Shown here in pieces: positions 1 through 64,000 of a stretch of DNA of 64,000 nucleotides; within the stretch, counting starts at the first letter, position 1, and the number at the start of each line of letters is the position of its first letter. The notes under the pieces are model-generated. The model did no database searches. It was not told the DNA's origin and saw only the letters and a list, made by a program, of their open reading frames with translations. This stretch comes from Vicinamibacterales bacterium. GTDB taxonomy: Bacteria > Acidobacteriota > Vicinamibacteria > Vicinamibacterales > JAMQPK01. A program made the position numbers and the translations under genes. Where the stretch lies: assembly GCA_036556585.1 (NCBI GenBank), contig DATBJG010000415.1, forward strand, positions 131 to 64,130. Direction: 5' to 3'.

Positions 1-1029
1 GACCCCGAAGCTCTGCTGCAGGGCCGTGTGTTTGTACAGATTGTTCAGGATCACTTCGGGCACTTCGCCTCGACGCAGCTCGATGACAATGCGCATGCCC
101 TCGCGATCCGACTCATCGCGGATGTCAGAAATGCCCTCGATCGTCTTGTCGCGCACCAGGTCGGCAATGTCCTCGATGAGCTTGGCCTTGTTTACCTGAT
201 ACGGGATTTCACTCACCACGATCGAGATCTTGTCGCCCTTCTTGGCGGTTTCGATCGAGGCCTTGGCGCGCATGAGGATAGAGCCGCGGCCCCGTTCATA
301 CGCTGCATAGATCCCGGAACGGCCGACGATGTAGCCGCCGGTCGGAAAATCCGGCCCCGGAATAAGCCGCATCACGCCCTGACGTTTTTCGAGATCCGTA
401 AACGAGGTATTGCTGGCCAGGCGCTTCTGACGCTCATCGATGAGCCAGACCACACCGTCGATCACCTCGCGCAGGTTGTGCGGTGGAATGTTGGTGGCCA
501 TTCCAACGGCAATGCCCGCCGAGCCGTTGACCAGGAGATTCGGAAACGGCGCCGGCAGCACCGTGGGTTCTTCGGTGGTCTCGTCGTAGTTCGGCACGAA
601 GTCGACGGTCTCTTTGTCGAGATCCGCCATCATGTCGTCCGACAGCGCTTCGAGGCGCGCCTCGGTGTAACGCATGGCCGCTGGGGGATCACCGTCAACC
701 GATCCAAAGTTCCCCTGGCCGTCGACCAGCGGATAGCGCATGTTGAAGTCCTGCGCCAATCGGACGAGCGTGTCGTAGATCGACTGGTCTCCGTGGGGAT
801 GGAAGTTGCCCATCACCTCGCCCACGATCTTGGCGCACTTGCGGTAGGCTCGCGTCGAGCCGAGCCCCATCAACCGCATCCCATAGAGCGCGCGACGATG
901 GGCCGGCTTGAGGCCATCGCGGGCATCGGGCAATGCTCGTCCGATGATTACGCTCATCGCGTAATCCATGTACGAGCGCTTCATTTCATCTTCGATGTTG
1001 ACCGGGAGCTTCGAGGCGGCGATGGTCAT
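1..1029 (-). CDS. gyrA: DNA gyrase subunit A, N-terminal 343 codons (3' end lies beyond the window edge)
   Basis: The minus-strand frame is open from base 1 to the ATG (complement of 1027-1029). My translation starts [46 protein letters not shown] and includes [10 protein letters not shown] around the catalytic Tyr. It is missing from the ORF track because no stop codon falls inside the window. The 28..1080 plus-strand ORF is its antisense shadow. Confidence 0.95.
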
Positions 1030-1119
1030 AGGGAGCTAACGCAGTTGGGGATTCGGTTCTGGGCTCTCGCCTCCGAATGATCTCTTCCACGAGATCCGGG
1101 AGCCGAATTCCGAGACCCT

Positions 1120-3663
<2,544 letters not shown>

Positions 3664-3679
3664 TCACGATCCTCAATTT

Positions 3680-3728
3680 CCGAACCCTGAATCCCGAACC
3701 CCGAATCCCGAACCCCGAATCCCGAGCC
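3680..3728. repeat. Tandem heptamer tract in the gyrB-dnaN spacer (ccgaacc ctgaatc ccgaacc ccgaatc ccgaacc ccgaatc ccgagcc)
   Basis: Read directly from the sequence: seven consecutive 7-nt units, equivalent to about 3.5 copies of a 14-nt unit. The tract ends one base before the dnaN stop codon. Confidence 0.85.
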
Positions 3729-3729
3729 C

Positions 3730-4845
3730 TCACACCCTCATCGGCATGATTACGTAGGTATACTCGTAACCTTCCGCCCCAAGCGGCTTCATCACGGCCT
3801 GGCTCGTTTCGTCCTTGAGTTCCAGCACCACCTGATCGGTTTCCACGACGTTCAGGAAATCGAGCACGTACTGAGCATTGAAGCAGATCTGCATAGCCCC
3901 GTCGCTGTATTCCACGGGGAGAACCTCGTGCGCTTCGCCAAATTCCGGACTGCTCGACGTGACCTCGACTTTGCCATTCTCGACCGCGAATTTGACGGCC
4001 CTCGAGCGCTCGTTCGAAAGCAGCGCCACACGCCGGACGGCATTGGTCAAACGCTCCCGTTCGAACTCAATCCGACGGTTGTTCCCCTTGGGAATGACCC
4101 GCTCGAACGCCGGAAACTGACCGTCAATCATTCGCGAGATCAGCATGCGATCGCCCACCTGAAAGAACAGGTGGTTTTCGCCGCGCTCATATCGCAGATC
4201 GCCATCGCCTTCAGCCAGAAGCTTTCCCAGCTCCCAAAGCGTCTTGCGCGGGAGAATCGCGCGCACTTCTTCTTTCGGCCCCTTGCCTGATCCTTTCGGT
4301 CGCGTCACCGTGACATGCGCCAGCCGATGTCCATCGGTTGCCACCAGACTCATCGATTCCGGCCCCAGGATAAACAGCGCGCCGTTCAGGAAGAACCGCG
4401 TGTCTTCACCCGTAATGGCAAACTGCGTTTTTGAAACCATGGCCCGAATGGCCGAAGCCGCAAGCGTGGCGCTGCTTGTTCCACTTGCCTCGGGCACCGT
4501 CGGAAAGTCCTGCGGTGGCTGTGTCTGCATCCTCGAGTCGAACCGATCGGCGGCAACCTTGACCCCGTTCTTGTCTTCTTCAATTCGGACGTCGGTTTCA
4601 GGCAGCGCTTTCACAATCTCGTACAGCTTCTTGGCCGGAAGCGTCAGCGTGCCTCCCTTGGAGACCGCTGCCTGACACTTGCTCCGCAGTCCCACTTCGA
4701 GATCCGTCGCCAAGAGCCTGATTTCGTCCCCCTTTGCCTCCATCAACACGTTGGCGAGAATCGGGATCGTATTTTTTCGTTCCACGATCCCCTGGAAAAG
4801 TTGCAGTTCTCGCAGAAGGGCGTTTTTCTGGACGACGAGTTCCAT
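3730..4845 (-). CDS. dnaN: DNA polymerase III beta sliding clamp
   Basis: 371-aa ORF starting MELVVQKNALLRELQLFQGIVERKNTIPILANVLMEA. The length and the position between dnaA and gyrB are typical. A GAGGA Shine-Dalgarno lies just upstream on the minus strand. Confidence 0.95.
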   Translation of the reverse strand: MELVVQKNALLRELQLFQGIVERKNTIPILANVLMEAKGDEIRLLATDLEVGLRSKCQAAVSKGGTLTLPAKKLYEIVKALPETDVRIEEDKNGVKVAADRFDSRMQTQPPQDFPTVPEASGTSSATLAASAIRAMVSKTQFAITGEDTRFFLNGALFILGPESMSLVATDGHRLAHVTVTRPKGSGKGPKEEVRAILPRKTLWELGKLLAEGDGDLRYERGENHLFFQVGDRMLISRMIDGQFPAFERVIPKGNNRRIEFERERLTNAVRRVALLSNERSRAVKFAVENGKVEVTSSSPEFGEAHEVLPVEYSDGAMQICFNAQYVLDFLNVVETDQVVLELKDETSQAVMKPLGAEGYEYTYVIMPMRV

Positions 4846-4883
4846 GTTGGGCTGTCCTCGACAGGCGCACCAGACGCCTGTCT

Positions 4884-5015
4884 GATGTTGGAAAAGGTGA
4901 GGAGAACTTAAGAGAGGAAATTATATAGGATCTAAGATGATGTTGAAAGGGGGGAACAAGTAATTAAGACCCTTTATTTTCAGGCGTTTACGGTGTGCAC
5001 AAATTGTCGATTTCA
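4884..5015. other. AT-rich island in the dnaA-dnaN spacer (candidate DNA-unwinding element)
   Basis: Hand count: 23 G+C in the 70 nt from 4911 to 4980, and 39 G+C in 4901-5000. Flanking coding DNA is clearly above 60% G+C by eye. A one-mismatch DnaA box, TTACCCACA, sits at 5054-5062. Confidence 0.35.
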
Positions 5016-5107
5016 GGCCTGTTTCCGGGGGAGAAAAAACGGTGAAGAACCCGTTACCCACAGGGCATGAAGAGAACCGCAGTCACCCCTGTGCAAAAGT
5101 GAGATCT

Positions 5108-6460
5108 TCACCGAAAACTTTCGAGAAAATTGTTGATGAGCTTGTTGAAATCTCCATCCGTCTTCCGCATCGCGTTGACCTTCCGGATGGAGTGAATCAC
5201 GGTCGAATGATGCTTTCCCCCGAAGCTTCGCCCGATCTCAGGCAGGGACGCGTTCGTCAAGGTCTTGCAGAGATACATGGCAATCTGGCGCGGCGTGGCC
5301 ACCGACTTCGAATTGTTGCGCGACTTGAGTTCGGCCAGCTTGAGCTGGTAGTAGTCTGAGATGAATTTCTGGATCAGATCGATCGTCACCACCTTCTCTT
5401 CGTGATCCAGGACGTTCCGCAACACTTCCTGCGCGAGATCAATCGACAGTTCCTGGCCCGTGAGCGAAGCGTAAGCAATCAAGCGGATCAATGACCCTTC
5501 CAGCTCGCGAATGTTCGACTTGATGCGACCCGCGATGTAGATAGCGACGGCATCCGGCAGCGGAACGGCTTCGGCTTCTGCCTTTTTCTTGAGAATCGCA
5601 ATCTTCGTTTCCAGATCGGGCTGCTGGATGTCGGCAATCAAACCCCACTCGAATCGCGATCGCAGGCGTTCCTCGAGCTGGGGAATTTCGTGCGGAGGAC
5701 AATCGCTGCTGAGGACGATCTGCTTCTGCGAGTCGTACAGCGCGTTAAACGTATGGAAAAACTCGGTCTGCGTACCCTCTTTTCCGGCCATAAACTGCAC
5801 ATCGTCGACCAGCAGCACGTCCACGGTGCGATAGCGCTCGCGAAAATCAATCAGCCGATCGAATCTGACGGCGTTGATCATCTCGTTCATGAAACGTTCG
5901 AGCGAGATGTAGGTGAGCTTCTGGGCAGGCACGTGATGAAGAACGTACTGGCCGATCGCGTGCATGAGATGCGTCTTGCCCAGTCCCACACCACCGTAGA
6001 TGAAGAGAGGGTTGTAGGCTCGCGACGGCGTTTCGGCAACGGCGCGACATGCCGCGTGAGCGAACTGGTTTGACGGTCCAACGATAAACGTGTCGAAGGA
6101 GTATCGAGGGTTCAAACCTGAGGCCGGCGTCGAAGCAACCGATTCTTCAACGAGCGGGTCAATGACTGCAGCGTTGGTAGGTGGCCGCGGCGTTGATGGA
6201 GGCGCGATGGCTTCGCGTATTTCCGTCACGAACGCGATGTGCGCCTGAGGCCGGCGCGCCTCGAGTGCGGCCTCTGAGATCACCCCCGAATAGTGTTTCG
6301 TAATCCATTCCTTGAAGGAGGGATCCGGCACACGCACGGTCACGGTGGAGCCGTCATCAGAGATGAAGCTCGTTGCCTTGAACCAGGTGTAGAAACTGTG
6401 CCGGTTGATCTTGGTTTGAACGCGCGAGAGGATCTCGTCCCAGATATTGGTGCCGACCAT
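5108..6460 (-). CDS. dnaA: Chromosomal replication initiator DnaA
   Basis: The ORF runs 5108..6676, but the conserved DnaA N-terminus begins at an internal Met (MVGTNIWDEILSRVQTKINRHSFYTWF; ATG is the complement of 6458-6460). Motifs seen are Walker A GGVGLGKTHLMHAIG, Walker B LLVDDVQF and the C-terminal HTH IAMYLCKTLTNASLPEIGRSFGGKHHSTVIHSIRKV. Confidence 0.93.
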   Translation of the reverse strand: MVGTNIWDEILSRVQTKINRHSFYTWFKATSFISDDGSTVTVRVPDPSFKEWITKHYSGVISEAALEARRPQAHIAFVTEIREAIAPPSTPRPPTNAAVIDPLVEESVASTPASGLNPRYSFDTFIVGPSNQFAHAACRAVAETPSRAYNPLFIYGGVGLGKTHLMHAIGQYVLHHVPAQKLTYISLERFMNEMINAVRFDRLIDFRERYRTVDVLLVDDVQFMAGKEGTQTEFFHTFNALYDSQKQIVLSSDCPPHEIPQLEERLRSRFEWGLIADIQQPDLETKIAILKKKAEAEAVPLPDAVAIYIAGRIKSNIRELEGSLIRLIAYASLTGQELSIDLAQEVLRNVLDHEEKVVTIDLIQKFISDYYQLKLAELKSRNNSKSVATPRQIAMYLCKTLTNASLPEIGRSFGGKHHSTVIHSIRKVNAMRKTDGDFNKLINNFLESFR

Positions 6461-6619
6461 GGGATACCGAACTTTCGCCCTGCCGGAGCAGGTGTTTACT
6501 CGAGGGTGACGTTGATAACTGGCGAAAACCCGTGCTGGGTAAGGGATTCTGGGATTCGCCGGCCAAGAGAACCAAGGATTTCGGGGTTGAAACGACGACA
6601 GCACGCCTGAAAGCCCGGA

Positions 6620-6651
6620 ATTTCCACAGTTTTTTCCACAGGTGTGGAAAT
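6620..6651. promoter_or_regulatory. Cluster of three DnaA-box-like 9-mers
   Basis: The three sites are ATTTCCACA (6620-6628), TTTTCCACA (6632-6640) and the inverted TGTGGAAAT (6643-6651). They differ from TTATCCACA by 2, 1 and 2 positions respectively. The cluster lies 160-190 bp upstream of the dnaA start. Confidence 0.55.
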
Positions 6652-6840
6652 CTTGGGGAGGCGGCCCAACTGGCACCTACCTACTGTGCCGCAGGCTCCT
6701 GGCTGGCGGCGTGATCGAGGCTGGTACGCCCAACCACGGCCTGCCCGTTCGGCGGCTGAAAAGAGACCCGCGAATCTATCACAAATCGGCGAGCCTGTGA
6801 TAGAGAGGCGAGAGAGTCACACGCTCAGTCCGACCGCGGA

Positions 6841-6870
6841 TTGACACTGCCGAACGAGCGTCGCTAATAT
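6841..6870 (+). promoter_or_regulatory. Candidate sigma70-type promoter for rpmH
   Basis: TTGACA (6841-6846), an 18-nt spacer, then TAATAT (6865-6870). It sits about 58 nt upstream of the rpmH ATG. Confidence 0.4.
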
Positions 6871-6927
6871 TGACAGTTCCTACGTTTGAAGACGAACTCC
6901 AGAAGGCACGTCCCATAAGGCAAGTCA

Positions 6928-7068
6928 ATGAAGCGAACGTTTCAGCCAAACCGCAGCAGACGCAGCAAAACCCATGGATTTCTGGTCCGCATGAGCACGA
7001 AAAATGGTCGACTCGTGCTGAAGCGTCGCCGGGCGAAAGGCCGCAAGCGTCTGACAGTCTCAGACTAG
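6928..7068 (+). CDS. rpmH: 50S ribosomal protein L34
   Basis: Hand translation gives [46 protein letters not shown] (46 aa, stop TAG at 7066-7068). It falls below the ORF-track length cutoff. The position upstream of rnpA is the classic one. Confidence 0.92.
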
Positions 7069-7090
7069 ACATTCACCCGCGGACAATCCC

Positions 7091-7441
7091 ATGCGGCACA
7101 CCTTCCGCCGCGACGAGCACATCCGGCGACGGGGAGACTTTCAGCGTGTCTATGAGCGGGGAGCGCGGGTTCAGGCCCGTCACATGACCGTCTTTCTGCT
7201 CCCCACAGGATTGCCCGTGGCGCGTCTTGGTATTGCGGCCACCAGGAAGATCGGCGGTTCGGTTCAAAGGAATCTGGCTAAACGTTTGATTCGAGAGATC
7301 TTTCGCCGTAACAAGCCTCCGCGTGGCACCGATGTCGTCGTGATTCCACGTCCGCACCTCAGCAAGGTCCCGCTGGAAACACTTGAAGCCGATTATCGGT
7401 CCGCGCTCACCCGTCAACGTCCGGTCGCGGTGACCGTCTAA
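7091..7441 (+). CDS. rnpA: Ribonuclease P protein component
   Basis: 116-aa basic ORF (RLGIAATRKIGGSVQRNLAKRLIREIFR) lying between rpmH and yidD. Confidence 0.9.
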   Translation: MRHTFRRDEHIRRRGDFQRVYERGARVQARHMTVFLLPTGLPVARLGIAATRKIGGSVQRNLAKRLIREIFRRNKPPRGTDVVVIPRPHLSKVPLETLEADYRSALTRQRPVAVTV

Positions 7442-7450
7442 GGCACGGTC

Positions 7451-7678
7451 ATGGTCGCCCGTCTCGCTCTTGCGCTCATTCGTGCCTATCAACTGGTTGT
7501 GGCACCAGTACTTACGGGTTCGTGCCGGTTCTCACCCACCTGCTCCGTCTATGCCGCGCAGGCCATCCGCGACCACGGTGTTGTGGCCGGCGGCTGGCTG
7601 GCTCTTCGTCGCTTTTCAAAGTGTCATCCGTTTGGGCCCGCCGGGTATGACCCCGTGCCGCCCCGCCAGGCCCTCTGA
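7451..7678 (+). CDS. yidD: Membrane protein insertion efficiency factor YidD
   Basis: 75-aa ORF carrying the YidD signature [19 protein letters not shown]...[18 protein letters not shown]. Its stop overlaps the yidC ATG (TGATG). Confidence 0.9.
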
Positions 7679-9384
7679 TGGAGAGACGATATCTACTTGC
7701 GCTTTTTCTTTGCTTCCTGGTGCTGTACGTTTACCAGCTGCTGCTGCCGAAGCCGCCTCAAGCACCCACACAAACAGCAAAGGGTAAGCCACAAGTTACA
7801 CAAAATCAACAAGTTGAAGCTGAGACCCCTCGCAAGGAAACTCCGTTGCCGTCTCCGGAGGAGAACGCGTCCCCGCCACTCGTCGCCGAAACCATGGAAC
7901 GTGACGTCCCGCTCGAGACCGACCTCGTCTCAGCCGTATTTTCAAACCGGGGAGCGGTGATAAAGAGTTGGAAACTCAAGAACTTCCGCGATGCCAGTAA
8001 TCAGCCTCACGATTTGATCCCGAGCGGTGTGCCCGCGGACCTGCCTCGCCCATTCAGCCTCCGGCTCGAGGACCAAGCCACCGCGCGACGGCTCAACTCG
8101 GCGCTCTTCAAGGTTGACGTGGTCTCTCCGAGTCACCTGCGGTTTGAGTATCAAGACGCATCCGGATTGAAAGCTCGCAAAGAGTTTCAGCTCCCGCCCG
8201 GCTCTTACGTTCTGATGGCAGATGTCACCGTCAATGTTGGGGGGGCTGCGGTCGCTCCCGTTGTCCAGTGGGGGCCTGGGCTGGGTCCGCTCACGACCAC
8301 GGAGAACCAGAGCAGTTACGTCCAGCGCTCTGCGGGCATTCTGTATGCGAACGACGAAGTGACTCGCCTGGATGCCGGCGCGATTGCCGAACAGCCCACA
8401 CACATGGGACCGTTCGGGTTTACCGGCGTCGACGATCAGTATTTTCTGCTGGCGCTTGTCCGGCCGAGCGTGACGAAGGTGTCCTACCGCACCGTCAGCG
8501 TGCCTGCTCCTTTGGGAGGCGAGGCGCGTGCGGAACTGGTCTCGTACGAGGCGCAGCTCAGCCAGACTCCCGGTGCGCAGCGCGTCTTCATCGGGCCAAA
8601 GGATTTCGACGTCCTGCGGGCGGTGGATCAGGATCTCGTCCGCGCGATTAACTTCGGGTGGTTCGCGTGGCTCGTAGTACCCCTGCTCACGTCACTGAAG
8701 ATGGTGAACGGGTTCGTTGGGAACTACGGCTGGTCGATCATCATCCTCACGATTCTCATCAACGCGCTGATGTTCCCGCTCAGGCACAAGAGTGTCGTGT
8801 CGATGCGGAAGATGCAGGAAATCCAGCCGGAAGTGAAAGCCATTCAAGATCGATACGCCAAGCTCAAGGCGACGGATCCGGCGCGCCAGAAAATGAACAC
8901 CGAGATGATGGCGCTCTACCGCGAGCGCGGCGTGAACCCCGCGAGCGGCTGCATTCCAATGCTGCTGACCATGCCGGTGCTGTTTGCGTTCTATCAGCTG
9001 CTTTCGGTGGCAATCGAGCTGCGCGGCGCACCGTTTGCCGGTTGGATCAAAGACCTTTCCGCGCATGACCCGCTGTATGTCACGCCCATTCTGATGGGCG
9101 CGACGATGTTCATTCAGCAGAAGATGTCACCGGCAACGCTCGACCCGGTTCAGCAGAAGATGATGATGATCATGCCGGTCGTCTTCACCTTCATGTTTCT
9201 TCAGGCGCCAAGTGGTCTTGTCCTCTACTGGTTTGTGAGCAACCTCTGGACGATCGGGCAGCAGATGGTCACCAACCGGCTCATCGGTCCGCCCAATGTC
9301 CGGATGGTTCGACCACCTGCAGAACGGAAGTTGAAGAAGGCTGGAGCGGGAAAGACAGAAGCCGCTGAAAAGACTGAGCCATGA
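7678..9384 (+). CDS. yidC: Membrane protein insertase YidC
   Basis: 568-aa ORF with an N-terminal TM segment, a large periplasmic domain and the conserved C-terminal core (GWSIIILTILINALMFPL, CIPMLLTMPVLFAFY, PSGLVLYWFVSNLWTIGQQ). Confidence 0.93.
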   Translation: MERRYLLALFLCFLVLYVYQLLLPKPPQAPTQTAKGKPQVTQNQQVEAETPRKETPLPSPEENASPPLVAETMERDVPLETDLVSAVFSNRGAVIKSWKLKNFRDASNQPHDLIPSGVPADLPRPFSLRLEDQATARRLNSALFKVDVVSPSHLRFEYQDASGLKARKEFQLPPGSYVLMADVTVNVGGAAVAPVVQWGPGLGPLTTTENQSSYVQRSAGILYANDEVTRLDAGAIAEQPTHMGPFGFTGVDDQYFLLALVRPSVTKVSYRTVSVPAPLGGEARAELVSYEAQLSQTPGAQRVFIGPKDFDVLRAVDQDLVRAINFGWFAWLVVPLLTSLKMVNGFVGNYGWSIIILTILINALMFPLRHKSVVSMRKMQEIQPEVKAIQDRYAKLKATDPARQKMNTEMMALYRERGVNPASGCIPMLLTMPVLFAFYQLLSVAIELRGAPFAGWIKDLSAHDPLYVTPILMGATMFIQQKMSPATLDPVQQKMMMIMPVVFTFMFLQAPSGLVLYWFVSNLWTIGQQMVTNRLIGPPNVRMVRPPAERKLKKAGAGKTEAAEKTEP

Positions 9385-9839
9385 GCACATCACTCGAGAC
9401 CAAAGTGGTCGACTTCGTGCGCCAGGTTGTGGGAGCCATGGGCCTGCCGCTCGAGCCTCACGTCGAACGCTCGGCGGATGGCGTTCGCATCAATCTGGAG
9501 GGCGAAGCCGGCAGCGCACTACTCGTTCGTCGGGCCGAGCCACTTCAGGCTCTGCAACACCTGGTCGACACGATCTTCCGCGACGAGATGGAAAAGAGTG
9601 GCCGCGTTCTTCTGGACTGCATGGGATTTCGACGCGACAAGGATCTGGAGCTCCGGCAGATGGCAAAGTTCCTGGTCGACAAGGCGAAGACGACAGGAGT
9701 CGAGCAGCAGATCGGTCCGCTCAATGCTTACGAACGGCGGATTGTGCATCTCGTGGTGAACGAAGATCCCGCCGTTGCGTCCGAGAGCATCGGGGATGCG
9801 GCGCAGAAGACGGTGATTATCTCGAAACGAAAGATCTGA
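9381..9839 (+). CDS. jag: Jag/KhpB-type RNA-binding protein (KH plus R3H domains)
   Basis: 152-aa ORF with an R3H-like region (LNAYERRIVHLVVNEDPAVASESIG). ATGA overlap with the yidC stop. Conserved yidC-jag-mnmE synteny. Confidence 0.8.
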   Translation: MSTSLETKVVDFVRQVVGAMGLPLEPHVERSADGVRINLEGEAGSALLVRRAEPLQALQHLVDTIFRDEMEKSGRVLLDCMGFRRDKDLELRQMAKFLVDKAKTTGVEQQIGPLNAYERRIVHLVVNEDPAVASESIGDAAQKTVIISKRKI

Positions 9840-9869
9840 AAGTCGGCCTCCGCCCAGCAGCCGACTGCG

Positions 9870-11285
9870 ATGTTCTCCACCTCAGACACCATCGTTGCTA
9901 TTGCAACGCCGTCAGGACGAGGCGCGATGGGGGTCGTGCGCGTGAGCGGGCCCGCCGCCTGCCACGTCGCCGGGGCGATTCTGACGACCCGGCGAGCACT
10001 GACGCCGAGGCGCGCCACGTTCACTCGTGTGCGAAGAGCCTCCGACGACAGTTCGAACGGAAACCGAGACTCAAACGGCCGGGCCCTTTCTGATCAGGTG
10101 GTCGCGACCTACTTCCAGCACCCGGCCTCCTACACCGGCGAAGACGTCGTCGAGATCAGCGCGCATGGCAGCCCCGTGGTCCTGCACCAGATTCTCAAAG
10201 CCGCAATGGATGCCGGAGCCCGGCTGGCCGAACCCGGCGAGTTCACCTTGAGAGCGTTTCTCAACGGGAGGCTCGATCTCGTCCAGGCCGAGGCCGTCGC
10301 CGATCTGATTGAGGCCGTCACGCCCCTCCAGGCGCGCGTGGCATTCGATCAGCTCGAAGGCACGCTGACAGCCGAAATCGAGGCGATCGACACGCTGCTG
10401 TTCGACATGGTGGCGCGATTCGAGGCTTCGATTGATTTTCCGGAAGAGGGGTATCACTTCGTCGACCCCGAACGAACGATCGACGAGCTCGATGGGCTAC
10501 AAGGACGCATCGTGCGACTCCTTTCCGGTGCCCGCCGGGGACGCCTGATTCGCGAGGGAGCGCATGTCGTGATTGCAGGTCGATCCAACGTCGGCAAATC
10601 GAGTCTTTTCAATGCGCTGCTCGGGACGGGACGGGCGATTGTGACAGCGGTGCCGGGGACCACGCGTGATTTCGTGACCGAGGTGACCGATCTCCAAGGC
10701 GTGCGCGTTGCGCTGGTGGACACGGCTGGCGAGCGGGGAACGGTCGACCCGATTGAAGATGTGGAACGGGAAGGCATCGAGCGAGCCCGTCGGGCACGCG
10801 CGATCGCGCAACTGGTTCTCGTCGTGCTCGATCGTTCCCAAGAGCTGACTGACGTAGACAGACACCTGCTCGACGAAACGTCCGACATGCAACGGGTCAT
10901 CGTCGTGAACAAGATCGATCTGCCCGAGGCCTGGTGCTCCGATTCGCTGCAGGAGGTCAGTGAGTCGGTGGTTCCGATCTCCGTTCGAAGTGGGGAAGGG
11001 CTCGACCGGCTCAAGGCGAACGTAGTGGAGGCTCTTGGCGGCGGCGACGTCGAGCGCGACACAGCGGCTGTCACCAACATCCGTCACATCGAACTCCTGG
11101 AGCGCGCGCAGCAGGCGCTCAACCAGGCGAAGCAGGCCATCACCGACAGAGGGGGCCGGCTTTCAGAGGAATTCGTACTGGCCGACCTCCAAGCTGCGCG
11201 ACATGCGTTCGAGGAAATCACGGGCAAGAGGACGGCCGACGATGTGTTGGCGCACATCTTCGGGCGCTTTTGTATCGGGAAATAG
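9870..11285 (+). CDS. mnmE: tRNA modification GTPase MnmE
   Basis: 471-aa ORF with G1 [15 protein letters not shown]3 DTAG, G4 NKIDL and the C-terminal FCIGK motif. Confidence 0.93.
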
Positions 11286-11314
11286 AGCTCGGAATTCGGC
11301 TCTCGGATTTCAGA

Positions 11315-13180
11315 ATGAACCACTACGACGTCATAGTCGTTGGCGCGGGTCACGCAGGCTGTGAGGCGGCCTGGGCCGCGGCTCAGGTGGGCTGTCGCAC
11401 GGCAATCTGCACGTTGACGACCGACACCGTCGCTCACATGCCGTGCAATCCCGCCATTGGCGGCACGGCCAAAGGGCATCTCGTCGCAGAGATCGATGCG
11501 CTTGGGGGCTTGATGGGGCTGGCGATCGATGCGACGGGGATCCAGTTCAAACTGCTGAACCGCAGTCGAGGTCCGGCTGTGTGGTCACCTCGAGCCCAGG
11601 CCGACAAAAAAGCGTACGGCCGTTGGATGCGCGCCGTGCTCGAACGACACCCGAATATCTCCTGGATGCTCGGGAAGGTTGGTCGACTGTTGATCGAGCA
11701 TGGGCGCGTTGCCGGAATTGCACTCGAGGACGGGGATCGATATTCGTGCTCCTCGCTCGTCATTACAACCGGCACATTTCTGAATGGCCTGGTCCACGTT
11801 GGGCCGGAGCAGCGACCAGCCGGCCGCGGCGACGAACCGCCGTCGCGCGAACTTGCTGAATCGTTGAAATCGGTTGGCTTCGAGTGGGCACGCCTGAAGA
11901 CCGGCACGCCGCCTCGCCTTCATCGGCGGAGCATTGATTTTGCCAAGGGCGTGACACGCGGTCTGTTCGCGGAGGAGCCGGGAGACAATCCTCCGGTTCC
12001 GTTCTCGTTTCTGACGGGCCATCTCGAAGTGGCGCAGGTTCCGTGTTATCTCACGCACACGACCGAGCAGGTGCGTGACATTGTGTTACGGAACGTGAAC
12101 CGTTCGCCGCTCTTCAACGGGCAGATCCGCGGCATCGGACCGCGCTACTGTCCGTCGCTCGAAGACAAGATTGTCCGGTTTCCGGCTCGCGAGCGTCATC
12201 AAATCTACCTCGAGCCGGAAGGGCGGGATGCGGATGAGATTTACGTGAACGGCTTTTCCATGAGCCTTCCGCGCGACGTGCAGGCCGAGCTGGTTCGCGC
12301 GATTCCGGGGCTCGAGGATGCCGAGATCGTCCGCCATGCGTATGCCGTGGAGTACGACTTCATTCAGCCGACGGAGCTGAAAGCGACGCTTGAAACGAAG
12401 CGTGTGGCGGGGTTGTATCTGGCGGGTCAGATCAACGGGACGTCGGGGTACGAAGAAGCAGGCGGCCAGGGCTTGATTGCCGGGGTGAACGCCGGGCTTC
12501 GAGCGGTTGGGCGGAAGGCGCTGGTTCTAGGTCGTCAGGAATCGTACATAGGAGTTATGGTAGATGACCTAATAACGCGTGGGTGCCTGGAGCCGTACCG
12601 GATGTTCACGTCGCGCGCAGAGCATCGGCTGCTTCTTCGGTGTGATAACGCGGACCTTCGGCTGACGCGAGTTGGCAGGGAAGTCGGACTCGTGGACGAG
12701 GGCAGGTGGGATGCCTTCAACGCTCGCTTGGAGCGGTTCAATCGGAATCTCCAAACTCTGCGAAGTGCCACGGTTCGAACTCCGGAAGGGGAACGCGTCA
12801 AAGCGGATCACCTGCTGCGGCAGCAGAGCAGCAGGCTTGACCAGTTGTGCCAGGCGGGACTGGTGGGGCTCGAGACATCGACAGGCACGGCGCGTATCGA
12901 TCTGGCGAGTGTCGAAACCGCCATCAAGTACGAAGGGTATCTCCGACGCCAGGAGCGCGAGGTCAGTCGCTCGAAGAAGGAGGAGGCGAAGCTCATCCCG
13001 GAGTCATTTCAATTCGAGTCGGTCCCGGGTCTGTCGAACGAAGTCGTGCACAGACTGAGTCAGGTTCGGCCCGCGACTCTTGGACAGGCGTTAAGAATTC
13101 CAGGTATCACGCCGGCCGCCGTGGCGGTCATGTCGGCCTACCTCAGCAGGCGTCCCGTGGACTCACCGAAAGCAGTATGA
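11315..13180 (+). CDS. mnmG: tRNA uridine 5-carboxymethylaminomethyl modification enzyme MnmG (GidA)
   Basis: The track ORF starts at 11270, inside mnmE. The conserved N-terminus [19 protein letters not shown] starts at the ATG at 11315. FAD-binding motif present. The product is about 620 aa. Confidence 0.93.
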
Positions 13181-13187
13181 TCGGAAT

Positions 13188-13895
13188 GTGAAGACGGCGA
13201 CTGGCGACCGGTCGACGGCATTGACGCCTCGCGAGCTTCGAATTCGACTGGAGCGTCGCGCTCGTCGGGGCGGTGTGAAGATTTCGCCAGAGTTAGCCGT
13301 CCGGCTGATCACCTATCTGGAGCTTCTGGCTCGCTGGAACCATAAAATCAATCTGACCTCCCTGCCCTTGGTCGAGCCGACGGACGAGACGTTCGATCGC
13401 CTCTTGATCGAGCCCCTGATCGCCGCCCGGTACCTCCCGACGCCGAACTGCAGCGTCATTGATGTCGGGTCAGGGGGCGGGTCGCCGGCTATTCCCATGA
13501 GGCTCGCGGCACCAGAAATTTCGCTGCGGATGGTCGAATCCAAGACGCGCAAGGCGGCATTTCTACGGGAAGCCGTCCGCCAGCTCGCCCTGGACAATGT
13601 CATTGTTGAAACGGCTCGAGCGGAAGAGCTCCTGTCTCGGCCGGGACTTCACGAGCACCACGACGTGGCGACATTGCGAGCTGTGCGACTCGAGACGAGG
13701 ACGCTCCTTACGGTTCACGCTTTTCTGCGATTTGGCGGATTCGCTTTTCTTTTCCGTGGTCCGGGAACGGAGCCCCTTCCCACGGCGGCGCTTCCCAGCT
13801 TCAGTCCTGGTGCTTCGTATCCGCTAATAGAGTCTCTGGGCAGCCAGATCGTCATCCTTAAGAAGCCACAGATCCGCGAATCCGCCTACGTTTGA
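13188..13895 (+). CDS. rsmG: 16S rRNA (guanine527-N7)-methyltransferase RsmG (GidB)
   Basis: 235-aa ORF with a GTG start and SAM motif VIDVGSGGGSPAIPM. It follows mnmG, as is typical. Confidence 0.85.
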   Translation: MKTATGDRSTALTPRELRIRLERRARRGGVKISPELAVRLITYLELLARWNHKINLTSLPLVEPTDETFDRLLIEPLIAARYLPTPNCSVIDVGSGGGSPAIPMRLAAPEISLRMVESKTRKAAFLREAVRQLALDNVIVETARAEELLSRPGLHEHHDVATLRAVRLETRTLLTVHAFLRFGGFAFLFRGPGTEPLPTAALPSFSPGASYPLIESLGSQIVILKKPQIRESAYV

Positions 13896-13914
13896 GCCTG
13901 GTCAACCATCGGAA

Positions 13915-13930
13915 CGTTCCACGTGGAACA
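13915..13930. promoter_or_regulatory. parS centromere-like site
   Basis: CGTTCCACGTGGAACA (reverse complement TGTTCCACGTGGAACG), compared with the consensus TGTTNCACGTGAAACA. The 14-bp core GTTCCACGTGGAAC is a perfect palindrome. It lies 120 bp upstream of parA. Confidence 0.75.
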
Positions 13931-13968
13931 CTTGCGCAATCCTGGGGAGCCAACCACCCTCCCTGCAA

Positions 13969-13997
13969 TTGACCTTCTCGACAAGGAAGCGTATCCT
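13969..13997 (+). promoter_or_regulatory. Candidate sigma70-type promoter for parAB
   Basis: TTGACC (13969-13974), a 17-nt spacer, then TATCCT (13992-13997). Confidence 0.3.
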
Positions 13998-14050
13998 CAG
14001 GGCTAGCCGAAGAGTGTAGTTTAGGTCAGACGACCGATGTAGCGAGCGCC

Positions 14051-14845
<795 letters not shown>

Positions 14846-15712
14846 GTGATGGAAAGACGTCCTGCGCTCGGCAAAGGTCTGAGTGCCCTGATTCCCGACG
14901 CCCCCGAACCGCGGTCGGGTCCTGTCGAGGTTGACATCGATCTCCTGTTGCCGAATCGGTTCCAGCCACGGCGAACGATGGACGAGCCTCGTTTGTCCGC
15001 GTTATCTGCGTCCATCAAAGCAAACGGCATCATTCAGCCCATCGTCGTGCGAAAGGTCGATCGCGGATATCAGATCATTGCCGGCGAGCGACGCTGGCGT
15101 GCCGCGCAGCAAGCCGGCGTGAGCCGGGTGCCGGTGGTCATCCGCGACATCCCTCCGGGCGACGACAAACAATTGCTCGAGGTTGCGCTCATCGAAAACA
15201 TTCAACGCGAGAATCTCAACCCGATTGAAGAGGCCGAGGCATATCGTCGATTGAGCGAAGAGTTTCAGCTGTCGCAGGAAGCCATTGCAGGTGCGGTGGG
15301 GAAGGATCGAGCCTCGGTTGCGAACTATCTGAGATTGCTGAAGTTGCCCGACGAAGTTCGAGCCGAGGTCGCCGGCGGGCGGCTGTCGATGGGTCACGCG
15401 CGAGCGCTGCTGGCATTGACCGACGACGCGGCGCAGCGTCGTGGCGCGCGGGAAGTCATCGCCAAATCGCTCTCGGTGCGTGAGACCGAAGCCCTGGTCA
15501 AGAAGCTGGCCTCGCCGGGTGATTCCTCTCGTGAGCCGCAGAAAGTGGACATTCACACGCGTGCTGCCGAAGACCAGTTGAAGCTCGCGCTCGGCACGCG
15601 GGTACGAATCGTGCGGCGGGGCACCGGCGGCACGATTGAAATCAACTTCAACTCCGAAGACGAACTGCAGCGACTCTATGAGCAGCTGACGTCCCGGCTT
15701 CGGCTGCGCTGA
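14846..15712 (+). CDS. parB: Chromosome partitioning protein ParB/Spo0J
   Basis: 288-aa ORF with a GTG at 14846 or an ATG at 14849. It carries the ParB box QPIVVRK...IIAGERRWRAAQ, an HTH region and a C-terminal dimerisation region. Confidence 0.92.
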   Translation: MMERRPALGKGLSALIPDAPEPRSGPVEVDIDLLLPNRFQPRRTMDEPRLSALSASIKANGIIQPIVVRKVDRGYQIIAGERRWRAAQQAGVSRVPVVIRDIPPGDDKQLLEVALIENIQRENLNPIEEAEAYRRLSEEFQLSQEAIAGAVGKDRASVANYLRLLKLPDEVRAEVAGGRLSMGHARALLALTDDAAQRRGAREVIAKSLSVRETEALVKKLASPGDSSREPQKVDIHTRAAEDQLKLALGTRVRIVRRGTGGTIEINFNSEDELQRLYEQLTSRLRLR

Positions 15713-15718
15713 GCCTGG

Positions 15719-15779
15719 AAAAGGGGTCTGGAGTCTTTTCCAGGCGCAGGACGAGTGTAAAAGACTCCCGACCCCTTTT
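15719..15779. terminator. Long hairpin just after parB: 21-bp stem with one mismatch and a 19-nt loop, A-tract before and T-tract after
   Basis: aaaaggggtctggagtctttt (15719-15739) pairs with aaaagactcccgacccctttt (15759-15779). The right arm is identical over 23 nt to the hairpin at 23394-23455. An alternative smaller hairpin is possible: cctggaaaag (15714-15723) with cttttccagg (15735-15744). Confidence 0.6.
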
Positions 15780-15868
15780 TCAGGCCGGAACTCTCGAAAG
15801 ATGACGAAATCGCACGGTAATTCACAACGAGATTCGGTTGTCCCGGCTGGACGCCACCGGGAACCGAA

Positions 15869-15877
15869 TGGTATAAA
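15869..15877 (+). promoter_or_regulatory. Possible extended -10 promoter element (TGgTATAAA) upstream of atpH
   Basis: This is the only AT-rich promoter-like motif in the 330-nt parB-atpH gap. No convincing -35 element was found. Confidence 0.25.
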
Positions 15878-16043
15878 TTGATGGTTTGTCCGGCCGCCGT
15901 CCGACCGTCGTGAGCGGCCCTGCCCGTGACAGTTCGGGGTTCCTGACCGAAAACCCAATGTCTCCAGTTGACCGCCGGCGGTGCCGGCTCGCGCCGGTAA
16001 TCTGCGGCGGTTCGCGCTTGTGAAAAAGGTCGCAAGGTCGTAA

Positions 16044-16589
16044 ATGGCCAGTCAGGCAATTGCCGCACGTTACGCCAAGGCGCTATTCGAAGTCAGTCTC
16101 AAGGAAGCCGATCCACGCGTCGTCGAGCAACAGCTGGACGCGTTTGCTGGATTGATGGCCGTGCATCGCGACCTGCAGCACGTCCTCACCAACCCCGCGG
16201 TACCGGTGATCAAGAAGCAGGCCGTCGTGAAGGTGCTCGTCGATCGGCAACGCGCCGTACCCGTGGTCGCGCGAACGCTCGTTCTGCTTGCCTCGCGCGA
16301 CCGTCTCGCGCTGCTGCCCGATCTGCTGGCGAATTATCGAGAGCGCCTGCTCGCCCGCGAGGGGATTGTAAAGGCGGAGGTCACGACCTCCGCTCCGCTC
16401 TCACCCGCGCGGCAAGCCGAGATCGAACGCGGTCTGGCTGCCGTGACCGGAAAACGTGTGACGATGACGGTTCGTGTGGACCCGTCGCTCATCGCGGGCG
16501 TTGTCGCCAGGGTGGGTGGTGTGGTGTACGACGCCAGCGTGGCCACACAGTTGCGGAAGATCAGAACTGCGATGACCGACGCGGTTTGA
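16044..16589 (+). CDS. atpH: F1 ATP synthase subunit delta
   Basis: 181-aa ORF starting [18 protein letters not shown] (OSCP/delta-type N-terminus), immediately upstream of atpA. Confidence 0.85.
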
Positions 16590-16653
16590 AGCTGTCGTCT
16601 GGAAATCTGTCAACGAAGAGAGCGCACACCGGCAACCAGTCGCAAGCGTTTGG

Positions 16654-18186
16654 ATGACAAGTATGGATATCAAAGCCGACGAAATCTCCAAGATCATCAA
16701 AGACCAGATTGGAAGCTTCACCGTAGAGGTCGATGTTGCCGAGGTCGGCACGATCATGTCGCTGGGTGACGGCATCGCGCGCGTGCACGGCGTCGAGCGT
16801 GCGATGGCTGGCGAGATGCTGTCCTTCCCTCACGACGTGTTCGGAATCGCGCTCAATCTCGAAGAGGATGGCGTCGGCGTCGTGCTGCTGGGCGAATTCT
16901 CGAACATCAAGGAGGGCGACGAGGTGAGGCGCACCGGCCGAATCATCTCGGTGCCTGTTGGTGACGAGATGCTCGGCCGCGTCGTCAACGCGCTCGGTCA
17001 GCCGATCGACGGCAAAGGCCCCATCGCGACCAAGCAGTTTGCTCCGATCGAACGTCTGGCGCCGGGCGTCGTGGATCGACAGCCGGTTCGGGAACCCCTG
17101 CAGACCGGTCTCAAGGCGATCGATGCGATGGTCCCCATCGGCCGTGGTCAGCGCGAACTGATCATCGGGGATCGCCAGACGGGCAAGACTGCTGTGGCCA
17201 TCGACACCATCATCAATCAGAAGGGGCAGGACGTCGTCTGTATTTACAACGCGATTGGCCAAAAGCAGTCGACGATCGCGCAGGTGATCAAGACGCTCGA
17301 AGACAGCGGAGCAATGGGGTACAGCATTGTTGTGGCTGCCGCCGCTTCGGACCCGGCACCCCTGCTGTACATCAGTCCGTACTCAGCTTGCGCCATTGGT
17401 GAGTACTTCCGTGACAACGGCCGCCATGCGTTGTGCATCTACGACGATTTGTCAAAGCACGCGCAGGCGTATCGTGAGATTTCGCTGTTGCTGCGGCGTC
17501 CGCCTGGCCGCGAAGCGTATCCCGGCGATGTGTTCTATCTGCACTCGCGATTGCTCGAGCGTGCGGCCAAAATGCGGCAGGAGCTCGGCGGAGGATCGCT
17601 CACGTCGCTGCCGATCATCGAAACGCAGGCGGGCGACTTATCCGCCTACATTCCCACCAACGTCATTTCGATTACCGACGGCCAGATCTTTCTCGAAACG
17701 GATTTGTTCCATCAGGGTGTGCGCCCCGCAATCAACGTCGGCAACTCGGTTTCGCGGGTAGGCGGGTCGGCCCAGGTCAAAGCCATGCGACAGGTGGCCG
17801 GCACGCTACGACTGGATCTTGCGCAGTATCGTGAGCTGGCCGCGTTCGCGCAGTTTGGTAGCGATCTCGATCCAGCCACGAAGGCGCAGCTCAACCGCGG
17901 GGCTCGTTTGGTGGAACTTCTCAAACAGCCGCAGTATCAGCCTCTTGCTGTCGAGAAGCAGGTGCTCATCGTCTACGCGGGCACGAACGGGTTCCTCGAT
18001 AACGTCGCGATTGCTGCCGTGGGGCGATACGAACAGGAGCTCTACCGATTCGTGGAAACACGGTATGCCGGAGTCCTCAAGGGGATTGCCGACAAGAAGA
18101 CGCTCGACGATGGTCTGAAAGCGGAAATTAACGCGGCGCTCAAGGAGTTCGGAGAGCAGTTTGCGGCAACGGCCGCTGCCGCGTAG
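16654..18186 (+). CDS. atpA: F1 ATP synthase subunit alpha
   Basis: 510-aa ORF with the P-loop [18 protein letters not shown]. Conserved throughout. An alternative ATG lies at 16663. Confidence 0.96.
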
Positions 18187-18190
18187 AAGA

Positions 18191-18274
18191 CAGACGACAG
18201 AAGACAGAGACCGAAAGCCAAAAACCGGGATCCGAAGCCCGAGAGCCGAGAGCCGAAATCCGAAAGCCGAAGAA
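18191..18274. repeat. Twelve consecutive degenerate heptamers filling the atpA-atpG spacer
   Basis: The tract parses as cagacga cagaaga cagagac cgaaagc caaaaac cgggatc cgaagcc cgagagc cgagagc cgaaatc cgaaagc cgaagaa. Every unit starts with C and the 7-nt phase is unbroken. Confidence 0.85.
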
Positions 18275-18277
18275 ACA

Positions 18278-19156
18278 ATGCCTTCACTCATTGACATCCG
18301 CCGGCGGATTCGTGCGGTCAAGTCGACGCAGCAGATCACGAAGGCGATGAAGATGGTGGCCGCGTCACGACTTCGCCGTGCGCAGGAACGGATCATGAGC
18401 GCGCGCCCGTTCGCGCAGCAGATGCTGCGCGTGCTCAATCGTGTGGCGGCCCGCGTGCCGTCCGCCGCGCATCCGCTGCTGGCGGCTGCCGGCAGCGAGA
18501 CGACACCAGGACGCACATTGCTGGTGGTTGTGACCGCGGACCGGGGTCTGTGCGGGAGCTTCAATACCAACATCATCAAGGAGGCGGGGAAGTTCATCGT
18601 CGATGCGCCGGGACGCGAGATCGCGCTGGGACTCGTTGGGCGAAAAGGCCGCGACTATTTTCGCCGCCACGGGTTCGAAGTCCGGTTCGAGGACGTGGGC
18701 GTATTCCAGAACGTGTCCTACTCGCACGCTCAAGCCATCGCCCGCGCCGCCATTGAGGATTTCACGAGCGGTGACGTCAAGAGCGTCTATCTCGTTTACA
18801 ACGAATTCAAATCGGTCATTCAACAACGCGTCGTCGTCGAACGCCTGCTGCCGATTCCACGTGGCGAGGTTCTGACCGACTCCGCGCCGGACGCGCTGGA
18901 AGTCGAGTATCTGTTCGAACCGACGCCGGCCGAGATTTTCCGCGATCTCCTGCCGCGTCACGTTGAAGTGCAGGTCTTCCGGGCGCTCCTCGAATCGGCT
19001 GCAGCCGAGCACGCGGCGCGCATGACGGCCATGGACGCGGCAACCAAGAACTCGGCGGAAATGATCGAGCAGCTGACTCTGTACATGAACAAGGTGCGTC
19101 AAGCGGCCATCACGCGGGAAATTATCGAGGTTGTTTCGGGGGCGCAAGCTCTGTAA
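18278..19156 (+). CDS. atpG: F1 ATP synthase subunit gamma
   Basis: The track ORF starts at 18161, but the canonical N-terminus MPSLIDIRRRIRAVKSTQQITKAMKMVAASRL starts at the ATG at 18278. The C-terminal ITREIIEVVSGAQAL is typical. Confidence 0.93.
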   Translation: MPSLIDIRRRIRAVKSTQQITKAMKMVAASRLRRAQERIMSARPFAQQMLRVLNRVAARVPSAAHPLLAAAGSETTPGRTLLVVVTADRGLCGSFNTNIIKEAGKFIVDAPGREIALGLVGRKGRDYFRRHGFEVRFEDVGVFQNVSYSHAQAIARAAIEDFTSGDVKSVYLVYNEFKSVIQQRVVVERLLPIPRGEVLTDSAPDALEVEYLFEPTPAEIFRDLLPRHVEVQVFRALLESAAAEHAARMTAMDAATKNSAEMIEQLTLYMNKVRQAAITREIIEVVSGAQAL

Positions 19157-20650
<1,494 letters not shown>

Positions 20651-20661
20651 GGACGGAAACG

Positions 20662-21084
20662 ATGGCACTGCCCACACAGCTCACGCTCGAGGTCGTCACT
20701 CCCGAGCGCCCGCTCATTCGCGAGCAGGTCGACGAAGTGATCGTGCCCGCCGCCAAAGGATATCTGGGTGTGCTGCCGGGACACACGCCGCTGCTCGCAA
20801 GGCTGGACATCGGGCAGCTTTCGTATCGGAAGGGGTCGGAGACGTTTTACCTGCTCGTCGCGTTCGGATTTGCGGAAATCCTGCCGGACCGCGTCACGAT
20901 TCTGGCGCAGACCGCAGAAAAGGCGGAGGAAATCGACTTGAAACGCGCCGAAACGGCGCGCGACCGGGCGCAGGAACGACTGGCGCGACCGACCCTGGAG
21001 ATGGACTTCGAGCGAGCCCGCATTGCCATGATGAAAGCTCTCATACGCCTTCAGGTGGCGTCGAAGGCGCGGGTCAGGAGCTAA
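20662..21084 (+). CDS. atpC: F1 ATP synthase subunit epsilon
   Basis: 140-aa ORF in the terminal operon position, with an epsilon-like beta-sandwich plus a helical hairpin. Confidence 0.9.
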   Translation: MALPTQLTLEVVTPERPLIREQVDEVIVPAAKGYLGVLPGHTPLLARLDIGQLSYRKGSETFYLLVAFGFAEILPDRVTILAQTAEKAEEIDLKRAETARDRAQERLARPTLEMDFERARIAMMKALIRLQVASKARVRS

Positions 21085-21105
21085 AAGAGCAAAAAAAGAG
21101 GAGTT

Positions 21106-21147
21106 AGAAGACAGAAGACAGAATACAGAAGACAGAATACGAAGTCG
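21106..21147. repeat. Six tandem heptamers (agaagac agaagac agaatac agaagac agaatac gaagtcg) directly upstream of the wzm start
   Basis: Read directly from the sequence. These belong to the same heptamer family as the first units of the 18191-18274 tract. Confidence 0.85.
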
Positions 21148-21149
21148 GA

Positions 21150-21938
21150 ATGCTCCAGAATCTCCTGCGCCTCGCGCGATACCGCGCGCTCATCCAGAGC
21201 CTGGTTGCGCGTGAAGTCAAAGCCCGATATCGAGGATCCGTCCTAGGGTTCTTCTGGTCCTTCATCAACCCGCTGCTCCTTCTGCTGATCTACACGTTTG
21301 TGTTCAGCTACGTGCTGCCGCGCGGGCCGGGGCTCGAGCCCTATGCCCTGTTCATGTTCTGCGGCATCCTGCCATGGACCTGGTTCTCTTCTTCGCTGGC
21401 CGAGTCGGCCAACGTCCTGATGGCCGGCGGGAACCTGATCAAGAAGGTGCTCTTCCCGGCCGAAGTCCTGCCCATCGTGACCGTGCTGGCAAATCTGGTT
21501 CATTTCCTGTTTGGCCTGCCGATCCTTGTGGTCTTCCTCGTCTACTATCGGCCGGCGCTCCAGCTTGGTGACCTGGTGTGGTTCCCGGTGGTGGTGCTGG
21601 TTCAGCTGCTTCTCACGCTCGGTTTCGCGCTGATCCTGTCGGCGCTCACGGTGCATTTCCGCGATCTCAAAGACATCCTCTCGAACCTTCTCACATTCTG
21701 GTTTTTTGCGACGCCCATCATCTATCCGATGTCCGAGGCGCCGGCAGGCGCCCGCTTGCTGCTCAACCTGAATCCGTTCACACACCTTGCGATCTCGTAT
21801 CAGGAGCTTCTGTTCTACGATGGACCTTTTGGCCACTGGAAGTGGCTGGTGGCACTGGGAATTGCGTCGGCAGGGCTGTTTCTGTTTGGATATTTCGTCT
21901 TCGACCGGCTGCGCGATTCGTTTGCGGAGGAAGTGTGA
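21150..21938 (+). CDS. wzm: ABC-2 type polysaccharide/O-antigen export permease (Wzm/TagG-like), copy 1
   Basis: 262-aa ORF with the typical N-terminus YRALIQSLVAREVKARYRGSVLGFFWSFINPLL, six predicted TM segments, and an adjacent cognate ATPase. Confidence 0.85.
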   Translation: MLQNLLRLARYRALIQSLVAREVKARYRGSVLGFFWSFINPLLLLLIYTFVFSYVLPRGPGLEPYALFMFCGILPWTWFSSSLAESANVLMAGGNLIKKVLFPAEVLPIVTVLANLVHFLFGLPILVVFLVYYRPALQLGDLVWFPVVVLVQLLLTLGFALILSALTVHFRDLKDILSNLLTFWFFATPIIYPMSEAPAGARLLLNLNPFTHLAISYQELLFYDGPFGHWKWLVALGIASAGLFLFGYFVFDRLRDSFAEEV

Positions 21939-22029
21939 AACGACAGCCGGCAGCAGCCAGCAGGTCGCAGCTGGGCGAGAGCTCAACCGTCCTGCCGTCT
22001 GTCGTGTGCCGTCTGCTTGCTAGAGCCGT

Positions 22030-23391
22030 ATGAATTCCATTGTCGTCTCCGACGTCACCAAGGTCTACCGGCGCTACGCACGCCGGAAGCAGTTTGCCAC
22101 GCTCAAGAGCGCACTGCTCGATGGCAGCCTGATCAGCGACCTCAAGCCCGACGAGACGTTTCACGCCCTGCGGGGGGTGTCGTTTGCCGTGCCGACGGGC
22201 GCCACCTTTGGCATCATCGGTCGAAACGGGTCTGGCAAGAGCACGATGTTGAAACTCGTAGCGGGTATCACCAAACCCACGAGCGGCAGTGTCGATGTTC
22301 GCGGACGCATTTCGGCGCTCATCGAACTGGGTGCCGGATTCCACCCCGAGATTTCCGGCCGCGAGAATGTCTTCATCAACGGCATCATGCTCGGCTTGTC
22401 GAAGCGGGAGATTGCCAGGCGCTTCGACGAAATCGTCGAGTTTGCCGAGCTGCGCGACTTCATTGAAGCTCCGGTCAAAACGTATTCGTCGGGCATGTAC
22501 ATGCGCCTCGGTTTTGCTGTCGCCATTCACGTCGATCCCGACGTGCTCCTGGTCGACGAAGTGCTGGCCGTCGGCGACGAGGCGTTTACGCACAAATGCC
22601 TCGACAAGTTTGGAGAATTTCGACGACGGGGCAAGACGATCCTGCTGGTGACCCACTCGCTGAACCTGGTGGAGCGATTTTGCGACGAAGCGCTGTGGCT
22701 CGACGCCGGGCGCACGAGAGCCCTCGGGGATCCGCTGCGTGTGGTGGGCGCGTATCTCACCGACGTCGAGCACTCGGAGGAACAAACATTAGCGGCGGCG
22801 GATGCAAGAGCGCGAGCGCACGCGCTGGAAGTGCCCTTGCCAATCGTCGAGGGCGAAAATGGTGCGGAGTTGCCAGTGGGGGCCGCCGACGGCAACGCGC
22901 TGCCGGACGACCCGGTCCCCCAGGACATGTTTCGGGCACGGGAGGGACGCTGGGGATCTCGCGAAGTTCAGATACTTGAAGTTGCGCTGAGGGATCAGCA
23001 CGGTCAGGTCAGTCACGTCTTCCAGTCAGGGGACCCGCTTTCCGTTCATGTCAAGGTGCTCGCGGTCGAACCGGTCAGTGACTTTGCTTTCGGGATTGGC
23101 CTGTTCAATCCAGAGGGTGTCTGCTGCTACGGGACGAATACTCATCTCGAAGAGCTCGAATCAGCCTCGCTCGAGGGTGAGGCAGAGGTCGTCTTCCAGG
23201 TTGCCTCGCTGGATTTGGTCGAGGGGACCTACAAACTCGACGTGGCCGTTCACAAGCGAGACGGGTATCCGTACGACTATCATCGACTGCTCTATACCTT
23301 CCGCGTGAAATCCCGAACGCATGACGTCGGAATCTATCGTCCACCTCACCAGTGGACCTTCTCATCCAACGTGAAGTTCGGTACGAAATGA
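22030..23391 (+). CDS. wzt: Polysaccharide/O-antigen ABC exporter ATP-binding protein (Wzt/TagH-like) with C-terminal beta-rich extension, copy 1
   Basis: 453 aa with Walker A GRNGSGKST, signature YSSGMYMRLGFA and Walker B LLVDEVLAVGD. An extra C-terminal domain of about 170 aa has the length and character of Wzt carbohydrate-binding domains. Confidence 0.88.
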   Translation: MNSIVVSDVTKVYRRYARRKQFATLKSALLDGSLISDLKPDETFHALRGVSFAVPTGATFGIIGRNGSGKSTMLKLVAGITKPTSGSVDVRGRISALIELGAGFHPEISGRENVFINGIMLGLSKREIARRFDEIVEFAELRDFIEAPVKTYSSGMYMRLGFAVAIHVDPDVLLVDEVLAVGDEAFTHKCLDKFGEFRRRGKTILLVTHSLNLVERFCDEALWLDAGRTRALGDPLRVVGAYLTDVEHSEEQTLAAADARARAHALEVPLPIVEGENGAELPVGAADGNALPDDPVPQDMFRAREGRWGSREVQILEVALRDQHGQVSHVFQSGDPLSVHVKVLAVEPVSDFAFGIGLFNPEGVCCYGTNTHLEELESASLEGEAEVVFQVASLDLVEGTYKLDVAVHKRDGYPYDYHRLLYTFRVKSRTHDVGIYRPPHQWTFSSNVKFGTK

Positions 23392-23393
23392 AG

Positions 23394-23455
23394 AAAAAGG
23401 GGTCGGGAGTCTTTTTTGTCCAAGAGTCAGCAAAAAAGACTCCCGACCCCTTTTT
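23394..23455. terminator. Perfect 24-bp inverted repeat hairpin (14-nt loop) directly after wzt, bidirectional intrinsic-terminator-like
   Basis: aaaaaggggtcgggagtctttttt (23394-23417) is the exact reverse complement of aaaaaagactcccgaccccttttt (23432-23455). It starts 3 nt after the wzt stop codon. Confidence 0.7.
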
Positions 23456-23476
23456 CGTTTTCGTGGAGTCATTGCC

Positions 23477-23962
23477 GTGCCCGTGCTGACCCACGACGAG
23501 GCTCTTGCCTGGGTGGCTCGACTCCGCCACCACGGTCAACAGATTGTCTTTACCAATGGGGTCTTCGACATTCTTCACCCGGGCCACGTTCGATATCTTC
23601 AGGAGGCACGGCGGCACGGCGACGCGCTCATTGTGGCCATCAACTCCGATCGATCGGTGCGGAGTGTCAAGGGCGAGGGGCGACCGATCGTTCCTCAGGC
23701 CGAACGCGCCGAGGTCTTGGCGGCGCTCCTTCCGGTTGATGCCGTGGTTGTCTTCGACGAGGACACTCCGTTTCAGATCGTTTCCCTTCTTCAGCCAGAC
23801 GTGCTGGTCAAAGGCGCCGACTGGGCAGCCGACCGCATCGTCGGGCGTGAGATCGTCGAAGCACGGGGCGGAAGGGTCGTTCGTGTCCCGATTGCCGAGG
23901 GCTATTCGACGAGTGCGATAATCGGAAAGATCGAACAAATCGGACGCGAGTCCAGGAACTGA
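23477..23962 (+). CDS. hldC: Stand-alone cytidylyltransferase-fold nucleotidyltransferase resembling RfaE domain II / HldC (D-glycero-beta-D-manno-heptose-1-phosphate adenylyltransferase)
   Basis: 161 aa with a GTG start. Contains VFTNGVFDILHPGHVRYL (the HxGH motif), AINSDRSVRSVKGEGRPIVPQAERAEVL and LVKGADW, which closely resemble the HldE C-terminal domain. Confidence 0.78.
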   Translation: MPVLTHDEALAWVARLRHHGQQIVFTNGVFDILHPGHVRYLQEARRHGDALIVAINSDRSVRSVKGEGRPIVPQAERAEVLAALLPVDAVVVFDEDTPFQIVSLLQPDVLVKGADWAADRIVGREIVEARGGRVVRVPIAEGYSTSAIIGKIEQIGRESRN

Positions 23963-23975
23963 CAGCCCTTCAGCT

Positions 23976-26900
23976 GTGCCCATCACCACCTCTCTCTCGT
24001 TGCAGGCTCTGCTCAAGGCCGCGATTGCCCGAAGCGGGATGTCGGTCGCGGCACATCGAATTGCCGGGTTGACGCCGTCTGCACAAGCGCTGGCCGTTGC
24101 CGGTGCCTGTTCCCGAAGCGCGACCGTCCTGCTGGTAGTGCCTGGGGACGCTGACGTGGACCGGATGACCACGGACGTCCGATTTTTTGTGGCCGCGATT
24201 GAAGGATTATCCACACCGGCGGTGGACCAGGCAGTCCTGCCGTTTCCCTCCCTGCAGATCGATCCCTACCGGGCACTCGCGCCCCATTTTCGCGTCGCGT
24301 CCGCCCGGGCCCGCGCCCTTCACGCCCTCGCATCGGGCACAGCTCGAGTGGTCATTGCATCGGCGGCTGCCCTGCTCCCACGGGTGAGCCCGCCTGCACG
24401 ACTCCTCGGTGCCTCCGTGGAGCTGAAACCAGGTCAGGAGATCTCCCCGCAGGATCTGGCGGCGGTGCTTGTGGATGCAGGATTTACACGAGAAGACCCT
24501 GTCGACGAGCACGGTGAGTACTGCATTCGCGGCGGGATCGTGGACGTCTATCCGGCGGGCGAGGCCCAACCCGCTCGGCTCGAGTTCGTCGGCGACACGA
24601 TTGAATCGATCAGGCGCTACGACCCGGCCACGCAGCGCTCGATTGCCCCCCTCGATCAGCTGACGGTCGTTCCTCTCCGGGAGGTGTTCGATCCCCCGCC
24701 GGTGTCGGGCAGCGTGTTCGACTATCTCCCCCATGACACGGCCCTTTACCTGAGCGAACGAGACGATATCAAAGCGCATGCCCTGAAGATCGTCGAGCAG
24801 ATTGCTGCCAGTCACGCGGAGGTCGTCGAAACGAAGGGGGACGAATCTCCCGATCCAGGATCGCTCTTCATCGAATGGTCGGAGGTCGAGAACCAGTTTG
24901 CGCGCGCGACCGAGCTCAGTCAGCTCGCCGTCGACCAAACCAGTCATGACGGGGCAGAAGGGGCCTCGCACCACGTTGGGACGCAGCCAACGCCTGAATT
25001 TCGTGGCCGAATTGCGGATTGGGCGGCAGAGGTCCGGCGGGCTCGGGAACGCAGCGAAACGGTGCTCTTCGTCGCGGCGGGCGCCGGCAGAGCCGAACGC
25101 ACGGTCGAGTTGCTGGCAGAGTACGAGCTGCGCGGTGTTCAGCTCGATCGCGCCGACGATCTCCACACCGCCGCTGTTCTGGTTGCGACCGGCGATCTGT
25201 CGCGGGGCTTCCGGCTGCCAGTGGCCGAGCTGCAGATCTTTGCCGAGGGCGATGTTTTCGAAGAAGACCGGCGGCAGGCCGAGCGCCGCCGGTCACTTGC
25301 CAAGACGTTCCTCTCCGATCTGCGAGATCTCAAGCCGGGAGACCTCGTGGTTCACGTCGACCATGGCATCGGAAAGTTCATTGGTCTCAAACAGATTGCG
25401 CTTGGCGCGGGCAGCTCGGTCACTCAGGAGTTCATGGAGCTCCGCTATGCCGGCGAGGACAAGCTCTTTGTCCCGGTCGAGCGGCTCGATCTCGTCCAGA
25501 AGTACAGCGGTGCCACGCATCCCCCCCTCGATCGTCTCGGCGGCACCTCCTGGGAACGCGCCAAGACGAGAGTTCGCAAGGCCATGCGGGACATGGCCGA
25601 GGAGCTGTTGAAGCTGTACGCCGCCCGAAAGGCCGTCACCGGGCATGCCTTCAACACCGACACGCACTGGCAACAGGAGTTCGAGGACGCCTTCGAGTAC
25701 GAGCTGACGGTCGACCAGGCAGCCGCCATTGCCGACATCAAGAAAAACATGGAGCAGCCGTTTCCGATGGACCGGCTTCTCTGCGGTGACGTTGGGTACG
25801 GCAAGACCGAGGTGGCCATGCGTGCGGGCTTCAAGGCCGTAATGGACGGCAAGCAAGTTGCGTTTCTTGCACCGACGACGGTTCTTGCGTTTCAGCATCT
25901 CAAGACACTGAAAGAACGCCTGGCCGGCTTCCCGATTTCGGTGGACATGGTCAGCCGGTTCCGCAGCAAGGCAGAGCAGACCCAGGTTCTTGCCGATCTG
26001 GCAGCGGGTAAGGTGGACATCATTGTTGGCACACACCGACTCCTGTCGAAAGACGTGAGTTTTCGCGACCTCGGGCTGCTCGTCGTGGACGAGGAACAGC
26101 GGTTCGGGGTTGCCCACAAGGAAAAGATCAAGCAACTTCGTCACAAGGTCGACGTCCTGACGATGAGCGCGACACCCATTCCGCGGACGTTGAACATGTC
26201 GCTGGCGGGTATCCGCGACATGTCGATCATCGAAACGCCCCCGAAGGACCGACTCTCGATTCAAACCAATGTCGTCAAGTTCGACCAGCAAGTCATTACG
26301 CGCGCCATCCGCAACGAGCTGGCGCGCGGCGGTCAGGTGTATTTCGTTCACAACCGCGTGGAGTCGATTTTCTCGATTGGCAATCTGGTGACCAAGCTCG
26401 TCCCGGAAGCGCGGGTGGCGGTGGCGCATGGGCAGATGGGCGAAGAAGAGCTCGAGCGAGCCATGATGGATTTCATCGCCCAGAAGTTCGACGTGCTGCT
26501 AGCCACCACGATTATCGAGAACGGGCTCGATATTCCCAATGTCAACACCATCATCGTCAATCGGGCAGACAGGTACGGGCTCTCGCAGCTTTATCAACTC
26601 CGTGGGCGCGTTGGTCGCTCCGATCGTCCGGCGTACGCGTATCTCCTCATTCCCCCGGAAGATTCTCTGTCTCCCGTGGCGCGCAAGCGACTTGCGGCCA
26701 TCAAGGAGTTCAGCGATCTTGGCAGCGGATTTCGTGTGGCGGCATTGGATCTCGAGATTCGGGGGGCCGGGACGCTGCTTGGAGGCGAGCAGAGCGGGCA
26801 TATCGAGTCGGTCGGGTTCGAGATGTATATGAAGCTCCTCGAGCAAGCCGTCCGCGAGCTGAAGGGCGAGGAGCTCGAAGAAGAAGTGCGCGCTGTTGTG

Positions 26901-27512
26901 AATTTGCGGGTCGATCTGCGCATTGACGATGGGTATGTTCCCGAAATGAATCAGCGGCTGATTCTCTATCGTCGGATGGCTGCGGCACGGAGCGAGCGCG
27001 AGCTGGAGGAAGCGCTGGGGGAAATAAAGGATCGGTACGGGGAGCCCCCAGCGTCAGTCCTGCAGCTCGTCGACTATGGTCGAATCCGCGTTCTGGCAGA
27101 TCGGCTCGGGATTGAATCCATCGACCGCGACGGGCAGGTCGTCCACTTCAAGTTCCGGCCCCAGGCCAAGGTAGATCCCACCAGGCTGGTCGCCCTGGTG
27201 CGTCTACAGCCAGGGCTCTCCCTTTCACCTCCAGTCACGTTGAAGCTGGATCTCCGACAAGCCGTAGCTGCGTCCGCCAACCGGGACGAGCCACCAACGT
27301 CTGCTCAACGAATCCGGCCGAAAGGATCAAAAAGGGGTCCCGGGTCCGGGACTTCAGCGTCGTGGTGGACGACCAGGGCCACGAGCGGGACCGTGGAACC
27401 GGGTTTCAGCCGGGAGGAGATTCTGAAGCCCCAAAAAGAAGACCCCCGGGGACCGCACGGCGTCCTAACCCTCGTGGGCGATTTGCTGGCGGCGTTGGGA
27501 ACGGCCCACTAA
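23976..27512 (+). CDS. mfd: Transcription-repair coupling factor Mfd
   Basis: 1178 aa. The helicase motifs are LLCGDVGYGKTEVAMRA, DEEQRFGV and the TRG-motif region. The CarD-like region includes VVHVDHGIGKFIGL. Confidence 0.95.
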   Translation: MPITTSLSLQALLKAAIARSGMSVAAHRIAGLTPSAQALAVAGACSRSATVLLVVPGDADVDRMTTDVRFFVAAIEGLSTPAVDQAVLPFPSLQIDPYRALAPHFRVASARARALHALASGTARVVIASAAALLPRVSPPARLLGASVELKPGQEISPQDLAAVLVDAGFTREDPVDEHGEYCIRGGIVDVYPAGEAQPARLEFVGDTIESIRRYDPATQRSIAPLDQLTVVPLREVFDPPPVSGSVFDYLPHDTALYLSERDDIKAHALKIVEQIAASHAEVVETKGDESPDPGSLFIEWSEVENQFARATELSQLAVDQTSHDGAEGASHHVGTQPTPEFRGRIADWAAEVRRARERSETVLFVAAGAGRAERTVELLAEYELRGVQLDRADDLHTAAVLVATGDLSRGFRLPVAELQIFAEGDVFEEDRRQAERRRSLAKTFLSDLRDLKPGDLVVHVDHGIGKFIGLKQIALGAGSSVTQEFMELRYAGEDKLFVPVERLDLVQKYSGATHPPLDRLGGTSWERAKTRVRKAMRDMAEELLKLYAARKAVTGHAFNTDTHWQQEFEDAFEYELTVDQAAAIADIKKNMEQPFPMDRLLCGDVGYGKTEVAMRAGFKAVMDGKQVAFLAPTTVLAFQHLKTLKERLAGFPISVDMVSRFRSKAEQTQVLADLAAGKVDIIVGTHRLLSKDVSFRDLGLLVVDEEQRFGVAHKEKIKQLRHKVDVLTMSATPIPRTLNMSLAGIRDMSIIETPPKDRLSIQTNVVKFDQQVITRAIRNELARGGQVYFVHNRVESIFSIGNLVTKLVPEARVAVAHGQMGEEELERAMMDFIAQKFDVLLATTIIENGLDIPNVNTIIVNRADRYGLSQLYQLRGRVGRSDRPAYAYLLIPPEDSLSPVARKRLAAIKEFSDLGSGFRVAALDLEIRGAGTLLGGEQSGHIESVGFEMYMKLLEQAVRELKGEELEEEVRAVVNLRVDLRIDDGYVPEMNQRLILYRRMAAARSERELEEALGEIKDRYGEPPASVLQLVDYGRIRVLADRLGIESIDRDGQVVHFKFRPQAKVDPTRLVALVRLQPGLSLSPPVTLKLDLRQAVAASANRDEPPTSAQRIRPKGSKRGPGSGTSASWWTTRATSGTVEPGFSREEILKPQKEDPRGPHGVLTLVGDLLAALGTAH

Positions 27513-27530
27513 TAAAGGTAAGATTCCGAT

Positions 27531-28583
27531 ATGCGCAAGTGTGTTGCAGTATTTGCCGTTGTTTTCGCCCTCGCCACCGCCGGCCCCTCTGGAGAGATCC
27601 TCGAGCAGATTCTGGTCAAGGTCAACGGCGAGATTCTGACCAAAACCGACCTCGAACAGCGCCAGCTACGCGCGCTGCGAGACCGGGGCGGGCTCGATCC
27701 CTCGACGGCCACGGCGTCCGATCTGAAGCGCGCGGTGGCGGAGATCACGCCGCTCGTGCTGGTCGGTGCAGTCGACGAGATGCTGCTCGTCCAGCGCGGC
27801 CGCGAGCTTGGTGGATCCCTGAGCGACGAACAATTCAAGGGCATCCTCGAGAACCTGCGAAAAGACAACAACCTGGAGAACGACGCGCAGTTCCAGGCTG
27901 CGCTCAAACAGGAAGGGTTGACGATCAACGATCTGCGTCGCAACATCGAACGGTCCGCGATCATCAACCGCGTGCAACAGGTCGAGATCATGTCGAAGAT
28001 CAGCGTGACCGAAGAGGAGTCACGTGCCTACTTCGACAGCCGCCCGAACGATTTCAAGACTCAACCCGGCATCACGTTGCGCGAGGTGCTGGTGAGCGTT
28101 GGCTTGGAGCAAGGGGGCTTGAACGTCGGCAAGGACGAGGAGGCGAAGGCCAAGGCCGAAGAATTGCGGGCTCGGGCCGTCAAGGGCGAGAGCTTCGAGA
28201 AGCTGGCGGCCGAACATTCGGAGGCAGCTTCGAAAGCTAACGGCGGGCTGATTGGACCCATCAGCCGCGAGGAACTGGCCCCGGCGTTTCAGCAGCTCAT
28301 CGATCCGCTGAAGCCCGGGCAGATCACGTCCGTCGTGCGTTCCCGCCAGGGCTGGCAGTTCTTCAAGCTCGAGATGAGGACCGAGTCCGATCGCCTGACG
28401 TACGAACAGGCAAAGGGTCAGATTCAGGATCGTATTGCCAACGAGAAGCGCGAAGGCGAGTTGAGAAAGTACCTGGAGAGCCTCCGTCAGCAGGCGATTA
28501 TCGAGTGGAAGAACGAGGAGCTCAAGAAGGCGTACGAACAAGGGCTCGAGCAACGAACGAAAGAACCCCCGGCCCGCGGATAA
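27531..28583 (+). CDS. Periplasmic SurA-like chaperone / PpiC-type peptidyl-prolyl isomerase
   Basis: 350 aa with a signal peptide (MRKCVAVFAVVFALATA), a SurA N-terminal-like region (ILVKVNGEILTKTDLEQ) and a parvulin-like segment (GGLIGPISREELAPAFQQLIDPLKPGQITSVVRSRQGWQFFKL). Confidence 0.75.
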   Translation: MRKCVAVFAVVFALATAGPSGEILEQILVKVNGEILTKTDLEQRQLRALRDRGGLDPSTATASDLKRAVAEITPLVLVGAVDEMLLVQRGRELGGSLSDEQFKGILENLRKDNNLENDAQFQAALKQEGLTINDLRRNIERSAIINRVQQVEIMSKISVTEEESRAYFDSRPNDFKTQPGITLREVLVSVGLEQGGLNVGKDEEAKAKAEELRARAVKGESFEKLAAEHSEAASKANGGLIGPISREELAPAFQQLIDPLKPGQITSVVRSRQGWQFFKLEMRTESDRLTYEQAKGQIQDRIANEKREGELRKYLESLRQQAIIEWKNEELKKAYEQGLEQRTKEPPARG

Positions 28584-28585
28584 CC

Positions 28586-29134
28586 GTGTCGGACCGAGAA
28601 CAAACGGATTCATCAATCGTTGCCGGCGCCGGCCTGACGGATGCCGATGTTCGGTGGTTTGCGATCTGGACCAGATCGCGGCACGAGCAGGTCGTTCGCC
28701 AGCAGCTCGAGAAAAAGGGTTTCGAATCGTTCCTGCCCACGATTCCCCGCTGGAGCCGCTGGAAAGATCGCAAGAAAAAGATCGATTGGCCGCTTTTTCC
28801 GGGCTATTGCTTCGCCCGGTTCGTCCCCGCCTCCACCCTGGCCATTCTCAAATGCACGGGGGTCGTCAATATTGTGTCGTTCGAGGGGAAACCTGCGCCT
28901 ATTCCGGACCACGAGATTGATGGTATTCGCCGCCTGGTGACGAGCGATCTGCAGTACGACCCATGTCCTCTCATCCATGAAGGCATGATGGTCGAAGTCT
29001 CCCACGGCGCCTTGAAAGGCGTGATTGGCCGGCTCGTGCGCAAGGGCGCACACGCCCGTCTCGTACTCTCGGTGGACCTCATCGGCCAGGCGGTGTCGGT
29101 CGAAGTGGACGCCGCGGACGTCAAGCCATACTAA
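28586..29134 (+). CDS. Specialised NusG paralogue (RfaH/UpxY-like transcription antiterminator)
   Basis: NGN-like region WFAIWTRSRHEQVVRQQLEKKGFESFLP...PLFPGYCFARF followed by a KOW-like region GMMVEVSHGALKGVIGRLV. The GTG start at 28586 is chosen because the track ORF start (28505) lies inside the upstream gene. About 182 aa and far shorter than housekeeping-operon context would suggest; no secE/rplK neighbours. Confidence 0.7.
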   Translation: MSDREQTDSSIVAGAGLTDADVRWFAIWTRSRHEQVVRQQLEKKGFESFLPTIPRWSRWKDRKKKIDWPLFPGYCFARFVPASTLAILKCTGVVNIVSFEGKPAPIPDHEIDGIRRLVTSDLQYDPCPLIHEGMMVEVSHGALKGVIGRLVRKGAHARLVLSVDLIGQAVSVEVDAADVKPY

Positions 29135-29181
29135 CTGGTGGTCGGCGGTCAGTGGCCAGATAACTGATAACCTGGAACCCC

Positions 29182-30222
29182 ATGCCCAAGATCGGCGCGC
29201 TCACGCTCGAATCGCCGTTCGTTGTTGCTCCTATGGCCGGGATGACCGACACGGCGTTCCGGCGATTGGTCAAGCGACAGGGCGGGTGTGGTTTGGTCGT
29301 CACGGAGATGGTGAGCTCCGAGGGGCTTGTCAGAGGCATCGATCGGACGCTCGAGTACGCCGAGTACACCGAAGAAGAACGACCCGTGTCGATCCAGATT
29401 TTCGGGGGCGATCCCGCCAAGATGGCCGACGCCGCTCGCATTGTCGAGGGGATGGGCGCCGACATCGTGGATGTGAACATGGGATGTCCGGTCCCCAAAA
29501 TTGCCAAGCACAACGCTGGTTGCAGTCTGATGCGCGAGCCCGCACACGCGGGCCACGTCATTGAAGCGATGGCCAGAGCGGTGAAGATTCCCGTCACCGT
29601 CAAAATGCGAGCGGGATGGGACGAACGAAGCCTGAACGCGCCGGAGCTCGCGCGACGAGCCGAGGACGCCGGTGCGGCGGCCGTAGCCGTGCACGGGCGG
29701 ACGGCCGCGCAGTCCTACACAGGGATGTCCGACTGGGATCTCGTTTCCAGAGTTGCCGACGGGCTGAACATTCCCGTATTTGGAAGCGGGGACTGCGTCG
29801 AGCCGGGCCAGATTCTCCAACGCCTGAACGGCGGTCGGGTGAGTGGCGTGTTGGTCGGACGTGGGGTGCTGCGCAATCCGTGGATCCTTGCACAAGCCCA
29901 GGATCTCGTTGCCGGCAAGACCGCGAGGGTCGTGAACCCGGAGGACCGCCGCCAGTTTCTCATGGAGTACATGGAACTTCTGCTCCACGAGCGCGTGGAC
30001 GAGGCCGCGGGCTTCCGCCACCTTGCTCCGGGCGACCAACGATTACCAGCCCGAGGCCGCGAGCGTTGGGTGATCAACAAACTGCGGGCGCTCATCGCCT
30101 GGTACAGCAAGGGCCTCGAAGGCGGCGGACAGCTTCGCGTGGCCATCAACGCAGCCCAGTCGATTCCGGAAACGCGAGACATCATCGAGCGATTCTTTTC
30201 CCAGCCAGTCGCCGCTTCCTGA
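29182..30222 (+). CDS. dusB: tRNA-dihydrouridine synthase
   Basis: 346 aa with the Dus family motifs APMAGMTDTAFRRL, DVNMGCPVPKI and VTVKMRAGW. Confidence 0.88.
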   Translation: MPKIGALTLESPFVVAPMAGMTDTAFRRLVKRQGGCGLVVTEMVSSEGLVRGIDRTLEYAEYTEEERPVSIQIFGGDPAKMADAARIVEGMGADIVDVNMGCPVPKIAKHNAGCSLMREPAHAGHVIEAMARAVKIPVTVKMRAGWDERSLNAPELARRAEDAGAAAVAVHGRTAAQSYTGMSDWDLVSRVADGLNIPVFGSGDCVEPGQILQRLNGGRVSGVLVGRGVLRNPWILAQAQDLVAGKTARVVNPEDRRQFLMEYMELLLHERVDEAAGFRHLAPGDQRLPARGRERWVINKLRALIAWYSKGLEGGGQLRVAINAAQSIPETRDIIERFFSQPVAAS

Positions 30223-30455
30223 GATCTGAACTTCCAAGTTTTTCCTTCGATTCAATACCGCTGCGCGTTAGTGCCGGAAATGTGTATCATTTGCACACCG
30301 AAAAGTATTCTGATGGATACACCGATAATTCCCTTAGAAACGCGAACTCCGTCCGCACAGCTGCGGTCGCCGTTTGTCCTGCAGCGGCAACCCGGGTTCG
30401 AGAGTGGGCCTTCGCAGCTCTTCTTGTGACTCACAGAGCGGAGCCTCGCTTAGAT

Positions 30456-31076
30456 ATGGTCATTAGACCAAATAGATCCTCCGCTTTGCTTGTTGGTCTG
30501 CTTCTGGTCAGTCTGACAAGGTGCTCACAGCAGGCGAATCAGAGTGACTTGCAACCGAAGTACGACGCTAAGACCGGGAAACTCGGTCAATTGACTTACG
30601 ACTCAGACTCCAACGGTAAACCTGATGCTGTCAGTTATATGGATGGATCTGAGATCGCGAGGATTGAACTCGACAAGGACGAAGATGGTCTGGTGGATCG
30701 CTGGGAGTACTACGGAACCAATCGACAGCTTGTCAAAGTCGGCATTTCTAGGTCAAATAACGGAAAAGTCGATGCTTGGATTTTTGAAGGAGCCAAGGGT
30801 TCCGTCGACCGCATTGAGATCTCGACGCGCCAGGATGGCAAGGTCAACCGGACCGAGTTCTATGAAAAGGGCGTCCTGACCCGAACCGAGGAAGATACCG
30901 ACGCCAACGGAGTTGTGGACAAGTGGGAGACCTATCGAAACGGCGTCTTGAGCAGCGCAGCATTTGACCTGAACGGCAGCGGCCGTCCTACGCGCCGATT
31001 GACGTATCAGTCGGACGGCAGTCTTCAAGGGGTGGAGACGGACGCCGCTGATCAACCGGCGGTATCACGCCCATGA
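30456..31076 (+). CDS. Putative lipoprotein built from about six DxDxDG-type (Ca-binding-loop-like) repeats
   Basis: The ATG at 30456 gives MVIRPNRSSALLVGLLLVSLTRC followed by 24-aa units such as DKDEDGLVDRWEYY, SRSNNGKVDAWIFE and DTDANGVVDKWETY. The track ORF 29616..31076 is an upstream read-through artefact. The stop overlaps the next gene's start (ATGA). Confidence 0.75.
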   Translation: MVIRPNRSSALLVGLLLVSLTRCSQQANQSDLQPKYDAKTGKLGQLTYDSDSNGKPDAVSYMDGSEIARIELDKDEDGLVDRWEYYGTNRQLVKVGISRSNNGKVDAWIFEGAKGSVDRIEISTRQDGKVNRTEFYEKGVLTRTEEDTDANGVVDKWETYRNGVLSSAAFDLNGSGRPTRRLTYQSDGSLQGVETDAADQPAVSRP

Positions 31077-32062
31077 GCAGCAGCGAGTTCCATACGCAAG
31101 CCTCATCGTCCCGCATGCAAGCGCTCACGCAGCAGGTGGCGAAAGCCGCAGGCGGCCGTGACCATGTCCTGATTACCGGCGAGCCAGGCACGGGCAGGGA
31201 AGCCGTGGCGCGCGAGATTCATCGCCGGTCGTCCGCAACGGCGGGATTCGTCAAGGCGGCAAGCACCCATGCGGCGCTGGAGACGCTGGAGCGCGATCTG
31301 TTTGGCTTCCAGTTGGGTCGCACCGCGGGCGAGGAGCGTCGAAATCTCGAACGGATTGCGAGAGGCGGCCAGTTGCTTGATGCAATTGGCGGAACGCTCT
31401 TCCTCGAACATCTGACCGAAATCCCCGCGCGGATTCAGGCACGTCTGGTGAGGCTGTTCCGAGATCGCGAGGCGATGGTCGTGCAAGACCGCTCCTCGGT
31501 TGGGTTTGACGTGCGCGCGATTGCGGCTGTCGATGCGGCGTACGATCAGGCCGTCGAAGAGGGTCGGGTCAGGGGTGACCTCCATCGGGTGATTTCCGCA
31601 ATTCGCATTGACGTGCCTCCTTTGAGAGAGCGGCGCGAAGATATTCCCGGCCTCGCGGCACATTTTCTGACCGTGATTGGGAGCAGGTCTTCTGTTCCTC
31701 CAAAGACACTCAGCGAACCCGCGCTGCAGCTGCTGACCGCGCTGCCGTGGCCAGGCAACGTGAGAGAACTCGAGCGTCTCTTGACCGGCCTTGCACAGCG
31801 CGTCAAAACCGACGTCATCCGACTGGAGGACGTCCTGTCCAGCATTCAGCTCGATGGCCGCTCCATCCCATCCGCCGCCGGTGGGACGCTGCGTGAGGCA
31901 CGCGCACGGTTCGAGCGAGAGTACATCGCGGCCGCGCTCGATCAACACAGTGGTCGTATTCCGGACGCCGCGCGAATGCTCGGTATTCAGCGCACCAACC
32001 TCTACCGAAAGTTGAAACGCCTCAAGATTCCCATCGACCGACGACGCTCCATCACCCCATAG
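31073..32062 (+). CDS. Sigma54-interaction-domain (AAA+) / Fis-HTH transcriptional regulator with degenerate catalytic motifs and no sensory domain
   Basis: 329 aa. EBP hallmarks are retained: PPLRERREDIPGLAAHF, WPGNVRELERL and the C-terminal HTH AARMLGIQRTNLYRKLKRL. Walker A reads GEPGTGRE, Walker B reads GGTLFLEHL, and the GAFTGA position reads FQLGRTAGE. Confidence 0.8.
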   Translation: MSSSEFHTQASSSRMQALTQQVAKAAGGRDHVLITGEPGTGREAVAREIHRRSSATAGFVKAASTHAALETLERDLFGFQLGRTAGEERRNLERIARGGQLLDAIGGTLFLEHLTEIPARIQARLVRLFRDREAMVVQDRSSVGFDVRAIAAVDAAYDQAVEEGRVRGDLHRVISAIRIDVPPLRERREDIPGLAAHFLTVIGSRSSVPPKTLSEPALQLLTALPWPGNVRELERLLTGLAQRVKTDVIRLEDVLSSIQLDGRSIPSAAGGTLREARARFEREYIAAALDQHSGRIPDAARMLGIQRTNLYRKLKRLKIPIDRRRSITP

Positions 32063-32067
32063 CTTGC

Positions 32068-33066
32068 ATGCCTGACTCAGGCATAGCCGTTGTCTGCGGA
32101 GCTGGCGGCTTCATTGGAGGGCACCTCGTCGGGCACCTCCTGGAGCATCGTCGGTTACGCGTGCGCGCTGTTGACGTCAAGCCGGGTCATCAGTGGCACC
32201 AACGCCACCGCGCTGCCGAAAATCTGGAGCTCGACCTCTCTGAGCTGGGGTCATGCCGTCGTGCCCTGGTCGGAGCTGCTGAGGTCTACAACCTTGCCGC
32301 TGACATGGGGGGCATGGGGTTCATCGAGCGCAACAAGGCGTTGTGCATGCTGAATGTCCTCATTAACACCCATTTGCTCCTGGCAGCGCGCGACGAGCGT
32401 GTGCAGCGGTTCTTCTATGCATCTTCGGCGTGTGTCTACAACGCTTCCCGACAGGCCTCGCCGGAAGTTACACCGCTTCGCGAAGAAGACGCGTACCCCG
32501 CAATGCCGGAAGACGGGTATGGCTGGGAAAAGTTGTTCGGCGAGCGCATGTGCCGTCACTTCGACGAGGACTTTGGTCTGAACACGCGCGTGGCGCGCTA
32601 CCACAACGTGTACGGTCCGTTCGGCGCGTACGACGGCGGCCGCGAAAAGGCTCCTGCGGCAATCTGCCGCAAGGTTATCGAGGCCAAGAGGTCTGGCCGC
32701 CATGAGATTGAAATCTGGGGAACGGGCAACCAGACCCGAAGTTTCACTTACATTGCCGACTGTCTCGAGGGTACCGCCAGGCTGACCGAAAGCACTGTCT
32801 GCGAACCGGTGAACGTGGGGAGTTCCGAGCGGGTGACGATCAACCAGCTTGTCGACATGGTGGAAACCATCGCTGGTATACGGTTGACTCGCCGATACAA
32901 CCTTTCCGCCCCGAATGGTGTCAACGGTCGCAACAGCGACAACACCAAAGTTCGCGCCTTGCTCGGCTGGGAGCCCACGACTCCTCTCGTTTCCGGAATG
33001 GAGGCGACGTATCGGTGGATCCACGACGCGATGCATGTTCCGACCAGAGGTGCCGTGTGCGCCTGA
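32068..33066 (+). CDS. NAD-dependent sugar-nucleotide epimerase closely resembling GDP-mannose 3,5-epimerase
   Basis: 332 aa with a Rossmann motif (GAGGFIGGHL). There are long identities to the plant/bacterial GME pattern as I remember it: NLAADMGGMGFI, RFFYASSACVY, GGREKAPAAICRK, QTRSFTYI, EPVNVGS and NGRNSDN. Confidence 0.72.
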   Translation: MPDSGIAVVCGAGGFIGGHLVGHLLEHRRLRVRAVDVKPGHQWHQRHRAAENLELDLSELGSCRRALVGAAEVYNLAADMGGMGFIERNKALCMLNVLINTHLLLAARDERVQRFFYASSACVYNASRQASPEVTPLREEDAYPAMPEDGYGWEKLFGERMCRHFDEDFGLNTRVARYHNVYGPFGAYDGGREKAPAAICRKVIEAKRSGRHEIEIWGTGNQTRSFTYIADCLEGTARLTESTVCEPVNVGSSERVTINQLVDMVETIAGIRLTRRYNLSAPNGVNGRNSDNTKVRALLGWEPTTPLVSGMEATYRWIHDAMHVPTRGAVCA

Positions 33067-34325
33067 TCGCGGCCGACCGATCGAAGCATTGCATGGTGGC
33101 AGCATGCCTGGCCGTTTTCGTGTCGGCCAGTCAGGCGGCTGCCCAGTCACCACCGGCAGGGGAGCCTCCATCGCCGTTCCAGTTGAAAAGCGGTGCGTTC
33201 ACCGTGACGCCGGCGGTTCGACTCGTGGATGTAGGGGTCGAGACGAACGTCTTCAGTACTGGTGAACGCGCCTCTGATTTCACCGCGACCGTCGAGCCAC
33301 AACTCGAAGCACGAATTCAGCGGACACGTTTCGACGTTCGTGCCACAGGTCGCGCTGGCCTCGTGTACTACCAGGAGTTCGCGAGTGAACGTGCGTTCAA
33401 TCCAGGGGTCCGTCTGCAGGCCGAGCTCCGCAGGAGCTCACGGCTCGCGTTCTATGGCGATGCCGACGTCGGTTATACCAACGGGCGATCAGGCCCAGAG
33501 GTCGATGCGCGGGTCCGCAGTTTCGTCCGGCTGTTCAAGGCTGGAACCCGAATCGGCGGTCACAAGCTGCAGCTTGACGTGAACGGATCGTACACGGACG
33601 TCGAGGTGGACGAATCCGAGGAATTCATGCATGTCCAACTGGAGGACACGCTCAACCGTACTGTGCAACTGGGGTCGGTCAAGCTCCTTCATCACTTGAC
33701 GCCGTACACCGGCTTGACGTTCACGGCCGAAGGACTGCAGCAACGGTTCCCCCGGGCACCCGAACGAGACATTGATTCGGTCAGCGGCACGGTCGGTGTC
33801 GACCTCAGTCCTCAGGCGCTCATTGGCGGGACTGCCGCGATCGGCTATCGCTCGGCGAACCCGTTGCACGACATCACGCCCGAGTTCGCGGGCCTCATTT
33901 ACCGTGGCGGGATCAGCAGTACGGTGCGGGATCGACTCTCCCTGTCGGTCGGCGCCGAGCGCGATATCGATCCTTCGTACCGGTACGACGCGCCGTACTA
34001 CGAGTACGACCTGTACGAGGCCGGCGCGCAACAGGTGCTCTGGCGTCGGCTCGATGTGGGAATCAGCGGGTCTCGCACGAAGATCAAGTATCACGCTTTT
34101 ACAAGCGGTGTGTTCGAGGGTGACACACGCGAAACATTGGACAACCTGACGGTGAGCGTCGGACTGCGCATGACTCGGCACAACCGCGTGTCCGGCTACA
34201 TCTCACAGTGGCGACGTGTGAACGGCGCCAATCCCTACAAAGACATTCAGGTCGGCATGATGGTGACGGTCGGCCGCGTGTCGGTCAGCGAACGTGGCGT
34301 TTTTCTGAACGGTCCCACGAGATGA
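33057..34325 (+). CDS. Secreted protein, candidate outer-membrane beta-barrel associated with polysaccharide export
   Basis: Signal peptide (..MVAACLAVFVSASQAAAQ) followed by about 400 aa of alternating-polarity, Gly/Tyr/Arg-rich segments typical of a barrel. The start is either GTG 33057 or ATG 33093. The stop overlaps the wza start (ATGA). The function is inferred from context. Confidence 0.5.
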   Translation: MRLIAADRSKHCMVAACLAVFVSASQAAAQSPPAGEPPSPFQLKSGAFTVTPAVRLVDVGVETNVFSTGERASDFTATVEPQLEARIQRTRFDVRATGRAGLVYYQEFASERAFNPGVRLQAELRRSSRLAFYGDADVGYTNGRSGPEVDARVRSFVRLFKAGTRIGGHKLQLDVNGSYTDVEVDESEEFMHVQLEDTLNRTVQLGSVKLLHHLTPYTGLTFTAEGLQQRFPRAPERDIDSVSGTVGVDLSPQALIGGTAAIGYRSANPLHDITPEFAGLIYRGGISSTVRDRLSLSVGAERDIDPSYRYDAPYYEYDLYEAGAQQVLWRRLDVGISGSRTKIKYHAFTSGVFEGDTRETLDNLTVSVGLRMTRHNRVSGYISQWRRVNGANPYKDIQVGMMVTVGRVSVSERGVFLNGPTR

Positions 34326-35221
34326 CAGAGGAATCTGGAATGGGAAAGCGCTCTCGAGGGTGTCGCGGGGCGACGGTCAAGCTCCTCGGATCTCTTGCAG
34401 CAGCCATCTGGTTGTCGGCGGCTGCGGTCACGCTGGCGCAGTCGCCCGCTGCGCCGGCTCCTGGTCGTGCCGATTACGTGATTGGCGTGCAGGACATTCT
34501 CAACATCACGGTCTGGGAGCATGAAGACCTCGACGGAAAGTTCACGGTTCAGCCCGACGGAACGATAACGCTGCCGCTCATAGGACGGCTGGCGGCGGCG
34601 GGCCTCACGATTCGTGAGTTTGAAACTGACCTGGTTCGGGCACTGTCCGAGGGGTTCATTCGACAACCACGTGTTGCCATCACGTTCGATCAGATTCGAG
34701 GCCGGCGCGTCTTCATTTTTGGCAATGTGGCAGCGCCCGGCACGTACCCGCTGACCGAAGGACAGACGTTGATCGAAGCGCTGGCCAAGGCTGGCTATGG
34801 TGTCGCCTCGGAGGCGGTCGTCGTACGACCGAAGCATCCGTCAGGTCCGAAATTGCCGGAGCATGCCAGCGACGGAGAGGTGCTGCGAATCAACTTGCGT
34901 GAGCTGGAAAAAGACGTGCAGCACGGATCGCTCGGACGCAACGTGATTCTGCACGATGGCGACACGGTGTTCGTGCCGCGCGACGACCCCACACGAATCT
35001 TCGTGACCGGCCACGTGCGTAACCCCGGAGCGTACTCGATTGCTGAGGGTACCACCGTGCTGCAAGTGCTTGCCCTGGCCGGCGGGGCCACAGAGGAAGC
35101 CGCGATCAACCGTCTCAAAGTCCTGCGAATTGTCGAAGGCAAACAGCAGTCGATCAAAGTCAAGCTGTCCGACCCAATCCGCGCGGGCGACACCCTTGTG
35201 ATTCCCGAAAGGTTCTTCTGA
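34322..35221 (+). CDS. wza: Polysaccharide export (OPX/Wza family) protein, short form
   Basis: About 299 aa with a signal peptide, a Poly_export motif region (YVIGVQDILNITVWEHEDLDGKFTVQPDGTITLPLIGRLAAAGLT) and two SLBB-like segments. It ends ...GDTLVIPERFF with no further C-terminal segment. An alternative ATG lies at 34340. Confidence 0.85.
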   Translation: MTEESGMGKRSRGCRGATVKLLGSLAAAIWLSAAAVTLAQSPAAPAPGRADYVIGVQDILNITVWEHEDLDGKFTVQPDGTITLPLIGRLAAAGLTIREFETDLVRALSEGFIRQPRVAITFDQIRGRRVFIFGNVAAPGTYPLTEGQTLIEALAKAGYGVASEAVVVRPKHPSGPKLPEHASDGEVLRINLRELEKDVQHGSLGRNVILHDGDTVFVPRDDPTRIFVTGHVRNPGAYSIAEGTTVLQVLALAGGATEEAAINRLKVLRIVEGKQQSIKVKLSDPIRAGDTLVIPERFF

Positions 35222-37548
35222 TGTCCGATTCCCTGGTTCAGGGTCCTGACGAGAGGCCTCGGCCGACGGTGGTGCATCCACACCCCCACTCACGCGCGAC
35301 CCCGTGGACGCCCGCACTGGTCGATCTGCTCGGCGGACACCCGGGAGAGTCCCGGTCGTTGTTCGATTGGCGGGAATGGATCCGGACATTACGACGACGC
35401 TGCTGGCCGGCCCTGACGGTATTTGTCGTCGTACTCATCGGAGCGTTCTTTCACGCCCTGACCCGCGTCCCCGTCTACCAAGCGCGAGTACGTGTCCTGA
35501 TTGAACCGAATCGGGCCAACATGACGGGTTTGACCGATCCACTCGAAGCGGACTACGCGGAGGCAGACTTTCTGACCCAGTTCATGATTCTCCAGAGTCG
35601 ATCGCTTGCACGACGAACCATGGAGACGCTGGGAGCCTGGGACCAAACAGGCGAGACGCCGCCGCCAGTGCCGGGGTCCTGGAGCGCTTTCGTTCAGACA
35701 CTCGAGGATGGGGCCCGCCGAACGTTTGCTTGGACACGCGAACGCGCCGGTTTTGCTTCTCCGACCAGCCCTGCCGAGCCGCCGGCCCCCGACGAAAGTG
35801 TGGTCGACACGGCAAAGATCAACAGCTTTTTGACCGGGCTCCGTGTGATTGCGATTCCGGGCAGCAGGCTTGTCGACGTGTTCTACGAATCCCGGGATCC
35901 TCATGTGGCGTCGACAACGGCCAACACCATCGTTCAGCAATTCATCCAGCAGAACCTCGAATTGCGGTTTCTCGCCTCCAAGGAGGCCACCGAGTGGTTG
36001 AACGAGCGGCTTGGTGAACAACGCAAGGCGCTCGATGCATCAGTAGAGGCGCTGCGCGCTTACCAGCGGAAAAACGGGATTGTGCCGGTGGGTGAGCAGG
36101 CCAGCGTGACGGTTCAGAAACTCACCGATTTGACGACGGCCTATACGAAGGCAAAGACAGACCGCATCGAAAAGGAGACGCTGTTTAACCAGCTCGAGAT
36201 GTCGGCGAGAGATCGTAGCAGCCTCGATGCGTTTCCCGTCATTGCCAACAATCCGATCGTCCAGGAGCTCAAGTCTGAGCTCATCTCTCTACAGCGCCAG
36301 GAAGCGCAGCAGTCCGAAAAGCTTGGTGACCGTCATCCCACCCTCATCAAGACACGCGAGGGTGTCCGCAACGCCGAAGGGAGGCTGCGCGTCGAGATGA
36401 CCAAGGCTGCCGAATCGGTCCGCGCCGAATATCAGTCAGCCAGGGCGGCCGAATCGAGCCTCGGCCGGGCGCTCGAGTCACAACGTAAGGAGATGCTCTC
36501 GCTCAACCGGAGCGACGTCGAGCTCGCGGTCTTGCAGCGTGACATGGAGAGCAACCGGCAGATTTACGACAGCCTGCTTCAGCGTGTGAACGAGTTTGGG
36601 GTTACTCGCGAACAGCGGATCAGCAATCTGAGGATTGTCGACCGCGCCGAAGTGCCGCAGGCTCCGCTGGCCACGGGTATCCGCACGGACCTGAGGCTCG
36701 GCCTGCTCGGCGGCCTTCTGCTCGCAATCGGGATGGCATTTCTCCTGGAGCGTCTGGACAATCGCGTCAAGCTTCCAGAACAAATCGGAAGCGAACTGGG
36801 ACTCACGTTTCTCGGCATGGTCCCGCTTGTCGGTGAGGACGAGCTGACGCGCCCCCTGCTCGTCGATCGACCTGTCCCGGCGGGATTTGGGGAAGCTATT
36901 CGTGCATTCCGTACGAATGTTCGCCTGTCGATTGCTTCCGATGGCTTACGGTCGGTCGTGGTCACCAGTGCGTGCGCCGGCGACGGCAAGACCCTCGTCG
37001 CCAGCAACCTCGCCTTAACGCTTGCGATGGCCGAGCAACGTGTTCTCCTCATCGACGCCGATCTGCGGCGGCCGAGCCTGCATACCACCTTCGACCTCAA
37101 GAAGGAACCCGGGTTGACCAACTTCCTCATCGGAGATGGTCAGGCTGCCAGCATCATCCGACGAACCCGCGTACCCGGATTGCATATCCTGACGTCGGGG
37201 ACCCTCCCGCCAAATCCCTCGGAGCTCCTCGACTCGAGACGATTCAAGAAGTTCCTGTTGCAGCTCGGCAAGTACTACGACTGGGTGGTGCTCGATTCAC
37301 CGCCCGTCATGCCGGTCACAGACGCCATTGTCCTGGCCGACGTCGCGTCGGGTGTGATTTTTGTGACCGCGGCAGAGACGACCCCGCTACCGGCGGCGCG
37401 TAGCGCCATCGAGCAGTTGCGACGCGCGCCAGCTCCAGTACTGGGCGCGGTGTTGAACCGGGCAGACCTGAAGCGCCGCAGCTACTACTACACCAAGTAC
37501 TACAAGCGCGACTATGAGGGGTATTACGAGCGTGCCACCTCAGCCTGA
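35221..37548 (+). CDS. wzc: Polysaccharide co-polymerase / tyrosine autokinase (Wzc/GumC-type PCP-2a)
   Basis: 775 aa with two TM segments flanking a long coiled periplasmic region. The kinase Walker A is SACAGDGKT, Walker A' is LLIDADLRRP and Walker B is VVLDSPPV. The C-terminal tail RRSYYYTKYYKRDYEGYYERATSA carries 8 Tyr. Confidence 0.88.
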   Translation: MSDSLVQGPDERPRPTVVHPHPHSRATPWTPALVDLLGGHPGESRSLFDWREWIRTLRRRCWPALTVFVVVLIGAFFHALTRVPVYQARVRVLIEPNRANMTGLTDPLEADYAEADFLTQFMILQSRSLARRTMETLGAWDQTGETPPPVPGSWSAFVQTLEDGARRTFAWTRERAGFASPTSPAEPPAPDESVVDTAKINSFLTGLRVIAIPGSRLVDVFYESRDPHVASTTANTIVQQFIQQNLELRFLASKEATEWLNERLGEQRKALDASVEALRAYQRKNGIVPVGEQASVTVQKLTDLTTAYTKAKTDRIEKETLFNQLEMSARDRSSLDAFPVIANNPIVQELKSELISLQRQEAQQSEKLGDRHPTLIKTREGVRNAEGRLRVEMTKAAESVRAEYQSARAAESSLGRALESQRKEMLSLNRSDVELAVLQRDMESNRQIYDSLLQRVNEFGVTREQRISNLRIVDRAEVPQAPLATGIRTDLRLGLLGGLLLAIGMAFLLERLDNRVKLPEQIGSELGLTFLGMVPLVGEDELTRPLLVDRPVPAGFGEAIRAFRTNVRLSIASDGLRSVVVTSACAGDGKTLVASNLALTLAMAEQRVLLIDADLRRPSLHTTFDLKKEPGLTNFLIGDGQAASIIRRTRVPGLHILTSGTLPPNPSELLDSRRFKKFLLQLGKYYDWVVLDSPPVMPVTDAIVLADVASGVIFVTAAETTPLPAARSAIEQLRRAPAPVLGAVLNRADLKRRSYYYTKYYKRDYEGYYERATSA

Positions 37549-39073
37549 AGCCCGCGCGTTGTTCAGAAACGTGGGGAGTCGTGCCGTTCTGTTGCCACAC
37601 TCCCAAGACGTGGCGACAGGTGTCGACGGCACGACATGGGCGCGCGAAGCTCGACTCGGGCCCAAGCGCCAGGAGATCGTCTTTGGCCATGCCGTCCTTT
37701 GTGCGGATGCGCTCGTTCTGATGGCAAGCTTTCTCATCGCGTACATGGTTAGAGACGGGCTCGTGTGGTATGGCGGCCTGCTTCCGCTGCAATCCCATGT
37801 GTGGGTGATTGGATTGATTCTTCCAATCTGGCTCATCCTCGCGCAGGTCATGGGCCTCACTGACTCCACCACATACTTGCGGTCTCGACCTCCCCTCGTG
37901 CAAACGCTCAAGGTGCACGCAATCTCCGGGCTGTTGCTGTTGAGTGCGCTGTACCTGCTCAGAGCGACCGACGTCAGCCGATTGTTCATGCAGACGTTTC
38001 TCGTCATTGGCGGTGGAGTTTTCATGCTCGAGCGCATCGCCATCCGCGCCACACTGGGGCACCTTGGCAGGCATCGCCCAGGCCATGCGCGGCGCGTGCT
38101 CATCATCGGCACCACGCCGGAGGCCGCACGACTGCATCGGTTGCTCGGGCGTCGGCCGCATTGGGGCGCTGAAATCGTGGGGTTTGTCACAGCCGGCTCG
38201 GCGCCGCTCAACCACTTCTCGGGGCTCCCGGTGATGGGGAACGTCGACGATTTCGAATCGGTGCTCGAAGAACACGTCCTGGACGAGGTGGTGCTGGCCG
38301 ATGGCAGCCTCGATCCGCAGAGTGTCGAACAACTGGCGCAAACCTGCGTTGAGCGCGGGTTGACATTCGATGCGCTCGTCCGGATGCCCACCATGACCCC
38401 GGCTCGACATCATGCAGAGATGCTTGGCGAAGGTCTCTACCTCATGTCGCTCGAAACGGCCCCACAGAACCCGGGCATGCTCTTCATCAAGCGCGCCATT
38501 GACGTGGTGGGGGCCTGCGCGGGCCTGGTCCTGTTGACGCTGGCGTTCGTGATCGTGGCGCCACTCGTTCGGCTCGAGTCACGAGGACCGGTCATCTTTC
38601 GACAGCGGCGCATTGGCAGGAACGGCCGGTACTTCGCGCTTTACAAGTTCCGCACCATGAGAAGTGATGCCGCGTCCCAGAAGGCGCAGCTGACCGACGC
38701 CAATGAAATGCGCGGCCATCTTTTCAAGATTCGTAACGATCCTCGCGTCACTCTGGTGGGCCGATTCCTGCGGAAGACGTATTTCGATGAGCTGCCGCAG
38801 TTCTGGAACGTGCTCAAGGGCGACATGAGCCTGGTCGGCACGCGACCGCCAACGCCAGATGAAGTTGCCCGCTATTCACCCCATCACCGCCGGCGGTTGA
38901 GTGTGCGCCCCGGGATGACCGGCCTCTGGCAGATCGCGGGGAATGGGCGTGTCCGCGACTTCGAAGAAGTCGTTCGTCTGGATTGCGACTACATCGAGCG
39001 ATGGTCGATCTGGCTCGACCTTTCCATCCTGATGCGGACCTGTCTCACAGTTGCACGGCTGGGCGGCCACTAG
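37514..39073 (+). CDS. Polyprenyl-phosphate hexose-1-phosphate transferase (WbaP/EPS sugar transferase family), initiating enzyme
   Basis: 519 aa with N-terminal TM segments. The C-terminal bacterial sugar transferase domain shows FALYKFRTM, DELPQFWNVLKGDMSLVGTRPP and PGMTGLWQI. The exact start is uncertain: ATG 37514 overlaps wzc by 35 nt, and an in-frame GTG lies at 37532. Confidence 0.85.
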   Translation: MRGITSVPPQPEARALFRNVGSRAVLLPHSQDVATGVDGTTWAREARLGPKRQEIVFGHAVLCADALVLMASFLIAYMVRDGLVWYGGLLPLQSHVWVIGLILPIWLILAQVMGLTDSTTYLRSRPPLVQTLKVHAISGLLLLSALYLLRATDVSRLFMQTFLVIGGGVFMLERIAIRATLGHLGRHRPGHARRVLIIGTTPEAARLHRLLGRRPHWGAEIVGFVTAGSAPLNHFSGLPVMGNVDDFESVLEEHVLDEVVLADGSLDPQSVEQLAQTCVERGLTFDALVRMPTMTPARHHAEMLGEGLYLMSLETAPQNPGMLFIKRAIDVVGACAGLVLLTLAFVIVAPLVRLESRGPVIFRQRRIGRNGRYFALYKFRTMRSDAASQKAQLTDANEMRGHLFKIRNDPRVTLVGRFLRKTYFDELPQFWNVLKGDMSLVGTRPPTPDEVARYSPHHRRRLSVRPGMTGLWQIAGNGRVRDFEEVVRLDCDYIERWSIWLDLSILMRTCLTVARLGGH

Positions 39074-39158
39074 GTCGGATTTCGGAGCTGGGCTTTCGGC
39101 TCTCGAGTCGCAACAGCCCAGGATCAGAGATCACGTAGCCGAAAGGCGAAAGCCGAAT
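39074..39158. repeat. Intergenic heptamer-family repeat block with its two halves in opposite orientation
   Basis: gtcggat ttcggag ctgggct ttcggct ctcgagt ... agccgaa aggcgaa agccgaa. The left half is in TCGG orientation and the right half in CCGA orientation. Confidence 0.55.
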
Positions 39159-40304
39159 TTGCGCATAACGTTTCTAACGGGAAGTCTCGAGCAAGGGAAG
39201 GATGGTGTCGGCGACTATACGCGTCTGCTCGCGCACGAATGCGCGAGCCGTGGCGTGGCCTCGCAGGTCATTGCGCTGGCCGATCGGTATGCCTCTCACC
39301 CGGAATCCGATTCTTCCGCGACATCCCTCGAGACACTGCGTCTTGGCTACCGGTCGCCGTGGTTTGCACGTCTGGCAAGTGCCGGATCCAGGATTCGCCG
39401 GTGGTCACCGCACTGGGTCAGCCTGCAGTTTGTGCCGTACAGCTTTCACCGCTGGGGCATTGCCACGCGGCTCGTCAATGGGATGTCGGAATTGGCAGGG
39501 CCGGCAAAGCTTCACGCGATGCTTCACGAAATCTGGACCGGCGGCTCTTCGTGGCCTCAACGGGTGATCGGCGCCAGTCAGCGGCACTGTGTTCTGAAGC
39601 TGTGCCGACAGGCAGGCGCGGTCGTCCATACCAGTAATGAAACCTACCAACGGATACTCGCGGAACACGCCGTGAATGCGCGGGTGTTGCCGCTTTTTGG
39701 CAGCCTGCCCATCGCGGACTCGGATGCAGACGCCTGGTTGCCGGCGGCGCTGGTTGAGGCGGGATTTGGAGATGTCACGGCCAACAGACAGTACTGGTGG
39801 CTGGTTGCGATCTTCGGCACCCTCCATCCAGTCTGGCAGCCCGAGCCGCTCATGCAACGGCTTCGGGCCGCCGCCGAAGCTTCTGGAAAGCGCGTGGCCC
39901 TCATTTCGATTGGGAGGCTTGGTCCCGGCGAGGATCTCTGGCGCGACATGCAGCGCAACTATGCCGCTCAGATGCCGATGCTGCGACTGGGAGAACAACC
40001 GGACACACGGATCTCTCAGCTGCTGAACAGCGTCGACTTCGGCATTGCGACGAGCCCGTACTCGCTCATCGGCAAAAGCGCGACGATTGCGGCAATGCTG
40101 GAGCACGGCGTTCCTGTGATCGTCAATCGTGAAGACGGCCCAGCGGCCAGCCCTCACGATCGGGATCAGAACAGCTACATTCGGATGGATCACCGTTTTG
40201 AAGATCGGCTGGCACAGGCTCGCCGCGGGCCGCGTCGCCGGCGTCTGTCCGACGTGGCGGATCAGTTTCTCGCGGACCTGACATGGGCGGCCAACGCCTG
40301 CTGA
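39159..40304 (+). CDS. Putative GT-B fold glycosyltransferase
   Basis: The reading frame is open from 39051, but the upstream part is repeat DNA. A TTG at 39159 gives LRITFLTGSLEQGKDGVGDYTRLLA, a typical GT-B N-terminus. The C-terminal half is also GT-B-like (VDFGIATSPYSLIGKSATIAAMLEHGVPVIV). Confidence 0.5.
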   Translation: MRITFLTGSLEQGKDGVGDYTRLLAHECASRGVASQVIALADRYASHPESDSSATSLETLRLGYRSPWFARLASAGSRIRRWSPHWVSLQFVPYSFHRWGIATRLVNGMSELAGPAKLHAMLHEIWTGGSSWPQRVIGASQRHCVLKLCRQAGAVVHTSNETYQRILAEHAVNARVLPLFGSLPIADSDADAWLPAALVEAGFGDVTANRQYWWLVAIFGTLHPVWQPEPLMQRLRAAAEASGKRVALISIGRLGPGEDLWRDMQRNYAAQMPMLRLGEQPDTRISQLLNSVDFGIATSPYSLIGKSATIAAMLEHGVPVIVNREDGPAASPHDRDQNSYIRMDHRFEDRLAQARRGPRRRRLSDVADQFLADLTWAANAC

Positions 40305-41137
40305 CTGTGGGTCAGGCCGGAGCGGAGATCGCTCCGCGGCCGGTCGAGGCGGTGGCGGACGGCGACGTTGTGGCGACGTTGCGAACTCTGGCGCATCGAT
40401 ATCCTCCAGAGCTTGTCGCGGCACAGGTTGAGGATGTGCCGCGCATTGCATTCCACATTGCGCTCGTCCGCGACCGCCAGTTGCCGTCCGACGTCATTTG
40501 CGATCTGGGCGGCGGCGTCGGGCTGTTTTCGCTCGGGTGTGCCGCGCTCGGCATGTCGTCCATGCTCGTGGACGACTTTGCCGACACCATTTCAGGCCAC
40601 CGCCCTGACTCGATTCTGGCCCTTCACCGCGCCCATCGCGTCGATGTCCGCCAGCAGGATGTGACCGCGGGCTTGAACGTCGAACCGGAATCGCTGGGAG
40701 CCGTCACCTGCTTCCATTCAATCGAGCACTGGCACTCCTCTCCCAAGAAACTACTGACCGACGTGATGACCGCCCTCCTTCCCGGTGGGTGGTTCATCCT
40801 GGCAGCACCAAATGCGGTCAATCTGCGCAAGCGCATCAGCGTCCCTCTCGGTTTTGGCAACTGGAGCTCCATGGCCGAATGGTACGGCGCCGGTCAATTC
40901 CGCGGACACGTGCGTGAACCGGTCGTCGCCGACCTGCGGACCATCGCCAGCCACATGGGCCTGGTTGATGTGACGATCTGTGGCCGCAACTGGTTGGGGC
41001 TGCAGCATCGCCGCACGGCCGTTCGACTGGCCACGCGGCTGGGGGGACGATTACTCGAGCTCCGGCCATCGCTCTGCTCAGACATCTATCTAATTGGCAG
41101 AAAGCCCGTTGAACCGGGTTCCCGGTCCGGATGTTGA
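40283..41137 (+). CDS. Class I SAM-dependent methyltransferase
   Basis: 284 aa with motif I VICDLGGGVGLFSLGCAALG, then VTCFHSIEHW and LLPGGWFILAAPN. Confidence 0.7.
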   Translation: MGGQRLLTVGQAGAEIAPRPVEAVADGDVVATLRTLAHRYPPELVAAQVEDVPRIAFHIALVRDRQLPSDVICDLGGGVGLFSLGCAALGMSSMLVDDFADTISGHRPDSILALHRAHRVDVRQQDVTAGLNVEPESLGAVTCFHSIEHWHSSPKKLLTDVMTALLPGGWFILAAPNAVNLRKRISVPLGFGNWSSMAEWYGAGQFRGHVREPVVADLRTIASHMGLVDVTICGRNWLGLQHRRTAVRLATRLGGRLLELRPSLCSDIYLIGRKPVEPGSRSGC

Positions 41138-42387
41138 TCCTGAGTCATCCGACGGGCAACGCGTTCGTTCGTGCGGCGGCACGAGCGCTCCATACGTCAG
41201 GTCAACTTCACGCTTTTCATACCACGGTCGTCGCCCCCAGGTTGGAGTGGCCCGTTGGCGACGCCATGCTGAAGCCGTTCTCCCGGCGTCGATTCGACGA
41301 GATTCCCCGCAACCTGATTCGAACGCATCCCTGGCGCGAGTCCGTCCGACTCCTTGCGCCAGCCGTTGGCTTGAACCGGTTGAGCCGCAAGGGCGCCTGG
41401 GCCGGTATCGACGCGGTGTACGAGGAGTTCGATCGGGAAGTGGCGACAGAGGTCGGCCGGTTACCGATCAGTGCCACCGTCGAGGGCGTGTACGGATATG
41501 AGGACGCCTCGGCGCTTACGTTTCGAGCCGCGCGGTCGCGAGGCCTGACCTGTGTATACGAGCTGCCGATTGCGCATTGGGCCACGACACAACGCCTGCT
41601 GCGCGAAGAGGCGGATCGACTGCCGGCATGGCGTCCGACACTGCATGGGATCGATGACGCAAACGAGAAGCTGGAGCGGAAAACGCACGAGCTCGAGCTT
41701 GCAGACGCGATTCTGGTTCCCAGTCGGTTTGTGCTCGACACGCTTCCATCCTCGATTCTCACCGGCAAGCCCTGCCTTGTCGCGCCGTTTGGATCGCCAA
41801 TCCCGGTGACTGAACAGCATCAGGCGCGACGGCCAACGAATCGGCTGCGAATTCTCTTTGCGGGTGCTCTGACACAGCGGAAAGGGCTGGCTGACCTGTT
41901 TGCAGCCATGACGCTCGTCAGACGATCGGATGTGGAGCTCGTCGTGATGGGCTCACTGCTGGCTCCGATGTCGTTTTATCGCGCCCAGTACCCGGGATTT
42001 GTCTACGAAAGCCCCCGACCGCATGCAGCGGTGTTGTCGCTCATGCGGAGCTGCGACGTCCTCGTCTTGCCCTCCATCGTGGAAGGGCGTGCGCTCGTCC
42101 AGCAGGAAGCATTGGCGAGCGGCCTGCCGCTCGTCGTGACGCCCAATGCCGGCGGTGAGGATCTCGTCGAGCATGGGAAAACGGGGTTCCTCATTCCGAT
42201 TCGGTCGCCTGAAGTGCTGGCCGACCGAATCGTGTGGTTTGCCGAGCACCGATCTGAGCTGGACGCGATGCGACCGGCGGCGAAAGCCAAGGCGCTGGCT
42301 ACCGGATGGTCCCGGTATGAGAAACGAATTGAAGACGCGGTTTCGATGGCAATCCATCGCCGCCGTTTGAGCGTGTGCGCGTCATAA
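41131..42387 (+). CDS. Glycosyltransferase family 4 (GT-B)
   Basis: 418 aa with ILFAGALTQRKG and the EX7E region VLPSIVEGRALVQQEALASGLPLVVTPNAGGEDLVEHGKTGFLIP. Confidence 0.8.
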   Translation: MLILSHPTGNAFVRAAARALHTSGQLHAFHTTVVAPRLEWPVGDAMLKPFSRRRFDEIPRNLIRTHPWRESVRLLAPAVGLNRLSRKGAWAGIDAVYEEFDREVATEVGRLPISATVEGVYGYEDASALTFRAARSRGLTCVYELPIAHWATTQRLLREEADRLPAWRPTLHGIDDANEKLERKTHELELADAILVPSRFVLDTLPSSILTGKPCLVAPFGSPIPVTEQHQARRPTNRLRILFAGALTQRKGLADLFAAMTLVRRSDVELVVMGSLLAPMSFYRAQYPGFVYESPRPHAAVLSLMRSCDVLVLPSIVEGRALVQQEALASGLPLVVTPNAGGEDLVEHGKTGFLIPIRSPEVLADRIVWFAEHRSELDAMRPAAKAKALATGWSRYEKRIEDAVSMAIHRRRLSVCAS

Positions 42388-43694
42388 ACGAACTTGATCG
42401 GTGCCGACTCGTCGGCCTGTTCTGGATCTACCTGGGACTGTTGCTCGTCGAAGGTGTCCTTCGAAAGTGGCTGCTGCCCGAATGGTCCGATGTGCTGCTG
42501 ATCGTGCGCGACCCGGTTGCGCTTGCTATCATCGGTCTTGGATTCCGCAGCGGGGCGCTGACCCTCGGCCGACCGATGCGGGGGTTGACCGCACTCTGGG
42601 TGTGTTTTGTCGCACTTGGCGCCCTGCAAATCGTGTTCGGTGACCTCGGAAGCGTGACCGTCCTCGGTTACGGACTACGAACGTACTTCCTCCATCCGCC
42701 GTTGATGTTCATCATGGGTCGCGTGTTCGAGCCGCGCGATCTGCGGCGGGCCACGATCGCGATTGTCGTGCTCATGCTGCCAATCGCGCTCCTGATGGTC
42801 GAGCAATTTCGTTCAGCCCCAAGTTCATGGATCAACCGTGGAGCGGGCGAGGGGCGCTTGCAGATTTCGTCGGCGATGGGCCGCATCCGGCCGGCCGGGC
42901 CTTTCTCGTTCATCTCCGGATCGGTGCTGTATTACGCGCTCGCGTTCGCGTGCCTCCTGGGGTCGCATTTCGAGCGCGATCGCGTCCCGACCGCCGTGCT
43001 GTGGACGGGGTGGGCGGCGCTCATTCTCGCGACCGCCGTATCGGGGAGCAGGGCGCTCCTTTTTGCATTCGTGCCCATTGGAATCGCCGCCGGTGCGGCC
43101 TATCTGATGCGTCCGCAACTGTCCGGCGCGATGGTTCGCACCGTCGGGACCGCAATGTTCGTCGTTTCGATCGTCTGGGTTTCGAGCGTCGTGCAGGAAG
43201 GCGTTGAAGTCTTCAGCGCGCGGCTGCGCAACAGCGGTGGTGTGACGATGTTGCTCGAGCGAATACGTGGCACAGTCGACATGAGCGTTTCTGCCTGGAG
43301 CAGTGCACCAATCATGGGTGCGGGCCTGGGTTTGGGTACCAATGCCGGCACCGCACTGCTCGGGAGTCGCGTCTTCAAGTTTGGAGAGGACGAGTGGTCG
43401 CGCGTCGTGTTCGAGGCTGGGCCGCCACTGGGGATTGCCTACCTGTTGTGGCGCGCCTGGCTGGTTTGGCTGCTCATGAAGGCTGCCGTCGGCGCGGCCA
43501 GGTGGGGCCACGTCCTGCCGATCCTCTGCTTTGGTGCGTGCGCGGCGAATCTTCTCTCCGGTCAGTGGGGCCAAACGAGCATTCAGGGCTTTGCGATTTG
43601 GACCGCGGGGATGTGTATTGCCGGCAGTCGAGTGGCAGCGGTGGACGTCTCCAGAACCCTCCCAGTCGTGCTAAACAAGCCAAGGTTCGCGTGA
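42375..43694 (+). CDS. Polytopic inner-membrane protein, candidate Wzy-type polysaccharide polymerase
   Basis: 439 aa with roughly 10-12 hydrophobic segments and one larger hydrophilic loop (WINRGAGEGRLQISSAMGRIRPAGPF). No transporter or enzyme motif that I recognise. The assignment comes from context only. Confidence 0.4.
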   Translation: MRVINELDRCRLVGLFWIYLGLLLVEGVLRKWLLPEWSDVLLIVRDPVALAIIGLGFRSGALTLGRPMRGLTALWVCFVALGALQIVFGDLGSVTVLGYGLRTYFLHPPLMFIMGRVFEPRDLRRATIAIVVLMLPIALLMVEQFRSAPSSWINRGAGEGRLQISSAMGRIRPAGPFSFISGSVLYYALAFACLLGSHFERDRVPTAVLWTGWAALILATAVSGSRALLFAFVPIGIAAGAAYLMRPQLSGAMVRTVGTAMFVVSIVWVSSVVQEGVEVFSARLRNSGGVTMLLERIRGTVDMSVSAWSSAPIMGAGLGLGTNAGTALLGSRVFKFGEDEWSRVVFEAGPPLGIAYLLWRAWLVWLLMKAAVGAARWGHVLPILCFGACAANLLSGQWGQTSIQGFAIWTAGMCIAGSRVAAVDVSRTLPVVLNKPRFA

Positions 43695-44578
43695 GAGTCT
43701 CGATCCTCCACTGGAATCGTCCGGCGGATTGCCTTGCAACGGTTGACGCGTTGCGCACACAAGGTCTGCCCCTGCAATTCACGATTGTCGACAACCACTC
43801 CTCGTCTGAATCGATTCGCGTTCTGGAATCCGCACTTCCCGCTGATGTCGAGCTGATTCGTCTGCCCGAGAACATCGGATGGGGACGCGCGCACAACGTG
43901 GTCCTTCGCCGCTGGGTCGATGAGGAAACCTCCCCGTTTTGCGTGATAGCTGCCCATGACGCGCTTCCACAGCCGGCATGCCTCACTCATTTGATAGAGG
44001 CCCTCGATCAGCATCCGGACTGGGGGATGGCTTGTCCCGAATATGGCAGGCCCGAAGTCACCCGATATGGCGTGTTCCGCGGAGCGCGACTCCGGAAAGT
44101 GGCGCCACGCCCGAACGGGACCCACGAAGAGGTCGAGTATTGCCACGGAACGCTGGCTGTCTTCCGACGCGAATGTGTGCGCGAGATAGGTGCATTCGAC
44201 GAGCGATTCTTTGCGTATGGTGACGAGACAGAAATTGGACTTCGCGCGCGCCGCGCCGGCTGGAGAGTCGGCCTGGTTTGGGGAGCCGTCGTGGTCAATC
44301 CCGGCTCGTCTTCCGGCGATGCGGCGATTGGATACCTCTGGACTCGAAGCTCTCTCAGACTCGCGCGGGTGCTTGGCGGTCGTTTGGGGCTGTCACTACG
44401 CCTGTCGTATGTGGTCTTCGTGACGGGATTGTTGTGGTTGATGCGGGTGCCCGTTGAAAGCCTGTCATCACCAGCCGCTCGCTGGCGCGCGATCCGTGAC
44501 TACCTGAGCGGATACTGTGGACCTCCTCCTGGTTTGTTCACCCGCCGGCGAGAACACAATCCCCAAATTCCTTTCTAG
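43691..44578 (+). CDS. Glycosyltransferase family 2
   Basis: The GTG at 43691 (GTGA overlap with the upstream stop) gives VRVSILHWNRPADCLATVDALRTQ..FTIVDNHSS. A later motif, FAYGDETEIGLRARRAGWR, is typical of rhamnosyltransferase-like GT2 enzymes. Confidence 0.8.
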   Translation: MRVSILHWNRPADCLATVDALRTQGLPLQFTIVDNHSSSESIRVLESALPADVELIRLPENIGWGRAHNVVLRRWVDEETSPFCVIAAHDALPQPACLTHLIEALDQHPDWGMACPEYGRPEVTRYGVFRGARLRKVAPRPNGTHEEVEYCHGTLAVFRRECVREIGAFDERFFAYGDETEIGLRARRAGWRVGLVWGAVVVNPGSSSGDAAIGYLWTRSSLRLARVLGGRLGLSLRLSYVVFVTGLLWLMRVPVESLSSPAARWRAIRDYLSGYCGPPPGLFTRRREHNPQIPF

Positions 44579-44590
44579 CAACCGCAAGAC

Positions 44591-45433
44591 GTGGCTGTCG
44601 CAACAGACCGGGACGTCCTCTATATAGAAATCGCGCCCACGGGTCACCGGGGACAGTACTGGCGCGATCTCTGGCACTATCGCGAGCTCTTCTACTTCCT
44701 CGCCTGGCGCGACATTCTGGTCCGGTACAAGCAGACCGTGGCGGGCGTGGCCTGGGCGTGGATCCGACCAGCGGCCACAATGGTCGTGGCGACGACGATC
44801 TTTGGACACGTCGCCAGGCTGCCATCTGGTGACGCCCCGTATCCGATCATGGTTTTCGCGGGGCTGCTCCCGTGGCACCTGTTTGCAAACGCCCTTTCGG
44901 ATTCGGGCGGAAGCCTGATTGGCAATGCCAACCTGATTGCCAAGGTGTACTTCCCGCGCCTGGTGATCCCGGCGAGCAGCATCATTGTTGGACTCGTCGA
45001 CTTCCTGATTGCGGGCGTCCTGTTCCTCGCGGTAACCCTTTGGTACGGCGTGGCACTGACCTGGCGAATCGTGATGCTGCCGTGGTTCGTACTGCTCGTG
45101 CTTGCCGCAGCACTTGGTGCCGGCTTGTGGCTCAGCGCGGTGACCGTCAGATATCGCGACTTTCGATTCGTGGTGCCATTCCTCGTGCAGTTTGGATTCT
45201 TCCTGACGCCCGTGGCGTACAACAGCAGTGCGGTTCCTTTGGATTGGCGGCTATGGCACGCCGCGAATCCCCTCGTCGGCATTGTGGATGGATTCAGATG
45301 GGCGTTGCTTGGCGGTGCGCAGAGTCTCTACTTCCCGTCTCAAGTTTCCGCCGTCGTCGGCGTGGCCGCCATGCTCTTAAGCGGAATCCTGTACTTCCGC
45401 CGCACCGAGCGCTCGTTTGCAGACGTGATTTGA
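44591..45433 (+). CDS. wzm: ABC-2 type polysaccharide/O-antigen export permease (Wzm-like), copy 2
   Basis: 280 aa with a GTG start, YRELFYFLAWRDILVRYKQTVAGVAWAWIRP and six TM segments. Confidence 0.85.
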   Translation: MAVATDRDVLYIEIAPTGHRGQYWRDLWHYRELFYFLAWRDILVRYKQTVAGVAWAWIRPAATMVVATTIFGHVARLPSGDAPYPIMVFAGLLPWHLFANALSDSGGSLIGNANLIAKVYFPRLVIPASSIIVGLVDFLIAGVLFLAVTLWYGVALTWRIVMLPWFVLLVLAAALGAGLWLSAVTVRYRDFRFVVPFLVQFGFFLTPVAYNSSAVPLDWRLWHAANPLVGIVDGFRWALLGGAQSLYFPSQVSAVVGVAAMLLSGILYFRRTERSFADVI

Positions 45434-46752
45434 TGGATCCCGCGATTTCGATTACCGCGCTCTCCAAGCGCTACAGGATTAACGGGTCGAACCCAGGTGA
45501 CGGTCTTCGACACGCAATCAATGAACTTGCTCTGGCGCCCTGGCGCCAGGTGCGACGGCTCGCGGGCCGTCCGTCTCGGTCAATTCCTCCGACATCGACC
45601 CCGCAGGAGTTCTGGGCGCTTCGAGACGTGTCACTTGATGTCGACGAGGGGAAGGTTGTTGGCATTATTGGTCGCAACGGTGCCGGAAAGACCACGCTTC
45701 TGAAGCTCGTCAGTCGGATCACCGCACCAACATCCGGATTCATCAAGCTTCGTGGGAGAGTTGCGAGCCTGCTGGAGGTAGGAACCGGCTTTCATCCGGA
45801 GCTGACCGGGCGCGAGAACGTTTTTCTGAACGGTGCAATTCTCGGAATGAAGAAGGTCGAGATCCAACGCAAGTTCGACGAGATCGTGTCGTTCGCCGAA
45901 ATCGGCGCATTTCTGGACACCCCGGTGAAGCGATACTCGACAGGGATGTACACGCGCCTGGCGTTTTCGATCGCCGCGCACCTCGAATCGGAGATTCTGC
46001 TCGTTGACGAAGTGCTGGCCGTCGGCGACGTGGCTTTTCAGCGAAAGTGTCTCGGAAAAATGAACAGCGTAGCGAGACATGAGGGGCGGACGGTTCTCTT
46101 CGTCAGCCACAACATGGCAGCCGTTACGCAACTCTGCGACCGCGTCGTCCACCTGGAACACGGCCAGATTGTGCGCCAGGGTGTAACGAGCACCGTGGTC
46201 GGCGACTACTTTGCAGCGACGAGCGCGCATGGTGCGTCGCGTCACCTTGCCGGGGTTGACGAAGCGGGAAGAAAGCAGCCGTTGTGGTTCTGTAACGTTG
46301 CCGTCCTTGACGACGAAGGCCGGGAGAATGCCGCTCTGCGATTCGACGCACCGTTTCGAGTTCGGCTGGAGTACGAGGTACCAGAGCCCACGAGTTGGAT
46401 CGAAATGTCGGTTCGACTGCTCACCGCCGATGGGCGTGCGGTTCTGACGACGATGCAATCCGATCTGGCGCCGGAGGTGGTCAGGCAGGTGCGACACGGC
46501 CGGTATGAGATCACAATTCCGTTTCCTGCCCGTTTCCTGATGCCCGGCGACTATGTCATCAACATTGCATCGCACGAGCCAGGTGGCGGGGCACTCTTCG
46601 AGCTGCACGAAAGCGTGATTCGCTTCACGATTGAGGACACGGGGTCCAGCTTTGCCAGGTACGGGAATCATCAAGCCAACGGCCTGGTTGTGATGGACCT
46701 GCCGTGGGACGAACGGCCGTTGAGCAATCACTCGTCCATCGCCATTTCGTAA
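45433..46752 (+). CDS. wzt: Polysaccharide/O-antigen ABC exporter ATP-binding protein (Wzt-like) with C-terminal extension, copy 2
   Basis: The ATG at 45433 (TGATG overlap with wzm) gives MDPAISITALSKRY. Walker A is GRNGAGKTT, the signature is YSTGMYTRLAFS and Walker B is LLVDEVLAVGD. A C-terminal beta-rich domain of about 180 aa follows. The track ORF start at 44872 is an artefactual extension. Confidence 0.88.
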   Translation: MDPAISITALSKRYRINGSNPGDGLRHAINELALAPWRQVRRLAGRPSRSIPPTSTPQEFWALRDVSLDVDEGKVVGIIGRNGAGKTTLLKLVSRITAPTSGFIKLRGRVASLLEVGTGFHPELTGRENVFLNGAILGMKKVEIQRKFDEIVSFAEIGAFLDTPVKRYSTGMYTRLAFSIAAHLESEILLVDEVLAVGDVAFQRKCLGKMNSVARHEGRTVLFVSHNMAAVTQLCDRVVHLEHGQIVRQGVTSTVVGDYFAATSAHGASRHLAGVDEAGRKQPLWFCNVAVLDDEGRENAALRFDAPFRVRLEYEVPEPTSWIEMSVRLLTADGRAVLTTMQSDLAPEVVRQVRHGRYEITIPFPARFLMPGDYVINIASHEPGGGALFELHESVIRFTIEDTGSSFARYGNHQANGLVVMDLPWDERPLSNHSSIAIS

Positions 46753-46800
46753 CGCGCCAGGGCGGGGTCAGCCCGCCCCAACAATCGGGTCCCCCTCCCG

Positions 46801-47856
46801 ATGTCAGTGACGAACCAAGTTCTGGATCTTTCGCGGTGGGCCGTGGTGGCCTACAACGACACGACAGGTCTCGGCCGGATGGCCGAAGACATCAAGGCGC
46901 TGCTTGGTCTGCGCCATCTGGTCATACCGTCCGAGCGTCTGGAAACCCGGCCTCTCAACCCTGCCTCAGACACATTGCTGCCACGAGACGCCAGCGAGAC
47001 AGAAGTCGCGTCGGTGCTCCAGGAACTGCAGGGTGTGGTGATCCTCGAGGCCCCATGGAACAAGGAACTGCTGGCGGTGGCTCGGCGACTGGGTGTCAGA
47101 GTGGCCTGTGTTCCGATGTGGGAATGGTTTCGAGGGTCCGACAAAGACTGGTCGATGGTCGACCGATTTCTCTGCCCTTCGGACCTCTGCTTGAAGGTGG
47201 TCCGGAGCTACGGATGGAACAACTCGATTCACGTCCCATGGACGATCGACCTCTCCCGGTTGCCAACCAGGGCCGTCCGTGGCCCGGCGCGGGTCTTCTT
47301 CCACAACGGCGGACTGATGGACCACGATGATCGGAAGAGCACGCGTGACACGATTCTCGCGTTTCGCCGCGTTCGCCGTCGCGACGTTCGGCTGATCGTT
47401 CGCCTTCAAAAGCCTGCGGATCTGGGCCCGCTCGACGATCGCGTGGACGTTCGAATCGGGAATCTGGAAGACGTCTCGTCTCTTTATGAAGAAGGGGATG
47501 TGGCGGTGCAACCGTCGGCCATGGAAGGGATTGGTTTCATGGTGCTGGAACCGGTCTGCAGCGGAGTGCCGACGATCACGACCAATTGCCCGCCGGTCAA
47601 TGACTACGTGACGCAGCCCGAGCTTCGGACCAAAACGCGCTGGTTCGCGCGGTCGGCATTCCCGACTCGTGCGGCGCGGATTCTCCATGCCCATCGGCGA
47701 CCGCCTTCTATTCACGATGTGACGCGCCGGATCGAATGGTGCGCAGATCACGATCTCGCGACAATCTCGGTCGAAAACCGGATGATGGCGCAAAGGATGT
47801 TCAATCCAGACGTCCTTCGCGCGCGGTGGACGCACGTATTGGGTGGACTGATGTGA
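46801..47856 (+). CDS. Putative GT-B fold glycosyltransferase (GT4-like C-terminal half)
   Basis: 351 aa. The region EEGDVAVQPSAMEGIGFMVLEPVCSGVPTITTNCPPVNDYV resembles the GT4 donor-binding region. Confidence 0.55.
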   Translation: MSVTNQVLDLSRWAVVAYNDTTGLGRMAEDIKALLGLRHLVIPSERLETRPLNPASDTLLPRDASETEVASVLQELQGVVILEAPWNKELLAVARRLGVRVACVPMWEWFRGSDKDWSMVDRFLCPSDLCLKVVRSYGWNNSIHVPWTIDLSRLPTRAVRGPARVFFHNGGLMDHDDRKSTRDTILAFRRVRRRDVRLIVRLQKPADLGPLDDRVDVRIGNLEDVSSLYEEGDVAVQPSAMEGIGFMVLEPVCSGVPTITTNCPPVNDYVTQPELRTKTRWFARSAFPTRAARILHAHRRPPSIHDVTRRIEWCADHDLATISVENRMMAQRMFNPDVLRARWTHVLGGLM

Positions 47857-48674
47857 CGATCCCTTCCATCAGCGCGTACGTGCCGTGCTTCAACAACGCC
47901 ACGACCGTGCGCGCTGCCGTGACGAGCCTGTTGTCGCAGACGATCGCGCCGCAGGAAGTTCTGGTCGTGGACGACGGATCCACCGATGGCTCGGTGGAGC
48001 GACTAGAGGGGCTCGACGTGCGCGTGATCCGGAACGCCTGTAACCAGGGTCGAGGTGCGGTCCGACGACGTGGCATGTACGAAGCGCGATGCGAGCTCGT
48101 TCTTTGTTGCGATGCGACGAAAGTGCTCGAGCCGACGTTCGTGCAGAAAGCTCTGCCGTGGTTTCAGGATCCCCAAGTCGCCGGTGTCTTCGGCAAGCTC
48201 ACTCAGCCACCCCCGACAACGAGCATTGACCGTTGGCGTGGGCGCCACTTGTTCAAATTGGGCACTGCTCAGGTGCCGCGTCGTGATGCGCTGCTCGCAA
48301 CGGGTGGAGCGATCTTACGCGCCTCGGCGGTCCGGAGCGCTGGTGGTTACAACGCTCTGCGCCGACACGCGGAGGACGGCGATCTCGGTAGCCGGTTACT
48401 GTCGGCGAACTTCGTCGTTGCGTACGATCCCGCTCTCGAGGTGATGACGATCGGGTCGAACTCAGTGCGCCAGGTGCTGGAACGATATTCGCGCTGGCAC
48501 GCGGGTGTTGACCAGGCACCCAGCTGGATTGGGTACTGGAAGAACATCGGGTACTCGATCAAGGCGATGGCCGCTGCCGACCTGCAAGATGCCGATCCGC
48601 AGAGCGCGCTCATCAGCCTGATGTGTCCCCATTATCAGTTCTGGCGCTCGGTGTTGCAGCGCTGCGGGTGGTAA
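47853..48674 (+). CDS. Glycosyltransferase family 2
   Basis: The GTG at 47853 (GTGA overlap) gives VTIPSISAYVPCFNNATTVRAAVTSLLSQT..VLVVDDGSTDGS. Confidence 0.8.
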   Translation: MTIPSISAYVPCFNNATTVRAAVTSLLSQTIAPQEVLVVDDGSTDGSVERLEGLDVRVIRNACNQGRGAVRRRGMYEARCELVLCCDATKVLEPTFVQKALPWFQDPQVAGVFGKLTQPPPTTSIDRWRGRHLFKLGTAQVPRRDALLATGGAILRASAVRSAGGYNALRRHAEDGDLGSRLLSANFVVAYDPALEVMTIGSNSVRQVLERYSRWHAGVDQAPSWIGYWKNIGYSIKAMAAADLQDADPQSALISLMCPHYQFWRSVLQRCGW

Positions 48675-49462
48675 TGGGCGGCGCGGTCAGCGAGCTACCC
48701 GGGAGGCTAGGGCGTCGCATTCAGCGATTGTGCGACACAAATAGCTCCTTCAGGCGTCTATCGAATTTGACCTCCACAGCCAAGTTCTGGCTCCAAGTCA
48801 GTCGGCGAAGAGCGCTGCGCGACCAACTGGCGCGGTGTGAGACGCCCGATGACTACTACGCGTTTGCGGCGTTGGAGTTTCCACCTCATCAGATCCGCGC
48901 CGAAATGATTGCGCTGCTGAATCGGCTTGCGGCTGAACGACCACGTTACGTCTGCGAAATCGGCATGGCTGATGGAGGGACGAATTGTCTCCTGGTGCAC
49001 GCGTTGCCGACCGTCGAGTTCATGCTTGGCATCGACGTTTTCGTCAAGGGGAAACTCCGATTGCAACATTTTGCCTCGCCCCGCCAGCGGCTGCGCTACA
49101 TCGACGGGTCGTCATACCTGCCGGCTACCGTAGAACGTGCGAGAACGGTGCTGGCCGGACGCCAGCTCGACGTGCTCTTCATCGACGGCGATCATAGCTA
49201 TCGCGGCGTGTGTGCGGATTTTCGGAGTTATCGGGGGTTCGTTCGCGACGGTGGGCTGATCGTGTTTCATGATATTTGTCCCGATTTCAAGACTCGTTAT
49301 GGTCGGGAGACAGGTCACTGGGCCGGTGATGTACCACGACTCTGGGGACAGCTGAAACTGTTCTATCCACACGAGGAGTTCGTACAGGATCCGGACCAGG
49401 ATGGGCTGGGGATCGGTCTGCTGCGTTATTCGCCCAGCGTCGAGCTTCCCGCGAATCTCTGA
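48674..49462 (+). CDS. Class I SAM-dependent methyltransferase (CmcI / Methyltransf_24-like)
   Basis: The ATG at 48674 (TAATG overlap). Contains VCEIGMADGGTN and DVLFIDGDHSYRGVCADFRSYRGFVRDGGLIVFHDI. Confidence 0.7.
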   Translation: MGGAVSELPGRLGRRIQRLCDTNSSFRRLSNLTSTAKFWLQVSRRRALRDQLARCETPDDYYAFAALEFPPHQIRAEMIALLNRLAAERPRYVCEIGMADGGTNCLLVHALPTVEFMLGIDVFVKGKLRLQHFASPRQRLRYIDGSSYLPATVERARTVLAGRQLDVLFIDGDHSYRGVCADFRSYRGFVRDGGLIVFHDICPDFKTRYGRETGHWAGDVPRLWGQLKLFYPHEEFVQDPDQDGLGIGLLRYSPSVELPANL

Positions 49463-49467
49463 CCGAC

Positions 49468-50559
49468 ATGCCTCGCCTTCTCGTTCTGAACAACTATCCG
49501 CTCGATCTCCTCTGGGAAGACGTCAAACGCGGGGAGACCCCGGATCATCTTCTGTTCGGGATCAATTTCCTTGCGGATGCCGGGTGGAAGCTGACATTCC
49601 CACCCGCCGGCGATCGCGGCCTGGGTCGGGTCCTGAATGCTTTGCTACGGCGAACCAAGTTCCCCATACCGCTCGGTGATCTTGGGCAGCAGCACCACGC
49701 CTGGAAGGCCTTGAACCATTGTGACGTCATTTATGCGGCCAGCCAGACTCAGGCCCATATGCTGAGCTATCTGCGCGCAGTGGGCTTTGTGAGTCCCCGG
49801 ATCGTCTGTCTTGCCCACCATCCTCTGAATCGGGGACGGCTGACCCCACTGCGCAGCCCCTTCTTGCGCTGGCAGCTCGAAGGCACCGACTATTTTCCGG
49901 CGCTGTCGCGAAGAGTATGCGCTCAGATTAATGCCGTCGCACCTGGGAAGTCGGACGTCATGGCGTGGGGGCCCGACGCGAACTTCTATCCCAGGGCTCC
50001 GGCTGATGTCGGCCGAGGCTTGCTGGCTGTCGGCAGGACCGGACGTGACTTCGTGACATTTGGCCGGGGTGTGAGCGACTCGGGCGCCCCAGCGAAAATC
50101 ATCTGTCTCAAGAAGGACTTGTCGCCAGACTTCCAAACATTTCGGGCAAATGTCGAGGTCCTCGTACAGCCTGATCAGAACTGGATGCCGTATGCCGATC
50201 TGATTCGGCACTATGCATCCGCCCGCGCTCTCGGTATTCCGCTCTCCAATCAGGTGAGCCTTGCGGGATTGTCGAGCCTGGCCGATGCGCTCGGCATGGG
50301 CAAGGCCGTATTCATGACCCGACATCCTCTGGTCGATCTCGACATTGAAAACCTTGGCATCGGACGCTGGATTGAACCCGAGGATGCTAATGGCTGGCGC
50401 AACGCGGCGAACTGGGTCGAGGACTACCCGTATGAAGTTCAGGCGATGGGTCACCGCGCCCGCCAGCTCGTAGAACACGGACTCAATTCGGAAACGTTTG
50501 CCCGCCGGCTCCTGGCAATTCTCGAACGCGCCGGCAGTTCGTCTGCCACAATCCGGTGA
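49468..50559 (+). CDS. Conserved-looking protein, possibly a divergent GT-B glycosyltransferase
   Basis: 363 aa with two Rossmann-like halves (MPRLLVLNNYP..., LLAVGRTGRDF...ALGMGKAVFMTRHP). The catalytic motifs are not clear to me. Confidence 0.35.
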   Translation: MPRLLVLNNYPLDLLWEDVKRGETPDHLLFGINFLADAGWKLTFPPAGDRGLGRVLNALLRRTKFPIPLGDLGQQHHAWKALNHCDVIYAASQTQAHMLSYLRAVGFVSPRIVCLAHHPLNRGRLTPLRSPFLRWQLEGTDYFPALSRRVCAQINAVAPGKSDVMAWGPDANFYPRAPADVGRGLLAVGRTGRDFVTFGRGVSDSGAPAKIICLKKDLSPDFQTFRANVEVLVQPDQNWMPYADLIRHYASARALGIPLSNQVSLAGLSSLADALGMGKAVFMTRHPLVDLDIENLGIGRWIEPEDANGWRNAANWVEDYPYEVQAMGHRARQLVEHGLNSETFARRLLAILERAGSSSATIR

Positions 50560-51560
50560 CGCCAAGTTCGCGGCCGCTCTTTTCGGTTGTCATTCCGACA
50601 TTTCACCGGAATGAGGCCCTGTCGTTGTGTCTCGATCGCCTGGGCCCCGATCGACAGTCGGGCGTGGTGCTTGTGCCGCCAGACGCGCACAGCGCAGACC
50701 GGCCCATAGGCACGTCGCCAACCTACGAAGTCATCGTCGCAGACGCTGGAACCTCGCGCACGGCTGCGGCACTCATCACCGCCCGTTACCCATGGGCGCG
50801 CTGGGTCCCGTGTCCAGGTCGCGGCCCCGGACCGACCCGGAACAAGGGCGCAAGCGTCGCACAGGGTGACTGGCTTGTGTTCGTTGACGATGATTGCGTA
50901 CCGGGAAATACCTATCTGAAGGCCATCGATGCCGTGAGGACGGCTGACACCGACGTGATCGAAGGGCGAATTCTCGTCAAGGACAAGATCGACTCTCCGT
51001 TTCGTCGACAGCCGGAAAACGACGTCGGGGGACTCTTCTGGTCCGGGAACCTGTCAATCCGGCGCGATGCGTTCGTGAGCCTCGGTACCTTCGACGAAGA
51101 CTACGAAGGTGCCTGCGAGGACATGGACCTCGCTCATCGAATCCGTTCGCGGCAACTCTGTGCGAAGTTTGCTTCAGAAGCCGTGGTGTGGCACCCGTCA
51201 CAGGTGGAAACATTGCCAGCCATCATCCGACGCCTCAAGCTATTCCGCTGGCATCTCTTGTATCGATTAAAGACCGGGGCGTCGGCTCCGCTCGACGCAT
51301 CTCGCTCGATAGTTCTTGCCAACCTGGTCGCGTGGCACTGCACCGACGAGCTGAGACGAACGTGGCATCTCGTCAGTCGGCATGATCCGTCCCAGTGGAA
51401 GGGGCGACTGGTTCTGCAGCTTTGGGCATGGCTGACCCTGCCCGCACGACTTCCATATTTGATGATGTGGGAACTGCGCTTCCGCCGGATGCTTCGTGAA
51501 CGATCTGCTGGCCAAAATGGGGATCTGACCTCATGCGACTTCCTCCAAAACCCGAGATGA
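50556..51560 (+). CDS. Glycosyltransferase family 2
   Basis: GTG start with a GTGA overlap. Contains FSVVIPTFHRNEALSLCLDRL, LVFVDDDCVP and CEDMDLAHR. Confidence 0.8.
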   Translation: MTPSSRPLFSVVIPTFHRNEALSLCLDRLGPDRQSGVVLVPPDAHSADRPIGTSPTYEVIVADAGTSRTAAALITARYPWARWVPCPGRGPGPTRNKGASVAQGDWLVFVDDDCVPGNTYLKAIDAVRTADTDVIEGRILVKDKIDSPFRRQPENDVGGLFWSGNLSIRRDAFVSLGTFDEDYEGACEDMDLAHRIRSRQLCAKFASEAVVWHPSQVETLPAIIRRLKLFRWHLLYRLKTGASAPLDASRSIVLANLVAWHCTDELRRTWHLVSRHDPSQWKGRLVLQLWAWLTLPARLPYLMMWELRFRRMLRERSAGQNGDLTSCDFLQNPR

Positions 51561-52333
51561 CCTGGCCCAGCGTCTGGCGTGAGTCGTGGCACTACGACTC
51601 TTTGGAATTTGGTGGATGCACGGATTATCTCGGCTATACACGCGCGTATCGCAACCGGTTCGTGCTGACCATGAATCTGGTGCGGAAGACGACGCCACCG
51701 CCGGCCAGGGTGCTAGATCTGGCAGCGGCGCAAGGCAACTTCAGTCTTGCATTGGCCGAAGAGGGCTACCGGGTCACCTGGAACGATCTGCGTGAGGAAC
51801 TGGCCGGATACGTCAGGCTGAAATACGAGCGTGGCGCGCTGGACTTCAAGCCAGGGAACGCGTTCGAGCTACACCCCCAGGAGCCCTTCGATATTGTGGT
51901 CGCGACCGAGGTGATCGAGCATGTGGCGCATCCAGACGAATTCCTGTCGCACCTTCTGGGCCTGGTGCGCCGCGGTGGTCACGCGATTTTGACGACTCCC
52001 AACGGAGGCTACTTCCGGAACCAGCTGCCTAAGTTCTCCGAGTGTGCAGACCCGTCAGTGTTCGAGGAGCGTCAATTCGGCCCTGATGGCACGGACCACA
52101 TTTTTCTGCTTCACGAGGAGGAACTCCGCGCGCTCGCGGCGAAGGCCGGCTGGCAGGTCGAGGAAATACACCTGTACACATCCTTTCTTTTGAACGGTCA
52201 CTGCCGGACCGAGCCGCTGTTGCGAATCCTTCCGGGCGCCGTCGGCAGCGTCGACACCGTGCTGCAGAAACTCCCGCGCAGCTTGCGCCGCCGCGTCGAC
52301 GTTGGTCTCGCCGCGGTATTGCGACGCCCTTGA
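51557..52333 (+). CDS. Class I SAM-dependent methyltransferase
   Basis: The ATG at 51557 (ATGA overlap). Contains VLDLAAAQGNFSLALAEEGYRVTWNDL, IVVATEVIEHV and GGHAILTTPN. Confidence 0.75.
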   Translation: MTWPSVWRESWHYDSLEFGGCTDYLGYTRAYRNRFVLTMNLVRKTTPPPARVLDLAAAQGNFSLALAEEGYRVTWNDLREELAGYVRLKYERGALDFKPGNAFELHPQEPFDIVVATEVIEHVAHPDEFLSHLLGLVRRGGHAILTTPNGGYFRNQLPKFSECADPSVFEERQFGPDGTDHIFLLHEEELRALAAKAGWQVEEIHLYTSFLLNGHCRTEPLLRILPGAVGSVDTVLQKLPRSLRRRVDVGLAAVLRRP

Positions 52334-52338
52334 AAGAA

Positions 52339-53514
52339 ATGGGTCCCCAACAGGATTCGGTGGCGAATCCGAACCACCAGGTGTCCGGCGAACGCTTTGA
52401 GTGGCTTGATTGTCTCCGAGGGCTTTCAGCGCTTGCCATCGTGCTGTTTCACGTACGCGTCACGCTTTGGATAGGCGCAAGGGCGGTGGTGAGTGGTCCG
52501 GAGTATGGGTGGGTTGACCGGGCCGCCGCCTGGATGACGCTGCCGTTTCCCGTTTTGGGATCGACGGTGATGCTATTTTTCGTCGTGAGCGGCTTTGCCA
52601 TTCACTATCCGAATGCGGCAAGTGACACGCGACTTGCTCTCGGCGGGTACGCGCTCCGTAGATGCCTGCGGATCTGGCCGGCGTATCTCGTCGCCGTCGT
52701 GCTCACAGTGGTTGCAGAACACGTGGCGGCTGGCGTAACGGGAATCGCACCGTCGCCTCCTCAAAAGGCCCAGACAACCGCCGCAATGCTGCAGAACTAC
52801 ATCAGTCCCGTGGGACAACTTTCTGGTAATCCGTCGCTGTGGTCACTCCCGGTTGAAGTGGAGTTGTACGCAGCCTATCCGGTCTTGCTCTGGCTCTGGC
52901 GGCAGTTCGGACTGAAATGGGTCATTGCGTTGGTGACCGTCACCTCGATGTCGGCTGCCGCCGCGTTGTGGCTTGGGCATCAATGGCCGATGCACAACTT
53001 TGCGAAATACTGGGTGATTTGGTTCGCAGGAGCCCTGCTTGCGGACTGGGTGAAAACGAGAACAGTGCCGCCATGGTGTCGCTGGTATGGCGTCGCCGCC
53101 ATTGCAGGAGGCGCCGTTGTCATGGGCTGCCGATGGGCAGGTGTGCACGTCGGGTTCGAGCACTTCGTCTGGGGAGCGATCTATTTCCTGTTGATGCTGT
53201 GGGCAGCCAATCACCCGACCGCTCCAGCACGGATGCCGGGATGGCTGCGGCGCGCGACGGGGTTTCTGGGCCAGATTTCGTACTCGCTCTATCTCGTGCA
53301 CTACCCGATTTTCCTCGTGCTTGGTGCCTGGTGGGTCGCCGCATTTGGTCAGAAACCGGTGAGCGTCTTCGTGCCGTTGATCGCCGCCCTCATCCCGATT
53401 CCCGCAGCGTTCGTGTTGTGGCGTCTTGTCGAGCGGCCGTCCCAATCTCTGGGTCGGCAGTCCACTCACCTTCCGCAAGGATCTCTTGCAGCATCAAAGG
53501 TTGCCGTCGGGTAA
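52339..53514 (+). CDS. Membrane acyltransferase family 3 (sugar O-acyl/acetyltransferase)
   Basis: The ATG at 52339 (a TTG at 52330 is also possible). The N-terminal signature is ERFEWLDCLRGLSALAIVLFHV. There are about 10 TM segments, and the protein ends with ISYSLYLVHYPIF. Confidence 0.8.
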   Translation: MGPQQDSVANPNHQVSGERFEWLDCLRGLSALAIVLFHVRVTLWIGARAVVSGPEYGWVDRAAAWMTLPFPVLGSTVMLFFVVSGFAIHYPNAASDTRLALGGYALRRCLRIWPAYLVAVVLTVVAEHVAAGVTGIAPSPPQKAQTTAAMLQNYISPVGQLSGNPSLWSLPVEVELYAAYPVLLWLWRQFGLKWVIALVTVTSMSAAAALWLGHQWPMHNFAKYWVIWFAGALLADWVKTRTVPPWCRWYGVAAIAGGAVVMGCRWAGVHVGFEHFVWGAIYFLLMLWAANHPTAPARMPGWLRRATGFLGQISYSLYLVHYPIFLVLGAWWVAAFGQKPVSVFVPLIAALIPIPAAFVLWRLVERPSQSLGRQSTHLPQGSLAASKVAVG

Positions 53515-53536
53515 ACGGGCCGGATCCGGGTTCAGC

Positions 53537-54706
53537 GTGCTGCTGGTTGGCAACTATGCGCCAGATGCGCAACCAAGTATGCAGAGGTTTGCCTCGCTGC
53601 TGTGCGAGGGGCTGACCGCACGCGGGGTGCGAGCCACCGTAGTGCAGCCACCGGTCGTGCTCGGACGCGCGTCTTCAATTCGACCGCTTGCGAAGTGGGT
53701 TGGTTACACAGACAAGTTGCTGTTGTTCCCGCGCCAACTCCGGCAGGCGCTTGGAATCCGCGCCAACGGCGACATCGTCGTGCACATTTGCGACCACTCG
53801 AATGCCCTCTACCTGCCGTGGATCCGTCATCTGCCACACGTCGTGACCTGCCACGATCTGCTCGCGGTTCGGGCCGCGCGAGCCGAGTTCGAGGATGTGC
53901 GAACGCGCTGGTCTGGCCGGCAGTTGCAGCGTGCGATCCTTCACGGTCTGCGATCTGCCTCCCGGATTGTCTGCGACTCGCAGGCGACCCATAGCGACTT
54001 GGCACGTGTGGCCGGCAGCTCCCATCGCGGGACCGCGACCATCTATCCCGCCGTGTCACCGGGTTTCACAGAAGCGTCGCGACAACCTTCGCAACATCGC
54101 GCGAGGTCAGTACTGCTTCGCGCTCGTCCTGTGAACAGTCGCGCACATGGGTCGATTGCGCCAGGTCGGTATCTGCTCCACGTTGGCGGCAACCAGTGGT
54201 ACAAGAATCGGTCCGGCCTCATCGCAATTTACGCCGCTCTCGTTTCGGCGGATTGTGGTGTTCCGCCGCTGCTGCTGGCTGGAAAACCCCTCCCATCCGA
54301 GCTTCGCCAGGAGATTGACACACGTCAGCTCGGCGATCGCGTATTCGAAGTCACCGACCTCGAGGACGCGGACCTTGCAGCGTTGTACGCGTCAGCGAGG
54401 TTGTTGTTGTTCCCTTCGCTGGCTGAAGGATTTGGCTGGCCAGTTCTCGAAGCCATGGCCTGTGGATGTCGTGTGGTGACGTCCGACCGCGCGCCGCTCA
54501 CGGAAGTCGCGATGGATGCTGGAACGTACATACGGCCAGAGAGCCCGGTCGAAGCGGCCGGCCAGATCCATGCAGTCTTGAGGGAACCCGAAAGCGTTCG
54601 TGCACTGAAGGTGCAGGCGGGTCTGAAGCGGGCATCGCACTTCACGCTCGACCGGATGGCAGGCGCGTATCTCGACGTCTACCGAGGAGTGTTGGCGGCG
54701 TCCTGA
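53537..54706 (+). CDS. Glycosyltransferase family 4
   Basis: The GTG at 53537 gives VLLVGNYAPDAQPSMQRFA. The EX7E region reads LLLFPSLAEGFGWPVLEAMACGCRVVTSDRAPLTEV. Confidence 0.8.
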   Translation: MLLVGNYAPDAQPSMQRFASLLCEGLTARGVRATVVQPPVVLGRASSIRPLAKWVGYTDKLLLFPRQLRQALGIRANGDIVVHICDHSNALYLPWIRHLPHVVTCHDLLAVRAARAEFEDVRTRWSGRQLQRAILHGLRSASRIVCDSQATHSDLARVAGSSHRGTATIYPAVSPGFTEASRQPSQHRARSVLLRARPVNSRAHGSIAPGRYLLHVGGNQWYKNRSGLIAIYAALVSADCGVPPLLLAGKPLPSELRQEIDTRQLGDRVFEVTDLEDADLAALYASARLLLFPSLAEGFGWPVLEAMACGCRVVTSDRAPLTEVAMDAGTYIRPESPVEAAGQIHAVLREPESVRALKVQAGLKRASHFTLDRMAGAYLDVYRGVLAAS

Positions 54707-55869
54707 TGCGGATCCTTCATCTCATACGTTCGGCCGATCCTGCCGGCGGCGGCCCGATCGAGGCGGTCTTGCATCTTGCGCTGGAGCACAGACGACACGG
54801 TCGCCATGTCGAGGTGGTCACCCTTGACGACCCAAGGGCCCCCTGGTGTCGGACGTTCCCATTGCCGCTGCATCCATTGGGGCCCGTCGGGACCAAGTAC
54901 GGCTACACCCGTCGTCTCTTGCCCTGGCTGCTCGAGAATCGCCATCGGTTTGATGTGATGGTTGCCAACGGAATCTGGCAATACACGAGTTTTGCGGCGT
55001 GGCGTGCATCGAGGCGTTGCTCGATGCCGTACGTCGTGTTCCCTCACGGGATGCTCGATCCGTGGTTCAAACGCCGCTATCCACTCAAACACCTCAAGAA
55101 GTTGCTGTACTGGCCGTGGGCCGAGTACCGCGTGCTGCGGGATGCCGCTGCCGTGTTCTTCACGTCTCAAGAAGAGATGGAGCAGGCGGCGCGGTCATTC
55201 TGGATGTATCAGTGCAAGCCGCAGGTCATTACGTACGGCACGGCCGCGCCGCCGGACGAGGAGACTCGACAGCGAGAGGCGTTCTTTGACGCCTTCCCGG
55301 CTCTGCGAGACAAGCGAATCCTGCTGTTTCTGGGCCGCGTCCACGAAAAGAAAGGCTGCGAGCTCATCGTCGAGGCGGTGGCTCAACTCCGCGCACACCA
55401 GAGGGAACCACCGCGACACCATCTCGTCCTGGCCGGACCAGTGTCAGACATCTCTTACGCGCGCCGCTTGCGAGAGCGTGTAGCTCGGCTCGGGCTGAGC
55501 GAGGCGGTCACCTGGACTGGCATGTTGACTGGCGACCGCAAGTGGGGGGCTTTCAGGGCCGCTGACGTTTTCGTGCTGCCATCGCATCAGGAGAATTTTG
55601 GTATTGCGGTTGTCGAGGCGATGGCTTGCGGCCTGCCGGTCTTGATCTCCCGTCGCGTCAACATCTGGCGCGAGGTGGTCGCAGACGAGGCTGGCTTTGC
55701 CGAAACAGACAGCGGCGATGGCACCAGACGACTCCTCATGCACTGGATGTCGCTGGACCAAACCACCCGAAACCGCCTTCGTGCCAACGCCCGGCAGTGT
55801 TTTGACCGACGCTTCAATGTGCGCATGACGTCCGAACACGTGACGCGCGCACTCGAGGCCGTCGCTTGA
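54706..55869 (+). CDS. Glycosyltransferase family 4
   Basis: The ATG at 54706 (TGATG overlap) gives MRILHLIRSADPAGGGP. Also present are LLFLGRVHEKKG and VFVLPSHQENFGIAVVEAMACGLPVLIS. Confidence 0.85.
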   Translation: MRILHLIRSADPAGGGPIEAVLHLALEHRRHGRHVEVVTLDDPRAPWCRTFPLPLHPLGPVGTKYGYTRRLLPWLLENRHRFDVMVANGIWQYTSFAAWRASRRCSMPYVVFPHGMLDPWFKRRYPLKHLKKLLYWPWAEYRVLRDAAAVFFTSQEEMEQAARSFWMYQCKPQVITYGTAAPPDEETRQREAFFDAFPALRDKRILLFLGRVHEKKGCELIVEAVAQLRAHQREPPRHHLVLAGPVSDISYARRLRERVARLGLSEAVTWTGMLTGDRKWGAFRAADVFVLPSHQENFGIAVVEAMACGLPVLISRRVNIWREVVADEAGFAETDSGDGTRRLLMHWMSLDQTTRNRLRANARQCFDRRFNVRMTSEHVTRALEAVA

Positions 55870-55873
55870 TGGT

Positions 55874-56488
55874 ATGAGCCCGGGGCCTGAACCCGATCGC
55901 GTCATCAGACTCGTCGTTGATGTTGACGAGGCCAAAGCGTACGGGACGTCCGGTCGATTCGGGTCGCGCCGCTCCAGCTTTTCGCTTCGCCATCGCCTTG
56001 CCCGCCAGAGCTGGAACCTTGTCTGGCTGTTCCTATTTCGACCAACACCACGCCCGTTTCACGCGTGGCGTCGACTGCTGTTGCGATGTTTTGGCGCGCA
56101 GGTCGCACCCGGAGCGCGGATCTATGCGGGAGCCCGTATCTGGGCTCCGTGGAATCTGGTGGCGGGTCGCGGGGCGGCCATTGCTGATGGAGCGGAGGTC
56201 TACAACCCGTGCCGGATTGAACTGGGTGAGTACGCCGTCATTTCCCAGGGTGCGTGCCTCTGTGGTGCAGGCCATGACTTCGAATCCTGGGAGTTCCCGC
56301 TGCTCTCGGCGCCGATTGTGATTGGAGCGCATGCCTGGGTTGCGGCGCGAGCCATTGTGCGGATGGGGGTGACGATTGGCGCGGGGTGTGTCGTGGGTGC
56401 CGGCAGTGTGGTGACACGCGATATGCCTGCGTGGACAGTGTGTGCCGGTGTGCCGTGTCGGGTCATTCGTGCATACACAAAACGCTGA
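55874..56488 (+). CDS. Left-handed beta-helix (hexapeptide) O-acetyltransferase, WcaF-like
   Basis: 204 aa. The WcaF-type N-terminus is WNLVWLFLFRPTPRPFHAWRRLLLRCFGAQV. Hexapeptide repeats follow (IGAHAWVAARAIVRMGVTIGAGCVVGAGSVV). Confidence 0.8.
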   Translation: MSPGPEPDRVIRLVVDVDEAKAYGTSGRFGSRRSSFSLRHRLARQSWNLVWLFLFRPTPRPFHAWRRLLLRCFGAQVAPGARIYAGARIWAPWNLVAGRGAAIADGAEVYNPCRIELGEYAVISQGACLCGAGHDFESWEFPLLSAPIVIGAHAWVAARAIVRMGVTIGAGCVVGAGSVVTRDMPAWTVCAGVPCRVIRAYTKR

Positions 56489-56510
56489 CAACACGAGGCC
56501 GCCGGTTCGC

Positions 56511-57599
56511 GTGCTCCTCGTGGCACCCTGCTTTGGGGATTACGGTGGGATCGAAGCGTTTACGTTGGCAGTCGCCGACACACTCATGAAAGACGCGCGG
56601 TTTGAAGTACGAATCTTCTTCAAGCGCACGGCGAACTTTGCACTGCGTCAGAGTCTGGCGCAACAGTGTCGAGCGTATCCGGTTGAGTTCTGTTCGCGGG
56701 CCAGTCGGTCGCTGGCCGCGGCGGTTGCCTGGGCGGACATTGTGCACAGTCAGAATCCCTCGGTCGACGTCGCGTTCATGAGCGGCATTCTGCGGAAAAC
56801 CCGCGTCTTGAGCGTTCACAACGTTCTTCCATTACGGCCTATCGCGCAGCGGGTCGGCTGGCAGATGTCCGCCTCCCTGGCCAGCGTGCGCTGGTACAAC
56901 TCACACTTCGTCTGGAAGACCTGGGAGCCGGGCCAACCGAGTGCGGCCAGTTTCTGCGTACCGCCCACGTCGCGATTGGCGACCGCAGATGTGGCCCCAG
57001 ACGCCCGCCGTGGATTTGTCTTTGTAGGCCGGTTCGTCCCTGGCAAAGGCGCGGACGTGCTCCTCGAGGCCTACAAACAGGCGAAGCTCAATCCCAGGGT
57101 GTGGCCGCTGACGTTCATTGGCGACGGGCCACTGGGTCGCGCGCTGAGGGATCGGTCGGCTGGTGAACGAATCGATGGCGTTCGATTTGCCGGGTTCATC
57201 GACGGCGAGATGAAGGCGAGGACGCTCGGAGGGGCCAAGTGGTTGGTGGCCCCTTCGCATTGGCGAGAACCATTTGGATTGGTCGCCCGGGAAGCGCGCA
57301 GGCTCGGCGTTCCCTGCATCGTGACGCGTGATGGTGGGTTGCCCGAGGCCGCGGGACGCGATGCCCTCGTGTGCGAGCCCGGCGACGTCGACGGCCTGAC
57401 CACGCTGCTGAAACGCGCGGCATCGATGCCTTGGGAGGAGTACGTGCGCCGGGCCGCTCGTACCAAGGAAGATCTCCGTCACCAGCAAGTGCCGCCGACC
57501 TTCTATCCGGAAACGTATCTCACGCTTCTGAAGCGCGAACCTGTCAGCGTCGGTCGAGAGATCGGACCACGCGCTGTCGACCAAACAGGAAGTCTGTGA
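56511..57599 (+). CDS. Glycosyltransferase family 4
   Basis: The frame is open from 56442. GTG 56511 is the first start after the upstream stop (VLLVAPCFGDYGGIEAF). Also present are FVFVGRFVPGKG and LVAPSHWREPFGLVAREARRLGVPCIVT. Confidence 0.75.
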   Translation: MLLVAPCFGDYGGIEAFTLAVADTLMKDARFEVRIFFKRTANFALRQSLAQQCRAYPVEFCSRASRSLAAAVAWADIVHSQNPSVDVAFMSGILRKTRVLSVHNVLPLRPIAQRVGWQMSASLASVRWYNSHFVWKTWEPGQPSAASFCVPPTSRLATADVAPDARRGFVFVGRFVPGKGADVLLEAYKQAKLNPRVWPLTFIGDGPLGRALRDRSAGERIDGVRFAGFIDGEMKARTLGGAKWLVAPSHWREPFGLVAREARRLGVPCIVTRDGGLPEAAGRDALVCEPGDVDGLTTLLKRAASMPWEEYVRRAARTKEDLRHQQVPPTFYPETYLTLLKREPVSVGREIGPRAVDQTGSL

Positions 57600-58468
57600 C
57601 GGTATCGACCGCGACCTCTCCGGTTGTGACATCGTTGCACACGCGAACTGTCAGGTCGTCGGTGCCTGTATCGGTGATTGTGCCCGTCAGAAACGAAGCG
57701 CATCAGATCGAGCGCTGTCTGCGGTCGGTGTCGTGGGCCGACGAAGTGTTCGTTGTCGATTCACAAAGCTCCGACAACACCAGCGGAATTGCCGAGATGC
57801 TGGGGGCAACTGTCGTGCAGTTCCGCTATACCGGTTCCTGGCCCAAGAAGAAGAGCTGGGCCCTCGAGAATCTGCCATTTCGAAACGATTGGGTTCTGCT
57901 GCTCGATGCCGACGAGGTCATGCCGTCGGAAGCCGAAGCGGAAATTCGTGCCGTGGTGGCGGCGAAAGAGTCGCTGATCAAGGGCTTTTGGATCAATCGT
58001 CGCTTCTTCTTCATGGGCCGTTGGTTGCGCCATGCGTACTATCCCAACTGGAACGTTCGGCTCTTCCAACATCAATTCGGGCGTTTCGAGCGCCTGACAT
58101 CCGTAGACACCAACAGCGGCGATGTCGAGATTCACGAGCACGTCCTCATCGATGGTCCAACCTCAAAGCTCCGCTGCGAAATGGAGCACTTTGCGTTCCC
58201 AACAGTGTCGGCATTCGTCGAGAAACACAATCGCTATTCCTCCTGGGAAGCTCACGTAGCGCTGGCGCCGAAGGTTTCGCGGTCCTGGATGAGGCGATGG
58301 ATGACATGGCTGCCATTCCGGCCCCTGCTGAGGTTCCTGTACGTCTATATCTGGCAACGAGGGTTCCTCGACGGCCGGGCTGGGTACTACTTCGCCCGAC
58401 TGCACGGGTGCTATGAACTGCTGAGCGTCGCCAAGACCTACGAGCTCCGCAGCCACAAGCGGGCCTGA
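57596..58468 (+). CDS. Glycosyltransferase family 2
   Basis: The GTG at 57596 (GTGA overlap). Contains VSVIVPVRNEAHQIERCLRSV, VFVVDSQSSDNT and VLLLDADEVM. Confidence 0.8.
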   Translation: MTVSTATSPVVTSLHTRTVRSSVPVSVIVPVRNEAHQIERCLRSVSWADEVFVVDSQSSDNTSGIAEMLGATVVQFRYTGSWPKKKSWALENLPFRNDWVLLLDADEVMPSEAEAEIRAVVAAKESLIKGFWINRRFFFMGRWLRHAYYPNWNVRLFQHQFGRFERLTSVDTNSGDVEIHEHVLIDGPTSKLRCEMEHFAFPTVSAFVEKHNRYSSWEAHVALAPKVSRSWMRRWMTWLPFRPLLRFLYVYIWQRGFLDGRAGYYFARLHGCYELLSVAKTYELRSHKRA

Positions 58469-58473
58469 CACCG

Positions 58474-59745
58474 GTGCGCATCCACATCATCGGCATCAAC
58501 TACTGGCCGGAAGCCACCGGCATTGCTGTGTTCACCACAGGCCGTGCGGAGTACCTGGCGGCCTGCGGACACGAGGTGAACATGTGCGCCGCGGTGCCCT
58601 ACTACCCCGAATGGCGAGTCGCAAACGAGTATCGTCGACGCTCATTTGCGGTAGAGCGGCGTGGGGGTGTGAGAATCTTCCGGTGTCCTCTCTATGTCCC
58701 CGCGATTGCGACCACGTTCCGGCGCATTTTGCACGAGGGGTCGTTCGCCCTCGCGGCACTGGCGCGAAGTCTGTCGATGCCTCGCCCCGACGTGCTTCTC
58801 ATCGTGTCACCGCCACTGGGCTTGTCTCTGGTCGCATTCCTGCTGAGTTGCTGGTGGCGTGCGCCGTACGTGTTTCATGTTGCCGATCTTCAGCCAGATA
58901 CGGCGCTGGACCTCGGCATGATGAAGGCGGGCACCGTCGCGCGGTTTCTCTACGCACTGGAGCGATTTGCCTATCGGCATGCCGCCAAGGTGTCGACGTT
59001 GACCGATGCCATGCGCGCGAAAATCCTGGCGAAAGACATACCCCCGAAGAACGTCCTCCTCTTTTCAGATTGGGCCGATCCGCGCCTGTTTGATCTGGAA
59101 CCGGGGCGGCCCGACCCTGAGATCAGGCACGAGCTCAGACTCGACAATGACTTCATTGTTCTGCATGCGGGCAACATGGGCGTCAAGCAGGGGCTTCATG
59201 TGGTGCTCGAGGCGGCGCGGCGTACAAAAGATCCGACGATGCGGTATGTCTTCGTTGGCGATGGGGTGATGAGACACGAACTCGAGGCGCGTGCGCGTGC
59301 CATGAACCTTGCAAACGTGCGGTTTCTGCCGCTGCTGGATCGGGGTCGATTTGAACGCCTGCTCGCGGTCGCAGATCTCTGCCTCGTCACCCAGCAACGG
59401 ACCGTCGCTGACGTCGTGTTTCCTTCGAAGGTTCTTACCCTCCTGGCGGCCGCCAAACCGGTTGTGGCCTCCGTTGCGGCAGCCAGCGAAGTGGCGCGTG
59501 TGGTCAAAGCCGCGGAAGCGGGCGAGGTGGTGGCACCGGAAGATCCGGACCGGCTTGCGCGGGCGATTGCAAAGCTGCGAGGTAGCAAGGCGCGTCGAAG
59601 CCAAATGGCCGAGAGCGGGCGCAATTACGCACGACGGCACTGGGATCGCGACCGAACACTGCAGCATCTGGCAGCAAGACTTGAACGAATCATGGAGTCA
59701 CACCCCCACCGCATGCCTGCGCGCGAGGCGGTTCGTCGTTCATGA
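58474..59745 (+). CDS. Glycosyltransferase family 4, WcaI/WbuB-like
   Basis: GTG start giving MRIHIIGINYWPEATGIAVFTTGRAEYLAACGHEV (a WcaI-type N-terminus). Also IVLHAGNMGVKQGL and VVFPSKVLTLLAAAKPVVA. Confidence 0.85.
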   Translation: MRIHIIGINYWPEATGIAVFTTGRAEYLAACGHEVNMCAAVPYYPEWRVANEYRRRSFAVERRGGVRIFRCPLYVPAIATTFRRILHEGSFALAALARSLSMPRPDVLLIVSPPLGLSLVAFLLSCWWRAPYVFHVADLQPDTALDLGMMKAGTVARFLYALERFAYRHAAKVSTLTDAMRAKILAKDIPPKNVLLFSDWADPRLFDLEPGRPDPEIRHELRLDNDFIVLHAGNMGVKQGLHVVLEAARRTKDPTMRYVFVGDGVMRHELEARARAMNLANVRFLPLLDRGRFERLLAVADLCLVTQQRTVADVVFPSKVLTLLAAAKPVVASVAAASEVARVVKAAEAGEVVAPEDPDRLARAIAKLRGSKARRSQMAESGRNYARRHWDRDRTLQHLAARLERIMESHPHRMPAREAVRRS

Positions 59746-61889
59746 CAGTCACCGCGGTGACGTACGCGTCAGTGCCATGGCGACTGGAAGGACGTACGCC
59801 AGGCAGAGTGCTGTTGGTGCTTGTATCGTGGGGAACGTTGCTCTTTGGCGCGGTGTACCCATGGTCCTATGTTCCGCTGCTGAGCGCCGCGGTGATCTTC
59901 GGCCTCTTCGGGTGGCTGAGTGCGACCGCCGAGCAAAAAGCAGGGGCGATGCCAATTCTGATGGCCTTGCTGCTTGTGGCGGTTGTCGTCGTCATTCAAC
60001 TGATACCACTGCCGGTTGCATGGGTCGCGCGATTGAGCGGAGCCGCAGACGGCCTCTTGCGAGAGTACGACCTCGCGTACGGCATGGCGCGGGCGGCCGG
60101 TGATCAGCCTTGGCATGCAATGTCGATCTCGCCGGCGGCAACCGCCCGAGGGCTGTCGTTTCTGATTGCACTGGGTGTGTTCCTGGCGGGCTGCACGGTC
60201 TTGCTGCCGCGCATGTCAATGATCTGGCTGGTCCGTCGGCTGGTTGCGCTTGGAGTGGCTGTTGCGATTTTTGGCATCCTCCAGCGGCTGACATTCAACG
60301 ACCGGATTTACTGGGTCTGGACGCCCGTGAACGTCGCGAGCAACACGTTTGGCCCGTTCGTCAATCGAAATCACTTCGCAACCTGGATGCTGATGTTGAG
60401 TGCTCTGACTTCTGGCTACTTGTGTGGTCTGCTGGCAGAGGCCGCATCGCCAGCATCCAAATCGTGGCGCGACCGGGCGGCCTGGCTTTCGTCCAGCCGT
60501 ACCAACGAGATATTCCTCGCAGGTTGCAGTCTGGTGCTGATGCTCCTGTCCATTGTCTGGACGCTGTCGCGTTCGGGCATGGCCGCCGCCCTTACGTCCG
60601 CCATTCTCGTGTCGATGGGCTCGATGTTGCGACTGCGGGGCATCCGGCGGTTTGTGGCGGCCGGGTCCGTAATCGCGGCCCTGGCTGTAGCCGTCTTCTG
60701 GAGGGGGACGGGCGACGTCATCGAATGGTTCAGTCGCACCTCCAGCCTCGCCTGGCGGTTCCAGTTGTGGCAGGACACATGGCCAATCGTCCGTGACTTT
60801 CCGTGGTGGGGGACCGGCCTCAATACCTATGGCGTGTCCACGCTCCTCTATCCGATGACCGATGGCAACTGGCATCCGAACGAGGCGCATAGCGACTATT
60901 TGCAACTGCTGAGCGAGGGTGGCGTGGTGCTCGTTGTGGCCGTCATTGCCGCGGTCACAACGGTCACGTGGCGTGTTTACCGCGCGTTCCGACAACCGCA
61001 ACGTACGCTAACCCGGTGGATCCGACTCGGTGCGGTCAGTGGCCTTGTGGCTGTGGCGATTCAGGAGAGCGTGGACTTCGGCCTGCAGATGCCCGGTAAC
61101 GCCACGATGTTTGTCGTGCTGCTGGCAATTGCGCTTCACGATGGACGAGGCAGAATGCATCCTCTGTCGCCTGTCTCACCGAGCCCGAGTCCGGTCTGGA
61201 TTTCCCAATCTGGCGGGCGACGCACGATTGCCGCGACGGGGATGTCACTTATTGCCGTGATAGTCGCAGGTTGCGGCACGCCGCCCACGCGTACTGATCT
61301 GCAGGTTGTTCGCCCCGGCGTCAGAGCGCAGTATCACGAGACAACAGGACGACTGCGCCTGCTCGAATTCGACGCCGACAAGAATGGCGCCGCAGACTCG
61401 ATCGCGCACATGGATGGCGCGCGTGTTCTGTTCATCGAGGTCGACGCCGACGAAGATGGAACAGTCGATCGATGGGACTACTACACACCCGAACGCAAGA
61501 TTGAAAAGACCGGCCTCGCGCGAGCGCGAGATGGAAAGCTCGATACGTGGATCGTGGAAGGCTCGAACGGCGCGGTAGAGCGTGTGGAGGTCTCCACGCA
61601 CCGTGATGGGGTGCCCAATCGCGTGGAGTACTTTGACGCCGGTCGACTGATACGGAGCGAAGAAGACACCAACGCAGACGGGCGCATCGACAAATGGGAA
61701 ACCTATCGCCTGCTGCCTGGAGGAAGTCCAAGCAACCCATTCGCGTATGCCGTCGCGACAGCGGCGTTCGATTTTTCTGCTCGCGGCAGGCCAGAGCGTC
61801 GGTTCATTTACTCACCTACCGGAGGAATCGAGCGGGTTGAGGTCGACCCCGACGGTCGCGGAATATTTGTCACGGTTTCAACCCGGTAA
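59742..61889 (+). CDS. O-antigen ligase family (Wzy_C domain) membrane protein fused to a C-terminal DxDxDG-repeat domain
   Basis: 715 aa. Residues 1-470 are polytopic with GPFVNRNHFATW, LSRSG, WWGTGLNTY and NEAHSDYLQLLSEGG. From Cys511 onward the sequence is a paralogue of the lipoprotein at 30456-31076 (EVDADEDGTVDRWDYY, DTNADGRIDKWETY). Confidence 0.8.
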   Translation: MTVTAVTYASVPWRLEGRTPGRVLLVLVSWGTLLFGAVYPWSYVPLLSAAVIFGLFGWLSATAEQKAGAMPILMALLLVAVVVVIQLIPLPVAWVARLSGAADGLLREYDLAYGMARAAGDQPWHAMSISPAATARGLSFLIALGVFLAGCTVLLPRMSMIWLVRRLVALGVAVAIFGILQRLTFNDRIYWVWTPVNVASNTFGPFVNRNHFATWMLMLSALTSGYLCGLLAEAASPASKSWRDRAAWLSSSRTNEIFLAGCSLVLMLLSIVWTLSRSGMAAALTSAILVSMGSMLRLRGIRRFVAAGSVIAALAVAVFWRGTGDVIEWFSRTSSLAWRFQLWQDTWPIVRDFPWWGTGLNTYGVSTLLYPMTDGNWHPNEAHSDYLQLLSEGGVVLVVAVIAAVTTVTWRVYRAFRQPQRTLTRWIRLGAVSGLVAVAIQESVDFGLQMPGNATMFVVLLAIALHDGRGRMHPLSPVSPSPSPVWISQSGGRRTIAATGMSLIAVIVAGCGTPPTRTDLQVVRPGVRAQYHETTGRLRLLEFDADKNGAADSIAHMDGARVLFIEVDADEDGTVDRWDYYTPERKIEKTGLARARDGKLDTWIVEGSNGAVERVEVSTHRDGVPNRVEYFDAGRLIRSEEDTNADGRIDKWETYRLLPGGSPSNPFAYAVATAAFDFSARGRPERRFIYSPTGGIERVEVDPDGRGIFVTVSTR

Positions 61890-61908
61890 GTCACCAACGA
61901 GGGATGTG

Positions 61909-62403
61909 ATGAAGCGTTTTCTCGCACTCGCACTTATCGTGGCCTGCACGCTTCCGACCGTCCCTGACGGTCGTCGCAGCGTGCATGCCCAATCGCTCGG
62001 GGTGATCTCGGGCTCAGCCCAGGGACCAGATGGCTCTATTGAAGGCGCACCGGTCGAATTACTAGACCCAGCGGGAAACGTCGTCGCACGGACGACGACG
62101 AATGCCGCCGGGATGTTCAACTTTCTTGGACTGCTGGCCGGCAACTACGTGGTGCAGATGCTGGGCATCAACGGTGCGACGGTTGCCACCTCGATCGTTG
62201 CTCTCACACCAGAGGTGATGTCGGAAACGGTCCCGTTGACCGCATCTGCGGCGGATATCGCGGCGGCCGGTGGCGTTGGCGGCGAGGAGTCGAGAAGGCG
62301 CCGACGGGCAGCAGCGTTGATCCTGGGCGCGGCGGCAGCCGCAGCCGGCACTGTCGGCGTCGGCATCATCTCCACCAGGGACGACGCGAGCCCTTCACGG
62401 TAA
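61909..62403 (+). CDS. Small secreted or lipid-anchored protein with a carboxypeptidase-regulatory-like beta-sandwich and an unusual basic/hydrophobic C-terminus
   Basis: The ATG at 61909 follows GAGGGA. The signal peptide is MKRFLALALIVAC. The core GVISGSAQGPDGSIEGAPVELLDPAGNVVARTTTNAAGMFNFLGLLAGNYVV fits the CarboxypepD_reg pattern. The tail is EESRRRRRAAALILGAAAAAAGTVGVGIISTRDD. Confidence 0.55.
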   Translation: MKRFLALALIVACTLPTVPDGRRSVHAQSLGVISGSAQGPDGSIEGAPVELLDPAGNVVARTTTNAAGMFNFLGLLAGNYVVQMLGINGATVATSIVALTPEVMSETVPLTASAADIAAAGGVGGEESRRRRRAAALILGAAAAAAGTVGVGIISTRDDASPSR

Positions 62404-62751
62404 GTCCGTGTTCTGCAAAAGGGCCCTGGCCTGTGCCGGCCCTCCCATCTCGTAGTCGTACACCAGTCCCTCTTCAATTGACGCATTGAACCGCGCGCCG
62501 ATCTCCGCGTGCGCGGGATGCTCGAGGTACGTCCGAAGACCGGCAAGGTCGTCGAAATCAATGACGCCACAGAATTCGAGGTTCGGGACGCCGTGCTCGT
62601 AACCAGCTCCGAAGGTGACTCGCCGGCCAATCCTGAATCCACGAATCGAGGAAATGTCGCGCAGCGCAACCTCGAGCGCATGCACGAAGGCCTCGCGCTC
62701 AGAAGCGGTCAGGTTGCGGCGAAGACGGAAGAGAACAATATGGCTCACCAT
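62395..62751 (-). CDS. Dabb (stress-responsive alpha/beta barrel) domain protein
   Basis: 118 aa with MVSHIVLFRLRRNLTASEREAF..., LEHPAHAEIGARF. Convergent with the upstream gene, overlapping it by 9 nt. Confidence 0.8.
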   Translation of the reverse strand: MVSHIVLFRLRRNLTASEREAFVHALEVALRDISSIRGFRIGRRVTFGAGYEHGVPNLEFCGVIDFDDLAGLRTYLEHPAHAEIGARFNASIEEGLVYDYEMGGPAQARALLQNTDLP

Positions 62752-62812
62752 TGTCTCGGGGCTCGGATTTGGGCTCTCGGCTCTCGCGGCTTCATTTGTC
62801 GAGGCTCGGATT

Positions 62813-63166
62813 TCAAGGTGTGCGCTTCTTCGAACGCTGCCGACGCGCGAATTTCTTGCGACGCTCGGCCCGACTCAGCTGGAACCTGGCGCGAGGGTCT
62901 TGGTGATTCCCTCCAGGTCGCCAGTCCGAGCCTCGCGCCTCAGTCGATCGACGCTTCCGGGTTTGCGCTTCAATGGCCGCCTCTGGTGAGTCCCAGATTC
63001 TGCCGCGCGCAAACCATTTCATTTCAGCCGTTGGATTCGTGCGCCGGAGCTGCACGAGCGTTGGCAGCAGGTCGGCCTGCTGGCGTGCGCGGAACGCAGT
63101 GGCCTGACCGTCAATCAGGATCGTCCAGTAAGTGAATCTGGGGGGCATTGGTTCGGCTCTCGGCAA
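62813..63166 (-). CDS. Hypothetical protein with a highly basic C-terminus
   Basis: 117-aa ORF (or start at Met7: MPPRFTYWTILIDGQATAFRA). It is flanked on both sides by heptamer-family repeats. I recognise no domain. Confidence 0.5.
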   Translation of the reverse strand: MPRAEPMPPRFTYWTILIDGQATAFRARQQADLLPTLVQLRRTNPTAEMKWFARGRIWDSPEAAIEAQTRKRRSTEARGSDWRPGGNHQDPRARFQLSRAERRKKFARRQRSKKRTP

Positions 63167-63373
63167 TTGGCTCTCGGACCGTCAACTTTCAACTCCTCGG
63201 ATTTCGCCGAGTTCCGAGAGCTGAAATCCGAGTTCCGCTTTGGATTATTCATCGGCACCCGACGAACCGCAATGATGCCGCTGCTCGCGATCTGGCCACT
63301 CTGGTCTAGAAGCTGTCTCATAAATACGGAAGCCGCGTGAAACATCGGTAGGATCGCCGTCGTACTCGACGGC

Positions 63374-63550
63374 ATGGACCTCACCGACGTGCAATGGGCC
63401 CTGCTCGAACCGACGTTCCGCCCGCGCCGTCGCCCGGACGGGCGCGGCCGCCGTGGACCGATCCGCGCGCTGCACCTGCGCGGTGAGACAGTGAAGCGGG
63501 TCAGCCTTATCGGGCGCAATTCTGGCGGCCCATTGTGCCGAAGTCAGTGA
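63374..63550 (+). pseudogene. Decayed fragment resembling the N-terminus of an IS5/IS4-family transposase (DUF4096-like)
   Basis: A 58-codon ORF reads MDLTDVQWALLEPTFRPRRRPDGRGRR.... A +2 frame continues ...PPWTDPRA, matching the usual LTDxQWxxIxPLLP...GRPRWxDxR pattern only if a frameshift is allowed. No catalytic DDE region follows. Confidence 0.3.
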
Positions 63551-63563
63551 GTCGAATTCCAGC

Positions 63564-63611
63564 TTGACACTATACTACGTTTACAGTAATACTACGCTAA
63601 CAGTATTACTG
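63564..63611 (+). promoter_or_regulatory. Candidate padR promoter with overlapping 10-bp inverted repeat operator
   Basis: TTGACA (63564-63569), a 17-nt spacer, then TAATAC (63587-63592). The inverted repeat is CAGTAATACT (63584-63593), 8 nt, AGTATTACTG (63602-63611). The ATG follows at 63622 after GAGGA. Confidence 0.4.
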
Positions 63612-63621
63612 AGGACGGAGT

Positions 63622-63954
63622 ATGGCACGCCGTGATGACGTTGCGGATCTCGAGGAGTTCGGCCGGTTCGGTGAGCCGGCACTGCTGATCCTCGTCAGCC
63701 TCGCCGACGGTCCCAAGCACGGCTACGCGATCACCGAAGACATCGCGTCCTTCGCAGGCGTGCGCTTCGGGCCAGGATCGCTCTACGGCGCGATCGCCAG
63801 GCTCGAATCGCGTGGCCTGATCGAGGGGCTGGACACGGAGGACCGGCGCAATCCCTACCAGCTCACCGCGGTCGGTGCGAAAGCGCTGCGCGCGCGGCTC
63901 GCCAGCATACAGTCAGTGGCGAAGGTCGGCCAGAGGCGGCTGGCGAAGGCGTGA
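63622..63954 (+). CDS. PadR family transcriptional regulator
   Basis: 110 aa with a winged-helix signature: LLILVSLADGPKHGYAITEDI...GPGSLYGAIARLESRGLIE. Confidence 0.88.
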   Translation: MARRDDVADLEEFGRFGEPALLILVSLADGPKHGYAITEDIASFAGVRFGPGSLYGAIARLESRGLIEGLDTEDRRNPYQLTAVGAKALRARLASIQSVAKVGQRRLAKA

Positions 63955-64000
63955 CCTGGCTGATTCGGCTCTATCCGCCGGCCTGGCGTCGCCGCTATGG
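63951..64000 (+). CDS. 5' end of an unidentified ORF translationally coupled to padR (runs off the window)
   Basis: The GTG at 63951 (GTGA overlap) gives VTWLIRLYPPAWRRRYG. Only 16 codons are visible. Confidence 0.3.
   Translation, partial: MTWLIRLYPPAWRRRY

Follow-up and report, generated by a model that had tools for sequence, protein, structure and literature searches.

Gene content of the locus

The host, a soil acidobacterium, carries a single 31-kb operon-like polysaccharide locus. It lies in the 64-kb stretch of DNA analysed here (the window), which is part of a 64.7-kb contig of a metagenome-assembled genome. Between positions 31073 and 61889 we found 27 genes, all co-directional (Table 1). 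At every junction a candidate start is located 1–4 nt inside the previous stop or at most about 50 nt away, and promoter-like or terminator-like sites are no more frequent across the locus than expected. The 27 genes are probably co-transcribed. Scans with Pfam and NCBIfam recovered every element named in a first-pass annotation of this DNA, at the same coordinates.

Table 1. Features of the polysaccharide locus and its surroundings (window positions)
Feature	Position	Strand	Evidence
Second, orphan Wzm/Wzt pair outside the locus	21150–23391	+	ABC2_membrane 8.8e-19; ABC_tran plus Wzt_C 9.8e-29
Lipoprotein-like protein, DxDxDG (EF-hand-like) motifs	30456–31076	+	EF-hand matches weak
Enhancer-binding-protein-like regulator, AAA+ plus HTH_8	31073–32062	+	Sigma54_activat 3.7e-28, HTH_8
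NAD-dependent sugar epimerase/dehydratase	32068–33066	+	PF01370 1.1e-39
BBP2_2 outer-membrane beta-barrel, presumed porin partner of short OPX	33093–34325	+	PF10082 1.9e-14
Class-3-type OPX	34322–35221	+	Poly_export, two SLBB domains, no Wza_C helix
PCP-2a co-polymerase with C-terminal BY-kinase, Wzc-like	35221–37548	+	Wzz, GNVR, AAA_31 domains
WbaP/WcaJ-type polyprenyl-phosphate hexose-1-phosphate transferase	37514–39073	+	Bac_transf 7.6e-66, CoA_binding_3
GT4a (39051–40304), methyltransferase MTa (40283–41137), GT1b (41131–42387)	39051–42387	+	Pfam/NCBIfam scans
polyA, divergent Wzy_C-superfamily (GT-C_B fold) membrane enzyme	42375–43694	+	Homologues, AF2 fold, profile match
Nested ABC module, GT2c to Acyl_transf_3	43691–53514	+	Pfam/NCBIfam scan
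Wzm	44591–45433	+	ABC2_membrane protein
Wzt	45430–46752	+	ABC_tran plus Wzt_C
Core tail: GT4h, GT4i, hexapeptide acetyltransferase (55874–56488), GT4j, GT2k, GT4l	53537–59745	+	Pfam/NCBIfam scan
Canonical Wzy_C (O-antigen-ligase family) protein	59742–61889	+	PF04932 5.1e-23

The regulator is without a receiver domain and its Walker A and GAFTGA motifs are degenerate (GEPGTGRE, GRTAGE); a search for sigma-54 promoters gave none scoring above chance. The lipoprotein-like protein upstream of it and the C-terminal part of the terminal Wzy_C protein (61182–61889) are paralogous domains with 41% identity over 206 aa, and the related locus L003 has a free-standing homologue upstream of its barrel gene.

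The barrel gene directly precedes the OPX gene, and the order barrel-OPX-Wzc is also found in L003, L085, L166 and L168. Because of its Poly_export and two SLBB domains, the product of 34322–35221 is an OPX protein, of Class 3 as defined in PMC9603273. It had been called Wza; the protein is short, the Wza_C helix is missing, and only residues 85–287 of E. coli Wza could be aligned. For the Wzc-like protein, the TIGR01007 model of tyrosine autokinases gives 178.8 bits (cutoff 108). Its Walker A, A' and B motifs are present and 8 of its last 30 residues are Tyr, all of which bears out the description as a PCP-2a tyrosine kinase. The predicted phosphoglycosyl transferase is indeed WbaP-type (TIGR03025, 384.7 bits, cutoff 295.6) and, according to the Pfam and NCBIfam scans, is the only initiating enzyme of the locus.

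The ABC module consists of GT2c, Wzm, Wzt, GT1d, GT2e, MT24 (CmcI-like), GT4f, GT2g, MT23 and Acyl_transf_3; the same scans found no initiating transferase within it (43.7–53.5 kb). Wzt was assigned because it combines ABC_tran with Wzt_C (37.8 bits, cutoff 30.4), so that both halves of the exporter annotated at 44591–46752 are there. The module overlaps its upstream neighbour by 4 nt at 43691 and is followed by a candidate start at most 25 nt past 53514, so that translational coupling to both flanking genes is predicted. Between Wzt and the Wzy_C gene the annotation had counted 10 transferase genes; there are 13 genes, namely 9 glycosyltransferases, 2 methyltransferases, 1 Acyl_transf_3 and 1 hexapeptide acetyltransferase. 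The methyltransferases closest to the exporter are three genes off (MT24 downstream of Wzt, MTa upstream of Wzm), and in L003, L005, L083, L166 and L170 a methyltransferase gene lies at most two genes from Wzm/Wzt. This arrangement would be compatible with Wzt_C reading a methyl cap, as it does in E. coli O9a.

The Wzy_C domain of the terminal protein scores 82 bits against a cutoff of 31.7, in support of the proposed ligase-family enzyme. The motif His is retained (EAHSDY, aa 381–386), and a lipoprotein-like domain with an internal IVAGC is fused at the C-terminus (approximately 61182–61889), a fusion present only in the closest relatives.

The polytopic protein at 42375–43694

The protein that we call polyA has no direct match in Pfam or NCBIfam, but PF04932 is matched by 10 of 30 of its homologues. 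A profile-profile comparison with the Wzy_C family gave P = 3.9e-4 over 220 columns. The AF2 model (pLDDT 86.5) had FtsW as best matches in the PDB and no MOP match. The presumed catalytic residues are invariant; so are E338 and E340, which flank the ligase His position. Thus, polyA is a divergent Wzy/WaaL/SEDS-fold enzyme and probably a Wzy-type polymerase. The first-pass annotation had considered that this protein might score as a Wzx flippase; given its fold and the lack of a MOP match, we reject this role.

Flippase genes in the window and in related loci

No open reading frame in the whole 64-kb window matched a MOP/Wzx model of Pfam or NCBIfam, and a profile of the Wzx-like family from sister loci found nothing in it (best E = 0.15). 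The reported lack of a visible Wzx therefore extends from the locus to the window. A Wzx encoded off-locus is possible, since only a 64.7-kb contig of the genome is available.

Most members of this Wzx-like sister family are unmatched in Pfam and NCBIfam, and a single one matches PF13440. Their names are "O-antigen/teichoic acid export membrane protein" at JGI and, for some, "polysaccharide biosynthesis protein" at NCBI. In hhalign, the family aligned with E. coli WzxC over 320 columns (P = 1.2e-4; controls P >= 0.025). The AF2 model was poor (pLDDT 42). We assign the family to Wzx with moderate confidence.

The comparison set comprised about 170 related loci from several phyla, in which flippase genes were scored within 10 kb of the polyA-like gene. 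One count covered 164 loci, and the 82 related loci >= 15 kb were taken as well covered. A Wzx-like gene is present in 45 of the 164 and Wzm/Wzt in 8; later look-ups brought the latter to 11, not counting the window. The two occur together in no sampled locus within this distance. For the 82 well-covered loci the probability of no overlap is 0.017, a modest value that ignores kinship. Neither gene is found within 10 kb in 37 of the 82 (about 45%), among them Chthoniobacterales loci that are also without a Wzx-like gene beside Wzc; the flippase gene must therefore often lie outside the sampled range.

Two syntenic pairs illustrate the alternation. In Chthoniobacterales, L060 and L020 are collinear (46–77% aa identity); L020 has a Wzx-like gene between Wzc and the next gene that is exactly absent from L060, which carries Wzm/Wzt after the acetyltransferase gene. 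In Acidobacteriaceae, L083 and L075 share epimerase and WecG-like genes, which are followed in L075 by a Wzx-like gene and in L083 by Wzm/Wzt plus methyltransferase and GT2 genes. Judged by gene order, both are clean exchanges of one exporter type for the other.

The remainder of the locus is conserved. GT1b is a near-constant upstream neighbour of polyA (81 of the 82 loci >= 15 kb). The tail genes GT4h, GT4i, hexapeptide acetyltransferase, GT2k and GT4l (53.5–59.7 kb) recur with the head genes (Wzc, phosphoglycosyl transferase, GT1b and polyA) in Acidobacteriota, Verrucomicrobiota and other phyla, and the core tail stays with polyA in different phyla, whether or not the locus has an ABC exporter. 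A Wzy_C-type gene lies downstream in 16 of the related loci >= 15 kb, some of them without an ABC exporter, and homologues of the terminal Wzy_C protein and of polyA are found on shared contigs. As tail genes recur with the head and a downstream Wzy_C gene in ABC-less loci, the Wzm/Wzt block is nested in a conserved core, not appended to it. The genes of the ABC module (43691–53514) are rare or absent in Wzx-type sister loci. In the clade of the window (window, L001, L003, L005, L085, L166, L170 and L171; polyA identity down to 47%), all loci with enough downstream sequence have phosphoglycosyl transferase, GT1b and polyA, then Wzm within 0–2 genes. The site varies by lineage: Wzm/Wzt can follow polyA, the acetyltransferase gene or the epimerase gene, or lie between Wzc and GT4j. 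Extra glycosyl- and methyltransferase genes always accompany Wzm/Wzt. The Wzt proteins encoded in such loci can be aligned between phyla from end to end, C-terminal domain included (42–60% identity), while only the nucleotide-binding domain of the orphan Wzt1 could be aligned with them.

Comparison with known systems

ABC-dependent O-polysaccharide export with a carbohydrate-binding domain on Wzt is known from E. coli O9a/O8 and K. pneumoniae O12. The locus has in common with them an ABC-2 permease, a Wzt_C protein, possible capping methyltransferases and a ligase-family enzyme. Wzy, a PCP-2a kinase and an OPX are absent from those systems, which normally start with WecA; conversely, we saw no coiled-coil kinase/methyltransferase terminator resembling WbdD in the locus. 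The S-layer glycan of Geobacillus stearothermophilus (WsaP, Wzm/Wzt, methyl cap, WsaB) likewise begins with a WbaP-type step, is methyl-capped and exported by Wzm/Wzt, and is transferred by a Wzy_C-family enzyme, but its acceptor is an S-layer protein and the pathway has no Wzy-like second enzyme, PCP-2a or OPX.

Group 2 capsules (KpsMT, KpsE, KpsD) resemble the locus in that an ABC-2 exporter is combined with PCP and OPX proteins for passage through the envelope. However, the PCP of our locus is a PCP-2a kinase and not a PCP-3 (TIGR01010, 16 bits, cutoff 437), and its OPX is Class 3 rather than the GfcC-domain type of Class 2. The locus also has a Wzy-like enzyme but no KpsS/C-type genes. The annotation had placed the locus outside the standard classification. 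That is true of a Wzy-like enzyme with PCP-2a and Wzm/Wzt, but not of ABC export with PCP/OPX proteins as such, which is standard in group 2 capsules.

XrtA/PEP-CTERM EPS loci share the barrel, OPX, chain-length determinant plus Tyr kinase, sugar transferase, an "O-glycosylation ligase"-like Wzy_C protein and an EBP-type regulator. The XrtA-associated NCBIfam models (TIGR03007, TIGR03013, TIGR03018, TIGR03027, TIGR03097) all stayed under their cutoffs in the window, which is also without an exosortase; an exosortase gene (EpsH) does lie 5 kb upstream of L168, a sister locus from Verrucomicrobiota. The EPS, MASC and BPS pathways of Myxococcus xanthus (PMC9603273, PMC9601211) share a WbaP-type transferase, a Wzy-type polymerase candidate, a PCP-2a with BY-kinase and a short OPX without Wza_C helix next to a beta-barrel gene. 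They differ from our locus, which has no Wzx/MOP in the locus or window, a nested Wzm/Wzt(Wzt_C) and a second, His-containing Wzy_C protein. Lactococcal and enterococcal dual-chain loci (PMC9574508, PMC7188991) likewise combine an ABC-dependent line with polymerase/co-polymerase components and GT-C enzymes acting outside the membrane; unlike here, these Gram-positive systems keep a Wzx-family flippase, are peptidoglycan-anchored and have no OPX or PCP-2a kinase.

A possible assembly pathway

Wzy-dependent EPS loci of the PEP-CTERM type, with PCP-2a, Class-3 OPX and beta-barrel, form a family that is widespread across phyla, and the locus is one of them. This lineage lacks a MOP (Wzx-like) flippase within the locus and has an ABC-2 exporter nested mid-locus instead. 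Our tentative reading, at a rough probability of 0.45, is that one pathway operates, with the ABC exporter providing the Wzy/Wzc/OPX machine with lipid-linked glycan. From the observed gene content, family assignments, ABC nesting, core conservation and either/or pattern of Wzx-like and Wzm/Wzt genes, we infer its biochemical steps and the substrate of Wzm/Wzt as follows. The WbaP-type transferase would start the glycan on undecaprenyl phosphate, cytoplasmic glycosyltransferases would extend it, and acetyl-, acyl- and methyltransferases would decorate or cap it. The capped end may be recognised by the C-terminal domain of Wzt, and Wzm/Wzt, replacing Wzx, would bring the lipid-linked glycan to the periplasmic face. 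The Wzy-like enzyme at 42375–43694 would then join the units under control of the Wzc-like PCP-2a, and the polymer would cross the outer membrane via the short OPX and beta-barrel. The terminal His-containing Wzy_C enzyme could ligate some of the product, with lipid A-core, another lipid or a protein as acceptor; we infer that, of the two Wzy_C-superfamily proteins, it is this one that ligates and polyA that polymerises.

That ABC export feeds the Wzc/OPX machinery was one of two readings in the first-pass annotation. The comparison favours it, because Wzx-like and Wzm/Wzt genes alternate in syntenic loci with polyA and Wzc kept intact, but it falls short of proof, since a Wzx might be encoded in the remainder of the genome. 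The co-directional, coupled genes, the single initiating transferase, the lack of MOP/Wzx in the window, clade synteny, full-length Wzt alignment and nearby methyltransferases also speak for one pathway. The 37 flippase-less loci, the modest statistic and the moderate assignment of the sister family speak against it. Moreover, to our knowledge every characterised Wzt with a C-terminal binding domain exports complete, terminated polymers that need no Wzy.

The main rival, doubtful but to be taken seriously, is two independent products: a self-contained ABC glycan module (43.7–53.5 kb) inserted into a conventional Wzx/Wzy EPS locus whose Wzx is encoded elsewhere in the genome. The module would make a methylation-capped O-antigen-like or glycoconjugate polymer, and either the terminal Wzy_C enzyme or an off-locus WaaL would ligate it. 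The extra glycosyl- and methyltransferase genes that always come with Wzm/Wzt would also be expected of such a module, off-locus flippases are plausible because so many related loci are flippase-less within 10 kb, and characterised Wzt_C-type transporters export finished polymers. Geobacillus S-layer glycosylation shows that WbaP-type initiation, Wzm/Wzt and a Wzy_C-family transferase can be self-sufficient. However, the module lacks an initiating transferase and seems translationally coupled on both sides, and an unrelated pathway does not predict that no locus has both exporters or that loss and gain are paired in two syntenic pairs.

Dual-chain assembly is improbable. In this scheme one Wzy_C-superfamily enzyme would act outside the cytoplasm as joining transferase and link a backbone exported by the ABC transporter to a separately made, Wzy-polymerised chain, giving a composite glycan as in lactococcal/enterococcal rhamnose-rich cell-wall polysaccharides. 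Two different GT-C_B-type enzymes and both kinds of machinery are present, and single loci combining ABC-dependent and Wzx/Wzy-like lines are known (PMC9574508, PMC7188991). Yet these precedents keep a Wzx-family flippase for the second chain, which is missing here, and both Wzy_C-superfamily proteins also occur in ABC-less sister loci, so that neither is specific to a joining step. The annotation's other reading, a head-to-tail fusion of an EPS locus (32–44.6 kb) with an ABC-dependent O-antigen locus and its ligase (44.6–61.9 kb), is superficially permitted by a split at the Wzm start but is very unlikely, as conservation links the 53.5–59.7 kb genes to polyA, GT1b and Wzc in ABC-less loci, a Wzy_C-type gene follows polyA there too, and the position of Wzm/Wzt within the core differs by lineage.

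An ABC exporter instead of the Wzx that relatives carry suggests that two supposedly separate routes of polysaccharide assembly may be mixable.

Organization of the locus

When every long plus-strand ORF was scanned with Pfam and NCBIfam models, the locus resolved into 27 co-directional genes, which are listed in the table together with their surroundings. The elements named by the first-pass annotation (a PCP-2a protein, an OPX protein, a phosphoglycosyl transferase, an ABC exporter and a Wzy_C protein) were all recovered. At every junction, a candidate start either overlaps the preceding stop by 1–4 nt or lies no more than about 50 nt away from it. Scans for sigma-70 promoters, terminators and sigma-54 promoters gave counts at or below chance as judged from shuffled sequence, so that transcription-unit boundaries cannot be drawn. 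The EBP-type regulator encoded by the first gene carries neither a receiver nor a sensor domain. Its Walker A motif (GEPGTGRE) has another residue in place of the lysine and the GAFTGA motif reads GRTAGE, a degenerate form, so that it may be unable to activate sigma-54.

The cumulative GC skew has its minimum at approximately 4–8 kb of the window. On its downstream side the locus is flanked by a gene for a small secreted CarboxypepD_reg/SdrD_B-like protein; the related locus L004 has such a gene downstream as well, and L171 has one upstream.

Features of the locus, its surroundings and selected related loci (GT, glycosyltransferase)
Feature	Position	Strand	Content
Origin region	1-15700	-	gyrB, dnaN, dnaA
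Genes after dnaA			yidC, jag-like R3H, mnmE, mnmG, rsmG, parAB (all within 1-15700), then ATP synthase genes
Orphan Wzm/Wzt	21150-23391		upstream of locus; then mfd, SurA-like gene, dus
Lipoprotein-like protein	30456-31076		
Whole locus	31073-61889	+	27 genes
EBP-like regulator	31073-32062	+	first gene
Epimerase and export genes		+	epimerase, BBP2_2 beta-barrel, OPX (Poly_export and two SLBB), Wzc-like PCP-2a
Phosphoglycosyl transferase	37514-39073	+	WbaP/WcaJ-type
Following genes		+	GT4a, methyltransferase, GT1b
polyA	42375-43694	+	divergent polytopic protein
GT2c and transporter genes		+	GT2c, Wzm, Wzt with Wzt_C domain
Following genes		+	GT1d, GT2e, CmcI-like methyltransferase, GT4f, GT2g, methyltransferase, Acyl_transf_3 protein
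Following genes		+	GT4h, GT4i, hexapeptide acetyltransferase, GT4j, GT2k, GT4l
Terminal Wzy_C protein	59742-61889	+	715 aa; last gene
Its C-terminal domain	61182-61889	+	235 aa
Small secreted protein	61909-62403		CarboxypepD_reg/SdrD_B-like
Wzx-like proteins (A2 alignment)	L043:761-2074, L020:3221-4552, L075:18860-20251		examples; 40 or more others in verrucomicrobial and acidobacterial loci
Sugar genes	L166:12157-17982		after the transporter genes
DUF6044 protein	L171:17531-19768		745 aa
Protein without family match	L171:11449-12921		490 aa
Exosortase (EpsH)	L168:2663-4192		verrucomicrobial, Wzx-type locus

Initiation and export components

The locus encodes the initiating polyprenyl-phosphate phosphoglycosyl transferase expected of a Wzx/Wzy pathway (Bac_transf 7.6e-66; TIGR03025, 384.7 bits against a cutoff of 295.6), and also the expected pair of a PCP-2a protein with BY-kinase and an OPX protein. 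The Wzc-like PCP-2a protein scores above the cutoff for the TIGR01007 tyrosine autokinase, possesses Walker A, A' and B motifs and has 8 Tyr among its last 30 residues. The OPX protein (299 aa) aligns to E. coli Wza only over residues 85–287, and the outer-membrane-spanning Wza_C helix is therefore absent. Class-3 OPX proteins consist of Poly_export and SLBB domains only, without Wza_C, and have a barrel gene alongside (PMC9603273); their combination with a beta-barrel porin has been described for Myxococcus (PMC9603273; PMC9601211). The same arrangement is found here, where the BBP2_2 barrel gene lies directly 5' of the OPX gene and overlaps it by 4 nt.

The locus differs from a Wzx/Wzy pathway in that the window lacks a MOP-family Wzx. 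None of the scanned ORFs of the 64-kb window matched PF01943, PF13440, PF14667 or PF03023, which agrees with the earlier remark that no Wzx was visible in the locus, and a profile of the Wzx-like proteins from sister loci reached an E value of 0.15 at best. A hidden GtrA-type small flippase in the locus was rejected because no unassigned coding space is left between the 27 genes.

A putative Wzy-like polymerase and a ligase-like terminal protein

The sequence of polyA, the divergent polytopic protein encoded upstream of the transporter, has no match in Pfam, NCBIfam or PDB sequences when searched directly; PF04932 (Wzy_C) is matched by 10 of 30 homologues (best E 9.4e-8). An AlphaFold2 model computed with 30 homologues had a pLDDT of 86.5 and a pTM of 0.88. 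Its best Foldseek match in the PDB was the SEDS polymerase FtsW, although the match is weak (E ~1e-2, TM 0.36–0.42), and no MOP, MurJ or MATE structure appeared among the PDB matches. The protein did not score as a Wzx flippase, which would have counted against the first-pass annotation by its own criterion; its matches are of the Wzy_C/SEDS type instead.

The terminal protein of the locus bears the hallmarks of the O-antigen ligase family (PF04932), with a Wzy_C score of 82 bits against a cutoff of 31.7 and a loop His within the EAHSDY motif at aa 381–386. The polyA family and the family of the terminal Wzy_C protein match over 220 columns (P = 3.9e-4) when their profiles are aligned, and the SRS/SRSG and GxGLG motifs of both superpose. 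This match is seen only between profiles, as hhalign of the polyA profile against the single terminal sequence found nothing. In the alignment, the catalytic His of the ligase falls between E338 and E340 of polyA, which are both invariant in its alignment (A1), as are, among others, R45-D46-P47, R172, S225-R226, R283 and R296.

As features of a Wzy-type polymerase we took the GT-C_B fold together with conserved Arg residues and, in the periplasmic loop, either His or an acidic residue. SEDS proteins and O-antigen ligases have been placed together in the GT-C_B fold class, inverting Wzy-type polymerase families belong to the same sequence clan as these two, and inverting polymerases have Asp or Glu where ligases have His (PMC10920833). 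From the fold and profile matches and from the Glu versus His at the ligase position, we infer at the level of motifs that polyA is a polymerase-like enzyme and that the terminal protein is ligase-like. The polyA family comprises 2,678 clusters at 50% identity with E <= 1e-3 (1,020 at E <= 1e-30), and neither Pfam nor NCBIfam has a dedicated model for it.

The terminal protein carries an extra C-terminal domain that is 41% identical to the lipoprotein-like protein encoded just upstream of the locus. The domain retains an internal signal/lipobox-like sequence (LIAVIVAGC) as well as DxDxDG calcium-binding-like motifs. Only the closest relatives share the fusion, and L003 has the homologue as a stand-alone gene 5' of the barrel gene.

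The ABC transporter

Wzm (PF01061, 4.9e-19) and Wzt (PF00005, 2.9e-20; PF14524, 37.8 bits against a cutoff of 30.4) together provide the ABC-2 permease and the Wzt_C-bearing nucleotide-binding protein by which ABC-dependent O-polysaccharide systems are recognized. The locus has three SAM methyltransferase genes, at 40283, 48674 and 51557, and in five relatives a methyltransferase gene is found within two genes of Wzm/Wzt. A WbdD-like chain-terminator architecture was not seen among the locus proteins.

Wzt proteins associated with these loci align with each other over their full length, C-terminal domain included, whereas their alignment with the orphan Wzt encoded upstream in the window is confined to the nucleotide-binding domain; the two C-terminal domains are unrelated. 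The orphan pair (Wzt_C E = 9.8e-29) is located between the ATP synthase genes and mfd without adjoining glycosyltransferases, and could be an O-antigen exporter.

In L166, genes for a dehydratase, an aminotransferase, a CMP-sugar synthetase and NeuB come after those of the transporter and point to a nonulosonic acid sugar, perhaps the cap read by Wzt_C. In L171 five genes, among them that of a DUF6044 protein, separate Wzm from Wzt, and a protein without family match is encoded between polyA and Wzm.

Wzx-like and Wzm/Wzt genes do not occur together in the related loci

In all, 170 related loci were gathered by looking up exact protein matches and by scanning GTDB species genomes and metagenome contigs, and their six-frame ORFs were searched with the window proteins. 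They stem from Vicinamibacterales and other Acidobacteriota, from many Verrucomicrobiota (especially Chthoniobacterales, including Chthoniobacter flavus), and from Abditibacteria, Armatimonadota, cyanobacteria, Methylomirabilota and Elusimicrobia. Of the 82 loci that span 15 kb or more, 81 contain GT1b, whose gene lies immediately upstream of polyA in every map inspected. Most loci have GT4h, GT4i and the hexapeptide acetyltransferase, about one third to one half have GT2k, GT4l, Wzc and the phosphoglycosyl transferase, and many have a Wzy_C-type protein downstream. Since this conserved core around polyA includes tail genes (53.5–61.9 kb), the tail of the window locus belongs with the head, the genes upstream of about 44.6 kb.

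A further family of polytopic proteins (about 440 aa, 10–11 transmembrane segments) is encoded in 45 related loci, usually directly after Wzc. Its members are labelled 'O-antigen/teichoic acid export membrane protein' by JGI and in some cases 'polysaccharide biosynthesis protein' by NCBI. Pfam and NCBIfam miss nearly all of them (one member matches PF13440), and searching PDB sequences with the family profile gave no match. The profile of the family aligns to E. coli WzxC over 320 columns (P = 1.2e-4), while four control membrane proteins gave P >= 0.025 over short stretches. An AlphaFold2 prediction from a shallow alignment yielded no usable fold (pLDDT 42). We assign this family to Wzx with moderate confidence on the basis of the database names, the PF13440 match and the profile comparison. 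A 481-aa protein of L167 was rejected as a flippase; it resembles a GT-C enzyme with a large loop, and neither profile matches it.

Wzm/Wzt are encoded no more than 10 kb from polyA in the window and in 11 relatives (L001, L003, L005, L026, L060, L083, L085, L095, L166, L170 and L171), and none of the related loci has both Wzm/Wzt and a Wzx-like gene. Among the loci of at least 15 kb, 39 have the Wzx-like gene, 6 have Wzm/Wzt and 37 have neither within the 10-kb range; the hypergeometric P of no overlap is 0.017 if relatedness is ignored. The exchange can be followed in two pairs of loci. L060 and L020, both from Chthoniobacterales, are collinear with 46–77% protein identity. In L020 the Wzx-like gene sits between Wzc and the next shared gene, whereas in L060 nothing separates these two and Wzm/Wzt are found after the acetyltransferase gene. 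L075 and L083 from Acidobacteriaceae have OPX, Wzc, GT4j, GT1b, polyA, an epimerase and a WecG-like transferase in common; past these genes, L075 contains the Wzx-like gene and L083 contains Wzm, Wzt, a methyltransferase and GT2 genes.

The position of Wzm/Wzt within the core varies among lineages, which suggests that they were acquired repeatedly. Within the clade of the window (polyA identity down to 47%), every locus with enough downstream sequence has the order phosphoglycosyl transferase, GT1b, polyA, with Wzm zero to two genes further on. All Wzm/Wzt-type relatives examined have intact, conserved copies of the Wzy-like enzyme and the PCP-2a kinase. In Wzx-type loci, GT1d, GT2e, the methyltransferase MT24, GT4f, GT2g and the Acyl_transf_3 protein are rare or absent, and GT2c and the methyltransferase MT23 occur only sporadically.

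Comparison with known systems

The architecture of the locus is real, conserved and unusual; we found no description of a locus combining Wzy, PCP-2a and Wzm/Wzt in the literature searched. It shares the WbaP-type transferase and PCP-2a with Wzx/Wzy pathways. With ABC-dependent O-antigen pathways it shares Wzm/Wzt with the Wzt_C domain and the ligase-family Wzy_C protein, but in those pathways the polymer is finished in the cytoplasm and neither Wzy nor PCP-2a is needed, whereas a Wzy-like enzyme and a PCP-2a kinase are present here. Group 2 capsule systems use a PCP-3 protein (KpsE) and a Class 2 OPX protein with GfcC domain (KpsD). The locus is not of this type because it has neither (TIGR01010 for PCP-3, 16.3 bits against a cutoff of 437.5; OPX domains are Poly_export and SLBB only).

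The locus also resembles XrtA/PEP-CTERM EPS loci, but all XrtA models stay below their cutoffs in the window (TIGR03027, 122 against 180; TIGR03018, 130.6 against 230.7; TIGR03007, 114 against 278.9; TIGR03097, 30.5 against 188), and the window has no exosortase (EpsH). In L168 an exosortase gene was found about 5 kb upstream of the barrel, OPX and Wzc genes, and this ties the locus family to PEP-CTERM/exosortase systems.

Models for the assembly pathway

The first-pass annotation had suggested, as one of two readings, a single pathway in which an ABC-exported, lipid-linked polymer is handed to the Wzc/Wza machinery. The either/or pattern of Wzx-like and Wzm/Wzt genes speaks for such a pathway, and a composite one that also includes the Wzy-like enzyme is the model we favour, at a probability of about 0.45. 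In such a composite pathway, the sole phosphoglycosyl transferase would initiate the glycan, which cytoplasmic enzymes would extend and cap. Wzm/Wzt, replacing Wzx, would carry it over the inner membrane, where polyA would join the units under the control of Wzc. The product would be exported by the Class-3 OPX protein and the barrel, and the His-containing Wzy_C enzyme would ligate some of it to an acceptor. A slightly more tentative extension is that, throughout this conserved Wzy/PCP-2a/OPX family, which spans several phyla, lipid-linked glycan can be delivered to the periplasmic polymerase by either a MOP flippase or a Wzm/Wzt pair with substrate-binding domain, the window being an ABC-fed example.

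In the main rival model, the ABC-dependent glycan is nested in the locus but made independently, and the Wzx for the core pathway is encoded elsewhere. Extra transferase genes always accompany Wzm/Wzt, as would be expected of such a module, and to our knowledge the Wzt_C-type transporters characterised so far invariably export polymers that are already complete and capped. Moreover, about 45% of the well-covered loci have neither transporter type in range, including Chthoniobacterales loci that also lack a Wzx-like gene beside Wzc, so that off-locus flippases clearly exist in this family. The alternation of the two transporter types points the other way, and we consider an independent glycan somewhat less likely than the composite pathway, though a serious contender. 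A dual-chain assembly comparable to that of Gram-positive rhamnose-rich wall polysaccharides (PMC9574508) is quite unlikely. Finally, the other reading offered by the first-pass annotation, a head-to-tail fusion of two assembly lines split at 44.6 kb, is essentially excluded, since the ABC block (43.7–53.5 kb) is nested inside the core and the tail genes are conserved partners of the head.

The assembly of bacterial surface polysaccharides is taught as a choice among three distinct strategies, namely Wzx/Wzy, ABC transporter and synthase. The interest of the locus lies in the recurrent choice between a Wzx-like protein and Wzm/Wzt in a conserved Wzy/PCP-2a/OPX core, which makes the supposed separation of two of these strategies directly testable. 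The analysis also gives provisional roles to the polyA-type Wzy-like family (about 2,700 clusters) and to the Wzx-like family, both missed by current Pfam and NCBIfam models. If the composite pathway holds true, the Wzx/Wzy- and ABC-dependent strategies would not be discrete, translocation across the membrane would be a module open to exchange, and Type V ABC exporters could supply a Wzy/Wzc machine with its substrates. Many loci of Acidobacteriota, Verrucomicrobiota and neighbouring phyla would then be misclassified when pathways are predicted from marker genes; these phyla dominate in soil, where their EPS shapes aggregation.

Follow-up and report, generated by a model that had tools for sequence, protein, structure and literature searches.

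The window, a stretch of 64,000 nucleotides from a Vicinamibacterales contig, encodes near its right end a protein that, judged against its separate relatives, is a true fusion of a Wzy_C ligase with a complete lipoprotein precursor. We propose, with confidence just short of even, that it represents a natural two-protein precursor of Acidobacteria, selectively kept and of at least two independent origins, which Lgt and signal peptidase II (SPII) divide at an internal lipobox. The gene belongs to a sugar-polymer cluster of soil Acidobacteria; its parts and related genes are listed in Table 1.

Table 1. Positions in the window of the fusion gene, its parts and related genes
Feature	Positions	Strand	Description
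Fusion ORF, complete	59742..61889	+	715 aa, 78.2 kDa; start codon (ATG) overlapping the stop of the GT4 gene upstream
Putative Wzy_C/WaaL-like glycan ligase module, aa 1-466	59742..61139	+	12 TM helices; PF04932, AF2, WaaL match and positive-inside loop counts
Pro/Ser-rich linker, aa 467-493, predicted cytoplasmic	61140..61220	+	Includes Met472 (61155); last residue R493
Ex-signal-peptide core, aa 494-507	61221..61262	+	R494 and hydrophobic h-region TIAATGMSLIAVI; includes Met501 (61242); aligns with signal peptides of stand-alone homologues
Lipobox V-A-G-C, aa 508-511	61263..61274	+	Cys511 codon TGC at 61272-61274
Mature domain, aa 512-715 and stop, predicted periplasmic	61275..61889	+	All-beta hairpin-repeat module
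Companion gene, secreted CarboxypepD_reg/SdrD_B-like protein	61909..62403	+	164 aa; Pfam; downstream of the fusion
Stand-alone paralogue of the fused domain	30456..31076	+	206 aa, 43% identical; tblastn, ORF reading and tree

Re-reading the ORF translation confirmed the junction peptide, MHPLSPVSPSPSPVWISQSGGRRTIAATGMSLIAVIVAGC, letter for letter. The initial annotation had pointed to in-frame Met codons at 61155 and 61242, basic residues, a hydrophobic core and a lipobox, and all of these hold: the ATG codons lie at 61155-61157 (codon 472) and 61242-61244 (codon 501), the basic residues are R493-R494, and the hydrophobic stretch ends in V-A-G-C511. As it also stated, no stop codon separates the membrane domain from the lipobox; there is none within 59742..61889 (+), and the frame is uninterrupted over all 715 aa. 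GC and GC3 show no clear shift across the gene that would point to foreign origin.

The ligase module closes a glycosyltransferase operon that includes a Wzt-type ABC transporter gene. PF04932 (Wzy_C) matches aa 263-401 with E=5e-23 and 82 bits, against a gathering cut-off of 31.7; TIGR03097, for the exosortase-A-associated O-glycosylation ligase, reaches 30.5 bits, far under its cut-off of 188.1. The AF2 model of the module (pLDDT ~95) has 12 TM helices, the last ending at about aa 465, and its best structural match in the PDB is WaaL, 7tpg (prob 1.00, TM 0.55). H378, R339, E381 and H383 are invariant in the large periplasmic loop of the ligase alignment, and a KR-rich loop precedes TM11. Positive-inside loop counts and the number of helices would put both termini of the module in the cytoplasm. 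The protein shares with the WaaL/O-antigen ligase family an above-threshold Pfam match and a predicted 12-TM fold closest to WaaL, and differs in having one more membrane segment and a beta domain of 204 aa, predicted to be periplasmic; its role as a ligase is putative. Unfused orthologues (more than 100, at no more than 54% identity) are 460-520 aa long and end 15-45 residues past TM12.

The C-terminal 204 aa belong to a family of lipoproteins with more than 140 stand-alone homologues. AF2 models the mature domain as all-beta (15 strands, pLDDT 94.9), with three DxDxDG-type loops (DADKNGAAD, DADEDGTVD and DTNADGRID), and Foldseek matches it to beta-meanders of Rhs/YD, OspA and TarM/SdgB. Profile matches to EF-hand_5 and Lsa25.6 fall below threshold, and a PDB sequence search gave weak EF-hand-loop matches only. 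The repeated DxDxDGxxD-W hairpin, the small lipoprotein format and weak profile matches are shared with DUF6802/EF-hand-loop beta-hairpin repeat lipoproteins and the Leptospira Lsa25.6 adhesin model (NF050087), but no match comes near the cut-off of its family (16-32 bits against 150; 25-30 bits against 27, in some homologues only).

Genes of the family normally head polysaccharide-export operons (Wza/Wzc/beta-barrel) in Vicinamibacteria-like Acidobacteria, and most stand-alone relatives adjoin an outer-membrane barrel gene (BBP2_2), a setting that fits a lipoprotein needing release from the inner membrane. The paralogue in the window likewise heads an export operon, its stop overlapping the start of a sigma-54 activator gene (31073..32062); a BBP2_2 barrel gene of the window lies at 33015..34325. 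We rejected the idea that the fused domain is a recent duplicate of this paralogue, given their low identity and their places on different branches of the tree. The companion gene accompanies this lineage of the domain: it lies downstream of the fusion in L012 and on the contig of P0003 as well, and downstream of P0124, the nearest stand-alone sister. In P0124 the Cys is gone and an A-L-A site resembling that of signal peptidase I stands in its place, which indicates that the domain can do without the lipid anchor.

As a bare pattern the lipobox carries little information. A PS51257-like regular expression hits the 117 unfused ligase homologues at 54 internal places, roughly one per 1000 residues, and matches the fusion protein a second time at Cys151 in TM4; we therefore rejected the pattern alone as evidence. 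What identifies the internal lipobox as real, though the motif by itself is not beyond chance, is homology. The Cys511 column is Cys in 109 of the 116 stand-alone homologues of ~210 aa in the alignment, the remainder being mostly N-terminally truncated; these proteins have A or G at -1, with the Cys 15-30 residues from the N-terminus. By this alignment the internal site descends from bona fide lipoprotein precursors. V-A-G-C agrees with the consensus [LVI][ASTVI][GAS]-C; R493-R494 supply a charged n-region, followed by 16 uncharged residues up to the Cys, with a hydropathy peak of 2.04 at aa 493-514. The feature that departs from a lipoprotein precursor is placement: the Cys stands at position 511 of the ORF and not within about the first 40 residues. 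Reading the arginine pair as a Tat signal was rejected, the equivalent residues being RQ in P0002 and RPR in L001.

Low AF2 confidence over a segment is typical of signal peptides. In the full-length model pLDDT drops below 50 from aa 482, and aa 482-516 are not modelled as a packed helix; this model was built on a block alignment in which some signal peptides were misplaced, which makes the low junction confidence weak evidence.

Fusions of this ligase with this domain fall into three clades. Clade A, to which the window's protein belongs, is shallow, with six sequences at 72-91% identity, including the full-length relatives P0001 (91%) and P0002 (76%); the reading frame is continuous in both, as it is in P0003, P0122 and the MAG contig L001. 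Clade B is independent and deeper, with 13 sequences, identity down to 52% and junctions of 29-65 aa. Clade C fusions have a Cys-less TM anchor with the motif AGVxAYRxxGxYG. In the ligase tree the three clades form separate groups, each adjoining unfused ligases, and by this evidence ligase and domain have fused independently at least twice more beyond the window's lineage. Genome and metagenome scans for further clade-A members gave only a fragment that does not include the junction (L091), plus many stand-alone genes.

The initial annotation had suggested a recent fusion of a ligase gene with a downstream lipoprotein gene. The fusion itself is borne out by the existence of unfused ligases and stand-alone lipoproteins, and its recency by the shallowness of the lineage (at least 72% identity); origin from a downstream neighbour is not. 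In the closest unfused orthologues, L005 and L006, the downstream gene encodes an unrelated cytoplasmic NT5C-like protein, so simple loss of a stop codon between neighbours is not supported in the window's lineage. Unfused ligase and lipoprotein genes in that order were found only in three more distant MAGs (L015, L019 and L020).

Purifying selection appears to have preserved the lipobox in all fusions of the lipobox type. A-G-C is invariant in all six clade-A sequences, where its codons differ only synonymously (GGT/GGA, TGC/TGT), and a Cys preceded by A or G is present in 13/13 clade-B fusions despite widely varying linkers and hydrophobic cores. Among the six clade-A sequences the linker, the first part of which aligns with the tails of unfused ligases, has a mean pairwise identity of 45% with 2/27 columns invariant, and the h-region an identity of 48% with its hydrophobicity kept. 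The initial annotation had named orthologues uniformly lacking a lipobox as grounds against its reading; the reverse is seen, in 19/19 lipobox-type fusions. Part of the A-G-C conservation could, however, stem from the nearby domain boundary in a clade this shallow, as the conserved block of clade A runs on into the mature N-terminus, where GTPPTR is also invariant.

Retention of the lipobox in all fusions of this type makes it most likely that the site is still used. In specific terms, we regard the case for Lgt and LspA acting on it, so that a 12-TM ligase and a lipoprotein precursor made in one chain are cut at the internal site, as evenly balanced. The whole ORF would be translated as one chain from a single start. 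The former signal peptide, from R493-R494 through the hydrophobic core to V-A-G-C511, would cross the membrane in-to-out as a 13th segment and export the 204-aa beta-hairpin, Ca-loop domain to the periplasm; this orientation is suggested by the even number of preceding helices (12), the arginine pair on the cytoplasmic side, the hydrophobic segment and the beta domain after it. Lgt would then lipidate Cys511 and LspA would cut before it, yielding in 1:1 ratio a ligase of ~55 kDa, with the signal peptide left on it as its C-terminal helix, and a mature lipoprotein of 22.9 kDa: in effect a polyprotein resolved by SPII. The tryptic peptide that would span an uncut junction is TIAATGMSLIAVIVAGCGTPPTR. 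Our literature search found no documented case of Lgt or LspA acting where the signal peptide follows a polytopic domain, and nothing relevant on internal lipoboxes or an SPII polyprotein.

The former signal peptide may instead be a plain 13th TM helix that tethers the periplasmic domain to the ligase, the lipobox being an unprocessed relic or conserved for packing; we hold this to be a distinct possibility, though well short of even. Clade C, whose Cys-less anchor has 19-20 uncharged residues, indicates that a permanently tethered state is viable and so counts against processing; the uncharged length of the h-region is 13-20 residues in lipobox-type fusions versus 19-20 in the TM-anchor type, and these ranges overlap. 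P0124 shows that the lipid is dispensable, and repeated fusion suggests that closeness to the ligase is useful. There is also a precedent in OpuA-type ABC importers, in which a substrate-binding domain that elsewhere is lipid-anchored or soluble is fused to the membrane domain via an anchoring helix (PMC11065425). As in OpuA, an extracytoplasmic partner is joined here at the C-terminus of a membrane partner through a poorly conserved linker and an extra TM segment, predicted to run in-to-out, with an exported domain after it. The two systems belong to unrelated protein families, and where OpuA has a plain helix, the fusion has a complete, conserved lipobox; an anchor that is free of a processing site is confined to clade C. 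If the Cys were a relic it would be expected to erode, as one substitution suffices to remove it. All 19 sequences from the two independent fusions nevertheless have it, although the surrounding linker and h-region are no more than 45-48% identical or cannot be aligned. Lgt recognises its substrates by a canonical lipobox at the outer end of a hydrophobic segment that runs in-to-out, and this one would need a special reason to escape modification.

The initial annotation had also allowed for two products by internal initiation, with ribosomes starting at Met472 or Met501 and so producing a second, independent lipoprotein precursor in addition to the full-length fusion. We think this improbable, and the comparisons do not support it. 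In favour of Met472, its codon is ATG in two and GTG in two of the four DNA sequences compared, a GAGG lies 4 nt upstream with a Shine-Dalgarno score of -5.9 kcal/mol, comparable to that of genuine starts in the window, and from this start the Cys would be residue 40, within the range of some stand-alone homologues. That score is, however, matched by 11.5% of random positions, the codon is ATT (Ile) in P0122, the residue aligns with the C-terminal tail of unfused ligases, and a promoter scan found no promoter-like site. Met501 is replaced by Leu, Thr and Leu in relatives; it lacks a Shine-Dalgarno sequence (-1.5 kcal/mol) and would leave a signal of 10 aa with no charged n-region. Nine of the 13 clade-B fusions have no Met at all between TM12 and the Cys.

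The least tenable reading, that the joined frame stems from a frameshift error in sequencing or assembly or that the motif arose by chance in a hydrophobic helix, draws on the frequency of lipobox-like patterns and on the frameshifts that L001 does contain, but we take it to be already refuted by comparative data, as the frame is uninterrupted in at least five independent assemblies across the clade-A identity range, all 13 clade-B proteins share the joined frame, the L001 frameshifts lie away from the junction, and Cys511 corresponds by homology to the lipobox Cys in the stand-alone members of the family.

Returning to cleavage at the internal lipobox, the nearest known substrates are Sec/SPII lipoprotein precursors (Lgt, LspA; PS51257). 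The fusion shares with them the R493-R494 n-region, the uncharged core, V-A-G-C and small residues after the Cys, and more than 100 stand-alone members have signal peptides homologous to its segment; the difference is that its signal lies 510 residues into a polytopic protein, after a linker of ~27 aa. Resolution of a polyprotein at an internal signal peptide is reportedly known from the Bradyrhizobium cytochrome b-c1 precursor FbcH. In viruses, HCV core-E1 and flavivirus structural proteins are cut by host signal peptidase at internal signal peptides (PMC5402940, PMC7601889). In all of these a membrane-embedded internal signal after an upstream module, membrane or cytosolic, directs export of the downstream module, and a cut at the luminal or periplasmic end of the signal parts the two, as is predicted here. 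The known examples depend on type I signal peptidase, whereas the fusion has a type II site that needs prior lipidation and whose cleavage is a prediction.

If the proposal is true, this would be the first described polyprotein resolved by SPII. Lgt and LspA would need no N-terminal signal, and lipoprotein predictors that consider only the N-terminus would miss a class of substrates. Use of the lipobox would mean that the maturation enzymes act on signals behind 12 TM helices, which widens the definition of their substrates, and would give bacteria a counterpart of the viral polyproteins cut at internal signal peptides. The states seen across the set (neighbouring but separate genes, fusions that keep an intact lipobox, and fusions through a plain anchor) form a gradient useful for understanding how signal peptides turn into TM helices. 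By a Rosetta-stone argument, recurrent independent fusion implies a joint function of the lipoprotein family and the Wzy_C enzyme. Cut or uncut, three independent fusions and three cases of adjacency link functionally a widespread uncharacterised lipoprotein family to a Wzy_C enzyme, a lead on surface polysaccharide assembly in abundant soil bacteria.

The 715-residue frame joining a Wzy_C ligase, a linker, a former signal peptide with the lipobox V-A-G-C511 and a beta domain is uninterrupted. The initial annotation had read it as a fusion of a ligase gene with a lipoprotein gene; its junction coordinates and quoted peptide are exact on re-reading of the frame, and the fusion is borne out and extended by homologues of both modules and by two further fused clades, B and C. 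Pfam places Wzy_C at residues 263-401 (E=5e-23) and gives only sub-threshold EF-hand-loop matches in the C-terminal 200 residues, and an NCBIfam scan of the fusion protein returned nothing further over cut-offs. The protein belongs to Wzy_C in all membership tests run.

Features of the fusion gene and of related genes in the window
Feature	Position	Strand	Remark
Stand-alone paralogue of fused domain	30456..31076	+	43% identical to fused domain
Sigma-54 activator, 329 aa	31073..32062	+	AAA+ and HTH_8 domains only
BBP2_2	33015..34325		export gene of polysaccharide locus
Poly_export	~34469		export gene of polysaccharide locus
Wzz	~35380		export gene of polysaccharide locus
GNVR kinase	~36364		export gene of polysaccharide locus
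Wzt-type ABC ATPase with Wzt_C domain	44872..46752		
Fusion ORF	59742..61889	+	715 aa; ORF reading
Met472 codon	ATG 61155	+	ORF reading
Met501 codon	ATG 61242	+	ORF reading
Cys511 codon	TGC 61272-61274	+	ORF reading
CarboxypepD_reg-like gene after fusion	61909..62403	+	P0124 counterpart: L002 857..1339

A bare lipobox regex was uninformative as evidence in such proteins: it gave 54 internal matches among 117 unfused ligase homologues, and in the fusion protein itself it also picked Cys151 in TM4 (60192..60194; LIALGVFLAGC). The equivalent helix of several orthologues has similar chance patterns (e.g. FLVGC, FTTGC), and patterns of this type are a caution against pattern-based lipoprotein calls. 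Cys511 is meaningful by homology to the lipobox Cys of stand-alone lipoproteins, not by the motif match. The fusion's last 204 residues have more than 140 homologues, almost all 180-250 residues long; the Cys511 column is Cys in 109 of 116 that were aligned, with A or G at -1, and in these homologues lies 15-30 residues from the N-terminus behind a hydrophobic run. By this alignment the ORF ends in a complete lipoprotein precursor with its signal peptide. The fusion of the two modules and the homology of the lipobox with the stand-alone family are established, and the junction segment has all sequence features of a signal for signal peptidase II (SPII, LspA) except the defining N-terminal position.

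In an AlphaFold model of the whole chain (pLDDT 89.9), 12 transmembrane helices lie within residues 18-465; searched against the PDB, the ligase model best matches the WaaL O-antigen ligase 7tpg (prob 1.00), whose C-terminus is reportedly cytoplasmic. The even helix number, a K/R-rich loop preceding TM11 and HDGRGR after TM12 likewise point to a cytoplasmic ligase C-terminus. From these features the linker is inferred to be cytoplasmic, the RR-hydrophobic-VAGC segment to run from inside to outside like a signal peptide, and the C-terminal domain to be periplasmic, an export topology that we regard as established. Modelled alone from 117 sequences, the mature domain is all-beta (pLDDT 94.9), with 15 strands in hairpins and three DxDxDG-type loops; the model resembles Rhs/YD repeats, OspA and the TarM/SdgB beta-meander, and no enzyme fold is present in it.

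Members of the window's fused lineage (clade A) are P0001 (91%), P0003 (83%, ending at a contig end), P0002 (76%), the fragment P0122 and the MAG contig L001 (72%). The clade A fusion is shallow; every ligase orthologue further away (at most 54% identity) has a length of 460-520 residues. At two unfused orthologue loci, which have upstream GT2-GT4 genes and a downstream Dabb gene in common with the window, an unrelated NT5C-like gene directly follows the ligase; in clade A a CarboxypepD_reg-like gene comes after the fusion in every case. L001 (ENA ERZ25039555 contig_49433, 420 kb) is syntenic with the window and carries many frameshifts, with genes broken into 50-250-residue pieces and 69 gap openings against the window across 6.6 kb; it probably comes from long-read assembly that left indel errors. 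Its gene calls, such as P0125 (139 residues), are fragments, and its frameshifts do not fall at the junction.

Among 1.84 billion representatives, searched exhaustively and without a profile, P0241 (693 residues, 40% identical) and five further proteins (33-38% identity) match the window fusion over both modules; the ligase-lipoprotein architecture is not unique to the window's lineage. A follow-up search with P0241 gave the 13 fused proteins of clade B (52-90% identity), one member of which carries the NCBI annotation 'O-antigen ligase family protein' only. Clades A, B and C form separate groups in a rough, distance-based neighbour-joining tree of the ligase alone, A and B each beside or among unfused ligases and C basal, and by this placement the fusion arose at least three times. 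The MAG loci L015, L019 and L020 show the precursor state of clade B: stop codons end the ligase, and a distinct lipoprotein gene that has a start of its own lies ~250 bp further on. P0475, the ligase of L020, and P0241 share 50% identity. Three states can thus be seen: the two genes side by side, a fusion that keeps a conserved, intact lipobox, and one that has a plain transmembrane anchor instead. Another fusion in the same ligase family, P0046 (914 residues), combines GT4 domains (PF00534, PF13579, PF13692) with the Wzy_C module, parts that are adjacent, overlapping genes in the window (58474..59745 and 59742..).

Within clade A the linker has 45% identity (2/27 columns invariant) and the hydrophobic core 48% (1/14), and A-G-C with the following GTPPTR is invariant, its nine codons differing solely synonymously among four DNA sequences. 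In clade B, 29-65 residues separate TM12 from the Cys and can hardly be aligned at all; even so, each of the 13 proteins has a hydrophobic run, preceded by K/R, that ends with [A/G]-C in the Cys511 column. The lipobox Cys is thus kept in 19 of 19 sequences of two independent fusions, amid otherwise fast-evolving segments; since a purposeless Cys is lost by one substitution, this argues that it is under selection.

The simplest reason for this conservation would be that Lgt, which lipidates the lipobox Cys, and LspA still act on the internal lipobox, a reading for which we judge the chances evenly balanced. The two enzymes would use the Cys511 lipobox inside the fusion and release a lipoprotein of 22.9 kDa from a 55.3-kDa ligase, on which the signal peptide would remain as the C-terminal helix. 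If cut, the fusion would work in the manner of polyproteins that are separated at signal peptides within the chain. Bradyrhizobium FbcH is one of these; HCV core-E1 and flaviviruses are others (PMC5402940, PMC7601889). Residues 482-516 have low AF2 confidence and no helix, some signal peptides being misplaced in the input alignment, a result weakly compatible with processing. The usual neighbours of stand-alone lipoprotein genes (a sigma-54 activator with its start overlapping the lipoprotein stop, a BBP2_2 outer-membrane barrel, Poly_export, Wzz/GNVR) also accord with a lipoprotein that does not stay in the inner membrane.

The former signal peptide might instead hold the domain on the ligase permanently, uncleaved, which we regard as a tentative second reading. 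Clade C shows that such a tether works: its anchor has no Cys and consists of 19-20 residues, all uncharged, with AGVxAYRxxGxYG as a conserved motif. Moreover, the stand-alone sister P0124 has an A-L-A site in place of the lipobox, and in the literature we found no example of SPII processing an internal signal. Against it stands the retention of the Cys throughout the lipobox-type fusions. An additional anchoring segment and a non-conserved linker are likenesses to the OpuA-type TMD-SBD fusion (PMC11065425). The clade C motif, at the anchor end in P0273, P0301, P0341, P0350 and P0370, suggests that this segment is no generic helix but has a specific function in packing or recognition.

Two products by way of an internal start, as the initial annotation had also proposed, are not supported. 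Relatives have Leu, Thr or Leu at the position of Met501, which lacks a Shine-Dalgarno sequence (-1.5 kcal/mol) and would leave a 10-residue signal without a charged n-region. The Met472 codon reads ATG or GTG in the four DNA sequences but ATT in P0122; in alignments it falls in the R-x-R-P tail of unfused ligases, its Shine-Dalgarno score is equalled by 11.5% of random positions, and there is no promoter-like site near it. The junctions of 9 of the 13 clade B proteins hold no Met anywhere, which makes internal initiation unnecessary as well and, for the window's gene, unlikely.

In a rough tree the fused domains join P0124 first and the P0126/P0127/P0132 group next; the resident paralogue is on another branch, and this placement and the 43% identity rule out a recent local duplication. 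A CarboxypepD_reg homologue also directly follows P0124; from this and the tree, the domain and CarboxypepD_reg appear to have been placed as a two-gene module behind the ligase and to have become fused with it. The two CarboxypepD_reg-like proteins have an unusual C-terminus in common (Arg run, hydrophobic helix, conserved ...ASPSR end) that resembles a sorting or anchoring signal and differs from PEP-CTERM in order and motif.

The resident paralogue occupies the canonical place in the order SurA-NusG-Dus-lipoprotein-sigma54, which is also that of locus L009. It starts MVIRPNRSSALLVGLLLVSLTRCSQ and has Arg before Cys (L-T-R-C), an atypical lipobox in that -1 is normally G, A or S. Its stop is overlapped by the ATG of the sigma-54 activator, in which no receiver or sensor domain was found; the same arrangement is found at many Acidobacteriota loci (L009, L011, L014-L052), which suggests that expression of a periplasmic lipoprotein is coupled to that of a cytoplasmic regulator. 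The window from ~30.4 to 62.4 kb is one very large polysaccharide locus, with more than 12 glycosyltransferases, three methyltransferases, an acyltransferase and a hexapeptide transferase besides the export genes; by its gene content, both Wza/Wzc-type and ABC-transporter-type components are present. The recurrent fusion links an uncharacterised lipoprotein family to Wzy_C enzymes.
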